DNA from: Stegostoma tigrinum
Lineage: Eukaryota
Direction of reading: 5' to 3'
NCBI RefSeq assembly: GCF_030684315.1
Contig: NC_081391.1
Location: 20,358,629-20,422,628, forward strand
Length of the DNA stretch: 64,000 nucleotides
Part shown: positions 1-64,000 of the stretch, in pieces
How positions within the stretch are numbered: the stretch's first letter is position 1
Layout of the letters: the number at the start of each line of letters is the position of its first letter
The notes under the pieces: generated by a model
What the model saw: the letters and a program-made list of their open reading frames with translations, nothing else
Database searches by the model: none
Told to the model about the DNA's origin: nothing
Program-made: the position numbers and the translations under genes

Positions 1-12
1 CACCATTATCAC

Positions 13-114
13 CATGGAGAGATAAACATAGGAAAAAGAAAGCACCAGGTTGATCTGCTTGTTAACAACACCCACACAGGCCTTGTGTTGGATCTGCCAC
101 ACTTGGGAGGGCAT
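13..114 (-). pseudogene. Exon 1 of a diverged ('D-type') ferritin copy; rest of gene lies left of the window
   Basis: 102-nt exon translating [34 protein letters not shown], followed by a GT donor. Ferroxidase E27 is replaced by V. Near-identical to exon 1 at 31874-31975. Confidence 0.85.
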
Positions 115-181
115 CTTCACTATTGCTGCTCACAATCACTTGAACAACTCTAGAACTAAGTCTCCCTACCACAAGCTCTTG

Positions 182-345
182 TATTTATACTCCTGGAAAA
201 CATCCTTCACCCAACCAGGAAATGTCATCACTAACAATGATTGGTTGTCAGAGATTGTCAATCAGGAATCTGCAAGAACCCAGGCACCAATGAACAAGGA
301 GAGGGGGTGTGGGGCAATGTGCTGAGACCCAGAGTCAACCAGAGA
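182..345 (-). promoter_or_regulatory. Ferritin proximal promoter (TATAAATA plus CCAAT-type boxes)
   Basis: TATAAATA at 182-189, 68 nt from the ATG, the same spacing as in the paralogues. ATTGG/CCAAT motifs lie upstream. Confidence 0.7.
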
Positions 346-1009
346 TTTGGGCAACAGTCAGGTTGAGATTATTATTCTGTGATAATGAGAGCACTTAGCC
401 TCTCAAGCCTGTTCCCCCATTCAACTGGATCAGTGCGAGTCTGTCTTTTCTTTGAATATCTTTGCCTGGGTTCTGCATCGCGTCATATTCTGAACTAACA
501 TAGCTCACCAAATCAGTTTTGAAATGTCCAAGGGGCTTGCAGAATGTTGGGAGTGATAATGTTATGTTTGAGATTAAGCATCATCACTGCTTACCATAGC
601 TTTGATCTGAAGATTATTCCCCCTTTTCCAGGATTATTTCGCCACAGGAAACAGTACATTGTCTAACGGCATGATTAGATCCATTAGGAATCCAAAGTAC
701 CTGGATAATGTTCGTTCTTGAGTCTTCCACAATCTTTCAAGGACAAGGCTAGTTGATGTAAACTGTATTCATAATGTAACCAGCTTGGGGCTGAGAAAAT
801 GCTGGTGAATCTGTGCTAAGGTTCCTCAAATAACCCTGTCAGAGCTCAGCACAGCGCTCCAAATGTGCTCTGATGCCACTTCTATGCTGTTGTATTACAA
901 CACATGCTGTTTTGTTGTCCAGCCGGCTTGGGGGAAAGTGAGCACGTTCTGGCCTTTTTAATTCGGCTTTCATATCTGCCCACTGCCACACGGTTATTAC
1001 GGTGCTGAT

Positions 1010-1605
1010 GGCGACCATTCAGCCCATCGTATCCACCACCAACTCGCTGAGCGTTTCACCTCTTGCCATTCTCCTGCACTGTCCCTGTAATCTCCATGTT
1101 ATTCCCTTCCAGATATCAGTCCTATTCCCTTTTGAATGCGTGAATTGAACCTGCCTCCAACACACTCTCGGACTATACATTTCACACCCTATCCACTCGC
1201 TGTGTTGGAAGGTTTTTATTTTTGCAGATCACTTCAGCTTCTTTTGCCAATTTTAAACCTGTGCCTTCTTGCTCCTGACCCTTTCACAAATGGGAACATC
1301 ATGCCACTGTTTGTTCTTTCTGGATCCGTATTTGCGCCGTTTGCTTTCCAGAGAGACAAGTCCCAGCCTATCCAATATATCCTCACACCTGAAATTCCTC
1401 ATTCCTGGAGCCATTCCAGGAAGCCTCCTCTGCACTCTCTCCAGTACGTCCACTCTTTCCTTCAGTGTGATGTGCAGAACGAGACACAGTATTCCTGTTG
1501 GAGTCAAACTTAAGCAGGTTCAGCATAATCACCTTGCTCTTGTACACTTGCCCCTACTAATAAAGCTCAGGGCACTGCGAGCTTTGTAAACGATTCTCTT
1601 AAACA
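1010..1605 (-). mobile_element. Degenerate CR1 LINE 3' fragment (continues at ~2990-3260 after a nested Penelope-like insertion)
   Basis: Minus-strand translation gives DVLERVQRRLPGMAPGM...LDRLGLVSLE, typical of the CR1 ORF2 C-terminus. A WQMKFN-like coding remnant lies near 3100-3140. Paralogous copies at ~13815-14412, ~32870-33468 and ~52070-52663. Confidence 0.75.
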
Positions 1606-1609
1606 GACC

Positions 1610-2985
1610 TCAGAGATAATGGGAACTGCAGGTGCTAGAGAATCTGAGATAACAAAGCGTTGAGCTGGATGAACACAGCAGGCCGAGCAGCATCTTAGGA
1701 GCACAAAAGATGACGTTTTGGGCCTAGACCCTTCATCAGAAAAGGGGGATGGGGAGGGAACTCTGAAATAAATAGGGAGAGGGGTAGGCGGACTGAAGAA
1801 GAATAGAGGAGAAGGTAGGTGGAGAGGAGAGTATGGGTGGGGAGGTAGGGAGGGGATAGGTCAGTCCGGGGAGGACGGACAGGTCAAAGGGGCCGGGTGA
1901 GGTTAAGAGGTAGGAAATTGAGGTGTGGCTTGAGGTAGCAGGAGGGTCTAGGTGAGAGGAAGAACAGGTTAGGGAGGCTGGGATGAGCTGGGCTGGTTTT
2001 GGGATGCAGTTGGGGAAGGGGAGATTTTGAAGCTGGTGAAATTCACATTGATACCATTGGGCTGCAGAGTTCCCAAGCGGAATATGAGTTGCTGTTCCTG
2101 CAACCTACGGGTGGCATCATTATGGCACTGCAGGAAGACCAGGATGGACATATTGTCTCAGGAACGGGAGGGGGAGTTGAAATGGTTCGCGACTGGGAGG
2201 TGCAGTTGTTTACTGCAAACTGAGCGTAGGTGTGCTGCAAAGTGGTCCCCAAACCTCTGCTGAGTTTCCCCAATGTAGAGGAAGCCATGCCGTGTACAGC
2301 AGATGCAGTATACCACATTGGCGGATGTGCAGGTGAACATCTGTTTGATGTGGAAAGTCATCTTGGGGCCTGGGATGGGGGTGAGGGAGGAGGTGTGGGG
2401 GGCAGGTGTAGCACTTCCTGCGTTGTAGCGGAAAGTGCTGGGTGTGGTGGGGTTGGACGGGAATGTGGAATGGATGAGCGTGGAGCGGACAAGGGAGTCG
2501 CGGAGAGAGAGTGGTCTCTCTGAAGGCAGACAATGATGGGGATGGAAAAATGTCTTTGGAAGTGGAGTTGGATTGTAGATGGTGGAAGTGTCGGAGGATG
2601 ATGATTTGTATCCAGAGGTTAGTGGGGTGGTATGTGAGGACGAGGGGGAATCCTCTTGGGGAAGTTATTGTGAGGGTGGTGTGTGAGGAAATAATTGCAG
2701 GAAATGCGGGAGACACGATTGAGGACATTCTCGCTCAAAACAAGGAGGAATTGGCAAGTGGCAGTCTTGGAAGAACGAAGACATTTGGGATGTGCAGGAG
2801 TGGAATGCCTCTCCTTGGAGCAGAGGCAAAGGAATTGGGAATAGGGGATGGAGTTTTTACAGGAAGGTGGGTTGGAGGAGGTGTATTCCAGGTAGCTGGG
2901 GGAAGTCGGTGGGCTCGAAATGGACATTGGTTTGTCGGTGGTTGCCTGCGATGGAGACAGGAAGGTGAGGAATGTGTTGGAGGTG
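1610..2985 (-). mobile_element. Penelope-like element (GIY-YIG endonuclease region plus 3' end with mutated hammerhead motif), 5'-truncated
   Basis: ORF fragments [37 protein letters not shown] and EQQLIFRLGTLQPNGINV match the PLE GIY-YIG domain. Frameshifted. Hammerhead core at 1712-1739 has GAAA changed to AAAA. Confidence 0.85.
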
Positions 2986-4393
2986 GCCCTTCCACGATGT
3001 AATGCAATTACACCATGCAGTTCACTCACTCCTGCACCCTCTTTAGAAATGCACCTTTTATTTTGTATTATCTCTACCTGCTTTTCCCACCATTTTTTCT
3101 GCTTTGAACTTCATCTGCCACTTGCGTGCCCATTCCACCAATATGTCTGTGCTCTTGTGAGGTTCTACACCATGGCCGTCACGCTAAGTTTCTTATCATG
3201 TACAAAGTATGAAATTGCATCTTTTATACCAAGGTCTAAGTCATTAGTTTGCTTTTGAAAAAGCCTGGTTCCTCCCCCTAACCCGTGGAACTCCACTACA
3301 AACCATCCCCCCCTCGTCCAGAGAGCATCCATTAGCAGCACTTCTGTTTCTAGTAATGAGTAACTCGTCAAAGTGACGAGCATCTACTCCTTCACTTGTC
3401 CCATTTGGAAAGTGAATGAAAAGCTGATGCAAAAGGACAATGCATCTAGAAGTTGTAGCCTCTCAGTGTTCATAATGTATTGAACCTACTAATTTCCAAT
3501 TTTGAAACTAGTCCTCAAGCAAACTTAAGAAATCTACTCCCCACCCAAGTCCCCTAACCTGCCATTTCTAAATGGATGCTGTATATGTTGCTTGGCTTCT
3601 ATTCAAGCAGAGCTTCAGAATGTTGGAGCTGAAAAAAGTTCACAAACAGGACCTCTCCTCCTCAGCAATTTCTGAACCCTGTTCCCCTGCTGAGAGCTTC
3701 ACTTCAGACAAACAAGAGGAAAAGAAGTGACCCAAACAATGATTGGCTGCTGTGCATATAAAAGCTATTGGGAGGTATGGAAGGGTAGGAAGTAAGAAGT
3801 AATGAGGAATCAGGTGGGGGTGGGGGCGTTGAAGAAGAAAGGCAGAAAAGCTTGGATTCCAACTCTGATTCCTTGAAATCATCCATCTGCTAAACCTCAG
3901 GGCCCAAAATTAAAAACAAAACAAATCCACAAGCTGCAGATGGGAAGGTGTGGGACAGCCCTTACAGTCTGCAAACTTAGAAAGAGTTTACTGACCCTTA
4001 CTGCTGTTGGAAAAAGGGTAGAGGAAGCACCTAGTGTCTAGTGTCATCCAGAGAAGAAAGTCCTAGCACTAAGTGGTACACACCTGGAAGGCTAATGTAA
4101 CACTAAAAGCAAACACCTCATGTACATTTTCATATGGCAAATTTGTATGTTCCATATGTGCACACAATTTAAGCTACCTTTGGAAGAAGCTATAGAAGTG
4201 AGTGAAATTTCCATTGTGGATTTTTTCAGTCAAGTTTCCTGGTTAGCTGTTGGTAATTTAGGTAGTTTTAAAACAAAGATCCAAAATCCAGTTCCACAAA
4301 TACTTGTATTTCCATTTGGAATGGCAGACAGAAAAAGGCAAAGTGTTTGTCAGAATTAGGTCACAAATGGACCAGTTTCTTCTATAACCCCAT

Positions 4394-6580
4394 TCAGCTG
4401 AGTGTGAGCTTGTCAAACAGGTACTCTCCCACACCATTGTCAGGGGCTCCCAGTCTCTTCAGGTTGGTGATGTGATCTCCCAGCTTCTTGATCATCTTCA
4501 CTTGCTCATCCAAGTAGTGCCTCTCCAGGAAGTCACACAGCTGGAGAAAGAAAAGAAATGAGTAGCTCACTAAACAGAAAGCATCTTGGTACTTCAAATG
4601 CTCTGTGCTATGTGAATAGGTACATTTAACCTCAAGGACCAATGCTTGATCACCTTCAGACAAAAAAAAGGAGAGAGATTGTGAAGTACTCACATGAGGG
4701 TCCTTGTGGCCAGAGGCGAGTTTGTGCAGATCCAGCAGACTCTGGTTCACATCCTTCTCCATCTGCAGAGCTCTCTGCATTGCCTCCAGACCATTGCCCC
4801 ACTCATCCTGCTCTGGCTTCTGGAAGAAGGGTTTTGTTAGTCAGAAGCTGCTATGGGCTTCTGTACTAGAACTAAAGGCTGTGCCTTTCAAGGCTAAAAA
4901 AGGCTTGAACCACATGTTGCAGATTGCCACCCTCCACTTTTGGAGAGAGGGGGGGGGCATAACCTGCCACATCTTAAACATAAAAGAAATTCGGAATCAA
5001 TGCACATGTGATGTTAGTGCTGGAGCTTAAGTGCCTGATGCAGCGTTTGAAGTCAGTCGCTCCCCCATACAAATGGGGAATTGTTGGAGTCAGTGAAGTA
5101 CTAGACTATCCTACTGCCTAGTCAGTTCCAGCTGCAAATAAGGGAATGCAAAGCAAAATGTTGCATTGCCCTAAGTGACTCCGGCCCGGATGTTTCCAAT
5201 GGTCAATCGTTTAAGACCACCAGGATGATAGTGAAAAATCACTGGGCACTACAGTTGAATGAAACCTCAAACTCCTTTGCCATTTGAGCATTTTAGAATT
5301 CAATTAAATTCCTAAACACCACCCTATCCATGTGGATGGAAACCTTGGTTAAGAAACCAAGCAGGTTTCTTAAAACCATGAATTTAAGTCAAGTACAGGT
5401 CATACAGAGGAGTGCTCATCTCAATCAATTGTTTCTGATCACTCCACGAGCTCCATTGGATTAGAAAAAGCCAACAAAAACATTTCAGCCCATGCACTTG
5501 AACAGGTGCAGAATCAAGATACAGGCTATCCAAAACAGGCTTCTGTCAAAGTAAACCCTCAAGCTTTCCCCTTTTAAATTAAACAGGGGGGTTAAAAGCC
5601 CAACCTTGATGTCCTGCAGGAGGACTCGGCCTCCACGTTTATTCTGGAATGCCATCAGTTTCGCAGCATGTTCCCGTTCCTCATGGGACTGCTCCTTGAA
5701 GAACTCAGCAAAGTGTCGCAGGGCAACATCGTCCCTGTCAAAGTGAGAGAGCTGTGGAGGGAAGGATTGGACAGGAATCAATTAAAGTAGACCCAGAAAT
5801 TCTAAAAGCCAAGGGCTTGGTTACTCATTCTCTACCTGGCTTCAAGTTAGAGACTTGGAATTTCAGTCAAATATATTGGCCTCAGCTAGTTTGAAATCTA
5901 GTCATTTCTGACCACATGCAACCCCCATCCTTGTGTTTGGGGGATCATGTTAGGAAATAGTAGATGTTAAGAGGCCAGAGACAGCAGTAATTTTTGCCTT
6001 AGCATTCCACTTACTCTACTTAATGCCACAAAGACTTGCTTCCCTCACTCATCAGGGAGGTGGTACAGAAGAACCATCTGAACAGCCCAGCATTGACTCC
6101 TCACATGGATTAGTGATGTCAGTTCAGGTAAGAAAGATCTAGTCAGTTTTGGGGGCAGTGAAAACAAGATTGATCAGCTAGTTTCTCACCCCAAGACAGC
6201 CTCAACATTCAGTTTTACCATTAGAGTAAGGAATTAGATTGCTCATGTGGACTAGAATAATTCTTGTTGTCAAACCCACAGACACCTCAGATTTAGCCAG
6301 TTTAAAAGAACACGACAATGACAAGTTAGACAACAGACTTGTATCACAATTTACTTGGCAGGGGAGGCAGAGATTAGAATTAACCCTTAAATTACAGGTC
6401 ACTAACACCAGAACTTGTTGCTCAGAATAGTGAATTATTAATAACTTTGAAAAAGTACCCAGAAGATACAGCACTCACCATGGAGAGGTAAACATAGGAG
6501 GAATAGAGCTCCAGGTTGATCTGCTTGTTAACAGCATCCTCACAGTCCTTGTGGTAGTTCTGACACACTTGGGAAGCCAT
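4394..6580 (-). CDS. Ferritin heavy/middle-subunit-like gene, intact, 173 aa (copy A1)
   Basis: Exons 6479-6580, 5605-5751, 4694-4819, 4394-4540, all GT-AG and phase 0. Protein [62 protein letters not shown].../[26 protein letters not shown].../[27 protein letters not shown]...KLTLS*. Ferroxidase residues retained. Confidence 0.95.
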
Positions 6581-6647
6581 TGTCACTATTCCTGCTCACT
6601 ATCACGTAAACAAGTCTCATACTAAGCCTCAGTACCATATGCTCTAG

Positions 6648-6815
6648 TATTTATACTCCTGGGACATCCTATGTTCAACGAGGGAATGACATCACCAATG
6701 ATGACTGACATTCCCTGAAAGCCAATTAGGAATCTCCCATGAATTTAGCCCCGCCTCTGCCCTCCCACCAATTAGAGAGAGGGTGTGGGTGTATGAGGCA
6801 GAGCTGATCAGAGGT
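6648..6815 (-). promoter_or_regulatory. Promoter of ferritin A1: TATA box, CCAAT array, TGACATCA, NF-kB-like site
   Basis: TATAAATA 6648-6655; TGACATCA 6687-6694; CCAAT at 6695, 6722 and 6768; GGGAGATTCC on the minus strand at 6729-6738. Nearly identical blocks at 24626-24790 and 45496-45660. Confidence 0.75.
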
Positions 6816-7079
6816 GCAGATTGTTGTCAAGTCTGGATGGTTATTCTGTGATTGGATCAGCAGTCGGTCATTTAGAATCTCCAATCTGCTGGAACTCTCT
6901 ATCGGGTCATGGTTAGTTTGAAAAAAAAACTAGATTTGGATTTGGAAAGCTTTTCTTTCTAAGCTTGTTGTGACCAACTGCAAGAGGTGCTCAATGAAGG
7001 AGAATCAGTTTCTGCTGGGATCTTGGAGAGAAAGGTAGGAGATTGGTGGTAGTTCCTAGAAATTTGAAACAGAAACAAA

Positions 7080-7860
7080 CAGGACAAAGACAGGAAGGAT
7101 GTTTCTGATGACCAATGTGCCCAGAACCAAGGGTCGCTGTCTAAGGATATAGAGTAGTCTGTTTGGGATTGAGATGAGGAGAAATGTCTTCAGCCAGACA
7201 GTGGGGTGTCTGTTGTATTGTCTGGGACAGGAAACAGTTGAAGCTAAAATACTGAAGGTTTTGAAGAGTTAGATGTAGCTGATAGGGCTATGGGGATCAA
7301 AGGGTATGGAGAGAGAGTGTGAAGAAGGTACTGAGTTAAGGGATTACCCATGATCATATGGGATGTCAGAGCAGGCTGGAAGGGCTGTATCAAAATGGTT
7401 CATAATTTTGAACATTTCAATCAGGTGATCTTTTAATCTTCTCTGCTCCAAGGAGATAAGGCCAATTTTTAAAATCTTTCCTGGTATCATTCCAGCAAAT
7501 CTCCTTTGCACCGTGTCCAGGGCTTTAATGCCGTCCCGTAGAAACAGTGCCCAGAATTGAACACAATACTCTAATGCGGTCTGACCAATGGTGTGTAGTG
7601 GTGTAGCGTTACTTCTTTGCTTTTATACTCTCGGGCTCTCCTTAAAAACACAAGATTCCTATAAGCATTCTTCATGACTGTTTCATCTTGCCTGGCCACC
7701 TTCAGGGAATTGTAGTTTTAAATCCTGAGGGCTCTCTGCTCCTGTACTCACCTTGACGTTGTTCCATTGAACCTGTATTATCTCTTCATGTCTCCATGTT
7801 TCTTCGACCAAAATGCATTTCTTGCATTTTTTTGTGTTGAAATTATAAAGTGATTGCCAA
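7080..7860. mobile_element. Two old CR1 fragments (plus-strand 3' end ~7080-7390; minus-strand ORF2 piece ~7420-7860)
   Basis: The plus-strand piece resembles the 3' end of the young CR1 at 26690-27000. The minus-strand piece has an LEYCVQFW-like coding remnant near 7545-7575. Paralogues at ~25060-25830 and ~45940-46700. Confidence 0.65.
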
Positions 7861-7924
7861 CATCAAATCTTACCCAATAAAAATCAAATGATCCTAATTT
7901 TGAAGTCTTCAACTGACACCCCAC

Positions 7925-7943
7925 GTGTGTGTGTGTGTTTTTA

Positions 7944-7976
<33 letters not shown>

Positions 7977-7978
7977 GT
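7925..7978 (+). repeat. Interrupted (TG)n microsatellite
   Basis: Directly visible. Much shorter at the paralogous sites near 25925 and 46785. Confidence 0.95.
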
Positions 7979-8919
7979 CCACTATCCACTATCCCTTCTG
8001 TGAAGAAGCTGTTTCTGACATTATCCTGGACAGTTTAGCACTAATTTGAAGATTCTATTTCCATTCCAGACCCTACGTCCTAGATGACCCATTGAGATGA
8101 AACAATTCCTCTCAAGCTACCCTGTCAAATCCACGAATGCTCTTAAAACTTTCAATTACCGCCATCTCTTAACCTTCCATACTGAGGGACTCGGGCAAGC
8201 TGCCATCATCATTTAACCAGCTCTTTATCTCTGAGTTGATTCTGGAAATTCCCTGCTGCACCATCTTCAGGCCCAATCTGCCGAAAATGAGATCTCCAGA
8301 GGTGGTTGAACCAGAATGTGACAATTTCACAAAAAAACCTCCACCCAGGGGTGTTCAAATCCCTTTGAGATCAGGACTGACATTGAATTATTTTCTTTGT
8401 TCAGTGTTTTTATATCTCGTCACTAGTTTCAATACATTTTTGTCCACTTGTCTCAGTTTCATTTTGATCATTAGTTTTGACAACCCAGCAGAAGATGTTC
8501 CCATTTCTAAAATACTCTGGCTCATCTTTCTTGGTCAGAAGTGGATAACTTCACACTTCCCCTTATTGAACTGTATCAGCCAGTCTTCCCAACTCCATGG
8601 AAGTTTGAAACATTCTCCTGCCATGATAAAGTGCCACTTGATGTAATGCCATCAGCAAATATTTGAATTGAGGCAGTCCATTTCTTCATCTGTAACATTT
8701 ATAATCCAAGGAAAAGTTAAGGCCCCAGCTTCGCTCCTTGGGGAAAGTAATCACATCTTGCTTTTTCTTTTATTACCTCATGGGGTGAACGTTTTGTTGG
8801 CTGGCCCACTTCCCTAATTATTATTGTCTTCTTGAATTGCTGTTGTCCATTTGGTGCAGGGAGATCCATAATGCCATTTTGGACAGAATTCCAGGATTCA
8901 GATGGTATGACTGTAGATT

Positions 8920-9140
8920 GAGTTTTGCCTCATGAGCTTCATTGAGTATTTTGAAGAAGTGATGAAGAGCAATGATGAGGGCAGAGTGGTGGGAGTGATC
9001 TACATGGGCTGTAATGAAGCGTTTGACAATGTTGCTCACAGTAAGCTGTTTAGCAAAGTGAGATCACATGGAATCCAGGGAGAATTATCCATTTGGATAC
9101 AGAAATGGCTCAAAGGTGGAAGGCACAGGGTGCCGGTAGA
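8920..9140 (+). mobile_element. CR1 reverse transcriptase fragment
   Basis: IEYFEEVMK..DEGRVVGVIYM..NEAFDNVAHSKLFSKVRSHGIQGELSIWIQKWL..RHRV matches the CR1 RT region around DFSKAFDKVPH. Paralogues at ~27966-28188 and ~47750-47970. Confidence 0.8.
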
Positions 9141-9142
9141 GG

Positions 9143-9990
9143 CAACAAAGTGTGGAGCTGGAGGAACACAGCAGCCCAGGCAGCATCAGAGGAGCAGAAA
9201 AGCTGATGTTTCGGGTTGAGACCCTTGAGAAACTGGGAGGGGGAAGGGGAAGCTCAGAAATAAAGAGGAGGGGTGGGACTGGGAAGGTAGATGGGATGGT
9301 GATGGGTGAGTGCAGATCGGGAGTGGTCAGTGAGGTGGGAAAAGAAGATGTACATGAACAGGTCAAGGAGTTGGGGATTGGTCATGGGATTAGGAGACTT
9401 GAGGTTAATAAGGTTCACATTTAGTGTCTTGGGCTGTAAGCTCCCAAGGCAGAATGAGGTGCTACTCCTCCAGTTTGCGAATGACATTGGTGTGATACTG
9501 GAGGATACCCAAGGTGGACAGGTCAGCCATGGATTGGTAGGGGGGGAAAAGAAGTTAAAACGTTTTGCGATTGGAAAATATTGTTTGTTGCTCATTGAGC
9601 ACAGATGCTCTTGAAAAACTGTCTCCCTCATGGTGGCTACATTGGGTGCAGCCGATACAATAGACCAACTTCAAACAGGTGCAGGTGATCTGTGTCTGAT
9701 GCCGAAGGTTTGTTTGTTTTTGTTCTGAATGGAGACACGGGCTGGATGTGGTGGTGGGGCGCCGAGGGTGTCAGGGAATGGTTTAGCTGTTCCTGCAGTT
9801 GCAGGGAACAGGGCTGGGGTTAATGGGGAGTACAGAGTGGATGAGGGAGTGGCAGGGATACAAGCGTAGAGGTACTGGGGTGTCCACAGTAAGAGGGGCT
9901 ATGCCTGCTTCTGTGGGATATGTGGAACAGTCCCTCTTCTGCTGCTACACTGGCATTATCCCCTGCCTGTTCCTTACTCAAAGATTAACA
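9143..9990 (-). mobile_element. Older Penelope-like element with an inverted RT fragment at its 5' end
   Basis: Minus strand: degenerate GIY-YIG C-terminus (FCLGSLQPKTLNV) and a decayed hammerhead 3' end near 9200-9230. Plus strand ~9895-9990: VGYVEQSLF..YTG.IP.LFL, which is PLE RT sequence just before YIDD. Paralogues at ~28189-29060 and ~47972-48820. Confidence 0.7.
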
Positions 9991-10148
9991 GTAAATAGCC
10001 AGCTACATTGCTGTGTGGGTGGTGAGTCAGCTGTCGGCCAACTGCTTTCCTTCCCTGAAAGGGTGAAAAAAGTTTAGAACTGTTGACAGTTGGCCTTTCT
10101 GCAAATTGAGTGAAGTGTCTCTGCTACTCTGACCCACCCCCCCACTGA

Positions 10149-10213
10149 AGCCTCGAGGCAATGAAGGGAACTCTGCAGATAAAGAAGGTGAACCAGAGGC
10201 TCCTGGATCTCCT
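10149..10213 (+). pseudogene. Plus-strand relic of ferritin exon 3
   Basis: GAGGCAATGAAGGGAACTCTGCAGATAAAGAAGGTGAACCAGAGGCTCCTGGATCTC aligns to exon 3 ([20 protein letters not shown]). Better preserved copy at 29259-29327. Confidence 0.7.
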
Positions 10214-11145
10214 TCTCTGCAAATGTAGCTTTAATTGCACCAGCTGTCCTCAGCAGTTGATTGCTGGAGCAAGAACAGGGACTATGCCACATTTGTCCCA
10301 CACGCTACAAGGTGGGCATTGAGGATAGGACACACTGTTACAGGAGAGAGCAGATTCCTCACACAGTCTCCTACAGTAGAGACTTGTTAGAAAATCCAAT
10401 TCCTTAGCTTGGGAAACTAGAACAGTGGTGTATTGCTTGCTCAAAGAAGCATGGAACAAAAGCAACCTGCATGCCAGATGCTATTGCTGTTACAGTCTTA
10501 AGGAATATTTTGAATGCTTAGATTCTACCAGTAAAGTTAACAGAAGATTACTGGCAAAACTGAGGCCTGGCAGTACCTGGGGACAGACTTCAGTTGTGGA
10601 GTCGCCAGACTCAAACATTAACTGGTTTAATCAACACACATCCAGAGTTCCACCTGCACCTATCCCGCCACTCCCCAACCCCAATTTTTATTTTGTATGA
10701 ACCCAGCTTTTCGGAAAGTTGGAGTATTGCTAGGGAGAGGGCACCAGTTAAGTGGCTAACAGTTAGACAGAGTGGAGCAATTTTGGTCAAGCTATTCGCG
10801 AGAGACTACTCTTACAGAATTGTCACAGTGAGGACAAGACAGATAGTGAGCATTGCGAACAAGCCAAAAGCTTAACAGTTGTGATTTCCACAACAATTAC
10901 TCACTTCAAAAATTCTTCTGACTCTGGATTCAGAAACTGAACAAAAATTGCCAGGGCAAGCATCGATTCAATGCAGAGAGCAAAAAGCCGAAGGGATTTA
11001 ATAATCAGATAATAAACAGCCAAATAAATGAAGCAGTCACTCAAAGTCGTCAGATACATGGGCAATGTTTTCATTGACTTTTTTGTGCACTCTGCACTTG
11101 CACTAGAACACCAGTGTACATGAAATGGAGTTGTTGAATCCCCAT

Positions 11146-12920
11146 TCAGCTCAGGCTGAGCCTGTCGAACAGATACTCTCCTTTGCCCTTCTGAGGGGCT
11201 CCCAGTCTCTTCAGGTTGGTGATGTGATCTCCCAGCTTCTTGATCATCTTCACTTGCTCATCCAAGTAGTGCCTCTCCAGGAAGTCGCACAGCTGGAAGA
11301 CAAGACAAGTTAGTTGAGTCCATTGAAGACATATGGAAGTGACCCTTAATTCAGATTTAACAAATCACCACCATGTTGAGGGAGAGGGGCACTCTGGTGA
11401 TGCGTTTGGACTGTTGTAGATTTAACAGTCTGCAGGAGGCAGTTATGAGATAATTGTATTCCCCCTCCCCCCAGGAGCAGACAAACAGATCACTTTCAGG
11501 TTGGAAACATTCATCTTTCCTGTAATTTGAAAGTCATCCTGGTAGTTTGTTGCTCTAAAGGCCATCAGCCCTACATGCTGAATTTAGCAGTGAAAGGCCA
11601 GGGAGCTTCTTGGAGAGAAAGTGAGGAACTCACATGAGGGTCTGTGTGGCCAGAGGAGAGTTTGTGCAGATCCAGCAGACTCCGGTTCACATCCTTCTCC
11701 ATCTGCTGAGCTCCCTGCATTTCCTCCAGACCATTGCCATGGTCAGCCTTCTGAAGTGGCAGCGTGGGGGTGGATGGTAAGAGACAAGACACATCACTTA
11801 AAACGCAAGAAACCAGTGAAAAAAGCAACAAGATCTCCATCCCATTAAGAGAGTGTACAACAGCTAAGAGATTATATCCAAAGCATTAAAATGAAATACT
11901 GTTCTAGGCTTAAAGAGGTCTTCATCAGGACAAGATCACATTCCATTAAAACCAACCTTGATGTCCTACAGGAGGACCCAGCACCCACATTCATTCTGGA
12001 ATGCCATCAGTTTCTCAGCATGTTCCCATTCCTTCAAGGAGTAGTCCCATGAGAACTCAGCAAAGTGACACAGGCAACATCTTCCCAGTAAAAGTAAAAG
12101 GATTGTAAACAGGGAAGCCCATTGGGGTTTGCTGTTGAAGATCCTTCTCTACTTGAAATGCTTCTTCAGTCAGGCCTGCAGGTTCTGGAAGGGAAATCCT
12201 CCCTTGTAAATCACAACAAAAACAACACCAGAATATGTGGAGGTTCTTTCCTTGTAAAGCAGGAAGGAAGGGAAACAAGCATCTTCCTACAAGTTGCGGG
12301 GGGGGGCGTGAATATTTCATACTTGACTCCAAATATTAAGCATTAAATGACACCTCATCATTCTGAAAGTCCATATGGTTAAGTGAAAATGGCTCAGCTT
12401 CAGTGAGGAAACCTTCCAACACAGAACAGAGTTCCCCACTCTGAAGTGAACTTACAAAGCTTACTAGTAAAGTATTGACAGCAAATAGACCCAGAGATTG
12501 AGAGTGTTCCTCCCTCTGGGATTGGAGGTCTAGGGTCACATATGTTCTAGAAGTAAGAGATCAGGTCTCTGGGCAAATTGACTTACTCTAACTATTCAAT
12601 AGAATAAATCCAATTACATTGAACAAAAAGAAAAACAAACAGACTTCTCAGGTCATACATCAAGATCAAACCATTGAAAGATTATTCACTTCTCAAGGTC
12701 AGGGGAAGGCCACAGAAGATTCTAACATGAATTGAATGATGCAGAGAGATCCTACACCCACAATACAAGGAGACCACAGCTTTAAATCTGAAATAAATCC
12801 AGAGAACACCACAATCACCATGGAGAGATAAACACAGGAAAAAGAAAGCACCAGGTTGATCTGCTTGTTAACAACACCCTCACAGTCCTTGTGGTAGCTC
12901 TGATGCACCTGGGAGGCCAT
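11146..12920 (-). pseudogene. Ferritin D-type copy D1, probable pseudogene (exon 2 destroyed)
   Basis: Exon 1 12819-12920 is open with E27V. The exon 2 remnant (~11957-12102) has an in-frame TAG at 11966-11968, indels and no AG acceptor. Exon 3 11634-11750 has a 9-nt in-frame deletion. Exon 4 11146-11292 is intact. TATA at 12988-12995. Confidence 0.88.
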
Positions 12921-14415
12921 CCTCACTGTTCCTGCTCACAATCACTTGGACAAGTCTAGAACTGAGTCTCCCTCCAACAAGCTCTTGTATTTATACTCCA
13001 GAGAACATCCTGCACCAACCAGGGAATGACATCACTAACAATGATTGACAATCTCTGACAGCCAATCAGGAATCTGCAAGAACCCAGTCACCAATGAACA
13101 GAGGAGAAGGAGAGTGGGGCAATGTGCTGAGACCCAGAGTCAATCAGAGATTTGGGCAACAGTCAGGTTGAGATTATTATTCTGTGATAACGAGAGCACT
13201 TAGCCTCTCAAACCTGTCCCCTAATTCAACTGGATCGGTGCGAGTCTGAGTCTTCATTTAATACCTTTGCCTGGGTTCTGCATCGCATCATATTGCGAAC
13301 TAGCACAGCTCAACAAATCAGTTTCGAAATGTCCAAGGGGCTTGCAGAATTTTGGGAGTGATACTGTAATGTTTGAGATTAAGCATCATCACTGATTACC
13401 ATAGCTTTGATCTGAAGATTATTCCCCCTTTTCCAGGATTACTTTGCCACAGGAAACAGTACATTCTCTAACGGCACGATTAGATCCATTAATAATCCAA
13501 AGTACCTGGATAATATTCGTTCTCGAGTCTTCCACACTCTTGCAAGGACAAGGCTAGTTGATGTAAACTGTATTCATAACGTAACCATCTTGGGGCTGAG
13601 AAAATGCTGGTGAATCTGTGCTAAGGTCCCTCAAATAACCCTGTCAGAGCTCAGCACAGCGCTCCAAATGTGCTCTGATGCCACTTCTATGCTGTTGTAT
13701 TACAACCCATGCTGTTTTGTTGTCCAGCCGGCTTGGGGGGAAAGTGAGCACGTTCTGGCCTTTTTAATTCGGCTTTCATATCTGCCCACTGCCACACGGT
13801 TATTACGGTGCTGATGGTGACCATTCGGCCCATCGTATCCACCACCAACTCGCTGAGCGTTTCACCTCTTGCCATTCTCCTGCACTGTCCCTGTAATCTC
13901 CATGTTATTCCCTTTCAGATATCAGTCCTATTCCCTTTTGAATGCGTGAATTGAACCTGCCTCCAACACACTCTCGGACTATACATTTCACACCCTATCC
14001 ACTCGCTGTGTTGGAAGGTTTTTATTTTCGCAGATCACTTCAGCTTCTTTTGCCAATTTTAAACCTGTGCCGTCTTGCACCTGACCCTTTCACAAATGGG
14101 AACATCGTGCCCCTGTTTGTTCTTTCTGGATCCGAATTTGAGCCGTTTGCTTTCCAGAGAGAAAAGTCCCAGCTTCTCCAATATATCCTCACACCTGAAA
14201 TTCCTCATTCCTGGAGCCATTCCAGTAAGCCTCCTCTGCACTGTCTCCAGTACGTCCACTCTTTCCTTCAGTGTGATGTGCAGAATGAGACACAGTATTC
14301 CTGTTGGAGTCAAACTTAAGCAGCTTCAGCATAATCACCTTGCTCTTGTACACTTGCCCCTACTAATAAAGCTCAGGGCACTGCGAGCTTTGTAAACGAT
14401 TCTCTTAAACAGTCC

Positions 14416-15760
14416 TCAGAGATAATGGGAACTGCAGGTGCTGGAGAATCTGAGATAACAAAGTGTAGAGCTGGATGAACACAGCAGGTCAAGCAGCATT
14501 TGGGCCTAGACCCTTCATCAGAAAAGGGAGATGGGGAGAGAATTCTGAAATAAATAGGGAGAGGGGTAAGCGGACTGAAGAAGAATAGAGGAGAAGGTAG
14601 GTGGAGAGGAAAGTATGGGTGGGGAGGTAGGGAGGGGATAGGTCAGTCCGGGGAGGATGGACAGGTCAAAGGGGCCAGGTGAGGTTAGTAGGTAGGAAAT
14701 GGAGGTGTGGCTTGAGGTAGGAGGAGGGGCTCAGTGAGAGGAAGAACAGGTTATGGAGGCTGGGACGAGCTGGGCTGGTTTTGGGATGCAGTGGGAGGAG
14801 GGGAGATTTTGAAGCTGGTCAAATCCACATTGATACCATTGGGCTGCAGAGTTCCCAAGCGGAATATGAGTTGCTGTTCCTGCAACCTATGGGTGGCATC
14901 ATTATGGCACTGCAGGAGGACCAGGATGGACATGTTGTCTCAGGAATGGGAGGGGGGAGTTGAAATGGTGCACGACTGGGAGGTGCAGTTGTTTACTGCG
15001 ATCTGAGCGTAGGTGTTCTGCAAAGTGGTCCCAAGCCTCTGCTGCATTTCCCCAATGTAGCGGAAGCTACACCGTGTACAGCAGATGCAGTATACCACAT
15101 TGGCGGATGTGCAGGTGAACATCTCTTTGGTGTGGAAAGTCATCTTGGGGCCTGGGATCGAGGTAAGGGAGGAGGTGTGGGGGCAGGTGCAGCACTTCCT
15201 GCGGTTGTAGCAGAAAGTGCTGGGTGTGGTGGGTTTGGACGGGAGTGTGGAGCAGACAAGGACGTCGCAGAGAGAATGGTCTCTCCGAAAGCAGACAATG
15301 GTGGGGATAGAAAAATGTCTTTGGTGGTGGAGTTAGATTGTAGATGGCAGAAGTTTCGGAGGACGATGCGTTATATCCAGAGGTTAGTGGGGTGGTATGT
15401 GAGGACTAGGGGATCCTCTCGGGGAAGTTATTGCGAGGGTGGTGTGTGAGGGATGAGTTGTGGGAAATGCGGGAGACACGATTGAGGACATTCTCGCCCA
15501 CTGCAAGGGGGAAGTGGCGGTCCTGTAAGAACGAGGACATCTGGGATGTGCAGGAGTGGTATGCCTCTCCTTGGAGGAGATGGGGCAGAGGCAAAGGAAT
15601 TGGGAATAGGGGATGGAGTTTTTGCAGGAAGGTGGGTCGGTTGAGGCGTATTACAGGTAGCTGTGGGAGTCGGTGGGCTCGAAACGGACATCGGTTTGTA
15701 GGTGGTTGCCTGCGATGGAGACAGAAAGTCCAGGAAGGTGAGGGATGTGTTGGAGATGGT
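14416..15760 (-). mobile_element. Penelope-like element nested in CR1 (paralogue of 1610-2985)
   Basis: ORF fragments VVYCICCTRCSFRYIGE and EQQLIFRLGTLQPNGINV. The GAAAC part of the hammerhead is deleted near 14500. Confidence 0.85.
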
Positions 15761-17449
15761 CCTTCCACCTTCAATGATGTAATGCAAATACACCATGCAG
15801 TTCACTCACTCCTGCACCCTCTTTAGAAATGCACCTTTTATTTTGTATTGTCTCTACATGCTTTTCCCACTTTGAACTTCATCTGCCACTCGCTTGCCGA
15901 TTCCACCAATATGTCTGTGCCCTTTTGAGGTTCGACACCATGGTCCTCACTCTTATTTTCTTATCATGTACAAACTCTGAAATTGCATCCCTTATACCAG
16001 GCTATATGTCATTAGCTAACTTTAGAAAAGCCTGGCTCCTCCCCATAACCCATGGAACTCCACTACAAACCACCCCCTCGTCCAAAGAGCATCCATTGGC
16101 ATCACTTATGTTTCCAGTAATGCAGCCAACTCCATATCCCTGTCACTGCGCTGCCGTTCATTACAGGGGCTTGAACATTGTGTGGCACTGTATTATATGT
16201 CTTTAGGAAGCCCACGTAGACCACACGAACAACAGCCCTCTCGCCTATCTCCTCAAAATACTTGTGCTAGATAGTTGAAAGTGATTTTCCTTTTGAGGAG
16301 ATCTGGCATGGATCTCAGAAAAGATTCATATTCATCCATGTATCTATTACGCAATTTTCAACTCATCTCCATTACTTCCTATCTTCCACTCCCCAGCATC
16401 ACTCATGGAAATGCCAGGCGTCTACTCCATCACTTATCCCATTTGGAAACAGAATGAAAAGCTGATGCAAAAGGACAATGCATCGAGAAGTTGTTGCCTC
16501 TTCTCAGTGTTCATAATTTATTGCAGCTACTAATTTCCAATGTCAAAACAATTTCTCACACAGATATAAAAGATCCACTCCCCACCCAAGTCCCCTAACC
16601 TGCCATTTCCACATACATGCTGTATATGTTGCTTGCCTTCTATTGAAGGAGAGCTCAACAATGTTGGAGCTGAAAGAGTTTGCAAATAAGACCTCTCCTC
16701 CTCAGCAATTTCTGTACCCTATTCCCCTGCTGAGAGCTTCACTTCAGACAAACAAGAGGAAAAGAAGTGACCCAACCAATGATTGGCTGCTGTGAACATG
16801 AAGCTATTGGGAGGTATGGAAGGGTAGGAGGGGATAAGTAGTAATGAGAAATCAGGGGGAAAGAGGGGGGTGGTGTTGAAGAAGAAAGAAGGAAGACAAA
16901 AAAAATGCTTTGAATCCAACTCTGCTTCCTTTAAATCATTCATTTGCTAACCCTCAGTCCCCAAAAGAAACAGAACAAGTCCACAAGCTGCAGATGGGGG
17001 CAGCCTTTGCAGTCGGCATACTTCGAAAGAGTTCACTTGACCCTTGCTGCTGTTGGAAGGAGGGCAGAGGAAGCACCTAGTGTCTAATGTCGTCCGGAGA
17101 ATAAAGTCATGTCACTAAGTGGTACACACCTGGAAGGCTAATGTAACGCTAAAAGGAAAGGGGAAACGCCTCGTTTACAAATTTGCCATGAATAAAACGT
17201 ACGTTCCATATGTGCATGAAATTTATGCTACCTTTAGAGGAAGATATAGAAGTGTGTGAAATTTCTATTGTGGATTTTTTCAGTCAAGTTACCTGGTTAG
17301 CTGTTGGTAATTTAGGTCGTTTAAAAAAACAAAGATCCAAAATCCAGTTCCACAAAGACTTGTATTTCCATTTGGAATGGCAGACAGAAAAAGGTAAAGT
17401 GGACATCAGAATTAAGTCACAAATGGACCAATTTCTTCTATAACCCCAC

Positions 17450-19683
17450 TCAGCTGAGTGAGAGCCTGTCAAACAGGTACTCTCCCATGCCATTGTCAGG
17501 GGCTCCCAGTCTCTTCAGGTTGGTGATGTGATCTCCCAGCTTCTTGATCATCTTCACTTGCTCATCCAGGTAGTGCCTCTCCAGGAAGTCACACAGCTGG
17601 AACAAGGAGCCAGAATGTAATGTTAGAGCAGACACATCAACAATCACACCATTGCGCTTTTGCAGTGATATAAGTGTGAACAAGTGCTGGTATTTGAGAG
17701 CAGCTTGCTCTCCAGAAACAATGAACAGACTGGAATAGCTTTATTTGCAACTTTGCAAATGCAGAAATGGTGACAGAAACCTGAGTTTACCCACCAGGGA
17801 TCAAACTGCCATTTCACAGAATTGGGTGGAAGTTCTAAACACTTACGCCTCTCACCAAGTCAGCAAAGCACATATCAGTGACTGACATCTATGTTCAGGA
17901 TGGCTGCTGCTCTCAAACACTGGGACAATAGCAAGCCTATGCTTGTAGAACAGGAATAGCAGATTCCCATGTCACCTTGAGCTCCCTCGAGACATGCATC
18001 CCATCAGGAACTCACATGAGGGTCCATGTGGCTAGAGGTGAGTTTGTGCAGATCCAGCAGACTCTGGTTCACATCCTTCTCCATCCGCAGAGCTCTCTGC
18101 ATTGCCTCCAGACCATTGCCCCACTCATCCTGCTCTGGCTTCTGGAGGGAGAAGACAGTCATTAGTGAGGTTAGAAGGTCCAAGACTCGTACAAAGGCAA
18201 GAAAATGAAGACATGTGGTAATCTGTGCCATATCCAAACCAAGGATTAATAACAATTCACAATTCACAGAAGGTCATGGAGACCATTATCAGACATTTGA
18301 TCCATCATTAAGAACTGCTGACAGATCAGGGCTAAAGACTGAAACATTGGGATGAAGTTACCTGTATTCAGGCTAGTCTACAGTAATGTATCAGTCTAAA
18401 CTGTCATTGGGGCAAGTTCAGTGCTAAAACCCTTTCATTCTGATTTGTTGATCTTTCAGAAAAGGAAAGAATTAGCAAAACCAACTCACATCAAGCAGAG
18501 ACTTTCTATCAAGACACCTCACTCATCTCAACACAAGATGTACAGGGGAGTCTGGAACACCAAGGCCATTGCACAAGCAAGAAACAACACAATTTGCATT
18601 TACTACAAGAGATAGACCCCAACCTTGATGTCCTGCAGGAGAACACGGCCACCACGTTTATTCTGGAATGCCATCAGTTTCTCAGCATGTTCCTGTTCCT
18701 CATGGGACTGCTCCTTGAAGAACTCTGCAAAGTGACGGAGGGCAACATCATCCCGGTCAAAGTAAGAGAACTGTAAGCAGAAGGGAACAGAAGGCAAGAC
18801 TAAAATTTCATCACCAGCTAAAAGAGTAAAATAGTAAGCTATTTAACAACTGACTGTATCACAAGTCACTTAAAAAATAAACAGGTGACAATTGATCACA
18901 GCATTGATGTTACACATCATCTCCAGACAAACATTCCTCTCCTCCTTCCCCCACCACCCTACTCAAGTCAGCAACACTAGCTCCTCCCCAAAAGGAACCC
19001 AATAATTAGAGACTATAATATAATCTAATACTGTAATTGCTTCATGGAAACATCCAGTATTAAACATGGACATGAACATTAGACTTTTCCTGACACCATA
19101 CACTTCAGAACATAAAAGACAGAGGAGGATGCTAACCAATTGTGCAGTAAGGCTCAGCAGTTAGCACTACTGCCACACAGTGCCAGGGACCAGGGTTTGA
19201 TTAAAACTGTGCATGTGAAGTTCACACATTCTCTCCAAAGATGTGGGTTTCCTTTCACTGCCCATATATGGGCAGATGATGTTGACCAGCTATGCTAAAT
19301 TGCCCATAGTGGCCAGGGCAGGTGGGTTAGCCATGAGAAGTGCAGGGTCACAAGGGTACAGTAGGTGGGAGTGCTCTTGAGATGGACTCAATTGGACAAG
19401 TGACCTATATCTACATTATGCAGATGCTAATGATTATGATACCCAGCCAAAGAGAACCACTCTCAGAAGGAGTAATTTAGATTTCAACACTCTGCTTATT
19501 AAAGAGGAGAACTTCTAGGTCTTATCAGATTTACATTTGAATGCATTGTCTCATTTTACAATGCAGACAATCAAGCCTCACCATGGAGAGGTAAACATAA
19601 GAGGAATAGAGCTCCAGGTTGATCTGCTTGTTAACAGCATCCTCACAGTCCTTGTGATAGTTCTGACACACTTGGGAAGCCAT
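17450..19683 (-). CDS. Ferritin heavy/middle-subunit-like gene, intact, 173 aa (copy B1)
   Basis: Exons 19582-19683, 18624-18770, 18016-18141, 17450-17596, GT-AG, no stops. Carries SHEEQEH. TATAAAGA at 19751-19758 and CCAAT boxes at ~19798, 19811, 19840 and 19876. Confidence 0.95.
19143..19430 (+). mobile_element. Degenerate tRNA-derived HE1/V-SINE-like element in intron 1 of B1
   Basis: tRNA-like head GGCTCAGCAGTTAGCACTACTGCCACACAGTGCCAGGGACCAGGGTTTGATT, followed by V-domain-like segments (GTGAAGTTCACACATTCTC, ATGCTAAATTGCCC). Confidence 0.65.
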
Positions 19684-20509
19684 CTTCACTACTCCTGCTC
19701 ACTATCACCTCAACACCTCCAGAACTGAACTCCTTTCCTACGAACTCTTTTCTTTATACTCCTGGGTCATCCTGCAATCAACCAGGGAATGACACCACCA
19801 ATGATGACAGCCAATGAGGAATTGGCATGCATCCAGGCACCAATGAGGGGAATGGGGTGGAGTGAGATACTCAGAGCCAATCAGTTTTGAAATGGCAGCA
19901 AATCTGTGATTGGTCCCAGGAGCTGAAGGAAGCCTGAAGGTGACTGGGGGCCAAAAGCAATGTGTTGACTTTTATCTTGCTTCTGGAATGGGGTCAGGCC
20001 ACTCGGCCTAACAGCAATTATGAATGGATATCAGTGGTTGGCATCATTAGCAACAGCCATATTCTATGAAATGACTGAAACAAAACTCACTCCAGGGCCA
20101 AAATCAGAGTAATATACTCCACATATAGTATATTCTGTACTGCATACAATATTGACATAGCCTGTACATTCTAGTCCTCTCCCTCCATCGAGATGATGAC
20201 TAAACTGCTGTGAGCCTTTTCAGTTCAATTTTGCTGCAGACTGTGAGTTTTTAAGTCATTTCTACACATTGTATCCTAACTCTGTGCTTTTCTTCAGTTC
20301 CTAGCTCTGTTGCTTTGACAAAACTCTCATTTATCTTGGTGCAAGTTTGCTTTTCCTCACATGTTATTGATGTTGTTGATAATATTCTGCCTGTTCATGG
20401 TACTATCGTGCCAACTAATAGAATGCCATCAGGAAGCGTGAGAGAGATCTCTATTCTTTTGTCAATGTCACATGGAAATATATGGACGTCAGAGGACCCT
20501 GTGGGGAAG

Positions 20510-20765
20510 AGACAGAAACATCGAAACCTAGAACACAAGGGCAGGCGGAGGCCATTCAGCCGTTTGAGCCTGCTCCACCATTCTATATGATCATGGCTGA
20601 TCCCAGCAAACCCAACAGTGTGTTCCTGCTTTCCCTCCATATCGTTCGATCCCTTTAGCCCCAAGCACTAGATCCAACAATTTGAAATCAATGCTTTGGT
20701 CTCAACTGTGTACCGTGGTTGCAGATTCCACAGGCTCTCCCACTGTCTTGGTGAAGAAATGTAAT
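20510..20765 (-). mobile_element. CR1 3'-terminal fragment
   Basis: GGAGGCCATTCAGCC...CCTGCTCCACCATTC...GATCATGGCTGAT is the reverse complement of a CR1 3' UTR like the one at 26935-27000. Confidence 0.65.
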
Positions 20766-22423
20766 AGCCCATCCATGACACCAGGTTACACACAAATTGC
20801 CGATCGACAGTCCGATACCGACCTGTTTCGGAGAGTCCACAGTCAGTGTGTATCAGTTTGCTGTTTGGGATGATAAGTATTTTGACTAAGTAACACATGC
20901 ATTTCTGCATTGACTGGAGATTAATGAAGCTTAGGGCTTGACGAGTAAAGTTGCCAGCAGCAAGGAATCAGATGTCGCCCTGGCCAAAGATGTTTCACAG
21001 TTAGTGTCTGCGAAATGATTAGAACTTTCGGCAATCCTGGTGGGTTGATGCCAATCTTATATGTAAACACCTGACTTACACACTGTCCCCCACGCCCTTG
21101 CAGAGTGAGCCTGAAGCAGATTTGTCCCAGACCCTGAATGCGGTAACAAGGTCCTTCCTGATCTGTTACTACTTAACATTGCAGCTGACAGAGACAGATG
21201 GGGATCAAGAGCAGAGGAAACATTCAACTGTGTTCTGAAGCGTCACCGTACTTGAAATGCTTACTCGGTGTCTCTCTCTCTCTCTATGGATGCTAGTGGA
21301 CTAGCTGAGTTTCTCCTAAAACCTGTTTTGTCTCCAGGTTGTCAACATCCACAAATCTTCAGTCCCACTTGCAACGCTTGGAAATGCCCGACAGATCCGA
21401 ACAAAGACTGTAGTCACAAGCTAATGACATTATCATTAAATGGTGAATGCAGAAAGTCACCTATGAATTATACTGCAACTTTGCATTCATTTCAGCTACT
21501 TTGGAACTAGTCTAACGATGACCACAAAGCTGTTGTCGGAGAAAGCCCACCTTATCGACTCATGTCCTTGACCGATAGAGTGAGGATATGGAGTTAGGCC
21601 AGTAAAAGGAAGCAGCTTGTATTCTACAAGAGAAACCCAGCACAAGAGAAACCTGGGTCCCCTCAGGCATGAATTGAGCAAAGCTCCGATTGAGATATTA
21701 AGCATTTCCCTTTGCTTTTATGACCAAAGGATCAGAGTGTGGAGGCTGATACAGCGGCAAGAGTATCGCACACTGTGCCCCTAAGAATAATGTAATCCAA
21801 ACTCTCCTGAGAGTAAGCTGGAATTTTTTAAAATGAAACAAAGGCACTCTTTCATCTCCCTCATTTAATCTCTTACTTGCTAAGGTTTCAGAAGGATGTG
21901 CGTAGCTCTGATTGTTGAGCAAGACATGCAAGCAGATTGTCCAGTTAGAGCCTTGTGGCTCAAGTTAAGGGATACCCTAGCCAGTTTATGGCAAAGGAGA
22001 GGTTTAACCTCCTGGGCAGGGTCATGCACTGGCATTCGTTAGGCTGGAATGCAGTGGCCCCTGAATGAAAAGAAAGCTGAACCAATTAAAGGAAGAGACA
22101 GATGTGCAGTCAGGTTTTCAGGAGCTGAGAAAAAGGCAGATGCACTCGTGGTGTGGAAGGAAAACCTGCAGGATTGTATTAAATGGTAGACAGGAGTCAA
22201 GGAAGCTGATGGCCTACATTCAGACCCCTGCCTTGTACTTCACTGTAGCCACATCACGGGGGAGGGGTGGGGGGGAAGGTAAATGTTTGATGATCAGTCT
22301 AGGAATTAGTTACACAGGAGAACGTAGTTGAGTGAATATTTTATTTCCACATGCAGCAATAGAGAAACCGATACAAATAATTCTGCTTTCATGTACAATA
22401 GTGAAGCAATTCCAAACTGCCAC

Positions 22424-24558
<2,135 letters not shown>

Positions 24559-25942
24559 CTTCACTATTCCTGCTCACTATCACCAAGAAAACTCTAGCAC
24601 TAAGCCTTTGTACCACAATCTCTGGTATTTATACTCCTGGGACATTCTACGCTCAACGAGGGAATGACATCACCAATGATGACTGACATTCCCTGAAAGC
24701 CAATTAGGAATCTCCCATGAATTTCGTCCCCCTCTGCCCTCCCACCAATTAGAGAGAGGGTGTGGGTGTATGAGGCAGAGCTGATCAGAGGTGCAGATTG
24801 TTGTCAAGTCTGGATGGTTATTCTGTGATTGGATCAGCAGTCGGTCATTTAGAATCTCCAATCTGCTGGAACTCTCTATCGGGTCATGGTTAGTTTGAAC
24901 AAAAAACTAGATTTGGATTTGGAAAGCTTTTCTTTTTAAACTGAGCTTGTTGTGACCAACTGCGAGAGGTGCTCAATGAAGGAGAATCAGTTTCTGCTGG
25001 GATATTGGAGAGAAAGGTAGGAGATTGGTGGTAGTTCCTAGAAATTTGTAACAGAAACAAACAGGACAAAGACAGGAAGGATGTTTCTGATGACCAATGC
25101 GCCCAGAACCAAGGGTCACTGTCTAAGGATATAGAGTAGACTGTTTGGGATTGAGTTGAGGAGAAATGTCTTCAGCCAGACAGTGGGGAGTCTGTTGTAT
25201 TCTGTGGGAAGGAAACAGTTGAGGCCAAAAGACTGAAGGTTTTGAAGAGTTAGATGTAGCTGATAGGGCTATGGGGATCAAAGGGTATGGAGAGAGAGTG
25301 TGAAGATGGTACTGAGTTAAGGGATTACCCATGATCATATGGGATGCCAGAGCAGGCTGGAAAGGCTGTATCAAAATGGTTCATAATTTTGAACATTTCA
25401 ATCAGGTCATCTTTTAATCTTCTCTGCTCCAAGGAGATAAGGCCAATTTTTAAAATCTTTCCTGGTATCATTCCAGCAAATCTCCTTTGCACCATGCCCA
25501 GGGCTTTAATGCCCTCCCTTAGAAACAGTGCCCAGAATTGAACACAATACTCTAATGCGGTCTGACCAATGGTGTGTAGTGGTGTAGCGTTACTTCTTTG
25601 CTTTTATACTCTCGGGCTCTCCTTAAAAACACAAGGTTCCTATAAGCCTTCTTCATGACTGTTTCATCTTGCCTGGCCACCTTCAGGGAATTGTAGTTTT
25701 AAATCCTGAGGGCTCTCTGCTCCTGTACTCACCTTGATGTTGTTCCATTGAACCTGTATTATCTCTTCATGTCTCCATGTTTCTTCGACCAAAATGCATT
25801 TCTTGCATTTTTTTGTGTTGAAATTAAAAAGTGATTGCCAACATCAAATCTTACCCAATAAAAATCAAATGATCCTAATTTTGAAGTCTTCAACTGACCT
25901 CCCCCCGCCCCCCCGCCCCGCCTGTGTTTGTGTGTCCACTAT

Positions 25943-27026
25943 ATGATGCAAAGAGTAGTGATAAACGTGTCCCCTTCGGAATGGCAGGCAGTGACCAGTG
26001 GGGTACCACAAGGTTCGGTGCTGGGACCGCAGCTGTTTACGATATATATGAATGATATAGACGAAGACATTAAAAGTAGTATTAGCAAATTTGCTGATGA
26101 CACAAAGTTGGGTGGCAGTGTGAAATGTGAGGAGGATGTTATGAGAATACCGGGTGACTTGAACAGACGAGGTGAGTGGACGGATGCATGGCAGATGCAG
26201 TTTAATGTGGATAAATGTGTGGTTATACACTTTGGTGGCAGGAACAGGAAGGCAGATTACTATCTCAATGGAGTCAAGTTAGGTAAAGGGCAAGTGCAAC
26301 GAGATCTAGGTGTTCTTGTACATCAGTCAATGAAAGCAAGCATGCAGGTACAGCAGGCAGTGAAGAAAGCTAATAGCATGCTGGCCTTCATAACAAGAGG
26401 AATTGAGTATAGGAGCAAAGAGGTCCTTCTACAGGTGTACAGGGCCCTGGTGAGACCGCACCTGGAGTATTGTGTGCAGTTTTGGTCTCCAAATTTGAGG
26501 AAGGATGTTCTTGCTATTGAGGGAGTGCAGCGTAGGTTCACAAGGGCAATTCCCAGAATGGCGGGACTATCATATGTTAAAAGATTGGAGCGACTGGGCT
26601 TGTATACACTTGAGTTTAGAAGGCTGAGAGGGGATCTGATTGAGGCAGATAAGATTCCTAAGGGATTGGACACTCTGGAGGCAGGAAGCATGTTTCCGCT
26701 GATGGGTGAGTCCAGAACCAGAGGACACAGTTTAAACATAATGGGTAGGCCATTTAGAACAGAGTTGAGGAAAAATGTCTTCACCCAGAGAGTGGTGGAT
26801 ATATGGAATGCTCTTCCCCAGGAGGCAGTGGAGGCCAACTCTCTGGATACTTTCAAGAAAGAGATGGATAGAGCTCTTAAAGGTAGTGGGATCAAGGGAT
26901 ATGGGGATAAGGCTGGAACAGGATACTGATTGTGGATGATCAGCCATGATCGTAATGAATGGTGGTGCTGGCTCGAAGGGCCGAATGGCCTACTCCAGCA
27001 CCTATTGTCTATTGTCTACTGTCTGT
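25943..27026 (+). mobile_element. Young 5'-truncated CR1 LINE (RT C-terminal half, 3' UTR and repeat tail)
   Basis: Uninterrupted frame to 26929 with SGVPQGSVLGP, KFADDTKL and LEYCVQFWSP motifs. Tail of CTATTGT-type repeats at ~27001-27026. Absent at the paralogous sites near 7985 and 46805. Confidence 0.93.
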
Positions 27027-29258
27027 CCCTTCTGTGAAGAGGCTGTTTCTGACATTATCCTGGACAGTTTAGCTCTAATTTGAAGATTCTATTTCCATTC
27101 CATACGCTCAGTCCTAGAAGACCCATTGAGAAGAAACAATTCCTCTCAATCTACCCTGTCAAATCCACTAATGCTCTTAAAACTTCCAATTACCGCCGTT
27201 TCTTAACCTTCCATACTGAGGGACTCAGGCAAGCTGCCATCATCATTTAACCAGCTCTTTATCTCTGAGTTGATTCTGGAAATTCTCTGCTGCACCATCT
27301 TTAGGCCCAATCTGCCAAAAATGAGATCTCCAGAGGTGGTTGAACCAGAACTTGACAATTTCATAAAGAACCTCCACCCAGAGGTGTTCAAATCCCTTTT
27401 GAGATCAGGACTGACATTGAATTAATTTCTTTGTTCAGTGTTTTTATATCTCGTCTCTAGTTTCAAAACATTTCTGTCCACTTGTCTCAGTTTCATTTTG
27501 ATCATTAGCTTTGACAACCCAGCAGAAGATGTCCCCATTTCTAAAACACTCTGACTCATCTTTCTTGGTCAGAAGTGGATAACTTCACACTTCCCCTTAT
27601 TGAACTGTATCAGCCAGTCTTCCCAACTCCATGGAAGTTTGAAACATTCTACTGTCATGTTCAAGTGCCACTTGATGTAATGCCATCAGCAAATATTTGA
27701 ATTGTGGCTGTCCATTTCTTCATCTCGAACATTTATAATCCAAGGAAAAGTTAAGGCCCCAGTTTCTCTCCTTGGGGAAAGTAATCTCATCTTGCTTTTT
27801 CTTTTATTACCTCATGGGATGAAGGTGTTGTTGGCTGGCCCAGCATTTATTGCACTTCCCTAATTATTATTGTCTTCTTGAATTGCTGTTGTCCATTTTG
27901 TGAGGGGAGATCCATAATGCCATTTTGGACAGAATTCCAGGATTCAGATGGTATGACTGTAGATTGAGTTTTGCCTCATGAGCTTCATTGCGTATTTTGA
28001 AGAAGTGATGAAGAGCAATGATGAGGGCAGAGTGGTGGGCGTGATCTCCATGGACTGCAATGAAGCGTTTGACAATGTTGCTCATAGTAAGCTGTTTAGC
28101 AAAGTGAGATCACATGGAATCCATGGAGAATTATCCATTTGGATACAGAAATGGCTCAAAGGTGGAAGGCAAAGGGTGCTGGTAGAGGCAACAAAGTGTG
28201 GAGCTGGAGGAACACAGCAGGCCAGGCAGCATCAGAGGAGCAGGAAAGCTGTTGTTTCGGGTTGAGACCCTTCAGAAATCGCGAGGGGGTGGGGGAGGGG
28301 AAGCTCTGAAATAAAGAGGAAGGGTGGGACTGGGAAGGTAGGTGGGATGGTGATGGGTAAGTACAGGTAGGGAGTGGTCAGTGAGGTGGGAGAGAAGATG
28401 AACATGAACAGGTCAAGGAGGTGGGGATTGGTCATGGGATGAGGAGATTTTGAAGTTAATAAGGTTCACATTTAGTGTCTTGGGCTGTAAGCTCCCAAGG
28501 CAGAATGAGGTGCTACTCCTCCAGTTTGAGGATGACATTGGCGTGATACTGGAGGATGCCCAAGATGGACAGGTCAGCCATGGAGTGGGAGGCGGGATGG
28601 TAAAACATTTTGTGATTGGAAAATGTTGTTTTTCGTTGCACATTGAGCGCAGATGCTCTAGAGAAACTGTTTCCCTCATCTAGCGGCGGCCACATCGGGT
28701 GCAGCCGATACAATAGACCAACTTCAAACATGTGCAGGTTATCCCCGTCTGATGTTGAAGGTTTGTTTGTTTTTTTATTTTGAATGGAGACACGGCGGGG
28801 GTGGGGGTTGCGGGAGGTGGTGCTCAGGTGTAGCTTTTCCGACAGTTGAAGGGAACAGGGCTGGGGTTAATGGGGAGTTCAGAGTGGATGAGGGAGTGGC
28901 AAGGATACAGGTGTAGCGGTACTGGGGTCCCCATAGTGAGAGGGGCCATGGGTGCCCTTACAAGCCTAAGCTATGCCTGCTTCTGTCAGATATGTGGAAC
29001 AGTCCCTCTTGTGCTGCCAGACTGGCACTATCCCCTACCTCTTCCTTACTCATAGATTGACAGTAAATAGCCAGCTACATTGCTGTGTGGGTGGTGAGTC
29101 AGCTGTCGGCCAACTGCAAACCTTCCCTGAAAGGGTTAGAAAAGTTTAGAACTGCTGAGTGTTGGCCTTTCAGCCAATTAAGCGAAATGTCTCTTCTCTC
29201 TTCCACTCTTTCCCCCTCCTTTCTATCTCCTCTCTCCCTGCCTCCACCCCCTGCCCAA

Positions 29259-29327
29259 AGCCTGGATGCAATGCAGGGAACTCTGCAGAGAGAGAAGAAG
29301 GTGAACCAGAGTCTACAGGATCTCCAT
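29259..29327 (+). pseudogene. Plus-strand relic of ferritin exon 3 (best preserved copy)
   Basis: Translates SLDAMQGTLQREKKVNQSLQDLH versus [23 protein letters not shown], 16 of 23 residues identical by manual count. Confidence 0.8.
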
Positions 29328-30217
29328 GTCTGCAAATGTAGCTTTAATTGCACCCGCTGTCCTCAGCAGTTGATTGCTGGAGCAAGAACAGGAACTATGC
29401 CACATTTGTCCCACAAGCTACAAGGTGGGCATTGAGGATAGGAGACACTGTTACAGGAGAGAGCAGATTCCTCACTCAGTCTCCTACAGTGGAGAGTTGT
29501 TAGAAAATCCAATTCCTTAGCTTGGGAAACTAGAACAGTGGTGTATTGCTTGTTCAAAGAAGCATGGAAAAACATGTAATGCACATGCCAGATGCTATTG
29601 CTGTTCCTTTTTTATTAAAAAAGTATTTTTTTAATGCTTGGATTCTGCTAATCAAGTTAAGTGAAGGTTACTAGCAAAACTGAGGTCCGGCAGCACCTGT
29701 GGGTAGACTTCAGTTGAGGAGTCATCAGACTCAAACATTAACCGGTGGATGAACAAATGCAGAGTTGCACCTGCCCCACTGACTCTAGCCGTTTGTATTG
29801 TGTTTGATCCCAGCTTTTAGGAAAGTTGGAGCATTGCTAGGGACAGGGCACCAGTTAAGTGACTAACAGTTAGAATGGAGCAATTTTGGCGAAGCTATTG
29901 ACTGGAGCCTGCTCTTACAGAACTGTCACCGTGAGCACTGCTTAAAAGCCAAAAGCTTAACAGTTTGATTTCCACAACAGTTACTCATTTAAAAAATTCT
30001 TATGACTCAGGACTCAGAAACTGAACAAAAATTGCCAGAGCAAGCATTGATTCAACGCAGAGAGCAAAAAGCCAAAGCGATTTAATAATCAGGTAAAAAG
30101 CAGCCAAATAAGTGTAGTCAGATACATGGGCAATGTTTTCATTTTGTGCAGAGTGTGCAAAAAAAAGTCATGCACTCGAACACCAGTGTACAACAAATGG
30201 AGTTGTTGAATCCCCAT

Positions 30218-31975
30218 TCAGCTCAGGCTGAGCCTGTCAAACAGATACTCTCCTTTGCCCTTCTGAGGGGCTCCCAGTCTCTTCAGGTTGGTGATGTGAT
30301 CTCCCAGCTTCTTGATCATCTTCACTTGCTCATCCAAGTAGTGCGTCTCCAGGAAGTCACAGCTGGAAGAACAGACAAGTTAGTTGAGTCCATTGAAGAC
30401 ATTTGGAAGTGACCCTCAATTCAGATCTAACAAATCAATACCATGTTGAGGGAGAGGGGCACTCTGGTGATTCATTTGGACTGTTGTAGATTTGACAGTC
30501 TGCAGGAGGCAGTTATGAGACATTTGTATTCCCCCTCCCCCCAGGAGTAGACAAACAGATCACTTTCAGGTTGGAAACATTCATCTTTCCTGTAATTTGA
30601 AAGTCATCCTGGTAGTTTGTTGCTCTAAAGGCCATCAGCCCTACATGCTGAATTTAGCAGTGAAAGGCAAGGAAGCTTCTTGGAGAGAAAGTGAGGAACT
30701 CACATGAGGGTCTGTGTGGCCAGAGGAGAGATTGTGCAGATCCAGCAGACTCTGGTTCACATCCTTCTCCTTCTGCAGAGCTCCCTGCCTTGCCTCCAGG
30801 CCATTGCCATGGTCAGGCTTCTGAAGCGGCAGCGTGGGGGTGGATGGTAAGAGACAAGACACATCACTTAAAACGCAAGAAACCAGTGAAAAAAGCAACA
30901 AGACCTCCATCTCATTAGGAGAGTGTACAACAGCTAAGAGATTATATCCAAAGCATTAAAATGCTATAATATTCAGAGCTTAAAACAGCCTTCTTCAGGA
31001 CAAAATGACATTTCATTAAACCCAATCTTCATGTCCTACTAGAGGAGCATGCACCCACATTCTGGAATGCCATCAGTTTCTCAGCTGTTCCCATTCCTTC
31101 GAGGAACAGTGCCATGAGAACTCAAAGTGACACAGGACAACATCTTCCCAGTAAAAGTGAAAGGATTGTAAACAGGGAAACCCATTGGGGTTTGTTGTTA
31201 AAGATCCTTCTCTACCTGAAATGCTTCTTCAGTCAGGCCTGCAGGTTCTGGAAGGGAAAGCCTCCCTTGTCAATCACAACAAAAACAACACCAGAATATG
31301 TGGAGGTTGAGTTTCTTGCCTTGTGAAGCAGGAGGGAAGGGAAAGGATCATCTTCCTACAAGTTGGGTCTTGAATATTTCATACTTGACACAAAATATTA
31401 CGCATTAAAATAAAACCTCATCATTCCAAAAGGCCATATGGGTAGGGAAAATGGCTCAGCTTCAGCAAGGAAACCTTCCAACACAGAACAGGATTCTCAG
31501 CTCTGGAGTGAACTTGCAGAGTTTATTAGTGAAGTATTGACAGCAAATAGAACTCAGGATTGTGATAGTGTTCCTCCCTCTGGGATGGAGGTCCAGGGTC
31601 ACATACGCTCTAGAAGTCAGACATATTAACTCTAGACTGATTAACACTATTCAATAGAATAAATCCAATTACATTGTACAGAAAAACACCCACAGACTTC
31701 CCAGGTCATACATCAAGATCAAACCATTAAAAGATTATTCACTTCTCAAGGTCAGGGAAAGGCCACAGAAGATTCTAAAATATGAATTGAATGATGCAGA
31801 GAGACGCTACACCCACAATACATTGAGGCCACAGCTTTAAATCTGAAATAAATCCAGAGAACACCATTATCACCATGGAAAGGTAAACATGGGAGAAAGA
31901 AAGCACCAGGGTGATCTGCTTGTTAACAACACCCACACAGGCCTTGTGTTGGATCTGCCACACTTGGGAGGGCAT
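30218..31975 (-). pseudogene. Ferritin D-type pseudogene D2
   Basis: Exon 1 31874-31975 (E27V). The exon 2 remnant (~31027-31165) has lost both donor and acceptor and carries stops and indels. Exon 3 30704-30820 is 117 nt. Exon 4 30218-30362 has a 2-nt deletion giving CTG TGA. TATA 32043-32050. Confidence 0.92.
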
Positions 31976-33471
31976 CTTCACTATTGCTGCTCACAATCAC
32001 TTGAACAACTCTAGAACTAAGTCTCCCTACCACAAGCTCTTGTATTTATACTCCTGGAAAACATCCTTCACCCAACCAGGAAATGTCATCACTAACAATG
32101 ATTGGTTGTCAGAGATTGTCAATCAGGAATCTGCAAGAACCCAGGCACCAATGAACAAGGAGAGGGGGTGTGGGGCAATGTGCTGAGACCCAGAGTCAAT
32201 CAGAGATTTGGGCAACAGTCAGGTTGAGATTATTATTCTGTGATAATGAGAGCACTTAGCCTCTCAAGCCTGTTCCCCCATTCAACTGGATCAGTGCGAG
32301 TCTGTCTTTTCTTTGAATATCTTTGCCTGGGTTCTGCATCGCGTCATATTCTGAACTAACACAGCTCACCAAATCAGTTTTGAAATGTCCAAGGGGCTTG
32401 CAGAATGTTGGGAGTGATAATGTTATGTTTGAGATTAAGCATCATCACTGCTTACCATAGCTTTGATCTGAAGATTATTCCCCCTTTTCCAGGATTATTT
32501 CACCACAGGAAACAGTACATTCTCTAACGGCATGATTAGATCCATTAGGAATCCAAAGTACCTGGATAATGTTCGTTCTCGAGTCTTCCACAATCTTTCA
32601 AGGACAAGGCTAGTTGATGTAAACTGTATTCATGATGTAACCAGCTTGGGGCTGAGAAAATGCTGGTGAATCTGTGCTAAGGTTCCTCAAATAACCCTGT
32701 CAGAACTCAGCACAGCGCTCCAAATGTGCTCTGATGCCACTTCTATGCTGTTGTAATACAACGCATGACGTTTTGTTGTCCAGCCGGCTTGGGGGAAAGT
32801 GAGCACGTTCTGGCCTTTTTAATTCGGCTTTCATATCTGCCCACTGCCACACGGTTATTACGGTGCTGATGGCGACCATTCGGCCCATCGTATCCACCAC
32901 CAACTCGCTGAGCGTTTCACCTCTTGCCATTCTCCTGCACTGTCCCTGTAATCTCCATGTTATTCCCTTTCAGATATCAGTCCTATTCCCTTTTGAATGC
33001 GTGAATTGAACCTGCCTCCAACACACTCTCGGACTATACATTTCACACCCTATCCACGCGCTGTGTTGGAAGGTTTTTATTTTCGCAGATCACTTCAGCT
33101 TCTTTTGCCAATTTCAAACCTGTGCCTTCTTGCTCCTGACCCTTTCACAAATGGGAACATCATGCCACTGTTTGTTCTTTCTGGATCCGTATTTGCGCCG
33201 TTTGCTTTCCAGAGAGACAAGTCCCAGCCTATCCAATATATCCTCACACCTGAAATTCCTCATTCCTGGAGCCATTCCAGGAAGCCTCCTCTGCACTCTC
33301 TCCAGTACGTCCACTCTTTCCTTCAGGTGTGATGTGCAGAACGAGACACAGTATTCCTGTTGGAGTCAAACTTAAGCAGGTTCAGCATAATCACCTTGCT
33401 CTTGTACACTTGCCCCTACTAATAAAGCTCAGGGCACTGTGAGCTTTGTAAACGATTCTCTTAAACAGTCC

Positions 33472-34846
33472 TCAGAGATAATGGGAACTGCAGGTGCTGG
33501 AGAATCTGAGATAACAAAGCGTTGAGCTGGATGAACACAGCAGGCCGAGCAGCATCTTAGGAGCACAAAAGATGACGTTTTGGGCCTAGACCGTTCATCA
33601 GAAAAGGGGGATGGGGAGGGAACTCTGAAATAAATAGGGAGAGGGGTAGGCGGACTGAAGAAGAATAGAGGAGAAGGTAGGTGGAGAGGAGAGTATGGGT
33701 GGGGAGGTAGGGAGGGGATAGGTCAGTCCGGGGAGGACGGACAGGTCAAAGGGGCCGGGTGAGGTTAAGAGGTAGGAAATTGAGGTGTGGCTTGAGGTAG
33801 CAGGAGGGTCTAGGTGAGAGGAAGAACAGGTTAGGGAGGCTGGGATGAGCTGGGCTGGTTTTGGGATGCAGTTGGGGAAGGGGAGATTTTGAAGCTGGTG
33901 AAATTCACATTGATACCATTGGGCTGCAGAGTTCCCAAGCGGAATATGAGTTGCTGTTCCTGCAACCTACGGGTGGCATCATTATGGCACTGCAGGAAGA
34001 CCAGGATGGACATGTTGTCTCAGGAACGGGAGGGGGAGTTGAAATGGTTCGCGACTGGGAGGTGCAGTTGTTTACTGCAAACTGAGCGTAGGTGTGCTGC
34101 AAAGTGGTCCCCAAACCTCTGCTGAGTTTCCCCAATGTAGAGGAAGCCATGCCGTGTACAGCAGATGCAGTATACCACATTGGCGGATGTGCAGGTGAAC
34201 ATCTGTTTGATGTGGAAAGTCATCTTGGGGCCTGGGATGGGGGTGAGGGAGGAGGTGTGGGGGGCAGGTGTAGCACTTCCTGCGTTGTAGCGGAAAGTGC
34301 TGGGTGTGGTGGGGTTTGACGGGAATGTGGAATGGATGAGCGTGGAGCGGACAAGGGAGTCGCGGAGAGAGTGGTCTCTCTGAAGGCAGACAATGATGGG
34401 GATGGAAAAATGTCTTTGGAAGTGGAGTTGGATTGTAGATGGTAGAAGTGTCGGAGGATGATGATTTGTATCCAGAGGTTAGTGGGGTGGTATGTGAGGA
34501 CGAGGGGGAATCCTCTTGGGGAAGTTATTGTGAGGGTGGTGTGTGAGGAAATAATTGCAGGAAATGCGGGAGACACGATTGAGGACATTCTCGCTCAAAA
34601 CAAGGAGGAATTGGCAAGTGGCAGTCCTGGAAGAACGAAGACATTTGGGATGTGCAGGAGTGGAATGCCTCTCCTTGGAGCAGAGGCAAAGGAATTGGGA
34701 ATAGGGGATGGAGTTTTTGCAGGAAGGTGGGTTGGAGGAGGTGTATTCCAGGTAGCTGGGGGAAGTCGGTGGGCTCGAAATGGACATTGGTTTGTCGGTG
34801 GTTGCCTGCGATGGAGACAGAAAGGTGAGGAATGTGTTGGAGGTGG
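33472..34846 (-). mobile_element. Penelope-like element (duplicate of 1610-2985)
   Basis: Same GIY-YIG ORF fragments and the same GAAA-to-AAAA hammerhead mutation. Confidence 0.85.
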
Positions 34847-36252
34847 TCCTTCCACGATGTAATGCAATTACACCATGCAGTTCACTCACTCCTGCACCCT
34901 CTTTAGAAATGCACCTTTTATTTTGTATTATCTCTACCTGCTTTTCCCACCATTTTTTCTGCTTTGAACTTCATCTGCCACTTGCGTGCCCATTCCACCA
35001 ATATGTCTGTGCCCTTGTGAGGTTCTACACCATGGCCGTCACGCTAAGTTTCTTATCCTGTACAAAGTATGAAATTGCATCTTTTATACCAAGGTCTAAG
35101 TCATTAGTTTGCTTTTGCAAAAGCCTGGTTCCTCCCCCTAACCCGTGGAACTCCACTACAAACCATCCCCCTCGTCCAGAGAGCATCCATTAGCAGCACT
35201 TCTGTTTCTAGTAATGTGTAACTCGTCAAAGTGACGAGCATCTACTCCTTCACTTGTCCCATTTGGAAAGTGAATGAAAAGCTGATGCAAAAGGACAATG
35301 CATCTAGAAGTTGTAGCCTCTCAGTGTTCATAATGTATTGAACCTACTAATTTCCAATTTTGAAACTAGTCCTCAAGCAAACTTAAGAAATCTACTCCCC
35401 ACCCAAGTCCCCTAACCTGCCATTTCTAAATGGATGCTGTATATGTTGCTTGGCTTCTATTCAAGCAGAGGTTCAGAATGTTGGAGCTGAAAAAAGTTCA
35501 CAAACAGGACCTCTCCTCCTCAGCAATTTCTGAACCCTGTTCCCCTGCTGAGAGCTTCACTTCAGACAAACAAGAGGAAAAGAAGTGACCCAAACAATGA
35601 TTGGCTGCTGTGCATATAAAGCTATTGGGAGGTATGGAAGGGTAGGAGGAAGTAGGAAGTAATGAGGAATCAGGTGGGGGTGGGGGTGTTGAAGAAGAAA
35701 GGCAGAAGAGCTTGGATTCCAACTCTGATTCCTTGAAATCATTCATCTGCTAAACCTCAGGGCCCAAAATTAAAAACCAAACAAATCCACAAGCTGCAGT
35801 TGGGAAGGTGTGGGACAGCCCTTACAGTCTGCAAACTTAAAGAGTTTACTGACCCTTACTGCTGTTGGAAAACGGGTAGAGGAAGCACCTAGTGTCTAGT
35901 GTCATCCAGAGAAGAAAGTCCTAGCACTAAGTGGTACACACCTGGAAGGCTAATGTAACACTAAAAAGCAAACACCTCACGTACATTTTCATATGGCAAA
36001 TTTGTATGTTCCATGTGTGCATACAATTTATGCTACCTTTAGAGGAAGATATAGAAGTGAGTGAAATTTCTATTGTGGATTTTTTCAGTCAAGTTTCCTG
36101 GTTAGCTGTTGGTAATTTAGGTAGTTTTAAAACAAAGATCCAAAATCCAGTTCCACAAATACTTGTATTTCCATTTGGAATGGCAGACAGAAAAAGGCAA
36201 AGTGTTTGTCAGAATTAGGTCACAAATGGACCAGTTTCTTCTATAACCCCAT

Positions 36253-38441
36253 TCAGCTGAGTGAGAGCCTGTCAAACAGGTACTCTCCCATGCCATTGGC
36301 AGGGGCTCCCAGTCTCTTCAGGTTGGTGATGTGATCTCCCAGCTTCTTGATCATCTTCACTTGCTCATCCAAGTAGTGCCTCTCCAGGAAGTCACACAGC
36401 TGGAGAAAGAAAAGAAATGAGTAGCTCACTAAACAGAAAGCATCTTGGTACTTCAAATGCTCTGTGCTATGTGAATAGGTACATTTAACCTCAAGGACCA
36501 ATGCTTGATCACCTTCAGACATTAAAAAAAGAGAGAGAGATTGTGAAGTACTCACATGAGGGTCCTTGTGGCCAGAGGCGAGTTTGTGCAGATCCAGCAG
36601 ACTCTGGTTCACATCCTTCTCCATCTGCAGAGCTCTCTGCATTGCCTCCAGACCATGGCCCCACTCATCCTGCTCTGGCTTCTGGAAGAAGGGTTTTGTT
36701 AGTCAGAAGCTGCTATGGGCTTCTGTACTAGAACTAAAGGCTGTGCCTTTCAAGGTTAAAAAAGGCTTGAACCACATGTTGCAGATTGCCACCCTCCACT
36801 TTTGGAGAGAGGGGGGGGGGGGCATAACCTGCCACATCTTAAACATAAAAGAAATTCAGAATCAATGCACGTGTGATGTTAGTGCTGGAGCTTAAGTGCC
36901 TGATGCAGCATTTGAAGTCAGTCGCTCCCCCATACAAATGGGGAATTGTTGGAGTCAGTGAAGTACTAGACTATCCTACTGCCTAGTCAGTTCCAGCTGC
37001 AAATAAGGGAATGCAAAGCAAAATGTTGCCTTGCCCTAAGTGACTCCAGCCTGGATGTTTCCAATGGTCAATCGTTTAAGACCACCGGGATGATAGTGAA
37101 AAATCACTGGGCACTACAGTTGAATGAAACTTCAAACTCCTTTGCCATTTGAGCATTTTAGAATTCAATTAAATTCCTAAACACCACCCTATCCATGTGG
37201 ATGGAAACCTTGGTTAAGAAACCAAGCAGGTTTCTTAAAACCATGAATTTAAGTCAAGTACATGTCATACAGAGGAGTGCTCATCTCAATCAATTGCTTC
37301 TGATCACTCCACGAGCTCCATTGGATTAGAAAAAGCCAACAAAAACATTTCAGCCCATGCACTTGAACAGGTGCAGAATCAAAGATACAGGCTATCCAAA
37401 ACACACAGGCTTCTGTCAAACTAAACACTCAAGCTTTCCCCTTTTAAATTAAACAGGGGGGTTAAAAGCCCAACCTTGATGTCCTGCAGGAGGACTCGGC
37501 CTCCACGTTTATTCTGGAATGCCATCAGTCTCGCAGCATGTTCCCATTCCTCATGGGACTGCTCCTTGAAGAACTCAGCAAAGTGTCGCAGGGCAACATC
37601 GTCCCTGTCAAAGTCAGAGATCTGTGGAGGGAAGGATTGGACAGGAATCAATTAAAGTAGACCCAGAAATTCTAAAAGCCAAGGGCTTGGTTACTCATTC
37701 TCTACCTGGCTTCAAGTTAGAGACTTGGAATTTCAGTCAAATATATTGGCCTCAGCTAGTTTGAAATCTAGTCACATCTGACTACATGCAAACCCCATCC
37801 TTGTGTTTGGGGGATCATGTTAGGAAATAGTAGATGTTAAGAGGCCAGAGACAGCAGTAATTTTTGCCTTAGCATTCCACTTAATGCCACAAAGACTTGC
37901 TTCCCTCACTCATCAGGGAAGGGGTACAGAAGAACCATCTGAACAGCCCAGCATTGACTCCTCACATGGATTAGTAATGTCAGTTCAGGTAAGAAAGATC
38001 TAGTCAGTTTTGGGGGCAGTGAAAACAAGATTGATCGGCTAGTTCCTCACCCCAAGACAGCCTCAACATTCAGTTTTACCATTAAAGTAAGGAATTAGAT
38101 TGCTCATGTGGACTAGAATAATTCTTGTTGTCAAACCCACAGACACCTCAGATTTAGCCAGTTTAAAAGAACACGACAATGACAAGTTAGACAACAGACT
38201 TGTATCACAATTTACTTGGCAGGGGAGGCAGAGATTAGAATTAACCCTTAAATTACAGGTCACTAACACCAGAACTTGTTGCTCAGAATAGTGAATTATT
38301 AATAACTTTGAAAGAGTACCCAGAAGATACAGCACTCACCATGGAGAGGTAAACATAGGAGGAATAGAGCTCCAGGTTGATCTGCTTGTTAACAGCATCC
38401 TCACAGTCCTTGTGGTAGTTCTGACACACTCGGGAAACCAT
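36253..38441 (-). CDS. Ferritin heavy/middle-subunit-like gene, intact ORF, 173 aa (copy A2)
   Basis: Exons 38340-38441, 37475-37621, 36556-36681, 36253-36399, GT-AG, no stops. Substitutions include Q7R, ISD at the start of exon 2, R63W and GHG in exon 3. Confidence 0.92.
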
Positions 38442-38506
38442 CTTCACACCTACTTACAAAAAGCAAACTCAAACAACAGCCTAACCCCACCTCCCATGAG
38501 CTCTAG

Positions 38507-38660
38507 TATTTATGTGAATGGGAATCTGCATTCCAACAGGAAATGTTATCACCAATAGTGCTTGGCTATTAGGGATTTCCAATCAGGAAGCTCCCATGAA
38601 TACAGGCATTAATTAGGGGGAAGTGCTGGTGGGAGCTATGTACAAAGCAGAGCCAATCGG
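38507..38660 (-). promoter_or_regulatory. Distinct promoter type of A2 (CATAAATA, CCAAT boxes, kB-like sites)
   Basis: CATAAATA 38507-38514; CCAAT at ~38552, 38579 and 38653; GGGATTTCC 38572-38580; GGGAGCTTCC on the minus strand at 38586-38595. Inverted paralogue at ~60395-60546. Confidence 0.65.
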
Positions 38661-39039
38661 TTCATGAAGGCAGCTGAACCCCACCTTCTCAAGGGGAATC
38701 TAGCAATGTACAATAAATGCTGGCCCAGCCCATGACTGCCCTTGTCCTGCAAGTGAATACTCAAAAAAATTACAGTGCCGTAGGAGGACGCTTGGTCAAT
38801 TGTGCTGCACCAGATCCATTGTGCTCATCTCTTGCCATGTCCCTGCACATCACCACGATCCCAAAAGAAAACCCAATGTTCTCTTCAAAGCTTCAATTGT
38901 ACCTGCCTTCCCCACATCTCCAGGCAGCACATTGCACAAACTCTCCACATTCTGTGTAAAAATGTTTTTTTTCTCACTTCACCCTTGCTTTGTTTGCACA
39001 TCACTTTAACTATCCCCTCACGTATCTACTTTTTAAAAT

Positions 39040-39388
39040 TTGTGGACGGGATGAGGGCATTGCTGACTAGGCAGCATTTATTGCCCATCCCTAATTGCCC
39101 AGAGGGCAGTTAAGGGTCAACCACATTGCTGTGGGTTTGGAGTCTCATGTTGGCCATTTGGCAGTATGGCAAATGGCGGTTTCCTTCCCTAAAGGACATC
39201 AGAGGACCAGATGGATTTTTCCAACAATTGACAATGGACTCATGGTCATCGTTAGATTCTTAAACTCCAGATATTTATTGAAATCAAATTCCACCATTTA
39301 CCATGGTGGGATTTGAACCAAAGTCCCCAGAACATGATCTGGGTCTCTGGATTAACAGTCCACAATCATACCACGAGGCCATCGCCGA
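39040..39388 (-). mobile_element. tRNA-derived DeuSINE (SacSINE1-like)
   Basis: Head GGCGATGGCCTCGTGGTAT, central ATGTCCTTTAGGGAAGGAAA and CCCACAGCAATGTGGTTGAC motifs, tail GGGATGGGCAATAAATGCTG. Inverted paralogue at ~59312-59660 (+). Confidence 0.65.
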
Positions 39389-39699
39389 GTAAAAACTAAA
39401 TGGGTTACTTAACAACAGCCAAGAATCTTGGATCTGAATGTTCAGTTTATTCCCAAGGTTTTGGCAGAGCAGGGTTTATATTTCCAGTATTGTGTGTGTG
39501 AGGAGCACCGTCCCTAATGGATGAGCTCTAACCTTTAGGTTATGCTGCTGTCTACACCTATTTCCCCTTGTCCGAAAATATCCCACCCGAGAACATCGTT
39601 TTTCTCTCGTTGACTCTATCAAATCAATTAATCAGCTTCAAATCTTAATAACAATTATTTCTTGTTCTTCTACACTCACAGGAACTTGAGGTTTTAAAA

Positions 39700-40020
39700 A
39701 ATGTTGTTTTGGGATGTTGGCATCACTGGCGGGGTGTGTATTTATTGCCCATCCCTAGTTTCCTCTTGAGAAGGTGGTGGTGAGTTGCCTTCGTGAACTG
39801 TTGCAATGTCCATCTGGTGAAAATAGACTCAGAGTGCCCCTAAGGAGAGAATTCCAGAAATCTGACTGATTTAACACTGCAGTAACATTGAAGGGACGGT
39901 AATATATTTCCAAGCCAGGATGGTGGATGGCTTGGAGGGGAACCTGCAGGGGGTGGTGTTCCCACGTCTCTACTGCCCTTGTCCGACCAGATGGAAGTGG
40001 ATGTGGCTTTGGAAGGAGCT
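39700..40020 (-). mobile_element. LINE 3' end sharing its tail with the DeuSINE
   Basis: Tail CTCACCACCACCTTCTCAAG...TAGGGATGGGCAATAAAT on the minus strand. Inverted paralogue at ~58676-58990. Confidence 0.55.
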
Positions 40021-41240
40021 GTCAAAATACCTGAATTTCATCTTCAATGCAAATTGCCTTCATTGTTTAACCCTTTCGACCTGTTGTCATCCTGTGCTGC
40101 ATTCCCTCACAGACTCATAGATCGAGACCTGAATACAGTATCATAGAAATGCACTCACTGGCATTTAATAAATGGTAGCAGAACTGTCAGATCATTAACG
40201 TGGGGGCATCATTTTAAGGTGAAGAGCAGTAGGTTTAGAGGGGATTTGCCAAAAACATTTTTCACCCAGATGGTGTGATGGGAATCTGGAATGCTCTGTG
40301 TGGGAGAGTAGTAGAGATGGGAAACCTCACAACTTTTGAAACGTACATGGATGGGCACTTGAAGTGTCATTACACTTAAGGCTATAGGTGAAGTGCTAGA
40401 AAGTGAGATGAGTGTAGATAGGTCAGCACAGACCTGATGTCTATGGCCCGAATGTCGAGCTCTTTGTATTCCAGACAATTCTGTGCCTGTCCACTAGCTC
40501 TTGCAATTTCTGCAGATGGATCCCGTAACCTTATGGTCACCACCAATTCTGTTCCCCGAATGTCACAGTTTAGCTAATTTCTCTTTCTTGTTCCGAAGTG
40601 CATGGCCTCACTCTTCCTCACATTGAGGCCTGCCTGCTGCTGTTTGCTCATTCATTTCAACAATGGCTTGTTGCAAACTTGCAGGTCCCATCCACACCAG
40701 CCACTTTGTCGCTTCACTTTGTTTTGTCAGGAAATTTGGACATATATCTCTCGAGTCCTTCATCTACGTCAATCTGTCAATGTGAAACTGAAGCCCATGT
40801 GGAGATTCCTGGGAGTGAGAGTCAAATTTTGTCAATCAAAGTTGGCAGCCATTCTGTCAGCCACCTTCCCCTTTCCCCATTCCCACCACATGTCCAACAG
40901 TATCTTCCTATTGTACGTGCATGCATTTTTCCTAATTATGTCATGGATACTCGTCATTGGTAGAATTGATATTAGTTGCTTTGACTGTTCTCAAACTGAG
41001 AGCATCAGTCCTCCAGGTCAGAGCTCCCGGATTCACCTTAGGGTTTGACGAGTTTGTAAATGAATATTTCTCCCTGTACATGATGTCGAATTAAACGACA
41101 TCTGAAGGTTTGAAGCATCTCTCATCTGGTCTAGAAGAGGTCAGGGACACTGACACTGATCACAGCAGTTTAGGATATTACCCTGCACGAGATAGCCTGC
41201 AGCAAATCTGCAAATCAACCAGTCACACTGGGAAAACAGA

Positions 41241-41334
41241 GATAATGGGAACTGCAGATGCTGGAGAATCCAGGATAACAAAGTGTGGAGCTGGATGGAC
41301 ACAGCATGCCAAGCAACATCTCAGGAGCACAACT
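41241..41334 (-). mobile_element. Short (~95 bp) Penelope 3'-end insertion with TSD
   Basis: Matches the PLE 3' terminus downstream of the hammerhead. Flanked by CTGGGAAAACAGA (41228-41240) and CTGGGGGAAACAGA (41335-41348). Inverted paralogue at 57388-57482. Confidence 0.8.
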
Positions 41335-42619
41335 CTGGGGGAAACAGACAGGATGCCTCTCTCAGAATCCTATCACTCCCATTGCTGTTAAGTTTCATGT
41401 GGAGCTTTATCCGATCAAGCTCAGGAGCTCTATCATCCATTCCTTCTTCTGAAAGGAAGTTGTCTGTTGGATTTCTCTTAGATTTGAGAAGCGAGATTTT
41501 AGAAAAAAAAGGAACAGCAGTATCATCTCAGGACCAGAGTCAATTCTTTTGGTATTTCCTGACACCAGAAAATATAGTCCTTTCAATTTAGAGTGCAGGA
41601 AATTGTTGAACAAATTGCAGCCTGAGAATCTACGTCCAGTAACAGATTTAAGTCCGACATGATAATGTCTCACTTGTGCACCCCTGCCCTCCTCAGGACT
41701 GACTCTGAACACTGCAGTATATGGAGAATGACTATTCAGTTAGTTCGCTACATCCAGGGTAAGCACCAGGATCCCTTACTCATTTAATTGTATGCTTGCG
41801 ACAACACAAAAAAAAAATGTGAGCGAGAGTCCACGTGGCGGACTCCCAAGGCAATGGCCACCTACCTCTATACAACAGAGACTCTATCACTGGTGTGTCT
41901 CGCAAGCCTGCCGCTGTTTGGATAATGAGTGCTTTCCTGAAGTTTGGCAGTCGGCCCAGTTGTTTGTCTTAAACTCAGGGCTGTGTGAGCTGTTAATTGC
42001 CAGTGCTTAAACTTGTGGAAGAGTTTTCTAACCAAGTGCCAGCCGAAGCTATTTCACATGAGCACCAACTGCATTGCTGAGCCACTCGAGTCACATGCAG
42101 GCCAGATCAGCTAAGGGTAGCAGATTTCACTCCCAGAGAAAGATTAGTCAAACAGAAGAATGGGAGATATGCAAAACTGTCAGATAGTAAACTGCCCTGA
42201 TACACCAGCCATCTCTTTCGGTTTTTAAAGACTCTCCAAATTCTCAACTGAAATTTGGAAGAAAATTGATCACTGACGTTTGGCAGCCAGTAAAATAAGG
42301 AACTGCAAAAGCATGTTTAAGAGAAGTGTGGTGTAGTGGCAGCATCCCTAGACAAGGATGGTCAGGTTTGTGCCCCACCCGAGAGGCGATTAACATCCAA
42401 AAATGAATTGATTAGCAGAGGGTTCAACTGTGTCAAAAACGTCAAAGAAGCACTTGCCATACAACCGAAATATCATGGATCTGGACAAAAATCAGTTATT
42501 CAATTTCACAAAAAGTGTTTCTTCATTATGGAGATTTTATTTTCCAATTCAACAAGGGTAGATAAGGTTTCTAAAACACTAAATCCATTTACAGCACTGA
42601 TGGGATTCTAAAATCCCAC

Positions 42620-45428
<2,809 letters not shown>

Positions 45429-48400
45429 TGTCACTATTCCTGCTCACTATCACGTAAACAAGTCTCATACTAAGTCTCTGTACCATATGCTCTAGTATTT
45501 ATACTCCTGGGACATTCTACGCTCAACGAGGGAATGACATCACCAATGATGACTGACATTCCCTGAAAGCCAATTAGGAATCTCCCATGAATTTAGCCCC
45601 GCCTCTGCCCTCCCACCAATTAGAGAGAGGGTGTGGGTGTATGAGGCAGAGCTGATCAGAGGTGCAGATTGTTGTCAAGTCTGGATGGTTATTCTGTGAT
45701 TGGATCAGCAGTCGGTCATTTAGAATCTCCAATCTGCCGGAACTCTCTGTCAGGTCATGGCTAGTTTGAACAAAAAATTAGATTTGGATTTGGAAAGCTT
45801 TTCTTTCTAAGCTTGTTGTGACCAACTGCAGGAGGTGCTCAATGAAGGAGAATCAGTTTCTGAGCATGTTCTGCTGGAATATTGGAGAGAAAGGTCGGAG
45901 ATTGGTGGTATTTCCTAGAAATTTGTAACAGAAACAAACAGGACAAAGACAGGAAGGATGTTTCTGATGACCAATGTGCCCAGAACCAAGGGTCGCTGTC
46001 TCAGGATACAGAGTAGTCTGTTTGGGATTGAGATGAGGAGAAATGTCTTCAGCCAGACAGTGGGGAGTCTGTTGTATTCTGTGGGACAGGAAACAGTTGA
46101 GGCCAAAAGACTGAAGGTTTTGAAGAGTGAGATGTAGCTGATAGGGCTATGGGGATCAAAGGGTATGGAGAGAGAGTGTGAAGAAGGTACTGAGTTAAGG
46201 GATTACCCATGATCATATGGAATGTCAGAGCAGGCTGGAAGGGCTGTATCAAACTGCTTCATAATTTTGAACATTTCAATCAGGTCATCTTTTAATCTTC
46301 TCTGCTCCAAGGAGATAAGGCCAATTTTTAAAATCTTTCCTGGTATCATTCCAGCAAATCTCCTTTGCACAGTGCCCAGGGCTTTAATGCCCTCCCTTAC
46401 AAACAGTGCCCAGAATTGAACACAATACTCTAATGCGGTCTGACCAATGGTGTGTAGTGGTGTAGCGTTACTTCTTTGCTTTTATACTCTCGGGCTCTCC
46501 TTAAAAACACAAGATTCCTATAAGCCTTCTTCATGACTGTTTCATCTTGCCTGGCCACCTTCAGGGAATTGTAGTTTTAAATCCTGAGGGCTCTCTGCTC
46601 CTGTACTCACCTTGACGTTGTTCCATTGAACCTGTATTATCTCTTCATGTCTCCATGTTTCTTCGACCAAAATGCATTTCTTGCATTTTTTTGTGTTGAA
46701 ATTATAAAGTGATTGCCAACATCAAATCTTACCCAATAAAAATCAAGAGATGCTAATTTTGAAGTCTTCAACTGACACCGGACATGTGTGTGTGTCCACT
46801 ACCCACTATCCTTTCTGTGAAGAAGCTGTTTCTGACATTATCCTGGACAGTTTAGCACTAATTTGAAGATTCTATTTCCATTCCAGACCCTACGTCCTGG
46901 ATGACCCATTGAGACTAAACAATTCCTCACAAGCTACCCTGTCAAATCCACGAATGCTCTTAAAACTTTCAATTACCGCCATCTCTTAACCTTCCATACT
47001 GAGGGACTCGGGCAAGCTGCCATCATCATTTAACCAGCTCTTTATCTCTGAGTTGATTCTGGAAATTCTCTGCTGCACCATCTTCAGGCCCAACCTGCCA
47101 AAAATGAGATCTCCAGAGGTGGTTGAACCAGAACGTGACAATTTCACAAAAAAACCTCCACCCAGGGGTGTTCAAATCCCTTTGAGATCAGGACTGACAT
47201 TGAATTAATTTCTTTGTTCAGTGTTTTTATATCTCGTCACTAGTTTCAATACATTTTTGTCCACTTGTCTCAGTTTCATTTTGATCATTAGTTTTGACAA
47301 CCCAGCAGAAGATGTTCCCATTTCTAAAACACTCTGGCTCATCTTTCTTGGTCAGAAGTGGATAACTTCACACTTCCCCTTATTGAACTGTATCAGCCAG
47401 TCTTGCCCACTCCATGGAAGTTTGAAACATTCTCCTGTCATGATAAAGTGCCACTTGATGTAATGCCATCAGCAAATATTTGAATTGAGGCAGTCCATTT
47501 CTTCATCTGTAACATTTATAATCCAAGGAAAAGTTAAGGGCCCAGCTTCGCTCCTTGGGGAAAGTAATCACATCTTGCTTTTTCTTTTATTACCTCATGG
47601 GATGAAGGTTTTGTTGGCTGCCCCAGCATTTATTGTACTTCCCTAATTATTATTGTCTTCTTGAATTGCTGTTGTTCATTTGGAGCAGGGAGATCCATCA
47701 TGCCATTTTGGACAGAATTCCAGGATTCAGATGGTATGACTGTAGATTGAGTTTTGCCTCATGAGCTTCATTGAGTATTTTGAAGATTTGATGAAGAGCA
47801 ATGATGAGGGCAGAGTGGTGGGCGTGATCTACATGGACTGCAATGAAGCGTTTGACAATGTTGCTCATAGTAAGATGTTTAGCAAAGTGAGATCACATGG
47901 AATCCAGGGAGAATTATCCATTTGGATACAGAAATGGCTCAAAGGTGGAAGGCACAGGGTGCCGGTAGAGGCAACAAAGTGTGGAGCTGGAGGAACACAG
48001 CAGCCCAGGCAGAATCAGAGGAACAGAAAAGCTGATGTTTCGGGTTGAGACCCTTGAGAAATTGGGGGTGGGGGGGAAGGGGAAACTCAGAAATAAAGAG
48101 GAGGGGTGGGACTGGGAAGGTAGATGTGATGGTGATGGGTGAGTGCAGGTAGGGAGTGGTCAGTGAGGTGGGAAAAGAAGATGAACATGAACAGGTCAAG
48201 GAGGTGGGGATTGGTCATGGGATTAGGAGACTTGAGGTTAATAAGGTTCACATTTAGTGTCTTGGGCTGTAAGCTCCCAAGGCAGAATGAGGTGCTCCTC
48301 CTCCAGTTTGCGAATGACATTGGTGTGATACTGGAGGATACCCAAGATGGACAGGTCAGCCATGGATTGGTAGGGGGGGAAAAGAAGTTAAAACATTTTG

Positions 48401-48981
48401 CGATTGGAAAAAGTTGTTTGTTGCTCATTGAGCGCAGATGCTCTAGAAAAACTGTCTCCCTCATGGTGGCGACATTGGGTGCAGCCGATACAATAGACCA
48501 ACTTCAAACAGGTGCAGGTGATCTGTGTCTGATGCCGAAGGTTTGTTTGTTTTTGTTCTGAATGGAGACACGGGCTGGATGTGGTGGTGGGGCGCCGAGG
48601 GTGTCAGGGAATGGTGTAGCTGTTCCTGCAGTTGCAGGGAACAGGGCTGGGGTTAATGGGGAGTACAGAGTGGATGAGGGAGTGGCAGGGATACAAGCGT
48701 AGAGGTACTGGGGTGTCCACAGTAAGAGGGGCTATGCCTGCTTCTGTGGAATATGTGGAACAGTCCCTCTTCTGCTGCTCCACTGGCACTATCCCCTACC
48801 TGTTCCTTACTCAAAGATTAACAGTAAATAGCCAGCTACATTGCTGTGTGGGTGGTGAGTCAGCTGTCGGCCAACTGCTTTCCTTCCCTGAAAGGGTGAG
48901 AAAAGTTTAGAACTGCTGATAGTTGGCCTTTCTGCAAATTAAGTGAAGTGTCTCTGCTACTCTGACCCACCCCCCCACTGA

Positions 48982-49045
48982 AGCCTCGAGGCAATGAAGG
49001 GAACTCTGCAGATAAAGAAGGTGAACCAGAGGCTCCTGGATCTTC
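48982..49045 (+). pseudogene. Plus-strand relic of ferritin exon 3
   Basis: Duplicate of 10149-10213. Confidence 0.7.
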
Positions 49046-49978
49046 TTCTCTGCAAATGTAGCTTCAATTGCACCAGCTGTCCTCAGCAGTTGATTGCTGG
49101 AGCAAGAACAGGGACTATGCCACATTTGTCCCACATGCTACAAGGTGGGCATTGAGGATAGGAGACACTGTTACAGGAGAGAGCAGATTCCTCACACAGT
49201 CTCCGACAGTAGAGACTTGTTAGAAAATCCAATTCCTTAGCTTGGGAAACTAGAACAGTGGTGTATTGCTTGCTCAAAGAAGCATGGAACAAAAGCAACC
49301 TGCATGCCAGATGCTATTGCTGTTACAGTCTCAAGGAATATTTTTAATGCTTAGATTCTACCAGTAAAGTTAACAGAAGATTACTGGCAAAACTGAGGCC
49401 TGGCAGTACCTGGGGACAGACTTCAGTTGTGGAGTCACCAGACTCAAACATTAACTGATTAAATCAACACACATCCAGAGTTCCACCTGCACCTATCCCA
49501 CCACTCCCCAACCCCAATTTTTATTTTGTATGAACCCAGCTTTTAGGAAAGTTGGAGTATTGCTCGGGAGAGGGCACCAGTTAAGTGGCTAACAGTCAGA
49601 CAGAGTGGAGCAATTTTGGTGAAGCTATTCACTGGAGACTACTCTTACAGAATTGTCACAGTGAGGACAAGACAGATAGTGAGCATTGCGAACAAGCCAA
49701 AAGCTTAACAGTTGTGATTTCCACAACAATTACTCACTTCAAAAATTCTTCTGTCTCTGGATTCAGAAACTGAACAAAAATTGCCAGGGCAAGCATCGAT
49801 TCAATGCAGAGAGCAAAAAGCCGAAGGGATTTAATAATCAGATAATAAACAGCCAAATAAATGAAGCAGTCACTCAAAGTCGTCAGATACATGGGCAATG
49901 TTTTCATTGACTTTTTTGTGCACTCTGCACTTGCACTAGAACACCAGTGTACATGAAATGGAGTTGCTGAATCCCCAT

Positions 49979-51171
49979 TCAGCTCAGGCTGAGCGTGTCA
50001 AACAGATACTCTCCTTTGCCCTTCTGAGGGGCTCCCAGTCTCTTCAGGTTGGTGATGTGATCTCCCAGCTTCTTGATCATCTTCACTTGCTCATCCAAGT
50101 AGTGCCTCTCCAGGAAGTCGCACAGCTGGAAGACAAGACAAGTTAGTTGAGTCCATTGAAGACATATGGAAGTGACCCTTAATTCAGATTTAACAAATCA
50201 CCACCATGTTGAGGGAGAGGGGCACTCTGGTGATGCGTTTGGACTGTTGTAGATTTAACAGTCTGCAGGAGGCAGTTATGAGATAATTGTATTCCCCCTC
50301 CCCCCAGGAGTAGACAAACAGATTACTTTCAGGTTGGAAACATTCATCTTTCCTGTAATTTCAAAGTCATCCTGGTAGTTTGTTGCTCTAAAGGCCATCA
50401 GCCCTACATGCTGAATTTAGCAGTGAAAGGCCAGGGAGCTTCTTGGAGAGAAAGTGAGGAACTCACATGAGGGTCTGTGTGGCCAGAGGAGAGTTTGTGC
50501 AGATCCAGCAGACTCCGGTTCACATCCTTCTCCATCTGCTGAGCTCCCTGCATTTCCTCCAGACCATTGCCATGGTCAGGCTTCTGAAGCGGCAGCGTGG
50601 GGCTGGATGGCAAGAGACAAGACATCACTTAAAACGCAAGAAACCAGTGAAAAAAGCAACAAGACCTCCATCCCATTAAGAGAGTGTACAACAGCTAAGA
50701 GATTATATCCAAAGCATTAAAATGAAATAATATTCTCGGCTTAAAGAAGTCTTCATCAGGACAAGATCACATTCCATTAAACCCAACCTTGATGTCCTAC
50801 AGGAGGACCCAGCACCCACATTCATTCTGGAATGCCATCAGTTTGTCAGCATGTTCCCATTCCTTCAAGGAGTAGTCCCATGAGAACTCAAACAGACCTC
50901 AGGTCATACATCAGGATCAAACCATTGAAAGATTATTCACTTCTCAAGGTCAGGGGAAGGCCACAGAAGATTCTAACATGAATTGAATGATGCAGAGAGA
51001 TGCTACACCCACAATACAAGGAGGCCACAGCTTTAAATCTGAAATAAATCCAGAGAACATCACAATCACCATGGAGAGATAAACATAGGAAAAAGAAAGC
51101 ACCAGGTTGATCTGCTTGTTAACAACACCCACACAGTCCTTGTGGTAGCTCTGATGCACCTGGGAGGCCAT
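49979..51171 (-). pseudogene. Ferritin D-type copy D3, probable pseudogene (exon 2 partly deleted)
   Basis: Exon 1 51070-51171 is open with E27V. A ~580-bp deletion removes much of intron 1 and the 5' part of exon 2 (remnant 50788-50890, with TAG). Exon 3 50467-50583 and exon 4 49979-50125 are open. TATA 51239-51246. Confidence 0.88.
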
Positions 51172-52666
51172 CCTCACTGTTCCTGCTCACAATCACTTGG
51201 CCAACTCTAGAACTGAATCTCCCTCCCACAAGCTCTTGTATTTATACTCCAGAGAACATCCTGCACCAACCAGGGAATGACATCACTAACAATGATTGAC
51301 AATCTCTGACAGCCAATCAGGAATCTGTAAGAACCCAGTCACCAATGAACAGAGGAGAAGGAGTGTGGGGCAATGTGCTGAGACCCAGAGTCAATCAGAG
51401 ATTTGGGCAACAGTCAGGCTGAGATTATTATTGTGTGAAAATGAGAGCACTTAGCCTCTCAAACCTGTTCCCCCATTCAACTGGATCAGTGCAAGTCTGT
51501 CTCTTCTTTTAATACCTTTGCCTGGGTTCTGCATCACATCATATTGCGAACTAACACAGCTCAACAAATCAGTTTCGAAATGTCCAAGGGGCTTGCAGAA
51601 TGTTGGGAGTGATACTGTAATGTTTGAGATTAAGCATCATCACTGATTACCATAGCTTTGATCTGAAGATTATTCCCCCTTTTCCAGGATTATTTCGCCA
51701 CAGGAAACAGTACATTGTCTAACGGCACGATTAGATCCATTGGGAATCCAAAGTACCTGGATAATATTCGTTCTCGAGTCTTCCACACTCTTGCAAGGAC
51801 AAGGCTAGTTGATGTAAACTGTATTCATAACGTAACCAGCTTGGGGCTGAGAAAATGCTGGTGAATCTGTGCTAAGGTCCCTCAAATAACCCTGTCAGAG
51901 CTCAGCACAGCGCTCCAAATGTGCTCTGATGCCACGTCTATGCTGTTGTATTACAACACATGCTGTTTTGTTGTCCAGCCGGCTTGGGGGGAAACTGAGC
52001 ACGTTCTGGCCTTTTTAATTCGGCTTTCATATCTGCCCACTGCCACACGGTTATTACGGTGCTGATGGTGACCATTCGGCCCATCGTATCCACCACCAAC
52101 TCGCTGAGCGTTTCACCTCTTGCCATTCTCCTGCACTGTCCCTGTAATCTCCATGTTATTCCCTTTCAGATATCAGTCCTATTCCCTTTTGAATGCGTGA
52201 ATTGAACCTGCCTCCAACACACTCTCGGACTATACATTTCACACCCTATCCACTCGCTGTGTTGCAAGGTTTTTATTTTCGCAGATCACTTCAGCTTCTT
52301 TTGCCAATTTTAAACCTGTGCCTTCTTGCACCTGACCCTTTCACAAATGGGAATATCATGCCCCTGTTTGTTCTTTCTGGATCCAAATTTGAGCCGTTTG
52401 CTTTCCAGAAAGACAAGTCCCAGCTTCTCCAATATATCCTCACACCTGAAATTCCTCATTCCTGTTGCCATTCCAGTAAGCCTCTTCTGCACTCTCTCCA
52501 ATACCTCCACTCTTTCCTTCAGTGTGATGTGCAGATCGAGACACAGTATTCCTGTTGGAGTCAAACTTAAGCAGGTCCAGCATAATCACCTTGCTCTTGT
52601 ACACTTGTCCCTACTAATAAAGCTCAGGGCACTGCGAGCTTTGTAAACGATTCTCTTAAACAGTCC

Positions 52667-54037
52667 TCAGAGATAATGGGAACTGCAGGTGCTGGAGAAT
52701 CTGAGATAACAAAGTGTAGAGCTGGATGAACACCGCAGGCCAAGCAGCATCTTAGGCGCACAAAAGCTGATGTTTCGGGCCAAGACCCTTCATCAGAAAA
52801 GGGGGATGGGGAGAGGATTCTGAAATAAATAGGGAGAGAGGGGTAGGCAGACTGAAGATGGATCGAGGAGAAGGTAGGTGGAGAGGAGAGTATGGGTGGG
52901 GAGCTAGAGAGGGATAGGTCAGTCCGGGGAGGACGGACAGGTCAAAGGGGCGGGATGAGGTTACTTGGTAGAAAATGGAGGTGTGGCTTGAGGTTGGAAG
53001 AGGGGCTAGGTGAGAGGAAGAACAGGTTAGGGAGGCTGGGATGAGCTGGGCTGGTTTTGGGATGCAGTGGGGTGAGGGGAGTTTTTGAAGCTGGTGGAAT
53101 CCACATTGATACCATTGGGCTGCAGGGTTCCCAAGTGAAATATGAGTTGCTGTTCCTGCAACCTATGGGTGGCATCGGTCTGGCACTGCAGGAGGACCAG
53201 GATGGTCATGTTGTCTCAGGAATGGGAGGGGGAGTTGAAATGGTTCGCGACTGGGAGGTGCAGTTGTTTTTTGCAAATCGAGCGGACGTGTTCTGCTAAG
53301 CCATCCCCAAGCCTTCGCTTCGTTTCCCCAATGTAGAGGAAGCCACACTGTGTATGGCAGATACAGTATACCACATTGGCGGATGTGCAGGTGAACATCT
53401 GCTTGATATGGAAAGTCATCTTGGGGCCTGGGATGGGGGCGAGGGAAGAGGTGAGGGGGCAGGAGTCGCACTTCCTGCGATTGTAGCGGAAAGTGCTGGG
53501 TGTGGTGGTGTTGGACGGGATGTGGAGCGGACAAGGGAGTCACGGAGAGGGTGGTCTCTCCAGAAGGCAGACAAGGGTGGGGATGCAAAAATGTCTTGGT
53601 GGTGGGGGTCTAATTGTAGATGGCAGAAATGTCGGAGGATGATGTGTTGAATCTTGAGGTTGGTCGGGTGATACGCAAGGACTAGGGGAATTCTCTTGGG
53701 GAAGTTATCGCGAGGGTGGTGTATGAGGGATGAGTTGCGGGAAACACAATTGAGGACATTCTTGCCCACTGCAAAGGGGAAGTGGGAAGTGGCGGTCCTG
53801 TAAGAACGAGGACATCTGGGATGTGCAGGAGTGGAATGCCTCTCCTTAGCGCAGATGGGGGGGAAGAGGCAAAGGAATTGGGAATAGGGGATGGAGTTTT
53901 TGCAGAAGTTGGGTTGGAGGAGGCGTATTCCAGGTAGCTGTGGGAGTCCGAGGTCTCGAACTGGACATCGGTTTATAGGTGGTTGCCTGTGCTGGAAACA
54001 GAAGGTCCAGGAAGGTGAGGGATGTGTTGGAGATGGT
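52667..54037 (-). mobile_element. Penelope-like element nested in CR1
   Basis: ORF fragment [29 protein letters not shown]. Hammerhead core at 52769-52796 has an AUC triplet. Confidence 0.85.
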
Positions 54038-55446
54038 CCTTCCACCTTCAATTGTGTAATGCAATTACACCATGCAGTTCACTCACTCCTGGACCCTCCT
54101 TAGAAATGCACCTTTTATTTTGTATTGTCTCTACATGCTTTTCCCACCATTTTTTCCTGCTTTGAACTTCATCTGCCACTTGTTTGCCAATTCCACCAAT
54201 ATGTCTGTGACCTTTTGAGGTTCTACACCATGGTCCTCACGTTAAGTTTCTTATCATGTACAAATTCTGAAATTGCATCTTCTGTACCAACGTCTAAGTC
54301 ATTCATTTACTTTTGAAAAAGTCTGGCTCCTCCCCCTAACCCATGGAACTCCACTACAAACCATCCCCCTCGTTCAAAGAGCATCCATTTGCCATCACTT
54401 ATGTTTCCAGTAATGCAGCCAACTCCCTATCCCTGTCACTGCAGTGCCGTTCATTACCGGGGCTTTAACATTGTTCACAAATCTACAGCGTGGCACTGCA
54501 TTACATGTCTTTAGGAAGCCCACGTAGACCCCACACACAACAGCCCTCTCACCTAACTCTTCAAAATACTTGTGCTAGATACTTAAGTGATTTTCCTTTT
54601 GAGGAGATCTGGCCTGGCATGGATCTCCTGAACATTCACATCTGTCCTTGTAACTATTACACAATTTTCTACTCTCATCTCCATTACTGCCTGCCTTCCA
54701 CTCCCCAGCATCACTCATGGAAATGACAGGCATCTACTCCTTCATTTATCCCTTTTAGAAACTGAATGAACAAAGCTAGTGCAAAAGGACAAGGCCTCTA
54801 GAAGTTGTAGCCTCAGTGTTCATAATTTATTGCACCTAGTAACTTCCAAATTCAAAACTATATCCTTAAGCAGATTGAAAAGGTACTCTCCCCACCTGAG
54901 TCCCCAAAACTGACATTTCCAAATACATGCTGGTTGTGCTGCTTGGCTTCTATTTGAGCAAAGCCAGTGCTTTGCTTTCAGAGCTTCACCATGTTGGAGC
55001 TGAAAAAGTTGACTTGGCCCTTGCTCCTGTTGGAAGAAGGGCAGAATAGGACAAAGGAAACACCTAGTGTCAAATGCCTTCTAGAGATGAAAGGCATGTC
55101 ATGAAGTGGTACACACCTGGAAAGCAAATGTAACACTAAACAGAAAGGGGCAACACCTCATTTACAAGTCCCTTACATTTTTACCATGGAAAATTCACAT
55201 GTTCTATATGCACATAAAATTTATGCTAACTTTGTAGGAAGATATAGAAGTGAGTGAAATTTCTATTGTGGATTTTTTCAGTCAAGTTTCCTGGTTAGCT
55301 GTTGGTAATTCAGGTAGTTTAAAACACAAGAATCCAAAATCCAGTACCACAAATACTTGTATTTCCATTTGGCATGACAGACAGAAGAAGGCAAAGTGTT
55401 TGTCAGAACTAGGTCACTAATGGACCAATTTCTTCTATAACCCCAC

Positions 55447-55946
<500 letters not shown>

Positions 55947-56359
55947 CTGGAGGGAGGGAAGCAGGAACAGAAAGAACAGCTCAGCAGGCAGTTGTGTCAT
56001 TAGTCTACATCTGATCAATTAGCTGTCCCTCATCATTGTAGGGAGGTACTGCAAACCAATTTTAATTTGAGGAAGACTCCTAGATTTTGTACTGAGGGAA
56101 TAAGAAATTTTCTAAACACATTCTACTGTGAATATAGATTCTCAGAATTCACATGCAGAGAATAGGTACCAATGGAAGTAATTCCTGTCTTTCCTATTGT
56201 GGCGATGGGAATGATCACAAGGTATTAGAAACATCTTCCAGATTCAGAAAAGCTGGACACTGCTACTTTCCACACCTGCAAAAATTCCCTCTCATACCTT
56301 TCGTTACCTCACCTTGTCGAAAGGAGAGTCATATACAATGAGATCTACTCACTATTCTG

Positions 56360-56492
56360 TGATAATGGGAACTGCAGATTCCGGAAAATCCAAGATAATA
56401 AAATGTGAGGCTGGATGAACACAGCAGGTCCAGCAGCATCCCAGGAGCACAAAAGCTGACGTTTCAGGCCTAGACCCTTCATCAGAGAGGGC
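56360..56492 (-). mobile_element. 133-bp Penelope 3'-end insertion containing a hammerhead motif, 13-bp TSD
   Basis: Perfect TSD ACTCACTATTCTG at 56347-56359 and 56493-56505. Hammerhead CUGAUGA-AGGGUCUAGGCCU-GAAACGUC on the minus strand at 56458-56485. Confidence 0.88.
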
Positions 56493-56553
56493 ACTCACTA
56501 TTCTGGTTCATTTCAATTGCCTTCTGATGAAGAGTCACAAGGGCAAAGTATTT

Positions 56554-56604
56554 CCTGACAATGGCATGGGAGAGTACCTGTTTGACAGGCTCACCATGAG
56601 CTGA
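56554..56604 (+). pseudogene. Orphan 3' end of ferritin exon 4 at an inversion breakpoint
   Basis: Translates [16 protein letters not shown], followed by the same 3' flank as gene E and AATAAA near 56685. Confidence 0.9.
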
Positions 56605-57387
56605 GTGGGATTTTAGAATCTCGTCAGTGCTGTAAATGGAGTTAATGTTTTAGAAACCTTCTCTATTCTCTCGGTGAATTTGCAAATAAAATCTCGGTAA
56701 TGAAGAAACACTTTTGTGTAATTGAATAACTGAATTTGTTCAGGTCAAAGATATTTAGGTGTATGGCAGGTGATTCTGTGACCTTTGACATTTTTGGATG
56801 TTAATCACCTCTGAGGTGGGGTTCAAATCTGACCAGGGATGCTGTCACGACACTACACACTTCTCTTTAACATGCTTTTGCAGTTCCTTATTTTAGTGGC
56901 TGCCAAACATCAGTGCTCTTTTTTCTTCCAAATTTGAGCTGAGAGTTTGCTGAAACTTTAAAAACCTGAAGAGATGGCTGTTGTATCATTGCAGTTTAAT
57001 ATTTGACAGTTTTGCATATCTACCATTCTTCTGTTTGACTAATATTTCTTTGGCAGTGAAATCTGCTCCCCTTACCTGATCTGGCCTACGTGTGACTCCA
57101 CAGCCTCAGCAATGCAGTTGGCTCTTATGCGAACTACCTTTGGCTGGCACTTGGTTAGAAAACATTTTTCCACAAGTTTTATACTGGGAGGTCTAATCTC
57201 ACATTTTACTTTCTGCCCTAAGCACTGGAAATTAACAGCTGACACAGCTCTGAGCTCATTACAAACAACTGTGCCCTACTGCCAAACATCAGGAAAGAAC
57301 TCATTATCCAAACAGCAGGTCTGTATGAAACTGAACAGCAATGGGAGTGATAGGATTCCGATAGAGGCATCCTGTCTGTTTCCCCAG

Positions 57388-57482
57388 CTTTTGTGCTCCT
57401 GAGATGTTGCTTGGCCTGCTGCGTCCATCCAGCTCCACACTTTGTTATCCTGCATTCTCCAGCATCTGCAGTTCCCATTATC
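57388..57482 (+). mobile_element. Short Penelope 3'-end insertion beginning at the predicted hammerhead cleavage site
   Basis: TSD TCTGTTTCCCCAG (57375-57387) and TCTGTTTTCCCAG (57483-57495). The insert reads (AG)CTTTTGTGCTCCTGAG...CCCATTATC. Confidence 0.8.
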
Positions 57483-60400
57483 TCTGTTTTCCCAGTGTGA
57501 CTGGTTCATTTGCAGATTTGCTGCAGGCTATCTCGTGCAGGGTACTATCCTCAACTGCTGTGAGCAGTGTCAGTGTCCCTGACCTCTTCTGGGCCAGATG
57601 AGAGATGCTTCAAACCTTCAGATGTCGTTTAATTCAACATCATGGACAGGGAGAAATATTCATTTACAAACTCGTCAAACCCTAAGGTGAATTGGGGAGC
57701 TCTGACCTGGAGGACTGATGCTCTCAGTTTGAGAACAGTCAAAGCAAATAAAATCAATTTCACCAATGACGAGTATCCATGACATAATTAGGAAAAATGC
57801 ATGCACGTACAATAGGAAGTTACTGTTGGACATGGGTTGGGAATTGGGAAGGGGGAAGGTGGCAGACAGAATGGCTGCCAACTTTGATTGACAAAATTTG
57901 ACTCTCACTCCCAGGGATCTCCACATGGGCTTCAGTTTCACATTGACAGATTGACGTAGAGGAAGGACTCGAGAGATATATGTCCAAATTTCCTGACAAA
58001 ACAAAGTTAAGCGACAAAGTGGATGGTGTGGATGGGACCTGCAAGTTTGCAACAAGCCATTGTTGAAATGAATGAGCAAACAGCAGCAGGCAGGGCTCAA
58101 TGTGAGGAAGGGTGAGGCCATACACTTTGGAACAAGAAAGAGAAATTAGCTAAACTGTGACATTCGGGGAACAGAATCGGTGGTGACCAGAAGGTTATGT
58201 GATCCATCTCCAGAAATTCAAAGAGCTTGTGGACAGGCACAGAATTGTCAGAAATACAAAGAGATAGACATTCGGGCCATAGACATCAGGTCTGTGCTGA
58301 CCTATCTACATTCATCTCACTTTCTAGCACTTCAACTACAGCTTTGAGTGTAATGACACTTCAGGTTTTGAGGTTTCCCATCTCGACGACCCTCCACAAC
58401 GGTGCATTCCAGATTCCCATCACACCATCTGGGTGAAAAATATTTTTGGCAAATCCCCTCTAAACCTACTGCTCTTCACCTTAAAATGATGCCTCCACGT
58501 TATTGATCTGACAGTTCTGCTACCATTTATTAAATGCCAGTGAGTGCATATCTATGATACTGTATTCAGGTCTCGATCTATGAGTCTGTGAGGGAATGCA
58601 GCACAGGATGACAACAGGTCGAAAGGGTTAAACAATGAAGGCAATTTGCATTGAAGATGAAATTCAGGTATTTTGACAGCTCCTTCCAAAGCCACATCCA
58701 CTTCCATCTGGTCGGACAAGGGCAGTAGATACGTGGGAACACCACCCCCTGCAGGTTCCCCTCCAAGCCATCCACCATCCTGGCTTGGAAATATATTACC
58801 GTCCCTTCAGTGTTACTGCAGTGTTAAATCAGTCAGATTTCTGGAATTCTCTCCTTAGGGGCAATCTGAGTCTATCTGCACCAGATGGACATTGCAACGG
58901 TTCACGAAGGCAACTCACCACCACCTTCTCAAGAGGAAACTAGGGATGCGCAATAAATACACGCCCCGCCAGTGATGCCAACATCCCAAAACAACATTTT
59001 TTAAAACCTCAAGTTCCTGTGAGTGCAGAAGAACATGGAATAATTGTTATTAAGATTTGAAGCTGATTAATTGATTTGATAGAGTCAACGAGAGAAAAAC
59101 GATGTTCTCGGGTGGGATATTTTCGGACAAGAGGAAGTCAGTGTAGACAGCAGCATGACCTAAAGGTTAGAGCTCATCCATTAGGGACGGTGCTCCTCAC
59201 ACACCCAATACTGGAAATCTAAACCTTGCTCTGCCAAAACCTTGGAAATACATTGAACATTCAAATCAGAGATTCTTGGCTGTTGTTAAGTAACCCATTT
59301 ATTTTTTACTCGGCGATGGCCTCGTGGTATGATTGTGGACTGTTAATCCAGAGACCCAGATCATGTTCTGGGGACCCTGGTTCAAATCCCACCACGGTAA
59401 ATGATGGAATTTGATATCAATAAATATCTGGAGTTGAAGAATCTAACGACGACCATGAGTCCATTGTCAATTGTCGGTAAAATCCATCTGGTCCTCTAAT
59501 GTCCTTTAGGGAAGGAAACCGCCATTTGCCATACTGCCAAATGGCCAACATGAGACTCCAAACCCACAGCAATGTGGTTCACCCGTATCTGCCCTCTGGG
59601 CAATTAGGGATGGGCAATAAATGCTGCCTAGTCAGCAATGCCCTCATCCCGTCCACAAATTTTAAAAAGTAGATACGTGAATGGATAGTTAAAGTGATGT
59701 GCAAACAAAGCAAGATTGAAGTGGGAAAAAAAAACATTTTTACACAGAATGTAGTGAGTATGTGCAATGTGCTGCCTGGAGACGTGGGGAAGGCAGGTAC
59801 AATTGAAGCTTTGAAGAGAGCATTGGGTTTTCTTTTGGGATCGTGGTGATGTGCAGGGACATGTCAAGAGATTAGCACAATGGATCTGGTGCAGCACAAT
59901 TGACCAAATGGCCTCCTACGGGACAAGGGCAGTCATGGACTGGACCAGCATTTATTGTACATTGCTAGATTCCCCTGAGAAGGTGGGGTTCAGCTGCCTT
60001 CATGAACCACTGCAGTCCATATTGACCCCGATGGCCTTAGAGAGGGAATTCCAGGATTTCCACCCAGAGACACTGAAGGCACGCCAATATTTTTCCAAGT
60101 CAGGATGGTGAGTGGCTCGGAGGGGAGCTTGAAGTTGGTGGTGTTCTCATGTGTCTGCTGCCCTTGTCTGTCTGGATGGAAATGGTCATCTGCTTGGAAG
60201 GTGCAATCTGAGGATCTTTGGTGAATTTGTGATGGGAGTCTATGATTCTGCTTTATGGAAGAAGGTTGTTCATATGGAACTGAAAAGCAGACCAGCCAAG
60301 ATCTAATTAAATACTGAAATACGTTTGAGGGTCTGAATGGTCTCCTCCTGTTCCCATGGCCCAAACTGTTGAAACCTGCTGGTTTCCCACTACTCCGATT

Positions 60401-60611
60401 GGCTCTGCTTTGTACATAGCTCCCCCCAGCACCTCTCCCTAATTAATGCCTGTATTCATGGGAGGCTGCTGATTGGAAATCCCTAATAGCCAAGCACTAT
60501 TGGTGATAACTTCCTGTTGGAATGCAGATTCCCATTCACATAAATACTAGAGCTCATGGGAGGTGGGGTTAGGCTGTTGTTTGAGTTTGCTTTTTGTAAG
60601 TAGGTGTGAAG

Positions 60612-60713
60612 ATGGTTTCCCAAGTGTGTCAGAACTACCACAAGGACTGTGAGGATGCTGTTAACAAGCAGATCAACCTGGAGCTCTATTCCTCCTATGT
60701 TTACCTCTCCATG
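60612..60713 (+). pseudogene. Extra upstream ferritin exon 1 with its own promoter
   Basis: Intact [34 protein letters not shown] with GTGAG donor; CATAAATA at 60539-60546. Confidence 0.88.
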
Positions 60714-61002
60714 GTGAGCTTTGTGGAATTGAAGCTTGTGCTATGATAGTGTTGACCATCCAGACCTGGCTCTCATCTCCACCTCTGATCAGCTCTGCTT
60801 AACACACCCTCCCCCTCTCTCTCATTGGTGCCTGTATGCAGGGGTTGTTCCTGATTGGCCACCAGCAACTGTCAGTCATCATCAGTTCTGCCTCTCTCTG
60901 TGTGACTGCAGGATGGTCCCAGGACTATAAATACAAGAGCCTGTGGGAGAGAGAGACTTAGTTCTAGAGTTTTCTTGGTGCTTGTGAGCAGGAATAGTGA
61001 AG

Positions 61003-63155
61003 ATGGTTTCCCAAGTGTGTCAGAACTACCACAAGGACTGTGAGGATGCTGTTAACAAACAGATCAACCTGGAGCTCTATTCCTCCTATGTTTACCTCTC
61101 CATGGTGAGTGCTGTATCTTTTGGGTACTTTTTTCAAAATTAGTAATAATTCACTATATGCTGAGCAAATAGTTCTAGTGTTAATGATCTGTAATTTTAA
61201 GATTTAATTCTAACTGCTGCCTCCCCTGCCAAGTACATCTTGATATAAGTCTGTGTTGTCTAATTTGTGACTGTCATGTTCTTTAAAATGGCTAAATTTG
61301 TGGGTTGGACAACAAGAATTATTCTATTCCATAGAAGCAATCTAATTCCTTACTTTAATGGTAAAACTGAATGTTGAGGTGAGAAACTGGCTGATCAATC
61401 TTGTTTTCACTGCCCCCAAAACTGACCAGATCTTCCTTACCTGAACTGACATTACTAATCCATGTGAAGAGTCAATGTTAGGCTGTTCAGATGGTTCTTC
61501 TGCACCCCTTCCCTGACTAGTGAGGGAAGCAAGTCTTTGTGGCATTAAGTAGAGTCAGTGGAATGCTAAGCAAAAAATTACTGCTGTGTCTGGACTGTTA
61601 CCATCTCATGTTTCTTAACATGATCCCCCAAATCCAAGGATGGGGTTTGCATGTGGTCAGACATGACTAGATTTCAAACTAGCTGAGGCCAATATATTTG
61701 ACTAAAATTCCAAGTCTCTAACTTGAAGCCAGGTAGAGAAGGAGTAACCAAGCCCTTGGCTTTTAGAATGTCTGGGTCTACTTTAATTGAATTCTGTCCA
61801 ATCCTCCTTCCACAGTTCTTTCTTTGACTGGGATGATGTTGCCCTGCATTACTTTGCTCAGTTCTTCAAGGAGCAGTCCCATGAGGAACGGGAACATGCT
61901 GAGAAACTGGCATTCCAGAATAAACGTGGAGGCTGAATCCTCCTGCAGGACATCAAGGTTGGACTTTTAACCCCTGTTTAATTTTCAAGGGGAAAGCTTG
62001 AGGGTTTACTTTGCAAGAAGCCTGTGCATTTTGATCAGCCTGTATCTTTGACTCTGCACCTGCTCAAGTGCATGGGCTGAAATGTTTTTGTTGGCTTTTT
62101 GTAATCCAGTGGAGCTTGTGGAATGATCAGAAACAATTGATTGAGATGAGCACTCCTTTGTATGACATGTACTTGACTTAAATTCATGGTTTTAGGACAC
62201 CTGCTGGGTTTTTAACCAAGGTTTCCATCCACATGGATAGGGTGGTGTTTAGGAATTTAATTGAATTCTAAAATGCTCAAATAGCAAAGGAATTTGACCC
62301 TTCATTGGACTGTAGTGCCTAGTGATATTTCACTATCATCCTGGTGGTCTTCAATGATTGACCATTGGAAACATCCAGGCTGGAGTCACTTAGGGGAATG
62401 CAACATGCTGTGTGGCATTTCCTTATTGGCACCTGCGACTGACTAGGAAGTAGAATAGTCTAGTAACTCTCTCTGACACCAGCAATTCCCCATCTGGATG
62501 GGGAAGCGACTGACTTCAAACGCTACATCAGGCACTTAAGCTCCCAGCACGAACATCACATGTGCCTTTTGCACTTTGATTCTGAATGTTTCTTATGTTA
62601 AGATGTGGCAGGTTATGCCCCTCTCAGCCACCGTCAACATTTGAATAGAACAATCTGCAACACCTCGATCAGGCCTTTGTAGCCTCAAAAGGCACTGCCT
62701 TCAGTTCTAGTACAAAAGCCCATAGCAGCTTCTGACGAACTAAACCCTTCTTCCAGAATCCAGAGCAGGATGAGTGGGGCAATGCAGAGAGCTCTGCAGA
62801 TGGAGAAGGATGTGAGCCAGAGTCTGCTGGATCTGCACAAACTCGACTCTGGCCACACGGACCCTCATGTGAGTACTTCACTTTTTTGTCTGAAGGTGAT
62901 AAGGCATTGGTTCTTCAGGTTAAATGTACCTATTCACCTAGCACTGAGCATTTGAAGTACAAAGCTGCTTTCTGCTCAGTGAGCTACTCGTTGCTTTGCT
63001 TTCTCCAGCTGTGTGACTTCCTGGAGAGGCACTACCTGGATGAGCAAGTGAAGATGATCAAGAAGCTGGGAGATCACATCACCAACCTGAAGAGACTGGG
63101 AGCCCCTGCCAATGGCATGGGAGAGTACCTGTTTGACAGGCTCTCACTCAGCTGA
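61003..63155 (+). pseudogene. Ferritin pseudogene G (A-type introns, plus strand)
   Basis: Exon 1 61003-61104 is intact (TATA 60926-60933). Exon 2 61816-61957 has a 2-nt frameshift, a 3-nt deletion and CGA-to-TGA at 61934-61936. Exon 3 62757-62868 has a 14-nt deletion. Exon 4 63009-63155 is intact; AATAAA at 63212-63217. Confidence 0.93.
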
Positions 63156-64000
63156 ATGGGATTTCACAATCACTTGGTCCTTGCATTCTCTTTTGCTTGT
63201 ACTGAATATGAAATAAAAATCATTGAACCAAAGCTGTCTAGCTTTCTGTAATTCTTCAGCCTAAAGCCTATCCAATATCTTCCTAAGATTGTTTTGTCCA
63301 TTCCCAACAACTTGGATGTGGTTTGCTGACCTTGGACCAGCTGGATAATGTCAACAGGGATGAGTGTCCGAAGATACTTGGATTCAGTGAGTGGACAAGC
63401 ATTTAGCTATGTATGGGGCAATTGCCCCCTTTTTGCAGCAGTGCAAGCAACAAAGTGCAGTCTCACCAAAATAGTGAGACTGCAGACCCTGTTGGAGCAG
63501 TACTGATAAATATGGACCTCAACTCTCAAAGCCAGAGGTCAATAGCACTTACGGTGTCTATTTACTTTTTGAGGAAAGCTTGACTCATCCCTCTGTTCAG
63601 AGGCTTCAAGTGAGTCTTTCCACACTTGAAGCATGTATTTAGGCTTTTTTCCTCAGCAAGTGACTTCCCTTACACTACATCTTGCAGGAAGCAAGTCTTT
63701 TTTTATTTGAAAGGCAAAGACCACTTATATCACTCACTTGTGCCTTAATTTAAAAAGATAACAGCTTCTACTCTGCAAGTCTGTTGTTAGAAGGTCAGAG
63801 GGTGGGGGTTTTTTCAACTACTGGTTAAATCTGGAGCTAGTAGGAAAGGGGAGAGATGTCCTGGTTTGTCTCAAGGTCTGTCCTTGCTCCAGTGGTAGTT
63901 AATTCATTCACTTTGGTTATCGCCACTTTTCCATGTTTCCTGATGAGGTGAGCCAGTACATCCTGATGCCAGCGCAACAGAATTGTCATACTGTAGAAGA

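Follow-up and report, generated by a model that had tools for sequence, protein, structure and literature searches.

Ferritin genes in the window

The window, a 64-kb stretch of zebra shark (Stegostoma tigrinum) DNA, contains five intact ferritin genes on the minus strand, each with a 173-aa ORF in four exons as determined through exon-by-exon BLAST and splicing; the exons measure 102/147/126/147 nt, the introns are GT-AG, and the CDS is 522 nt. H and L ferritin genes have four exons and three introns, and this layout is seen in 5/5 of the intact genes. A further six copies are disabled or partial, including an exon 1 cut by the window edge, and the orphan exon pieces number five (one additional exon 1, one exon-4 tail, and three exon-3 fragments). 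A sequence-only reading of this DNA had proposed five intact 173-aa genes, six disabled or partial copies, and orphan exons as a tandem ferritin expansion in a shark; BLAST and splicing confirm the counts, the protein of G5 is 100% identical to the zebra shark RefSeq entry XP_059496704.1, and the same family is present in arrays of independent shark assemblies. The copies and pieces are as follows:

4394..6580 (-): G1, intact ferritin; exons 6479-6580, 5605-5751, 4694-4819, 4394-4540
17450..19683 (-): G2, intact ferritin; exons 19582-19683, 18624-18770, 18016-18141, 17450-17596
22424..24558 (-): G3, intact ferritin; exons 24457-24558, 23410-23556, 22815-22940, 22424-22570; Y29C
36253..38441 (-): G4, intact ferritin; exons 38340-38441, 37475-37621, 36556-36681, 36253-36399; R63W; promoter of a distinct type
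42620..45428 (-): G5, intact ferritin; exons 45327-45428, 43555-43701, 42923-43048, 42620-42766; E64K
13..114 (-): psiB0, exon 1 with E27V, from a copy in the dead lineage; the remainder lies past the left edge
11146..12920 (-): psiB1, pseudogene; E27V, exon-2 acceptor AG>AA, exon-2 frameshift and stop, exon-3 start shortened
30218..31975 (-): psiB2, pseudogene; lesions in common with psiB1, extra exon-2 indels, exon-4 start lacking 2 nt
49979..51171 (-): psiB3, pseudogene of the psiB lineage; lacks most of intron 1 as well as the 5' half of exon 2
55447..55946 (-): PD, 5'-truncated copy; only exons 3 and 4, both clean
61003..63155 (+): PI, inverted pseudogene; exon 2 with 2-nt and 3-nt losses and a TGA, exon 3 with a 14-nt deletion
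60612..60713 (+): orphan exon 1 with ~200 nt of promoter of the G4 type, within an inverted duplicate of 38335-42670
56554..56604 (+): orphan piece of exon 4 (its 3' third), located where the inverted duplicate ends
10152..10210 (+): exon-3 fragment, ~60 nt, travelling with the repeat unit
29262..29326 (+): exon-3 fragment at the homologous position of a second repeat unit
48985..49043 (+): exon-3 fragment at the homologous position of a third repeat unit

No non-ferritin host gene was found within the 64-kb window, and RefSeq model XP_059496705.1 of PD has non-ferritin upstream exons added. The array appears to run on beyond the left edge: the donor site of the exon 1 at 13-114 falls right at the edge, and block 1-6744 is a copy of 31862-38601, at which locus the gene body runs on.

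Protein features

The G5-identical protein carries the PF00210 ferritin domain (Pfam, E=4.7e-37); its AlphaFold2 model (mean pLDDT 89.9) places helices at 11-38, 46-72, 93-120, 124-154, and 163-172, and the protein is predicted to be made up of four long helices and a short E helix. Residues were called from a table for G1, G2, G4, and G5 and from the protein and variable-codon list for G3, with the numbering offset verified against PDB alignments. All five intact genes keep E27, Y34, E57, E61, E62, H65, E107, D131, E134, and Q141, so the ferroxidase ligands, D131/E134, and E57 are present in every intact copy as had been claimed; with E62 in 5/5, the window genes do not display the K62 of L chains and its loss of the ferroxidase centre. 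Ligand counts among relatives come from 162 shark proteins of 168-182 aa out of the first 260 listed, with 11 fitting neither clade filter dropped: all seven ligands are found in 94 of 111 paralogs of the ferroxidase-type clade, while K62 is found in 40/40 members of an L-like clade, none of which lies in the window.

The acidic nucleation face of M chains is the set E57/E60/E64. The window genes have E57 in 5/5, His at 60 in 5/5 (frog M also has His there), and E64 in 4/5. An M-chain-like design had been read from E57; this residue is not diagnostic and was rejected as an M-chain marker, as it is also found in the true FTH1 of the chondrichthyans Amblyraja and Callorhinchus, position 60 carries His, and the G5 protein shows E64K. 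The array family is marked by Met144, which is present in 109/111 shark paralogs across orders. The position of frog M D140 is Met in 5/5 window genes and in 109/111 paralogs; D140 is a listed ferroxidase-centre residue of frog M (Table 1 of PMC10114856), and it is not general to M chains because others have Ala or Thr.

Family placement and spread across sharks

Deep placement was taken from a careful 38-row tree, in which the array clade (94/99) lies outside an FTH1 clade (98/98) that includes chondrichthyan FTH1; a forced grouping of array and FTH1 is rejected (p-AU 0.031). The zebra shark FTH1 is located on a 64.4-Mb sequence, another chromosome from the array. By tree, AU test, and location the array copies are judged not to be FTH1 orthologs, and the earlier view that they are not H-chain orthologs holds. 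They resemble vertebrate FTH1 in all seven ferroxidase-centre residues, D131/E134, H60, and the four exons; they differ in sharing only 72-74% identity with zebra shark FTH1 (124-128/173), in chromosome, in falling outside its clade, and in lacking an iron-responsive element (IRE).

An M-chain placement is allowed by the tree tests. The best PDB matches are M chains (E ~1e-86 vs 1e-82 for H); the likeness to bullfrog M (PDB 1MFR) extends to an ungapped alignment, the ferroxidase ligands, and E57. A grouping with tetrapod M is not rejected as a constraint (p-AU 0.53) and is absent from the free tree. M-side placement of the array clade has low support (81/84, 38-row tree), and the array differs from amphibian and fish M in the change of frog D140 to Met, the lack of an IRE, and the lack of a supported M clade in the free tree. 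As part of the whole explanation preferred below, the genes probably represent a clade of ferroxidase-type paralogs that is specific to elasmobranchs and lies on the M/L side, apart from the single-locus FTH1; the canonical M may be a different chondrichthyan lineage, found in Heterodontus and Narcine.

At least 35 distinct S. tigrinum ferritins are found on one 26,869,179-bp sequence (a hand count among the matches listed, with no more than 15 members given per cluster); both the ferroxidase-type and L-like clades occur on one S. tigrinum sequence, and the window has the ferroxidase type only. When proteins are clustered at 90% identity, close relatives make up clusters with as many as 180 entries, and the family is common to galeomorph and squalomorph sharks, with batoid members too. 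In a quick tree of the broad paralog set (89 rows, two partial or intron-retaining rows omitted) paralogs cluster by species or order, as for Heptranchias (98) and orectolobiforms (95).

The window displays many tandem copies on one chromosome in a family common to shark orders, as do the large shark clusters described in a preprint available in part (bioRxiv 10.1101/2024.09.09.611499). There, the Greenland shark is reported to have an ancient cluster that is expressed in the ovary and comprises 155 'FTL' and 179 'FTH1' copies, common to the white shark and at least 250 My old; these are likewise big tandem arrays across shark orders with two subunit types. The lineage-specific expansion that had been proposed does not stand, given a family spanning galeomorphs, squalomorphs, and batoids with this reported age: the expansion is already known from the preprint, and only individual copies are lineage-specific. 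Two differences stand out, as the preprint gives more than 85% full-length copies whereas 5/11 are intact in the zebra shark window, and it names copies FTH1 whereas the tree presented here rejects FTH1 orthology. The terms IRE, iron, gene conversion, and pseudogene have no whole-word match in its available text.

Promoter and iron-responsive element

A TATA box is located at -73 to -77 in 11/11 exon-1 copies, each of which has at least two CCAAT/ATTGG boxes; an example is:

6581..6730 (-): proximal promoter of G1; relative to the ATG, TATAAA at -75 and CCAAT/ATTGG at -119 and -146; IRE loop absent

Rfam gave no match of any kind at gathering score in the window and no IRE among five matches at E<=10; a canonical hairpin with five stem pairs and a bulged C was found in 0/24 loop-plus-stem candidates across the window, in a scan run without a positive control. 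A distant non-coding first exon beyond the window, unseen by the scan, is possible. Read from the DNA, the array genes show a compact TATA/CCAAT promoter, no IRE in the region scanned, and intact ferroxidase ligands. No other credible RNA was found in the window at two Rfam thresholds, and no oocyte E-box or clear cytoplasmic polyadenylation element is consistent among the copies. The absence of an IRE had been missed by the sequence-only reading.

Duplication, recombination, and gene conversion

Twelve duplicated blocks of at least 1.5 kb are present; the closest differ by 2.1% and 2.4%, and the rest by 4.7-10.4%. The closest make up the youngest segmental duplicate:

1..12059 (no strand): youngest segmental duplicate; 1-6744 matches 31862-38601 (2.1% substitutions), 6474-12059 matches 45322-50890 (2.4%)

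This copy lacks the 6.9 kb between exon 1 of G4 and exon 1 of G5, with the junction inside exon 1; G1 is a chimaera with a promoter of the G5 type and introns and 3' flank of the G4 type. Exons across the array share 94-98% identity, whereas alignment of most introns is no better than that of shuffled sequence; between G1/G4 and G2/G3/G5 (six pairs) this is true of all three introns, and four-fold differences number only 2-8 of ~59. Flanks change partners at exon 1 and exon 4. In psiB1 and psiB3, nt 1-99 of exon 4 show a single difference from an intact gene, compared with 14/102 for exon 1 (Fisher p=0.0007). Because codons 1-33 of exon 4 are strongly conserved as protein too, the conversion test carries less weight for live genes, though not for dead ones.

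These alignments show turnover through segmental duplication of 13-19 kb units together with exon-anchored recombination, which fuses promoters with gene bodies and deletes genes; they also show exons held near-identical, most of all exon 1 and nt 1-99 of exon 4, while introns diverge past alignment. Homogenisation of the paralogs exceeds what duplication age would lead one to expect. The birth-and-death model put forward earlier fits the duplicates and pseudogenes (6/11 dead or partial) but is incomplete alone, as exon-limited homogenisation is strong; gene conversion accompanies birth and death, because the exons are near-identical, the introns unalignable, and the flanks switch at exons. 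Tandem Repeats Finder detected just a GT run and a 39-bp unit within a retroelement in the window.

Two mobile elements mark individual copies:

43730..44543 (+): GIY-YIG retroelement piece in intron 1 of G5, which we take to be Penelope-like; Pfam GIY-YIG E=5.6e-4, under the curated cut-off
25898..27023 (+): LINE reverse-transcriptase fragment upstream of G3; Pfam RVT_1 E=1.2e-11

The former has a 13-bp direct repeat on both sides and is missing in the homologous intron of G3; the latter is missing in the homologous upstream regions of G1 and G5. Four further repeat ORFs were scanned, two having weak retroelement matches and two having no Pfam match.

Function of the array

The window is a 64-kb slice of an ancient shark ferritin mega-cluster, which probably serves as an iron-independent ovarian ferritin battery. 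Lacking an IRE, translation would be ungated by cellular iron, and output would be fixed by transcription and copy number; by analogy with another shark, the battery would be active in the ovary, with growing oocytes as the likeliest site, and could stock a large, yolk-rich egg with the ferritin and iron needed for a long period of embryonic development. Selection would act on the total output of the family, leaving single copies to drift and die. A bolder form, tentative and given somewhat less than even odds, is a dedicated shark system of maternal iron provisioning with two co-amplified non-FTH1 subunit families (ferroxidase with Met144; L-like with K62), IRE-free, driven by an oocyte TATA/CCAAT promoter, and kept uniform for over 250 million years through exon-limited gene conversion; if true, it would be a protein-coding counterpart of oocyte-type 5S RNA arrays, and ferritin would be a major vertebrate egg storage protein. 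Snail yolk ferritin is secreted; the shark array proteins begin straight at the ferritin fold with no leader, unlike snail yolk ferritin. The yolk ferritins of Schistosoma and snails are deposited in eggs, as proposed here for the shark array, though they are invertebrate genes, and Schistosoma ferritin mRNAs are without IREs according to a title cited in PMC1488847.

The shark ovary sits within the lymphomyeloid epigonal organ (PMC5568229), so that 'ovary' RNA is not necessarily oocyte RNA. Leukocytes of this organ might express the battery, withholding iron from pathogens or supplying haematopoiesis, with the ovary signal a contamination; IRE-free expression would suit an inflammation-driven ferritin. 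This immune or blood-forming role is considered unlikely: RNA of the main cluster is reported as ovary-specific across a Greenland shark tissue panel in the available text of bioRxiv 10.1101/2024.09.09.611499, and teleost ovary and eggs are rich in ferritin mRNA though they have no epigonal organ.

Slightly less likely still is a mostly neutral array, in which a few copies are functional, whereas the others ride along in a repeat region prone to duplication and stay readable through gene conversion; this is partly compatible with the ovarian battery. Six of 11 copies are dead or partial, and four of these six share lesions as duplicates of one death (the psiB copy), leaving at most three independent deaths. 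Pooled pN/pS is 0.60 (39 N, 17 S; p=0.056 vs neutral), and G1 and G4 differ by 11 nonsynonymous vs 1 synonymous change, so some intact copies are perhaps functionless; their coding divergence (12/522) matches an intron divergence of ~2-3%. Against neutrality, omega is 0.22-0.31 in 3/4 G2 pairs, ligands and Met144 persist across shark orders (94/111 and 109/111), promoter boxes stand at fixed positions in every copy, and large arrays persist in many lineages. Positive selection from the G1-G4 omega of 2.9 was rejected, since a count of 11 N among 12 changes is in line with neutral evolution (P=0.25). Ligand sites are marginally better conserved than random sites among the 111 shark paralogs (p=0.09), which was rejected as proof of selection; with pN/pS at ~0.6, ligand retention in 5/5 genes is weak evidence of per-copy selection.

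An improbable alternative is a general antioxidant dosage system, broadly expressed against reactive oxygen and perhaps linked to longevity, as proposed for fthl27 of the hadal snailfish. That gene has 14 tandem copies vs 3 in a relative, is highly expressed in most tissues, and lowered ROS in 293T cells (PMC10746142); it resembles the array as a tandem dosage expansion of a ferritin paralog, and the window genes have intact ligands. In contrast to the broadly expressed fthl27, the shark array greatly exceeds it in age and size, and the sole expression account available describes it as ovarian; it is also common to shallow and deep, small and large sharks, and a separate FTH1 is available for housekeeping. 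An assembly artefact, in which uncollapsed haplotypes or misjoins raise copy number, is very improbable: assembling tandem arrays is difficult, and small unplaced scaffolds carry some of the copies a second time, but the closest blocks of at least 1.5 kb still differ by 2.1% and 2.4% (which argues against allelic copies), the copies carry private transposon insertions, and independent shark assemblies have similar arrays.

Novelty and significance

The literature search found the shark array described only in one preprint; subscription papers, later journal versions, and supplements lay outside it and may cover IRE status or copy numbers. A term look-up found ferritin unmentioned in the main text of bioRxiv 2025.02.19.638963, bioRxiv 2025.06.08.657570, PMC8455134, and PMC11979771, and the available part of PMC11719527 offers IRE background and nothing on M chains. 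New relative to the literature found are the non-FTH1 orthology, the TATA promoter with no IRE, exon-limited conversion, one recopied death behind 4/6 dead copies, and Met144 over E57 as the family mark.

In textbooks, vertebrate ferritin exemplifies translation gated by iron, from only a few genes. A battery of a hundred copies, free of IREs and probably ovarian, would reveal another mode of regulation in which copy number sets the output, and would make the iron supply of long-developing shark embryos testable. Readings of an FTH1 expansion tied to longevity or ferroptosis call for caution, because the copies are a different paralog common to many sharks. The window is also a clean case of exon-anchored recombination yielding chimaeric genes.

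Gene content of the array

BLAST searches seeded with the first gene's exons, then splicing by coordinates, recovered five intact ferritin genes, all on the minus strand; each has exons of 102/147/126/147 nt, introns bounded by GT-AG and an open frame of 173 aa.

Intact ferritin genes of the window
4394-6580, minus strand, G1
17450-19683, minus strand, G2
22424-24558, minus strand, G3
36253-38441, minus strand, G4
42620-45428, minus strand, G5

Besides these, the exon search of the window returned six dead or partial copies, agreeing with the count of the sequence-only reading, and five orphan exon pieces; the ligand, channel and nucleation residues named in that reading occur in all five intact genes, which differ from one another at 12-31 of 522 coding nt and 11-20 of 173 aa. 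The array is real, as its closest duplicated blocks are 2.1% and 2.4% substitutions apart, which exceeds the allelic level judged by shark heterozygosity, and individual copies carry private transposon insertions. The G5 protein is identical to XP_059496704.1 (Stegostoma tigrinum), which matches Pfam Ferritin and is predicted to have four long helices and an E helix; the adjacent accession, XP_059496705.1, matches at 100% both PD, a 5'-truncated copy comprising exons 3-4 only (55447-55946, minus strand), and 57090-57224.

Within 4394-4840 and 36253-36702, intron 3 of G1 (153 nt) and of G4 (156 nt), respectively, is in frame and stop-free, and its retention would add 51-52 residues. AATAAA lies 78 nt past the stop in G3 and G5; G1, G2, G4 and PD have only AATACA, 83 nt past the stop.

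Evolution of the array

Exon 1 of a dead lineage recurs at 13, 12819, 31874 and 51070, marking 13-19 kb units. These four minus-strand copies (psiB0-psiB3) have E27V, D18G, A19V, Y29S and S30F in common, the three complete ones a shortened exon-3 start, and two an exon-2 acceptor change; they are one death copied four times, so no more than three events lie behind the six dead copies. The left 12 kb of the window duplicates 31862-50890 but lacks the 6.9-kb stretch from G4 exon 1 to G5 exon 1. G1 couples a promoter of G5 type (88-100% across 50-nt bins) to the G4 introns (96-100%), with the switch point inside exon 1; PD and the inverted pseudogene PI (61003-63155, plus strand) display comparable partner swaps at exon 4. 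When G1/G4 are compared with G2/G3/G5 (six pairs), all three introns give shuffled-like scores and four-fold sites differ at 2-8 of ~59. Relative to an intact gene, exon 4 of psiB1 and psiB3 has 1 difference in its first 99 nt and 11/48 in the remainder, and exon 1 differs at 14/102 (p=0.0007 for the contrast with that 99-nt stretch); this patch is not due to selection, since the copies are pseudogenes. Paralogs group by species or order in a quick tree. The promoter and exon swaps, unalignable introns with similar exons, exon-4 patch and species or order grouping together show exon-limited gene conversion operating beside birth and death; the birth and death proposed earlier is borne out, and is incomplete as the sole process.

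The frames of psiB1 (11146-12920) and psiB3 (49979-51171) are open if exon 2 is skipped, giving ~121 aa with E27V and no helix B; exon-2-less ferritin models also occur in the annotation of other sharks. A degraded GIY-YIG retroelement, duplicated with the unit, lies upstream of each dead-lineage copy.

Degraded GIY-YIG retroelements upstream of dead-lineage copies (approximate positions)
~1660-3100
14450-15800
33520-34970
52700-54080

Relationship to other ferritins

Judging by their ligands, the array copies would function as ferroxidase chains of the H or M kind. FTH1 identity is ruled out by the deep placement tree (38 rows), where the FTH1 clade (98/98) takes in Amblyraja and Callorhinchus FTH1 and leaves out the array clade (94/99), the latter being joined weakly (81/84) by shark L-like and reptile L chains; the AU test rejects a constraint that unites the array with chondrichthyan FTH1 (p-AU 0.031) and does not reject one that places it with tetrapod M (p-AU 0.53). 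Zebra shark FTH1, on a 64.4-Mb sequence, is identical to the array proteins at 124-128 of 173 positions; in the PDB, bullfrog M chains match the array proteins best. An M-chain-like design had been suggested, and its ferroxidase ligands and E57 are present, but a firm M assignment is not possible; E57 was dropped as an M-chain marker, as chondrichthyan FTH1 carries it too. Met144, found in 109 of 111 sampled shark paralogs of the window type, is a better family mark; frog M instead has the ferroxidase-centre residue D140 at this position, and horse H has Ala.

Selection and regulation

Pairwise omega among the intact genes spans 0.22-2.9. Pooled alleles comprise 39 nonsynonymous and 17 synonymous changes (pN/pS 0.60), for which omega 0.2 is rejected (p=7e-5) and neutrality is not (p=0.056); a mostly neutral array is one rival explanation. 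The family remains conserved across orders, all seven ferroxidase ligands being kept in 94/111 sampled paralogs. The pattern fits selection on total output with single copies redundant, and some intact copies may be idle.

In vertebrates, a 5' iron-responsive element (IRE) represses H and L mRNAs at low iron (PMC11719527, available portion). No IRE was found over the window by Rfam at two thresholds, and 0/24 loop hits of a hairpin scan had a full stem and bulged C, both run with no positive control; within 2 kb upstream of G1-G5 there is a single weak 4-pair hairpin hit, 1.9 kb from G5. Each of the 11 exon-1 copies carries a TATA box 73-77 nt ahead of the ATG, from which a 5' UTR near 45 nt is predicted. 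Each also has two or more CCAAT/ATTGG boxes within 300 nt, against an expectation of ~0.43 per 150 nt.

Possible function

Sharks have large yolky eggs and long development. The likeliest role of the array would be to make ferritin in bulk in the ovary, independently of iron, and so provision the eggs, as suggested by expression in the Greenland shark, teleost ovary ferritin mRNA and the missing IRE. The available preprint text reports ovary-specific cluster RNA in that other species (bioRxiv 10.1101/2024.09.09.611499), whose copies may belong to the window clade, and ferritin mRNA is abundant in teleost ovaries (excerpts of PMC2262088 and PMC1488847). Counting against egg provisioning, the epigonal organ encloses the shark ovary (PMC5568229, in the part available). 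One rival reading is an immune function in the epigonal organ; another is a general antioxidant role, as in snailfish fthl27 (PMC10746142, excerpt).

As the same preprint, in its available text, already describes large shark ferritin clusters, the expansion is known and not lineage-specific, contrary to the sequence-only reading; the array is a new member of a known, barely described shark system. That text contains no whole-word IRE, iron, gene conversion or pseudogene, and no further description of a shark ferritin array was found in the literature searched. Not-FTH1 status, the missing IRE, exon-limited conversion and Met144, likewise not found there, make the egg-provisioning idea directly testable.

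Related ferritins in sharks and rays

The homolog search covers the best 120 of 551 matches; isoforms and faulty gene models are among its entries, which therefore do not equal gene counts. Among the matches listed, the top elasmobranch clusters hold 180, 138, 127, 69, 47 and 39 entries and L-like clusters 76, 45 and 43; many shark genera appear among the listed cluster members, which within a species are mostly located together on a single sequence. A hand count places at least 35 distinct zebra shark ferritins on a single 26,869,179-bp sequence, at least 20 of the window type and at least 15 L-like. This second, L-like family is amplified on the same chromosomes and absent from the window, with K62 in 40/40 and all seven ligands in 0; it may co-assemble with window-type ferritin.

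In batoids (skates, rays) some ferroxidase-region residues are gone and the clusters are much smaller, and Hypanus and Hemitrygon copies are scattered over several chromosomes. Heterodontus and Narcine share a separate low-copy chondrichthyan lineage, whose Heterodontus member lies on the chromosome of the array; this lineage may represent either the canonical somatic M gene or the parent from which the array arose. A small, well-supported shark clade (Heptranchias, Pristiophorus, Mustelus) carries a basic, Leu/Arg-rich, mitochondrial-presequence-like N-terminal extension of ~30-50 aa and could be an independent mitochondrial ferritin; in Heptranchias and Mustelus the extended proteins are encoded on a sequence that also carries array copies. 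Many RefSeq ferritin models, those of invertebrates included, are ~265 aa with exon order 1-2-3-2-3-4; since the length of every ferritin exon here is divisible by three, such models may come from annotation that joins tandem copies or from back-splicing of exons 2-3. Entries bearing bacterial names cluster with vertebrate ferritins, look like contamination and were left out of the analysis.

Follow-up and report, generated by a model that had tools for sequence, protein, structure and literature searches.

Tandem ferritin genes of the zebra shark lack an iron-responsive element and in part share promoter sequence with a second, L-like ferritin array

The window, that is, the whole stretch of 64,000 nucleotides of zebra shark DNA that was analysed (positions 20358629-20422628 of contig NC_081391.1, here C50), contains 11 ferritin first exons. 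Five of them belong to intact four-exon genes (ATG at 6580, 19683, 24558, 38441 and 45428), while the remaining ones are decayed copies or an orphan exon. The features are as follows, in window coordinates, beginning with the gene whose ATG lies at 6580.

6581-6625, minus strand: predicted 5′ leader of ~45 nt without an iron-responsive element (IRE), its start placed 30 nt downstream of the TATA box
6649-6655, minus strand: TATA box TATAAAT, 68 nt before the ATG at 6580
6682-6694, minus strand: promoter block TGATGTCATTCCC, common to the second (L-like) ferritin array, from promoter alignment
6695-6772, minus strand: three CCAAT boxes (6695-6699, 6722-6726 and 6768-6772)
4394-6580, minus strand: intact ferritin gene, 173 aa, full ferroxidase centre
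6580-6479, 5751-5605, 4819-4694 and 4540-4394, minus strand: the four exons of this gene; the introns are also skipped in contigs from related species
13-189, minus strand: decayed first exon, TATA at 183-189, no exon-2 match; the remainder of the copy falls outside the window on the left
11146-12995, minus strand: broken ferritin copy, IRE-less leader, exon 2 decayed with a stop, splice sites lost
17450-19758, minus strand: intact ferritin gene, ATG 19683, TATAAAG at 19758-19752, IRE-less leader
22424-24633, minus strand: intact ferritin gene, ATG 24558, IRE-less leader
30218-32050, minus strand: broken ferritin copy, ATG 31975, IRE-less leader, exon 2 decayed
36253-38514, minus strand: intact ferritin gene, ATG 38441, CATAAAT at 38514-38508, IRE-less leader
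42620-45503, minus strand: intact ferritin gene, ATG 45428, IRE-less leader
49979-51246, minus strand: broken ferritin copy, ATG 51171, IRE-less leader, stops in exon 2
55450-55946, minus strand: orphan exons 3 and 4, close to where gene orientation switches, no exon-1 or exon-2 match
60539-60713, plus strand: orphan first exon with a CATAAAT box, ATG 60612
60926-63155, plus strand: broken ferritin copy, ATG 61003, IRE-less leader, deletions and a stop in exons 2-3

Measured from the end of the box to the ATG, a TATA-type box lies 68 nt upstream in eight of the 11 copies, 66 nt upstream in two (both with CATAAAT boxes) and 70 nt upstream in one, exactly the 66-70 nt that the earlier note had given for all 11. 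The 11 copies are recent duplicates, and thus are not independent observations. Gene orientation switches at 55450-60713, with orphan exons 3 and 4 on one side, an orphan exon 1 on the other and a short exon-4 fragment beside the switch (56554-56601); this segment is likely an inversion breakpoint. Similar ORF fragments recur in the window at 367/32228, 8917/47746 and 12904/51155 (1-19700 versus 31900-51300), and LINE-type reverse-transcriptase-like fragments, recognised from ORF translations, are located between the ferritin copies (25898-26926, 8917-9216, 27963-28262 and 47746-48045). The recurrence of multi-gene repeat units together with interspersed repeats shows that blocks of several genes, with the pseudogenes among them, are duplicated as the array grows.

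The window lies within a ferritin array (array 1) that extends from ~19.99 to 21.56 Mb of C50 (1.57 Mb). The closest relatives of the window ferritins are shark ferritins, and close relatives carry PF00210 and ferritin names. Exon mapping over 160 neighbouring 10-kb stretches gave 205 exon-1 and 243 exon-4 matches; 202 of the first exons lie in array 1, and the other three belong to divergent genes shortly past its end, these counts being lower bounds because some bases read N. By a strict test (ATG, all splice sites and no stop), 121 of the 202 copies are intact and 81 are not. The intact genes comprise 108 distinct coding sequences and 103 distinct proteins, and have four exons and three introns with GT-AG boundaries, encoding 173-176 aa. 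Array 1 is divided into six orientation blocks and shows much birth and death of copies. An assembly artefact is ruled out by the distinctness of the intact coding sequences (108/121) and proteins (103) and by large clusters in distant sharks. In particular, protein clusters at 90% identity with 127, 138 and 180 members, represented by Chiloscyllium, Pristiophorus and Heptranchias, point to ferritin expansions in these lineages. A small contig, C216, carries at least 24 array-type first exons (24 of the 150 exon-1 matches listed); no IRE was found at the two C216 loci scanned, and the contig may be an unplaced part of the array or a second haplotype.

Ferroxidase residues E27, Y34, E61, E62, E107 and Q141 (human H numbering) are present in all 121 intact genes of array 1, and H65 in 120, and the intactness filter made no selection on these residues. 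The intact genes are of H/M type and are predicted to be ferroxidase-active. The pN/pS ratio is 0.31 over 800 random pairs drawn from the 108 distinct coding sequences, within a range of 0.31-0.41 that is not very low, and 62 of the 173 protein columns are invariant. Judged by their sequences, the intact copies are working ferritin genes under purifying selection. Two skate proteins of the array-1 clade (P0080 and P0084) have lost ferroxidase ligands (E61D and H65Q, with E62G in one), which may mean that catalytic status is not the same in all lineages.

We searched for IREs with a script that requires a canonical CAGUGN loop, a five-pair stem and a C bulge, one stem mismatch being allowed in the last 150 nt. 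None of the 11 window leaders contains such a structure, in agreement with the earlier note. The same is true of all 202 first exons of array 1, both in the last 150 nt (0/202) and in the leaders with the upstream 5 kb (0/202), the span that the note had proposed to scan. Two broken copies carry a bare CAGTGA, without a stem, 8 nt before the ATG (12920 and 51171). The whole 1.65 Mb gave four strict matches, versus 0-1 in each of three shuffles; one belongs to a separate IRE gene, and three lie >100 kb from the next same-strand first exon. With Rfam at E ≤ 10, the entire window gave five weak matches, none to an IRE family. Likewise, a covariance model (R1) built from the genome's two IREs and run over the window and 159 of the 160 10-kb stretches found only the IRE gene past the end of the array, all other matches having E ≥ 1. 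Both the script and R1 recover the two IREs of the genome; R1 matches them by construction, having been built from them, and the independent control is Rfam RF00037. A decayed IRE in the short leader was also considered and rejected, as there is no local similarity between array promoters or leaders and the upstream DNA of either IRE gene.

The earlier note had held that all ferritin copies appear to lack an IRE and that the family has escaped iron-dependent control. This stands for the array copies, which are IRE-less in their DNA, but not for the family as a whole: two single-copy genes carry canonical IREs, which refutes an escape of the whole family from the IRPs. Specifically, RF00037 finds at least two matches in the genome above its 34-bit cut-off, at 43-44 bits (C20:18051249 and C50:21609424), a lower bound since 82 candidates were scored. 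A 22-nt IRE-core pattern run over the whole genome finds the same two exact matches, and three further ones with two mismatches, against two in the control. The C50 IRE gene lies ~53 kb past the end of array 1 and has a predicted 144-nt leader with a cap-proximal IRE, while a bestrophin gene is found 40 kb away from the C20 IRE gene. Human FTH1 also has a bestrophin neighbour, so the C20 gene fits FTH1. The C50 gene, which we infer to be an M-type gene, was not assigned to the FTL locus; a strict first look found no glycogen synthase gene on C50. The array-1 protein is 73% and 74% identical to the products of the two IRE genes, and the deep nodes of the tree give no resolution between the M/L and H lineages for the array proteins. 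That two single-copy genes keep canonical IREs suggests a division of labour between paralogs, in which these two likely perform ordinary iron-responsive housekeeping.

Further divergent ferritin genes lie near array 1. An intron-containing gene on the plus strand at about 21.591-21.602 Mb of C50 (L188:8860-9129) has a CpG-island promoter, no canonical IRE and an Arg/Leu-rich N-terminal extension of ~58 aa, which is also retained in the whale shark, bamboo shark and catshark proteins. The extension resembles a mitochondrial targeting peptide, and the gene is possibly a non-retroposed mitochondrial ferritin. A single divergent gene on the minus strand (C50:21570741-21580354), between array 1 and the IRE gene, has a TATA box and no IRE, and is likely catalytically impaired by E61K and H65Q. 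Intronless ferritin-like matches with internal stops on C11, C2, C5, C43 and C17 are likely processed pseudogenes.

Across array 1, 151 of 202 copies, among them 93 of the 121 intact genes, have a TATA-type box 48-72 nt before the ATG; by the pattern used, the other 28 intact genes have none. A CCAAT box occurs within 250 nt in every intact gene (121/121, versus 59 expected from shuffles). For the 93 intact genes with a recognisable TATA box, the leaders predicted from its position are 25-49 nt long with a mean dG of −6.6 kcal/mol, compared with 144 nt and −25.1 kcal/mol for the C50 IRE gene, and 16 of the 93 contain an upstream ATG. The array-1 promoter is CpG-poor (observed/expected 0.14). 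As the copies share ancestry, these promoter features are not independent observations.

Contigs from four runs presumed to be RNA, from two related organisms, were aligned to window positions 4200-7400; since they are assembled contigs, start sites, expression levels and tissues cannot be read from them. In contig X1, all four exons are joined across the predicted introns; it matches 6479-6602, running colinearly into the leader for 22 nt and ending 6 nt later, 28 nt before the ATG. Contigs X4 and X5 join exons 1-3, X4 extending to 6592 and X5 including an additional 38 nt. Among the aligned contigs, no joint to an exon farther upstream is listed, and none of them covers sequence upstream of 6660, so that they have no bearing on a start there. 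The contigs fit a short colinear leader. Because the genome contains intronless broken ferritin copies, a spliced contig is not by itself proof of transcription.

A second array (array 2), reached via a divergent database protein, lies at 12.99-14.40 Mb of C50, 5.6 Mb from array 1, and comprises roughly 170-180 copies (200 genome-wide pattern matches versus 19 in the control). No IRE was found in the 30 first exons checked, the first 30 copies from one end of this array, and in most of these the TATA box lies 70-103 nt before the ATG. A conserved CAGCTG E-box, a motif linked to oocyte promoters, occurs in 22 of the 30 (2 in shuffles). The proteins of arrays 1 and 2 are 72% identical. Array 1 retains E62, and E62K is found in all three array-2 exons 2 analysed (3/3) and in six database proteins from five shark genera. 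E62K is reported to abolish ferroxidase activity in FTHL17 (PMC7760355), and the array-2 subunit is L-like and predicted to be non-catalytic.

The proximal promoters of the two arrays are related. The block TGATGTCATTYCC is present in both arrays, 33-38 nt before GAGTATAA, and the shared promoter block occurs in 27 of the 30 array-2 copies but in only 27 of the 121 intact array-1 genes. In comparisons of proximal promoters between arrays, 276 of 900 pairs score above the shuffled 99th percentile, against 63 control pairs of distal DNA and 35 of intron 1 at the same threshold. Against the DNA upstream of the IRE genes, neither array's promoter gives an alignment (maximum 30 against a threshold of 32). 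That the two arrays have a promoter block in common, to which the IRE genes show no relation, suggests that the promoter was swapped once in an ancestor, and the simplest history would be a single replacement of promoter and leader before the two types split, rather than decay of an IRE in place. Both protein types form an elasmobranch clade, with support of 83/81 and 84/92 in two trees, below the usual threshold; the 83/81 tree was computed from 33 of 49 rows, 16 redundant or long-branch rows having been dropped.

Array-1 genes share with vertebrate cytosolic H and M/L ferritins the four exons and three introns, the length of 173-176 aa, the absence of a leader peptide and the complete ferroxidase centre, but differ from them in having no IRE, a short predicted leader, an unrelated promoter and more than 120 intact tandem copies. 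Array-1 genes are, in short, cytosolic-type vertebrate ferritins without the IRE. In salmon, the H1, H2 and M1-M3 ferritins are all reported to carry IREs (PMC4117605). The two zebra shark arrays have the characters of an elasmobranch ferritin cluster: more than 100 tandem copies and two subunit types, shared across sharks. For the Greenland shark, a preprint counts 155 FTL and 179 FTH1 copies, gives their age as at least 250 My, and describes clusters syntenic with white shark, the largest of which has ovary-specific expression (10.1101/2024.09.09.611499). As reported there, those clusters resemble the zebra shark arrays in having hundreds of copies in few clusters, two types, mostly full length, old and spread across distant sharks; unlike the two zebra shark arrays, 5.6 Mb apart, both types are counted in one cluster, and ovary expression is demonstrated there, whereas it is putative for the zebra shark arrays. 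Orthology to the Greenland shark cluster is presumed, since its sequences lie outside our tree and none is among the 120 homologs listed. The main text of the preprint does not contain 'IRE' or 'iron' and does not treat leaders, promoters or ferroxidase residues (10.1101/2024.09.09.611499); a second Greenland shark preprint does not mention ferritin.

IRE-independent ferritins are known from other systems. The yolk ferritin of the snails Lymnaea and Biomphalaria is reported to have no IRE (PMC10799875). Like array 1, which is IRE-less in its DNA and predicted leader and for which an egg role is proposed here, it is egg-linked and exists beside an ordinary ferritin; unlike the shark proteins, it is described as secreted, with a signal peptide and a 42-aa insertion (PMC10799875). 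Array-1 proteins contain neither, the ferritin fold beginning at once, and the cell in which they are stored would therefore also have to make them. The shark arrays may therefore work like yolk ferritin while standing outside that family, and would have originated independently. Schistosome ferritins reportedly have no IREs either, and FTHL17 is not known to carry one. The latter is described as germ-cell expressed, with six mouse copies and E62K, the same change as in array 2, whereas the window copies keep E62; FTMT, also outside IRE/IRP regulation, is described as an intronless mitochondrial retrogene with no TATA or CCAAT box, whereas the shark copies have introns, TATA and CCAAT boxes (PMC7760355). 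Tandem amplification of ferritin in fish is also reported for the hadal snailfish, but with 14 fthl27 copies, broad expression and a role in lowering ROS on overexpression, and that report does not mention IREs (PMC10746142). Ferritin is reported to be abundant in vertebrate ovaries and amphibian eggs (PMC1488847). Shark ferritin expansion, its link to the ovary and IRE-independent ferritins (FTMT and snail yolk ferritin) are thus already known. A literature search, thin on subscription journals, returned no report of IRE loss in shark ferritin arrays, and the IRE loss, the shared promoter and the pairing of catalytic and non-catalytic types appear to be undescribed.

We consider it probable, by a modest measure, that the IRE-less array-1 genes, of which at least 121 are intact and one carries the leader at 6581-6655, supply the ovary with large amounts of ferritin and are controlled by transcription alone, with the IRE genes performing housekeeping. 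Short leaders, IRP-independent translation, ovary expression, subunit co-assembly and egg iron stocking are the parts of this reading that we infer, and the ovary expression, borrowed from the Greenland shark, is likely for the zebra shark arrays. The sequence of events could be as follows. An elasmobranch ferritin duplicate would have gained a new compact promoter and a short leader in place of the IRE leader, and would then have split into catalytic and non-catalytic subunit types, each of which multiplied through unequal crossing-over as copies were gained and lost. The short, weakly folded, IRE-less leader would be translated even with IRPs active, so that the amount of ferritin made would rise with the number of copies and the activity of their promoters. 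Subunits of both types would come together in H/L-like 24-mers, which in large yolky oocytes or in follicle tissue would take in iron and curb oxidative damage. Of the roles suggested by the earlier note, control by transcription and copy number is supported as likely by the absence of an IRE from the DNA (0/202), tissue-specific bulk expression fits the published ovary-specific cluster, and immune iron withholding finds no evidence here.

Three other readings bear on this assignment. The transcripts might carry an IRE or another IRP site after all, through a farther start, a non-coding exon or a non-canonical stem-loop. The leaders are predicted from the TATA position, and an AG directly before the ATG in 99 of the 121 intact genes might mark a splice acceptor; however, the sequence upstream of it is purine-rich (34% pyrimidine) with no pyrimidine tract, and the AG is not conserved, being absent in 22 of the 121, so that we rejected the acceptor. 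With a looser set of non-canonical IRE loops, 15 of the 202 copies match within 150 nt, but 14 of these matches lie at −71 to −100, upstream of the predicted start, and the fifteenth, at −17, has one mismatch and no lower stem. Together with the absence of a canonical IRE within 5 kb of any of the 202 copies, its absence from the 1.65 Mb except for the separate IRE gene, and the spliced contig colinear into the leader, this makes a concealed IRP site very improbable.

Alternatively, the IRE loss could be real and the copy number largely neutral, an outcome of unstable turnover by unequal crossing-over in which few copies matter. The 81 of 202 copies that fail the intactness test, the orphan exons, the six orientation blocks and the pN/pS of 0.31-0.41 are all compatible with such turnover. 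We nevertheless regard it as unlikely, since ferroxidase residues are near-invariant in the 121 intact genes under a filter blind to them, and large clusters exist in distant sharks, with an expansion reported to be at least 250 My old. It is also conceivable that the copies without an IRE serve in somatic tissue, where stress or infection would induce them to withhold iron or defend against ROS, in the manner of snailfish fthl27, whose overexpression is reported to lower ROS (PMC10746142). The catalytic residues are intact, and the spliced array-type contigs come from runs of two related species with source tissue unspecified. ETS-like motifs occur in 84 of 121 promoters (16 expected) and CRE-like motifs in 36 of 121 (3 expected). 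Against this, ARE-like motifs fall below shuffles (7 versus 29), MREs are at chance level (26 versus 21), and the sole tissue statement found, for the Greenland shark, is ovary-specific; an inducible somatic role is, in our estimate, decidedly unlikely.

Bulk ovarian production controlled by transcription would give a regulatory explanation for a published oddity, namely that sharks have ferritin genes in the hundreds: once released from the IRPs, the copies would deliver ferritin in bulk through transcription and dosage, while the two IRE genes would maintain homeostasis. Loss of the IRE of human L-ferritin leads to hyperferritinaemia-cataract syndrome, so a vertebrate in which roughly 300 or more copies have no IRE must restrict them closely to particular tissues. 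The arrays also caution that automatic 'FTH1/FTL' labels mislead for the shark array copies. More tentatively, and with less than even confidence, we propose that sharks and rays evolved a vertebrate 'yolk ferritin' by a single ancient swap to an oocyte-type promoter (CCAAT/E-box/TATA) that took away the IRE, a catalytic/E62K split and amplification of each type to more than 100 copies, for iron-independent loading of the egg. If so, the H/L heteropolymer would have been re-invented, a second origin of a catalytic/non-catalytic subunit pair, and giant eggs would be loaded with iron-storage shells independently of cellular iron, in a vertebrate parallel to the yolk ferritins of invertebrates. 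The arrays also provide a direct test of the means by which large elasmobranch eggs acquire their iron and store it.
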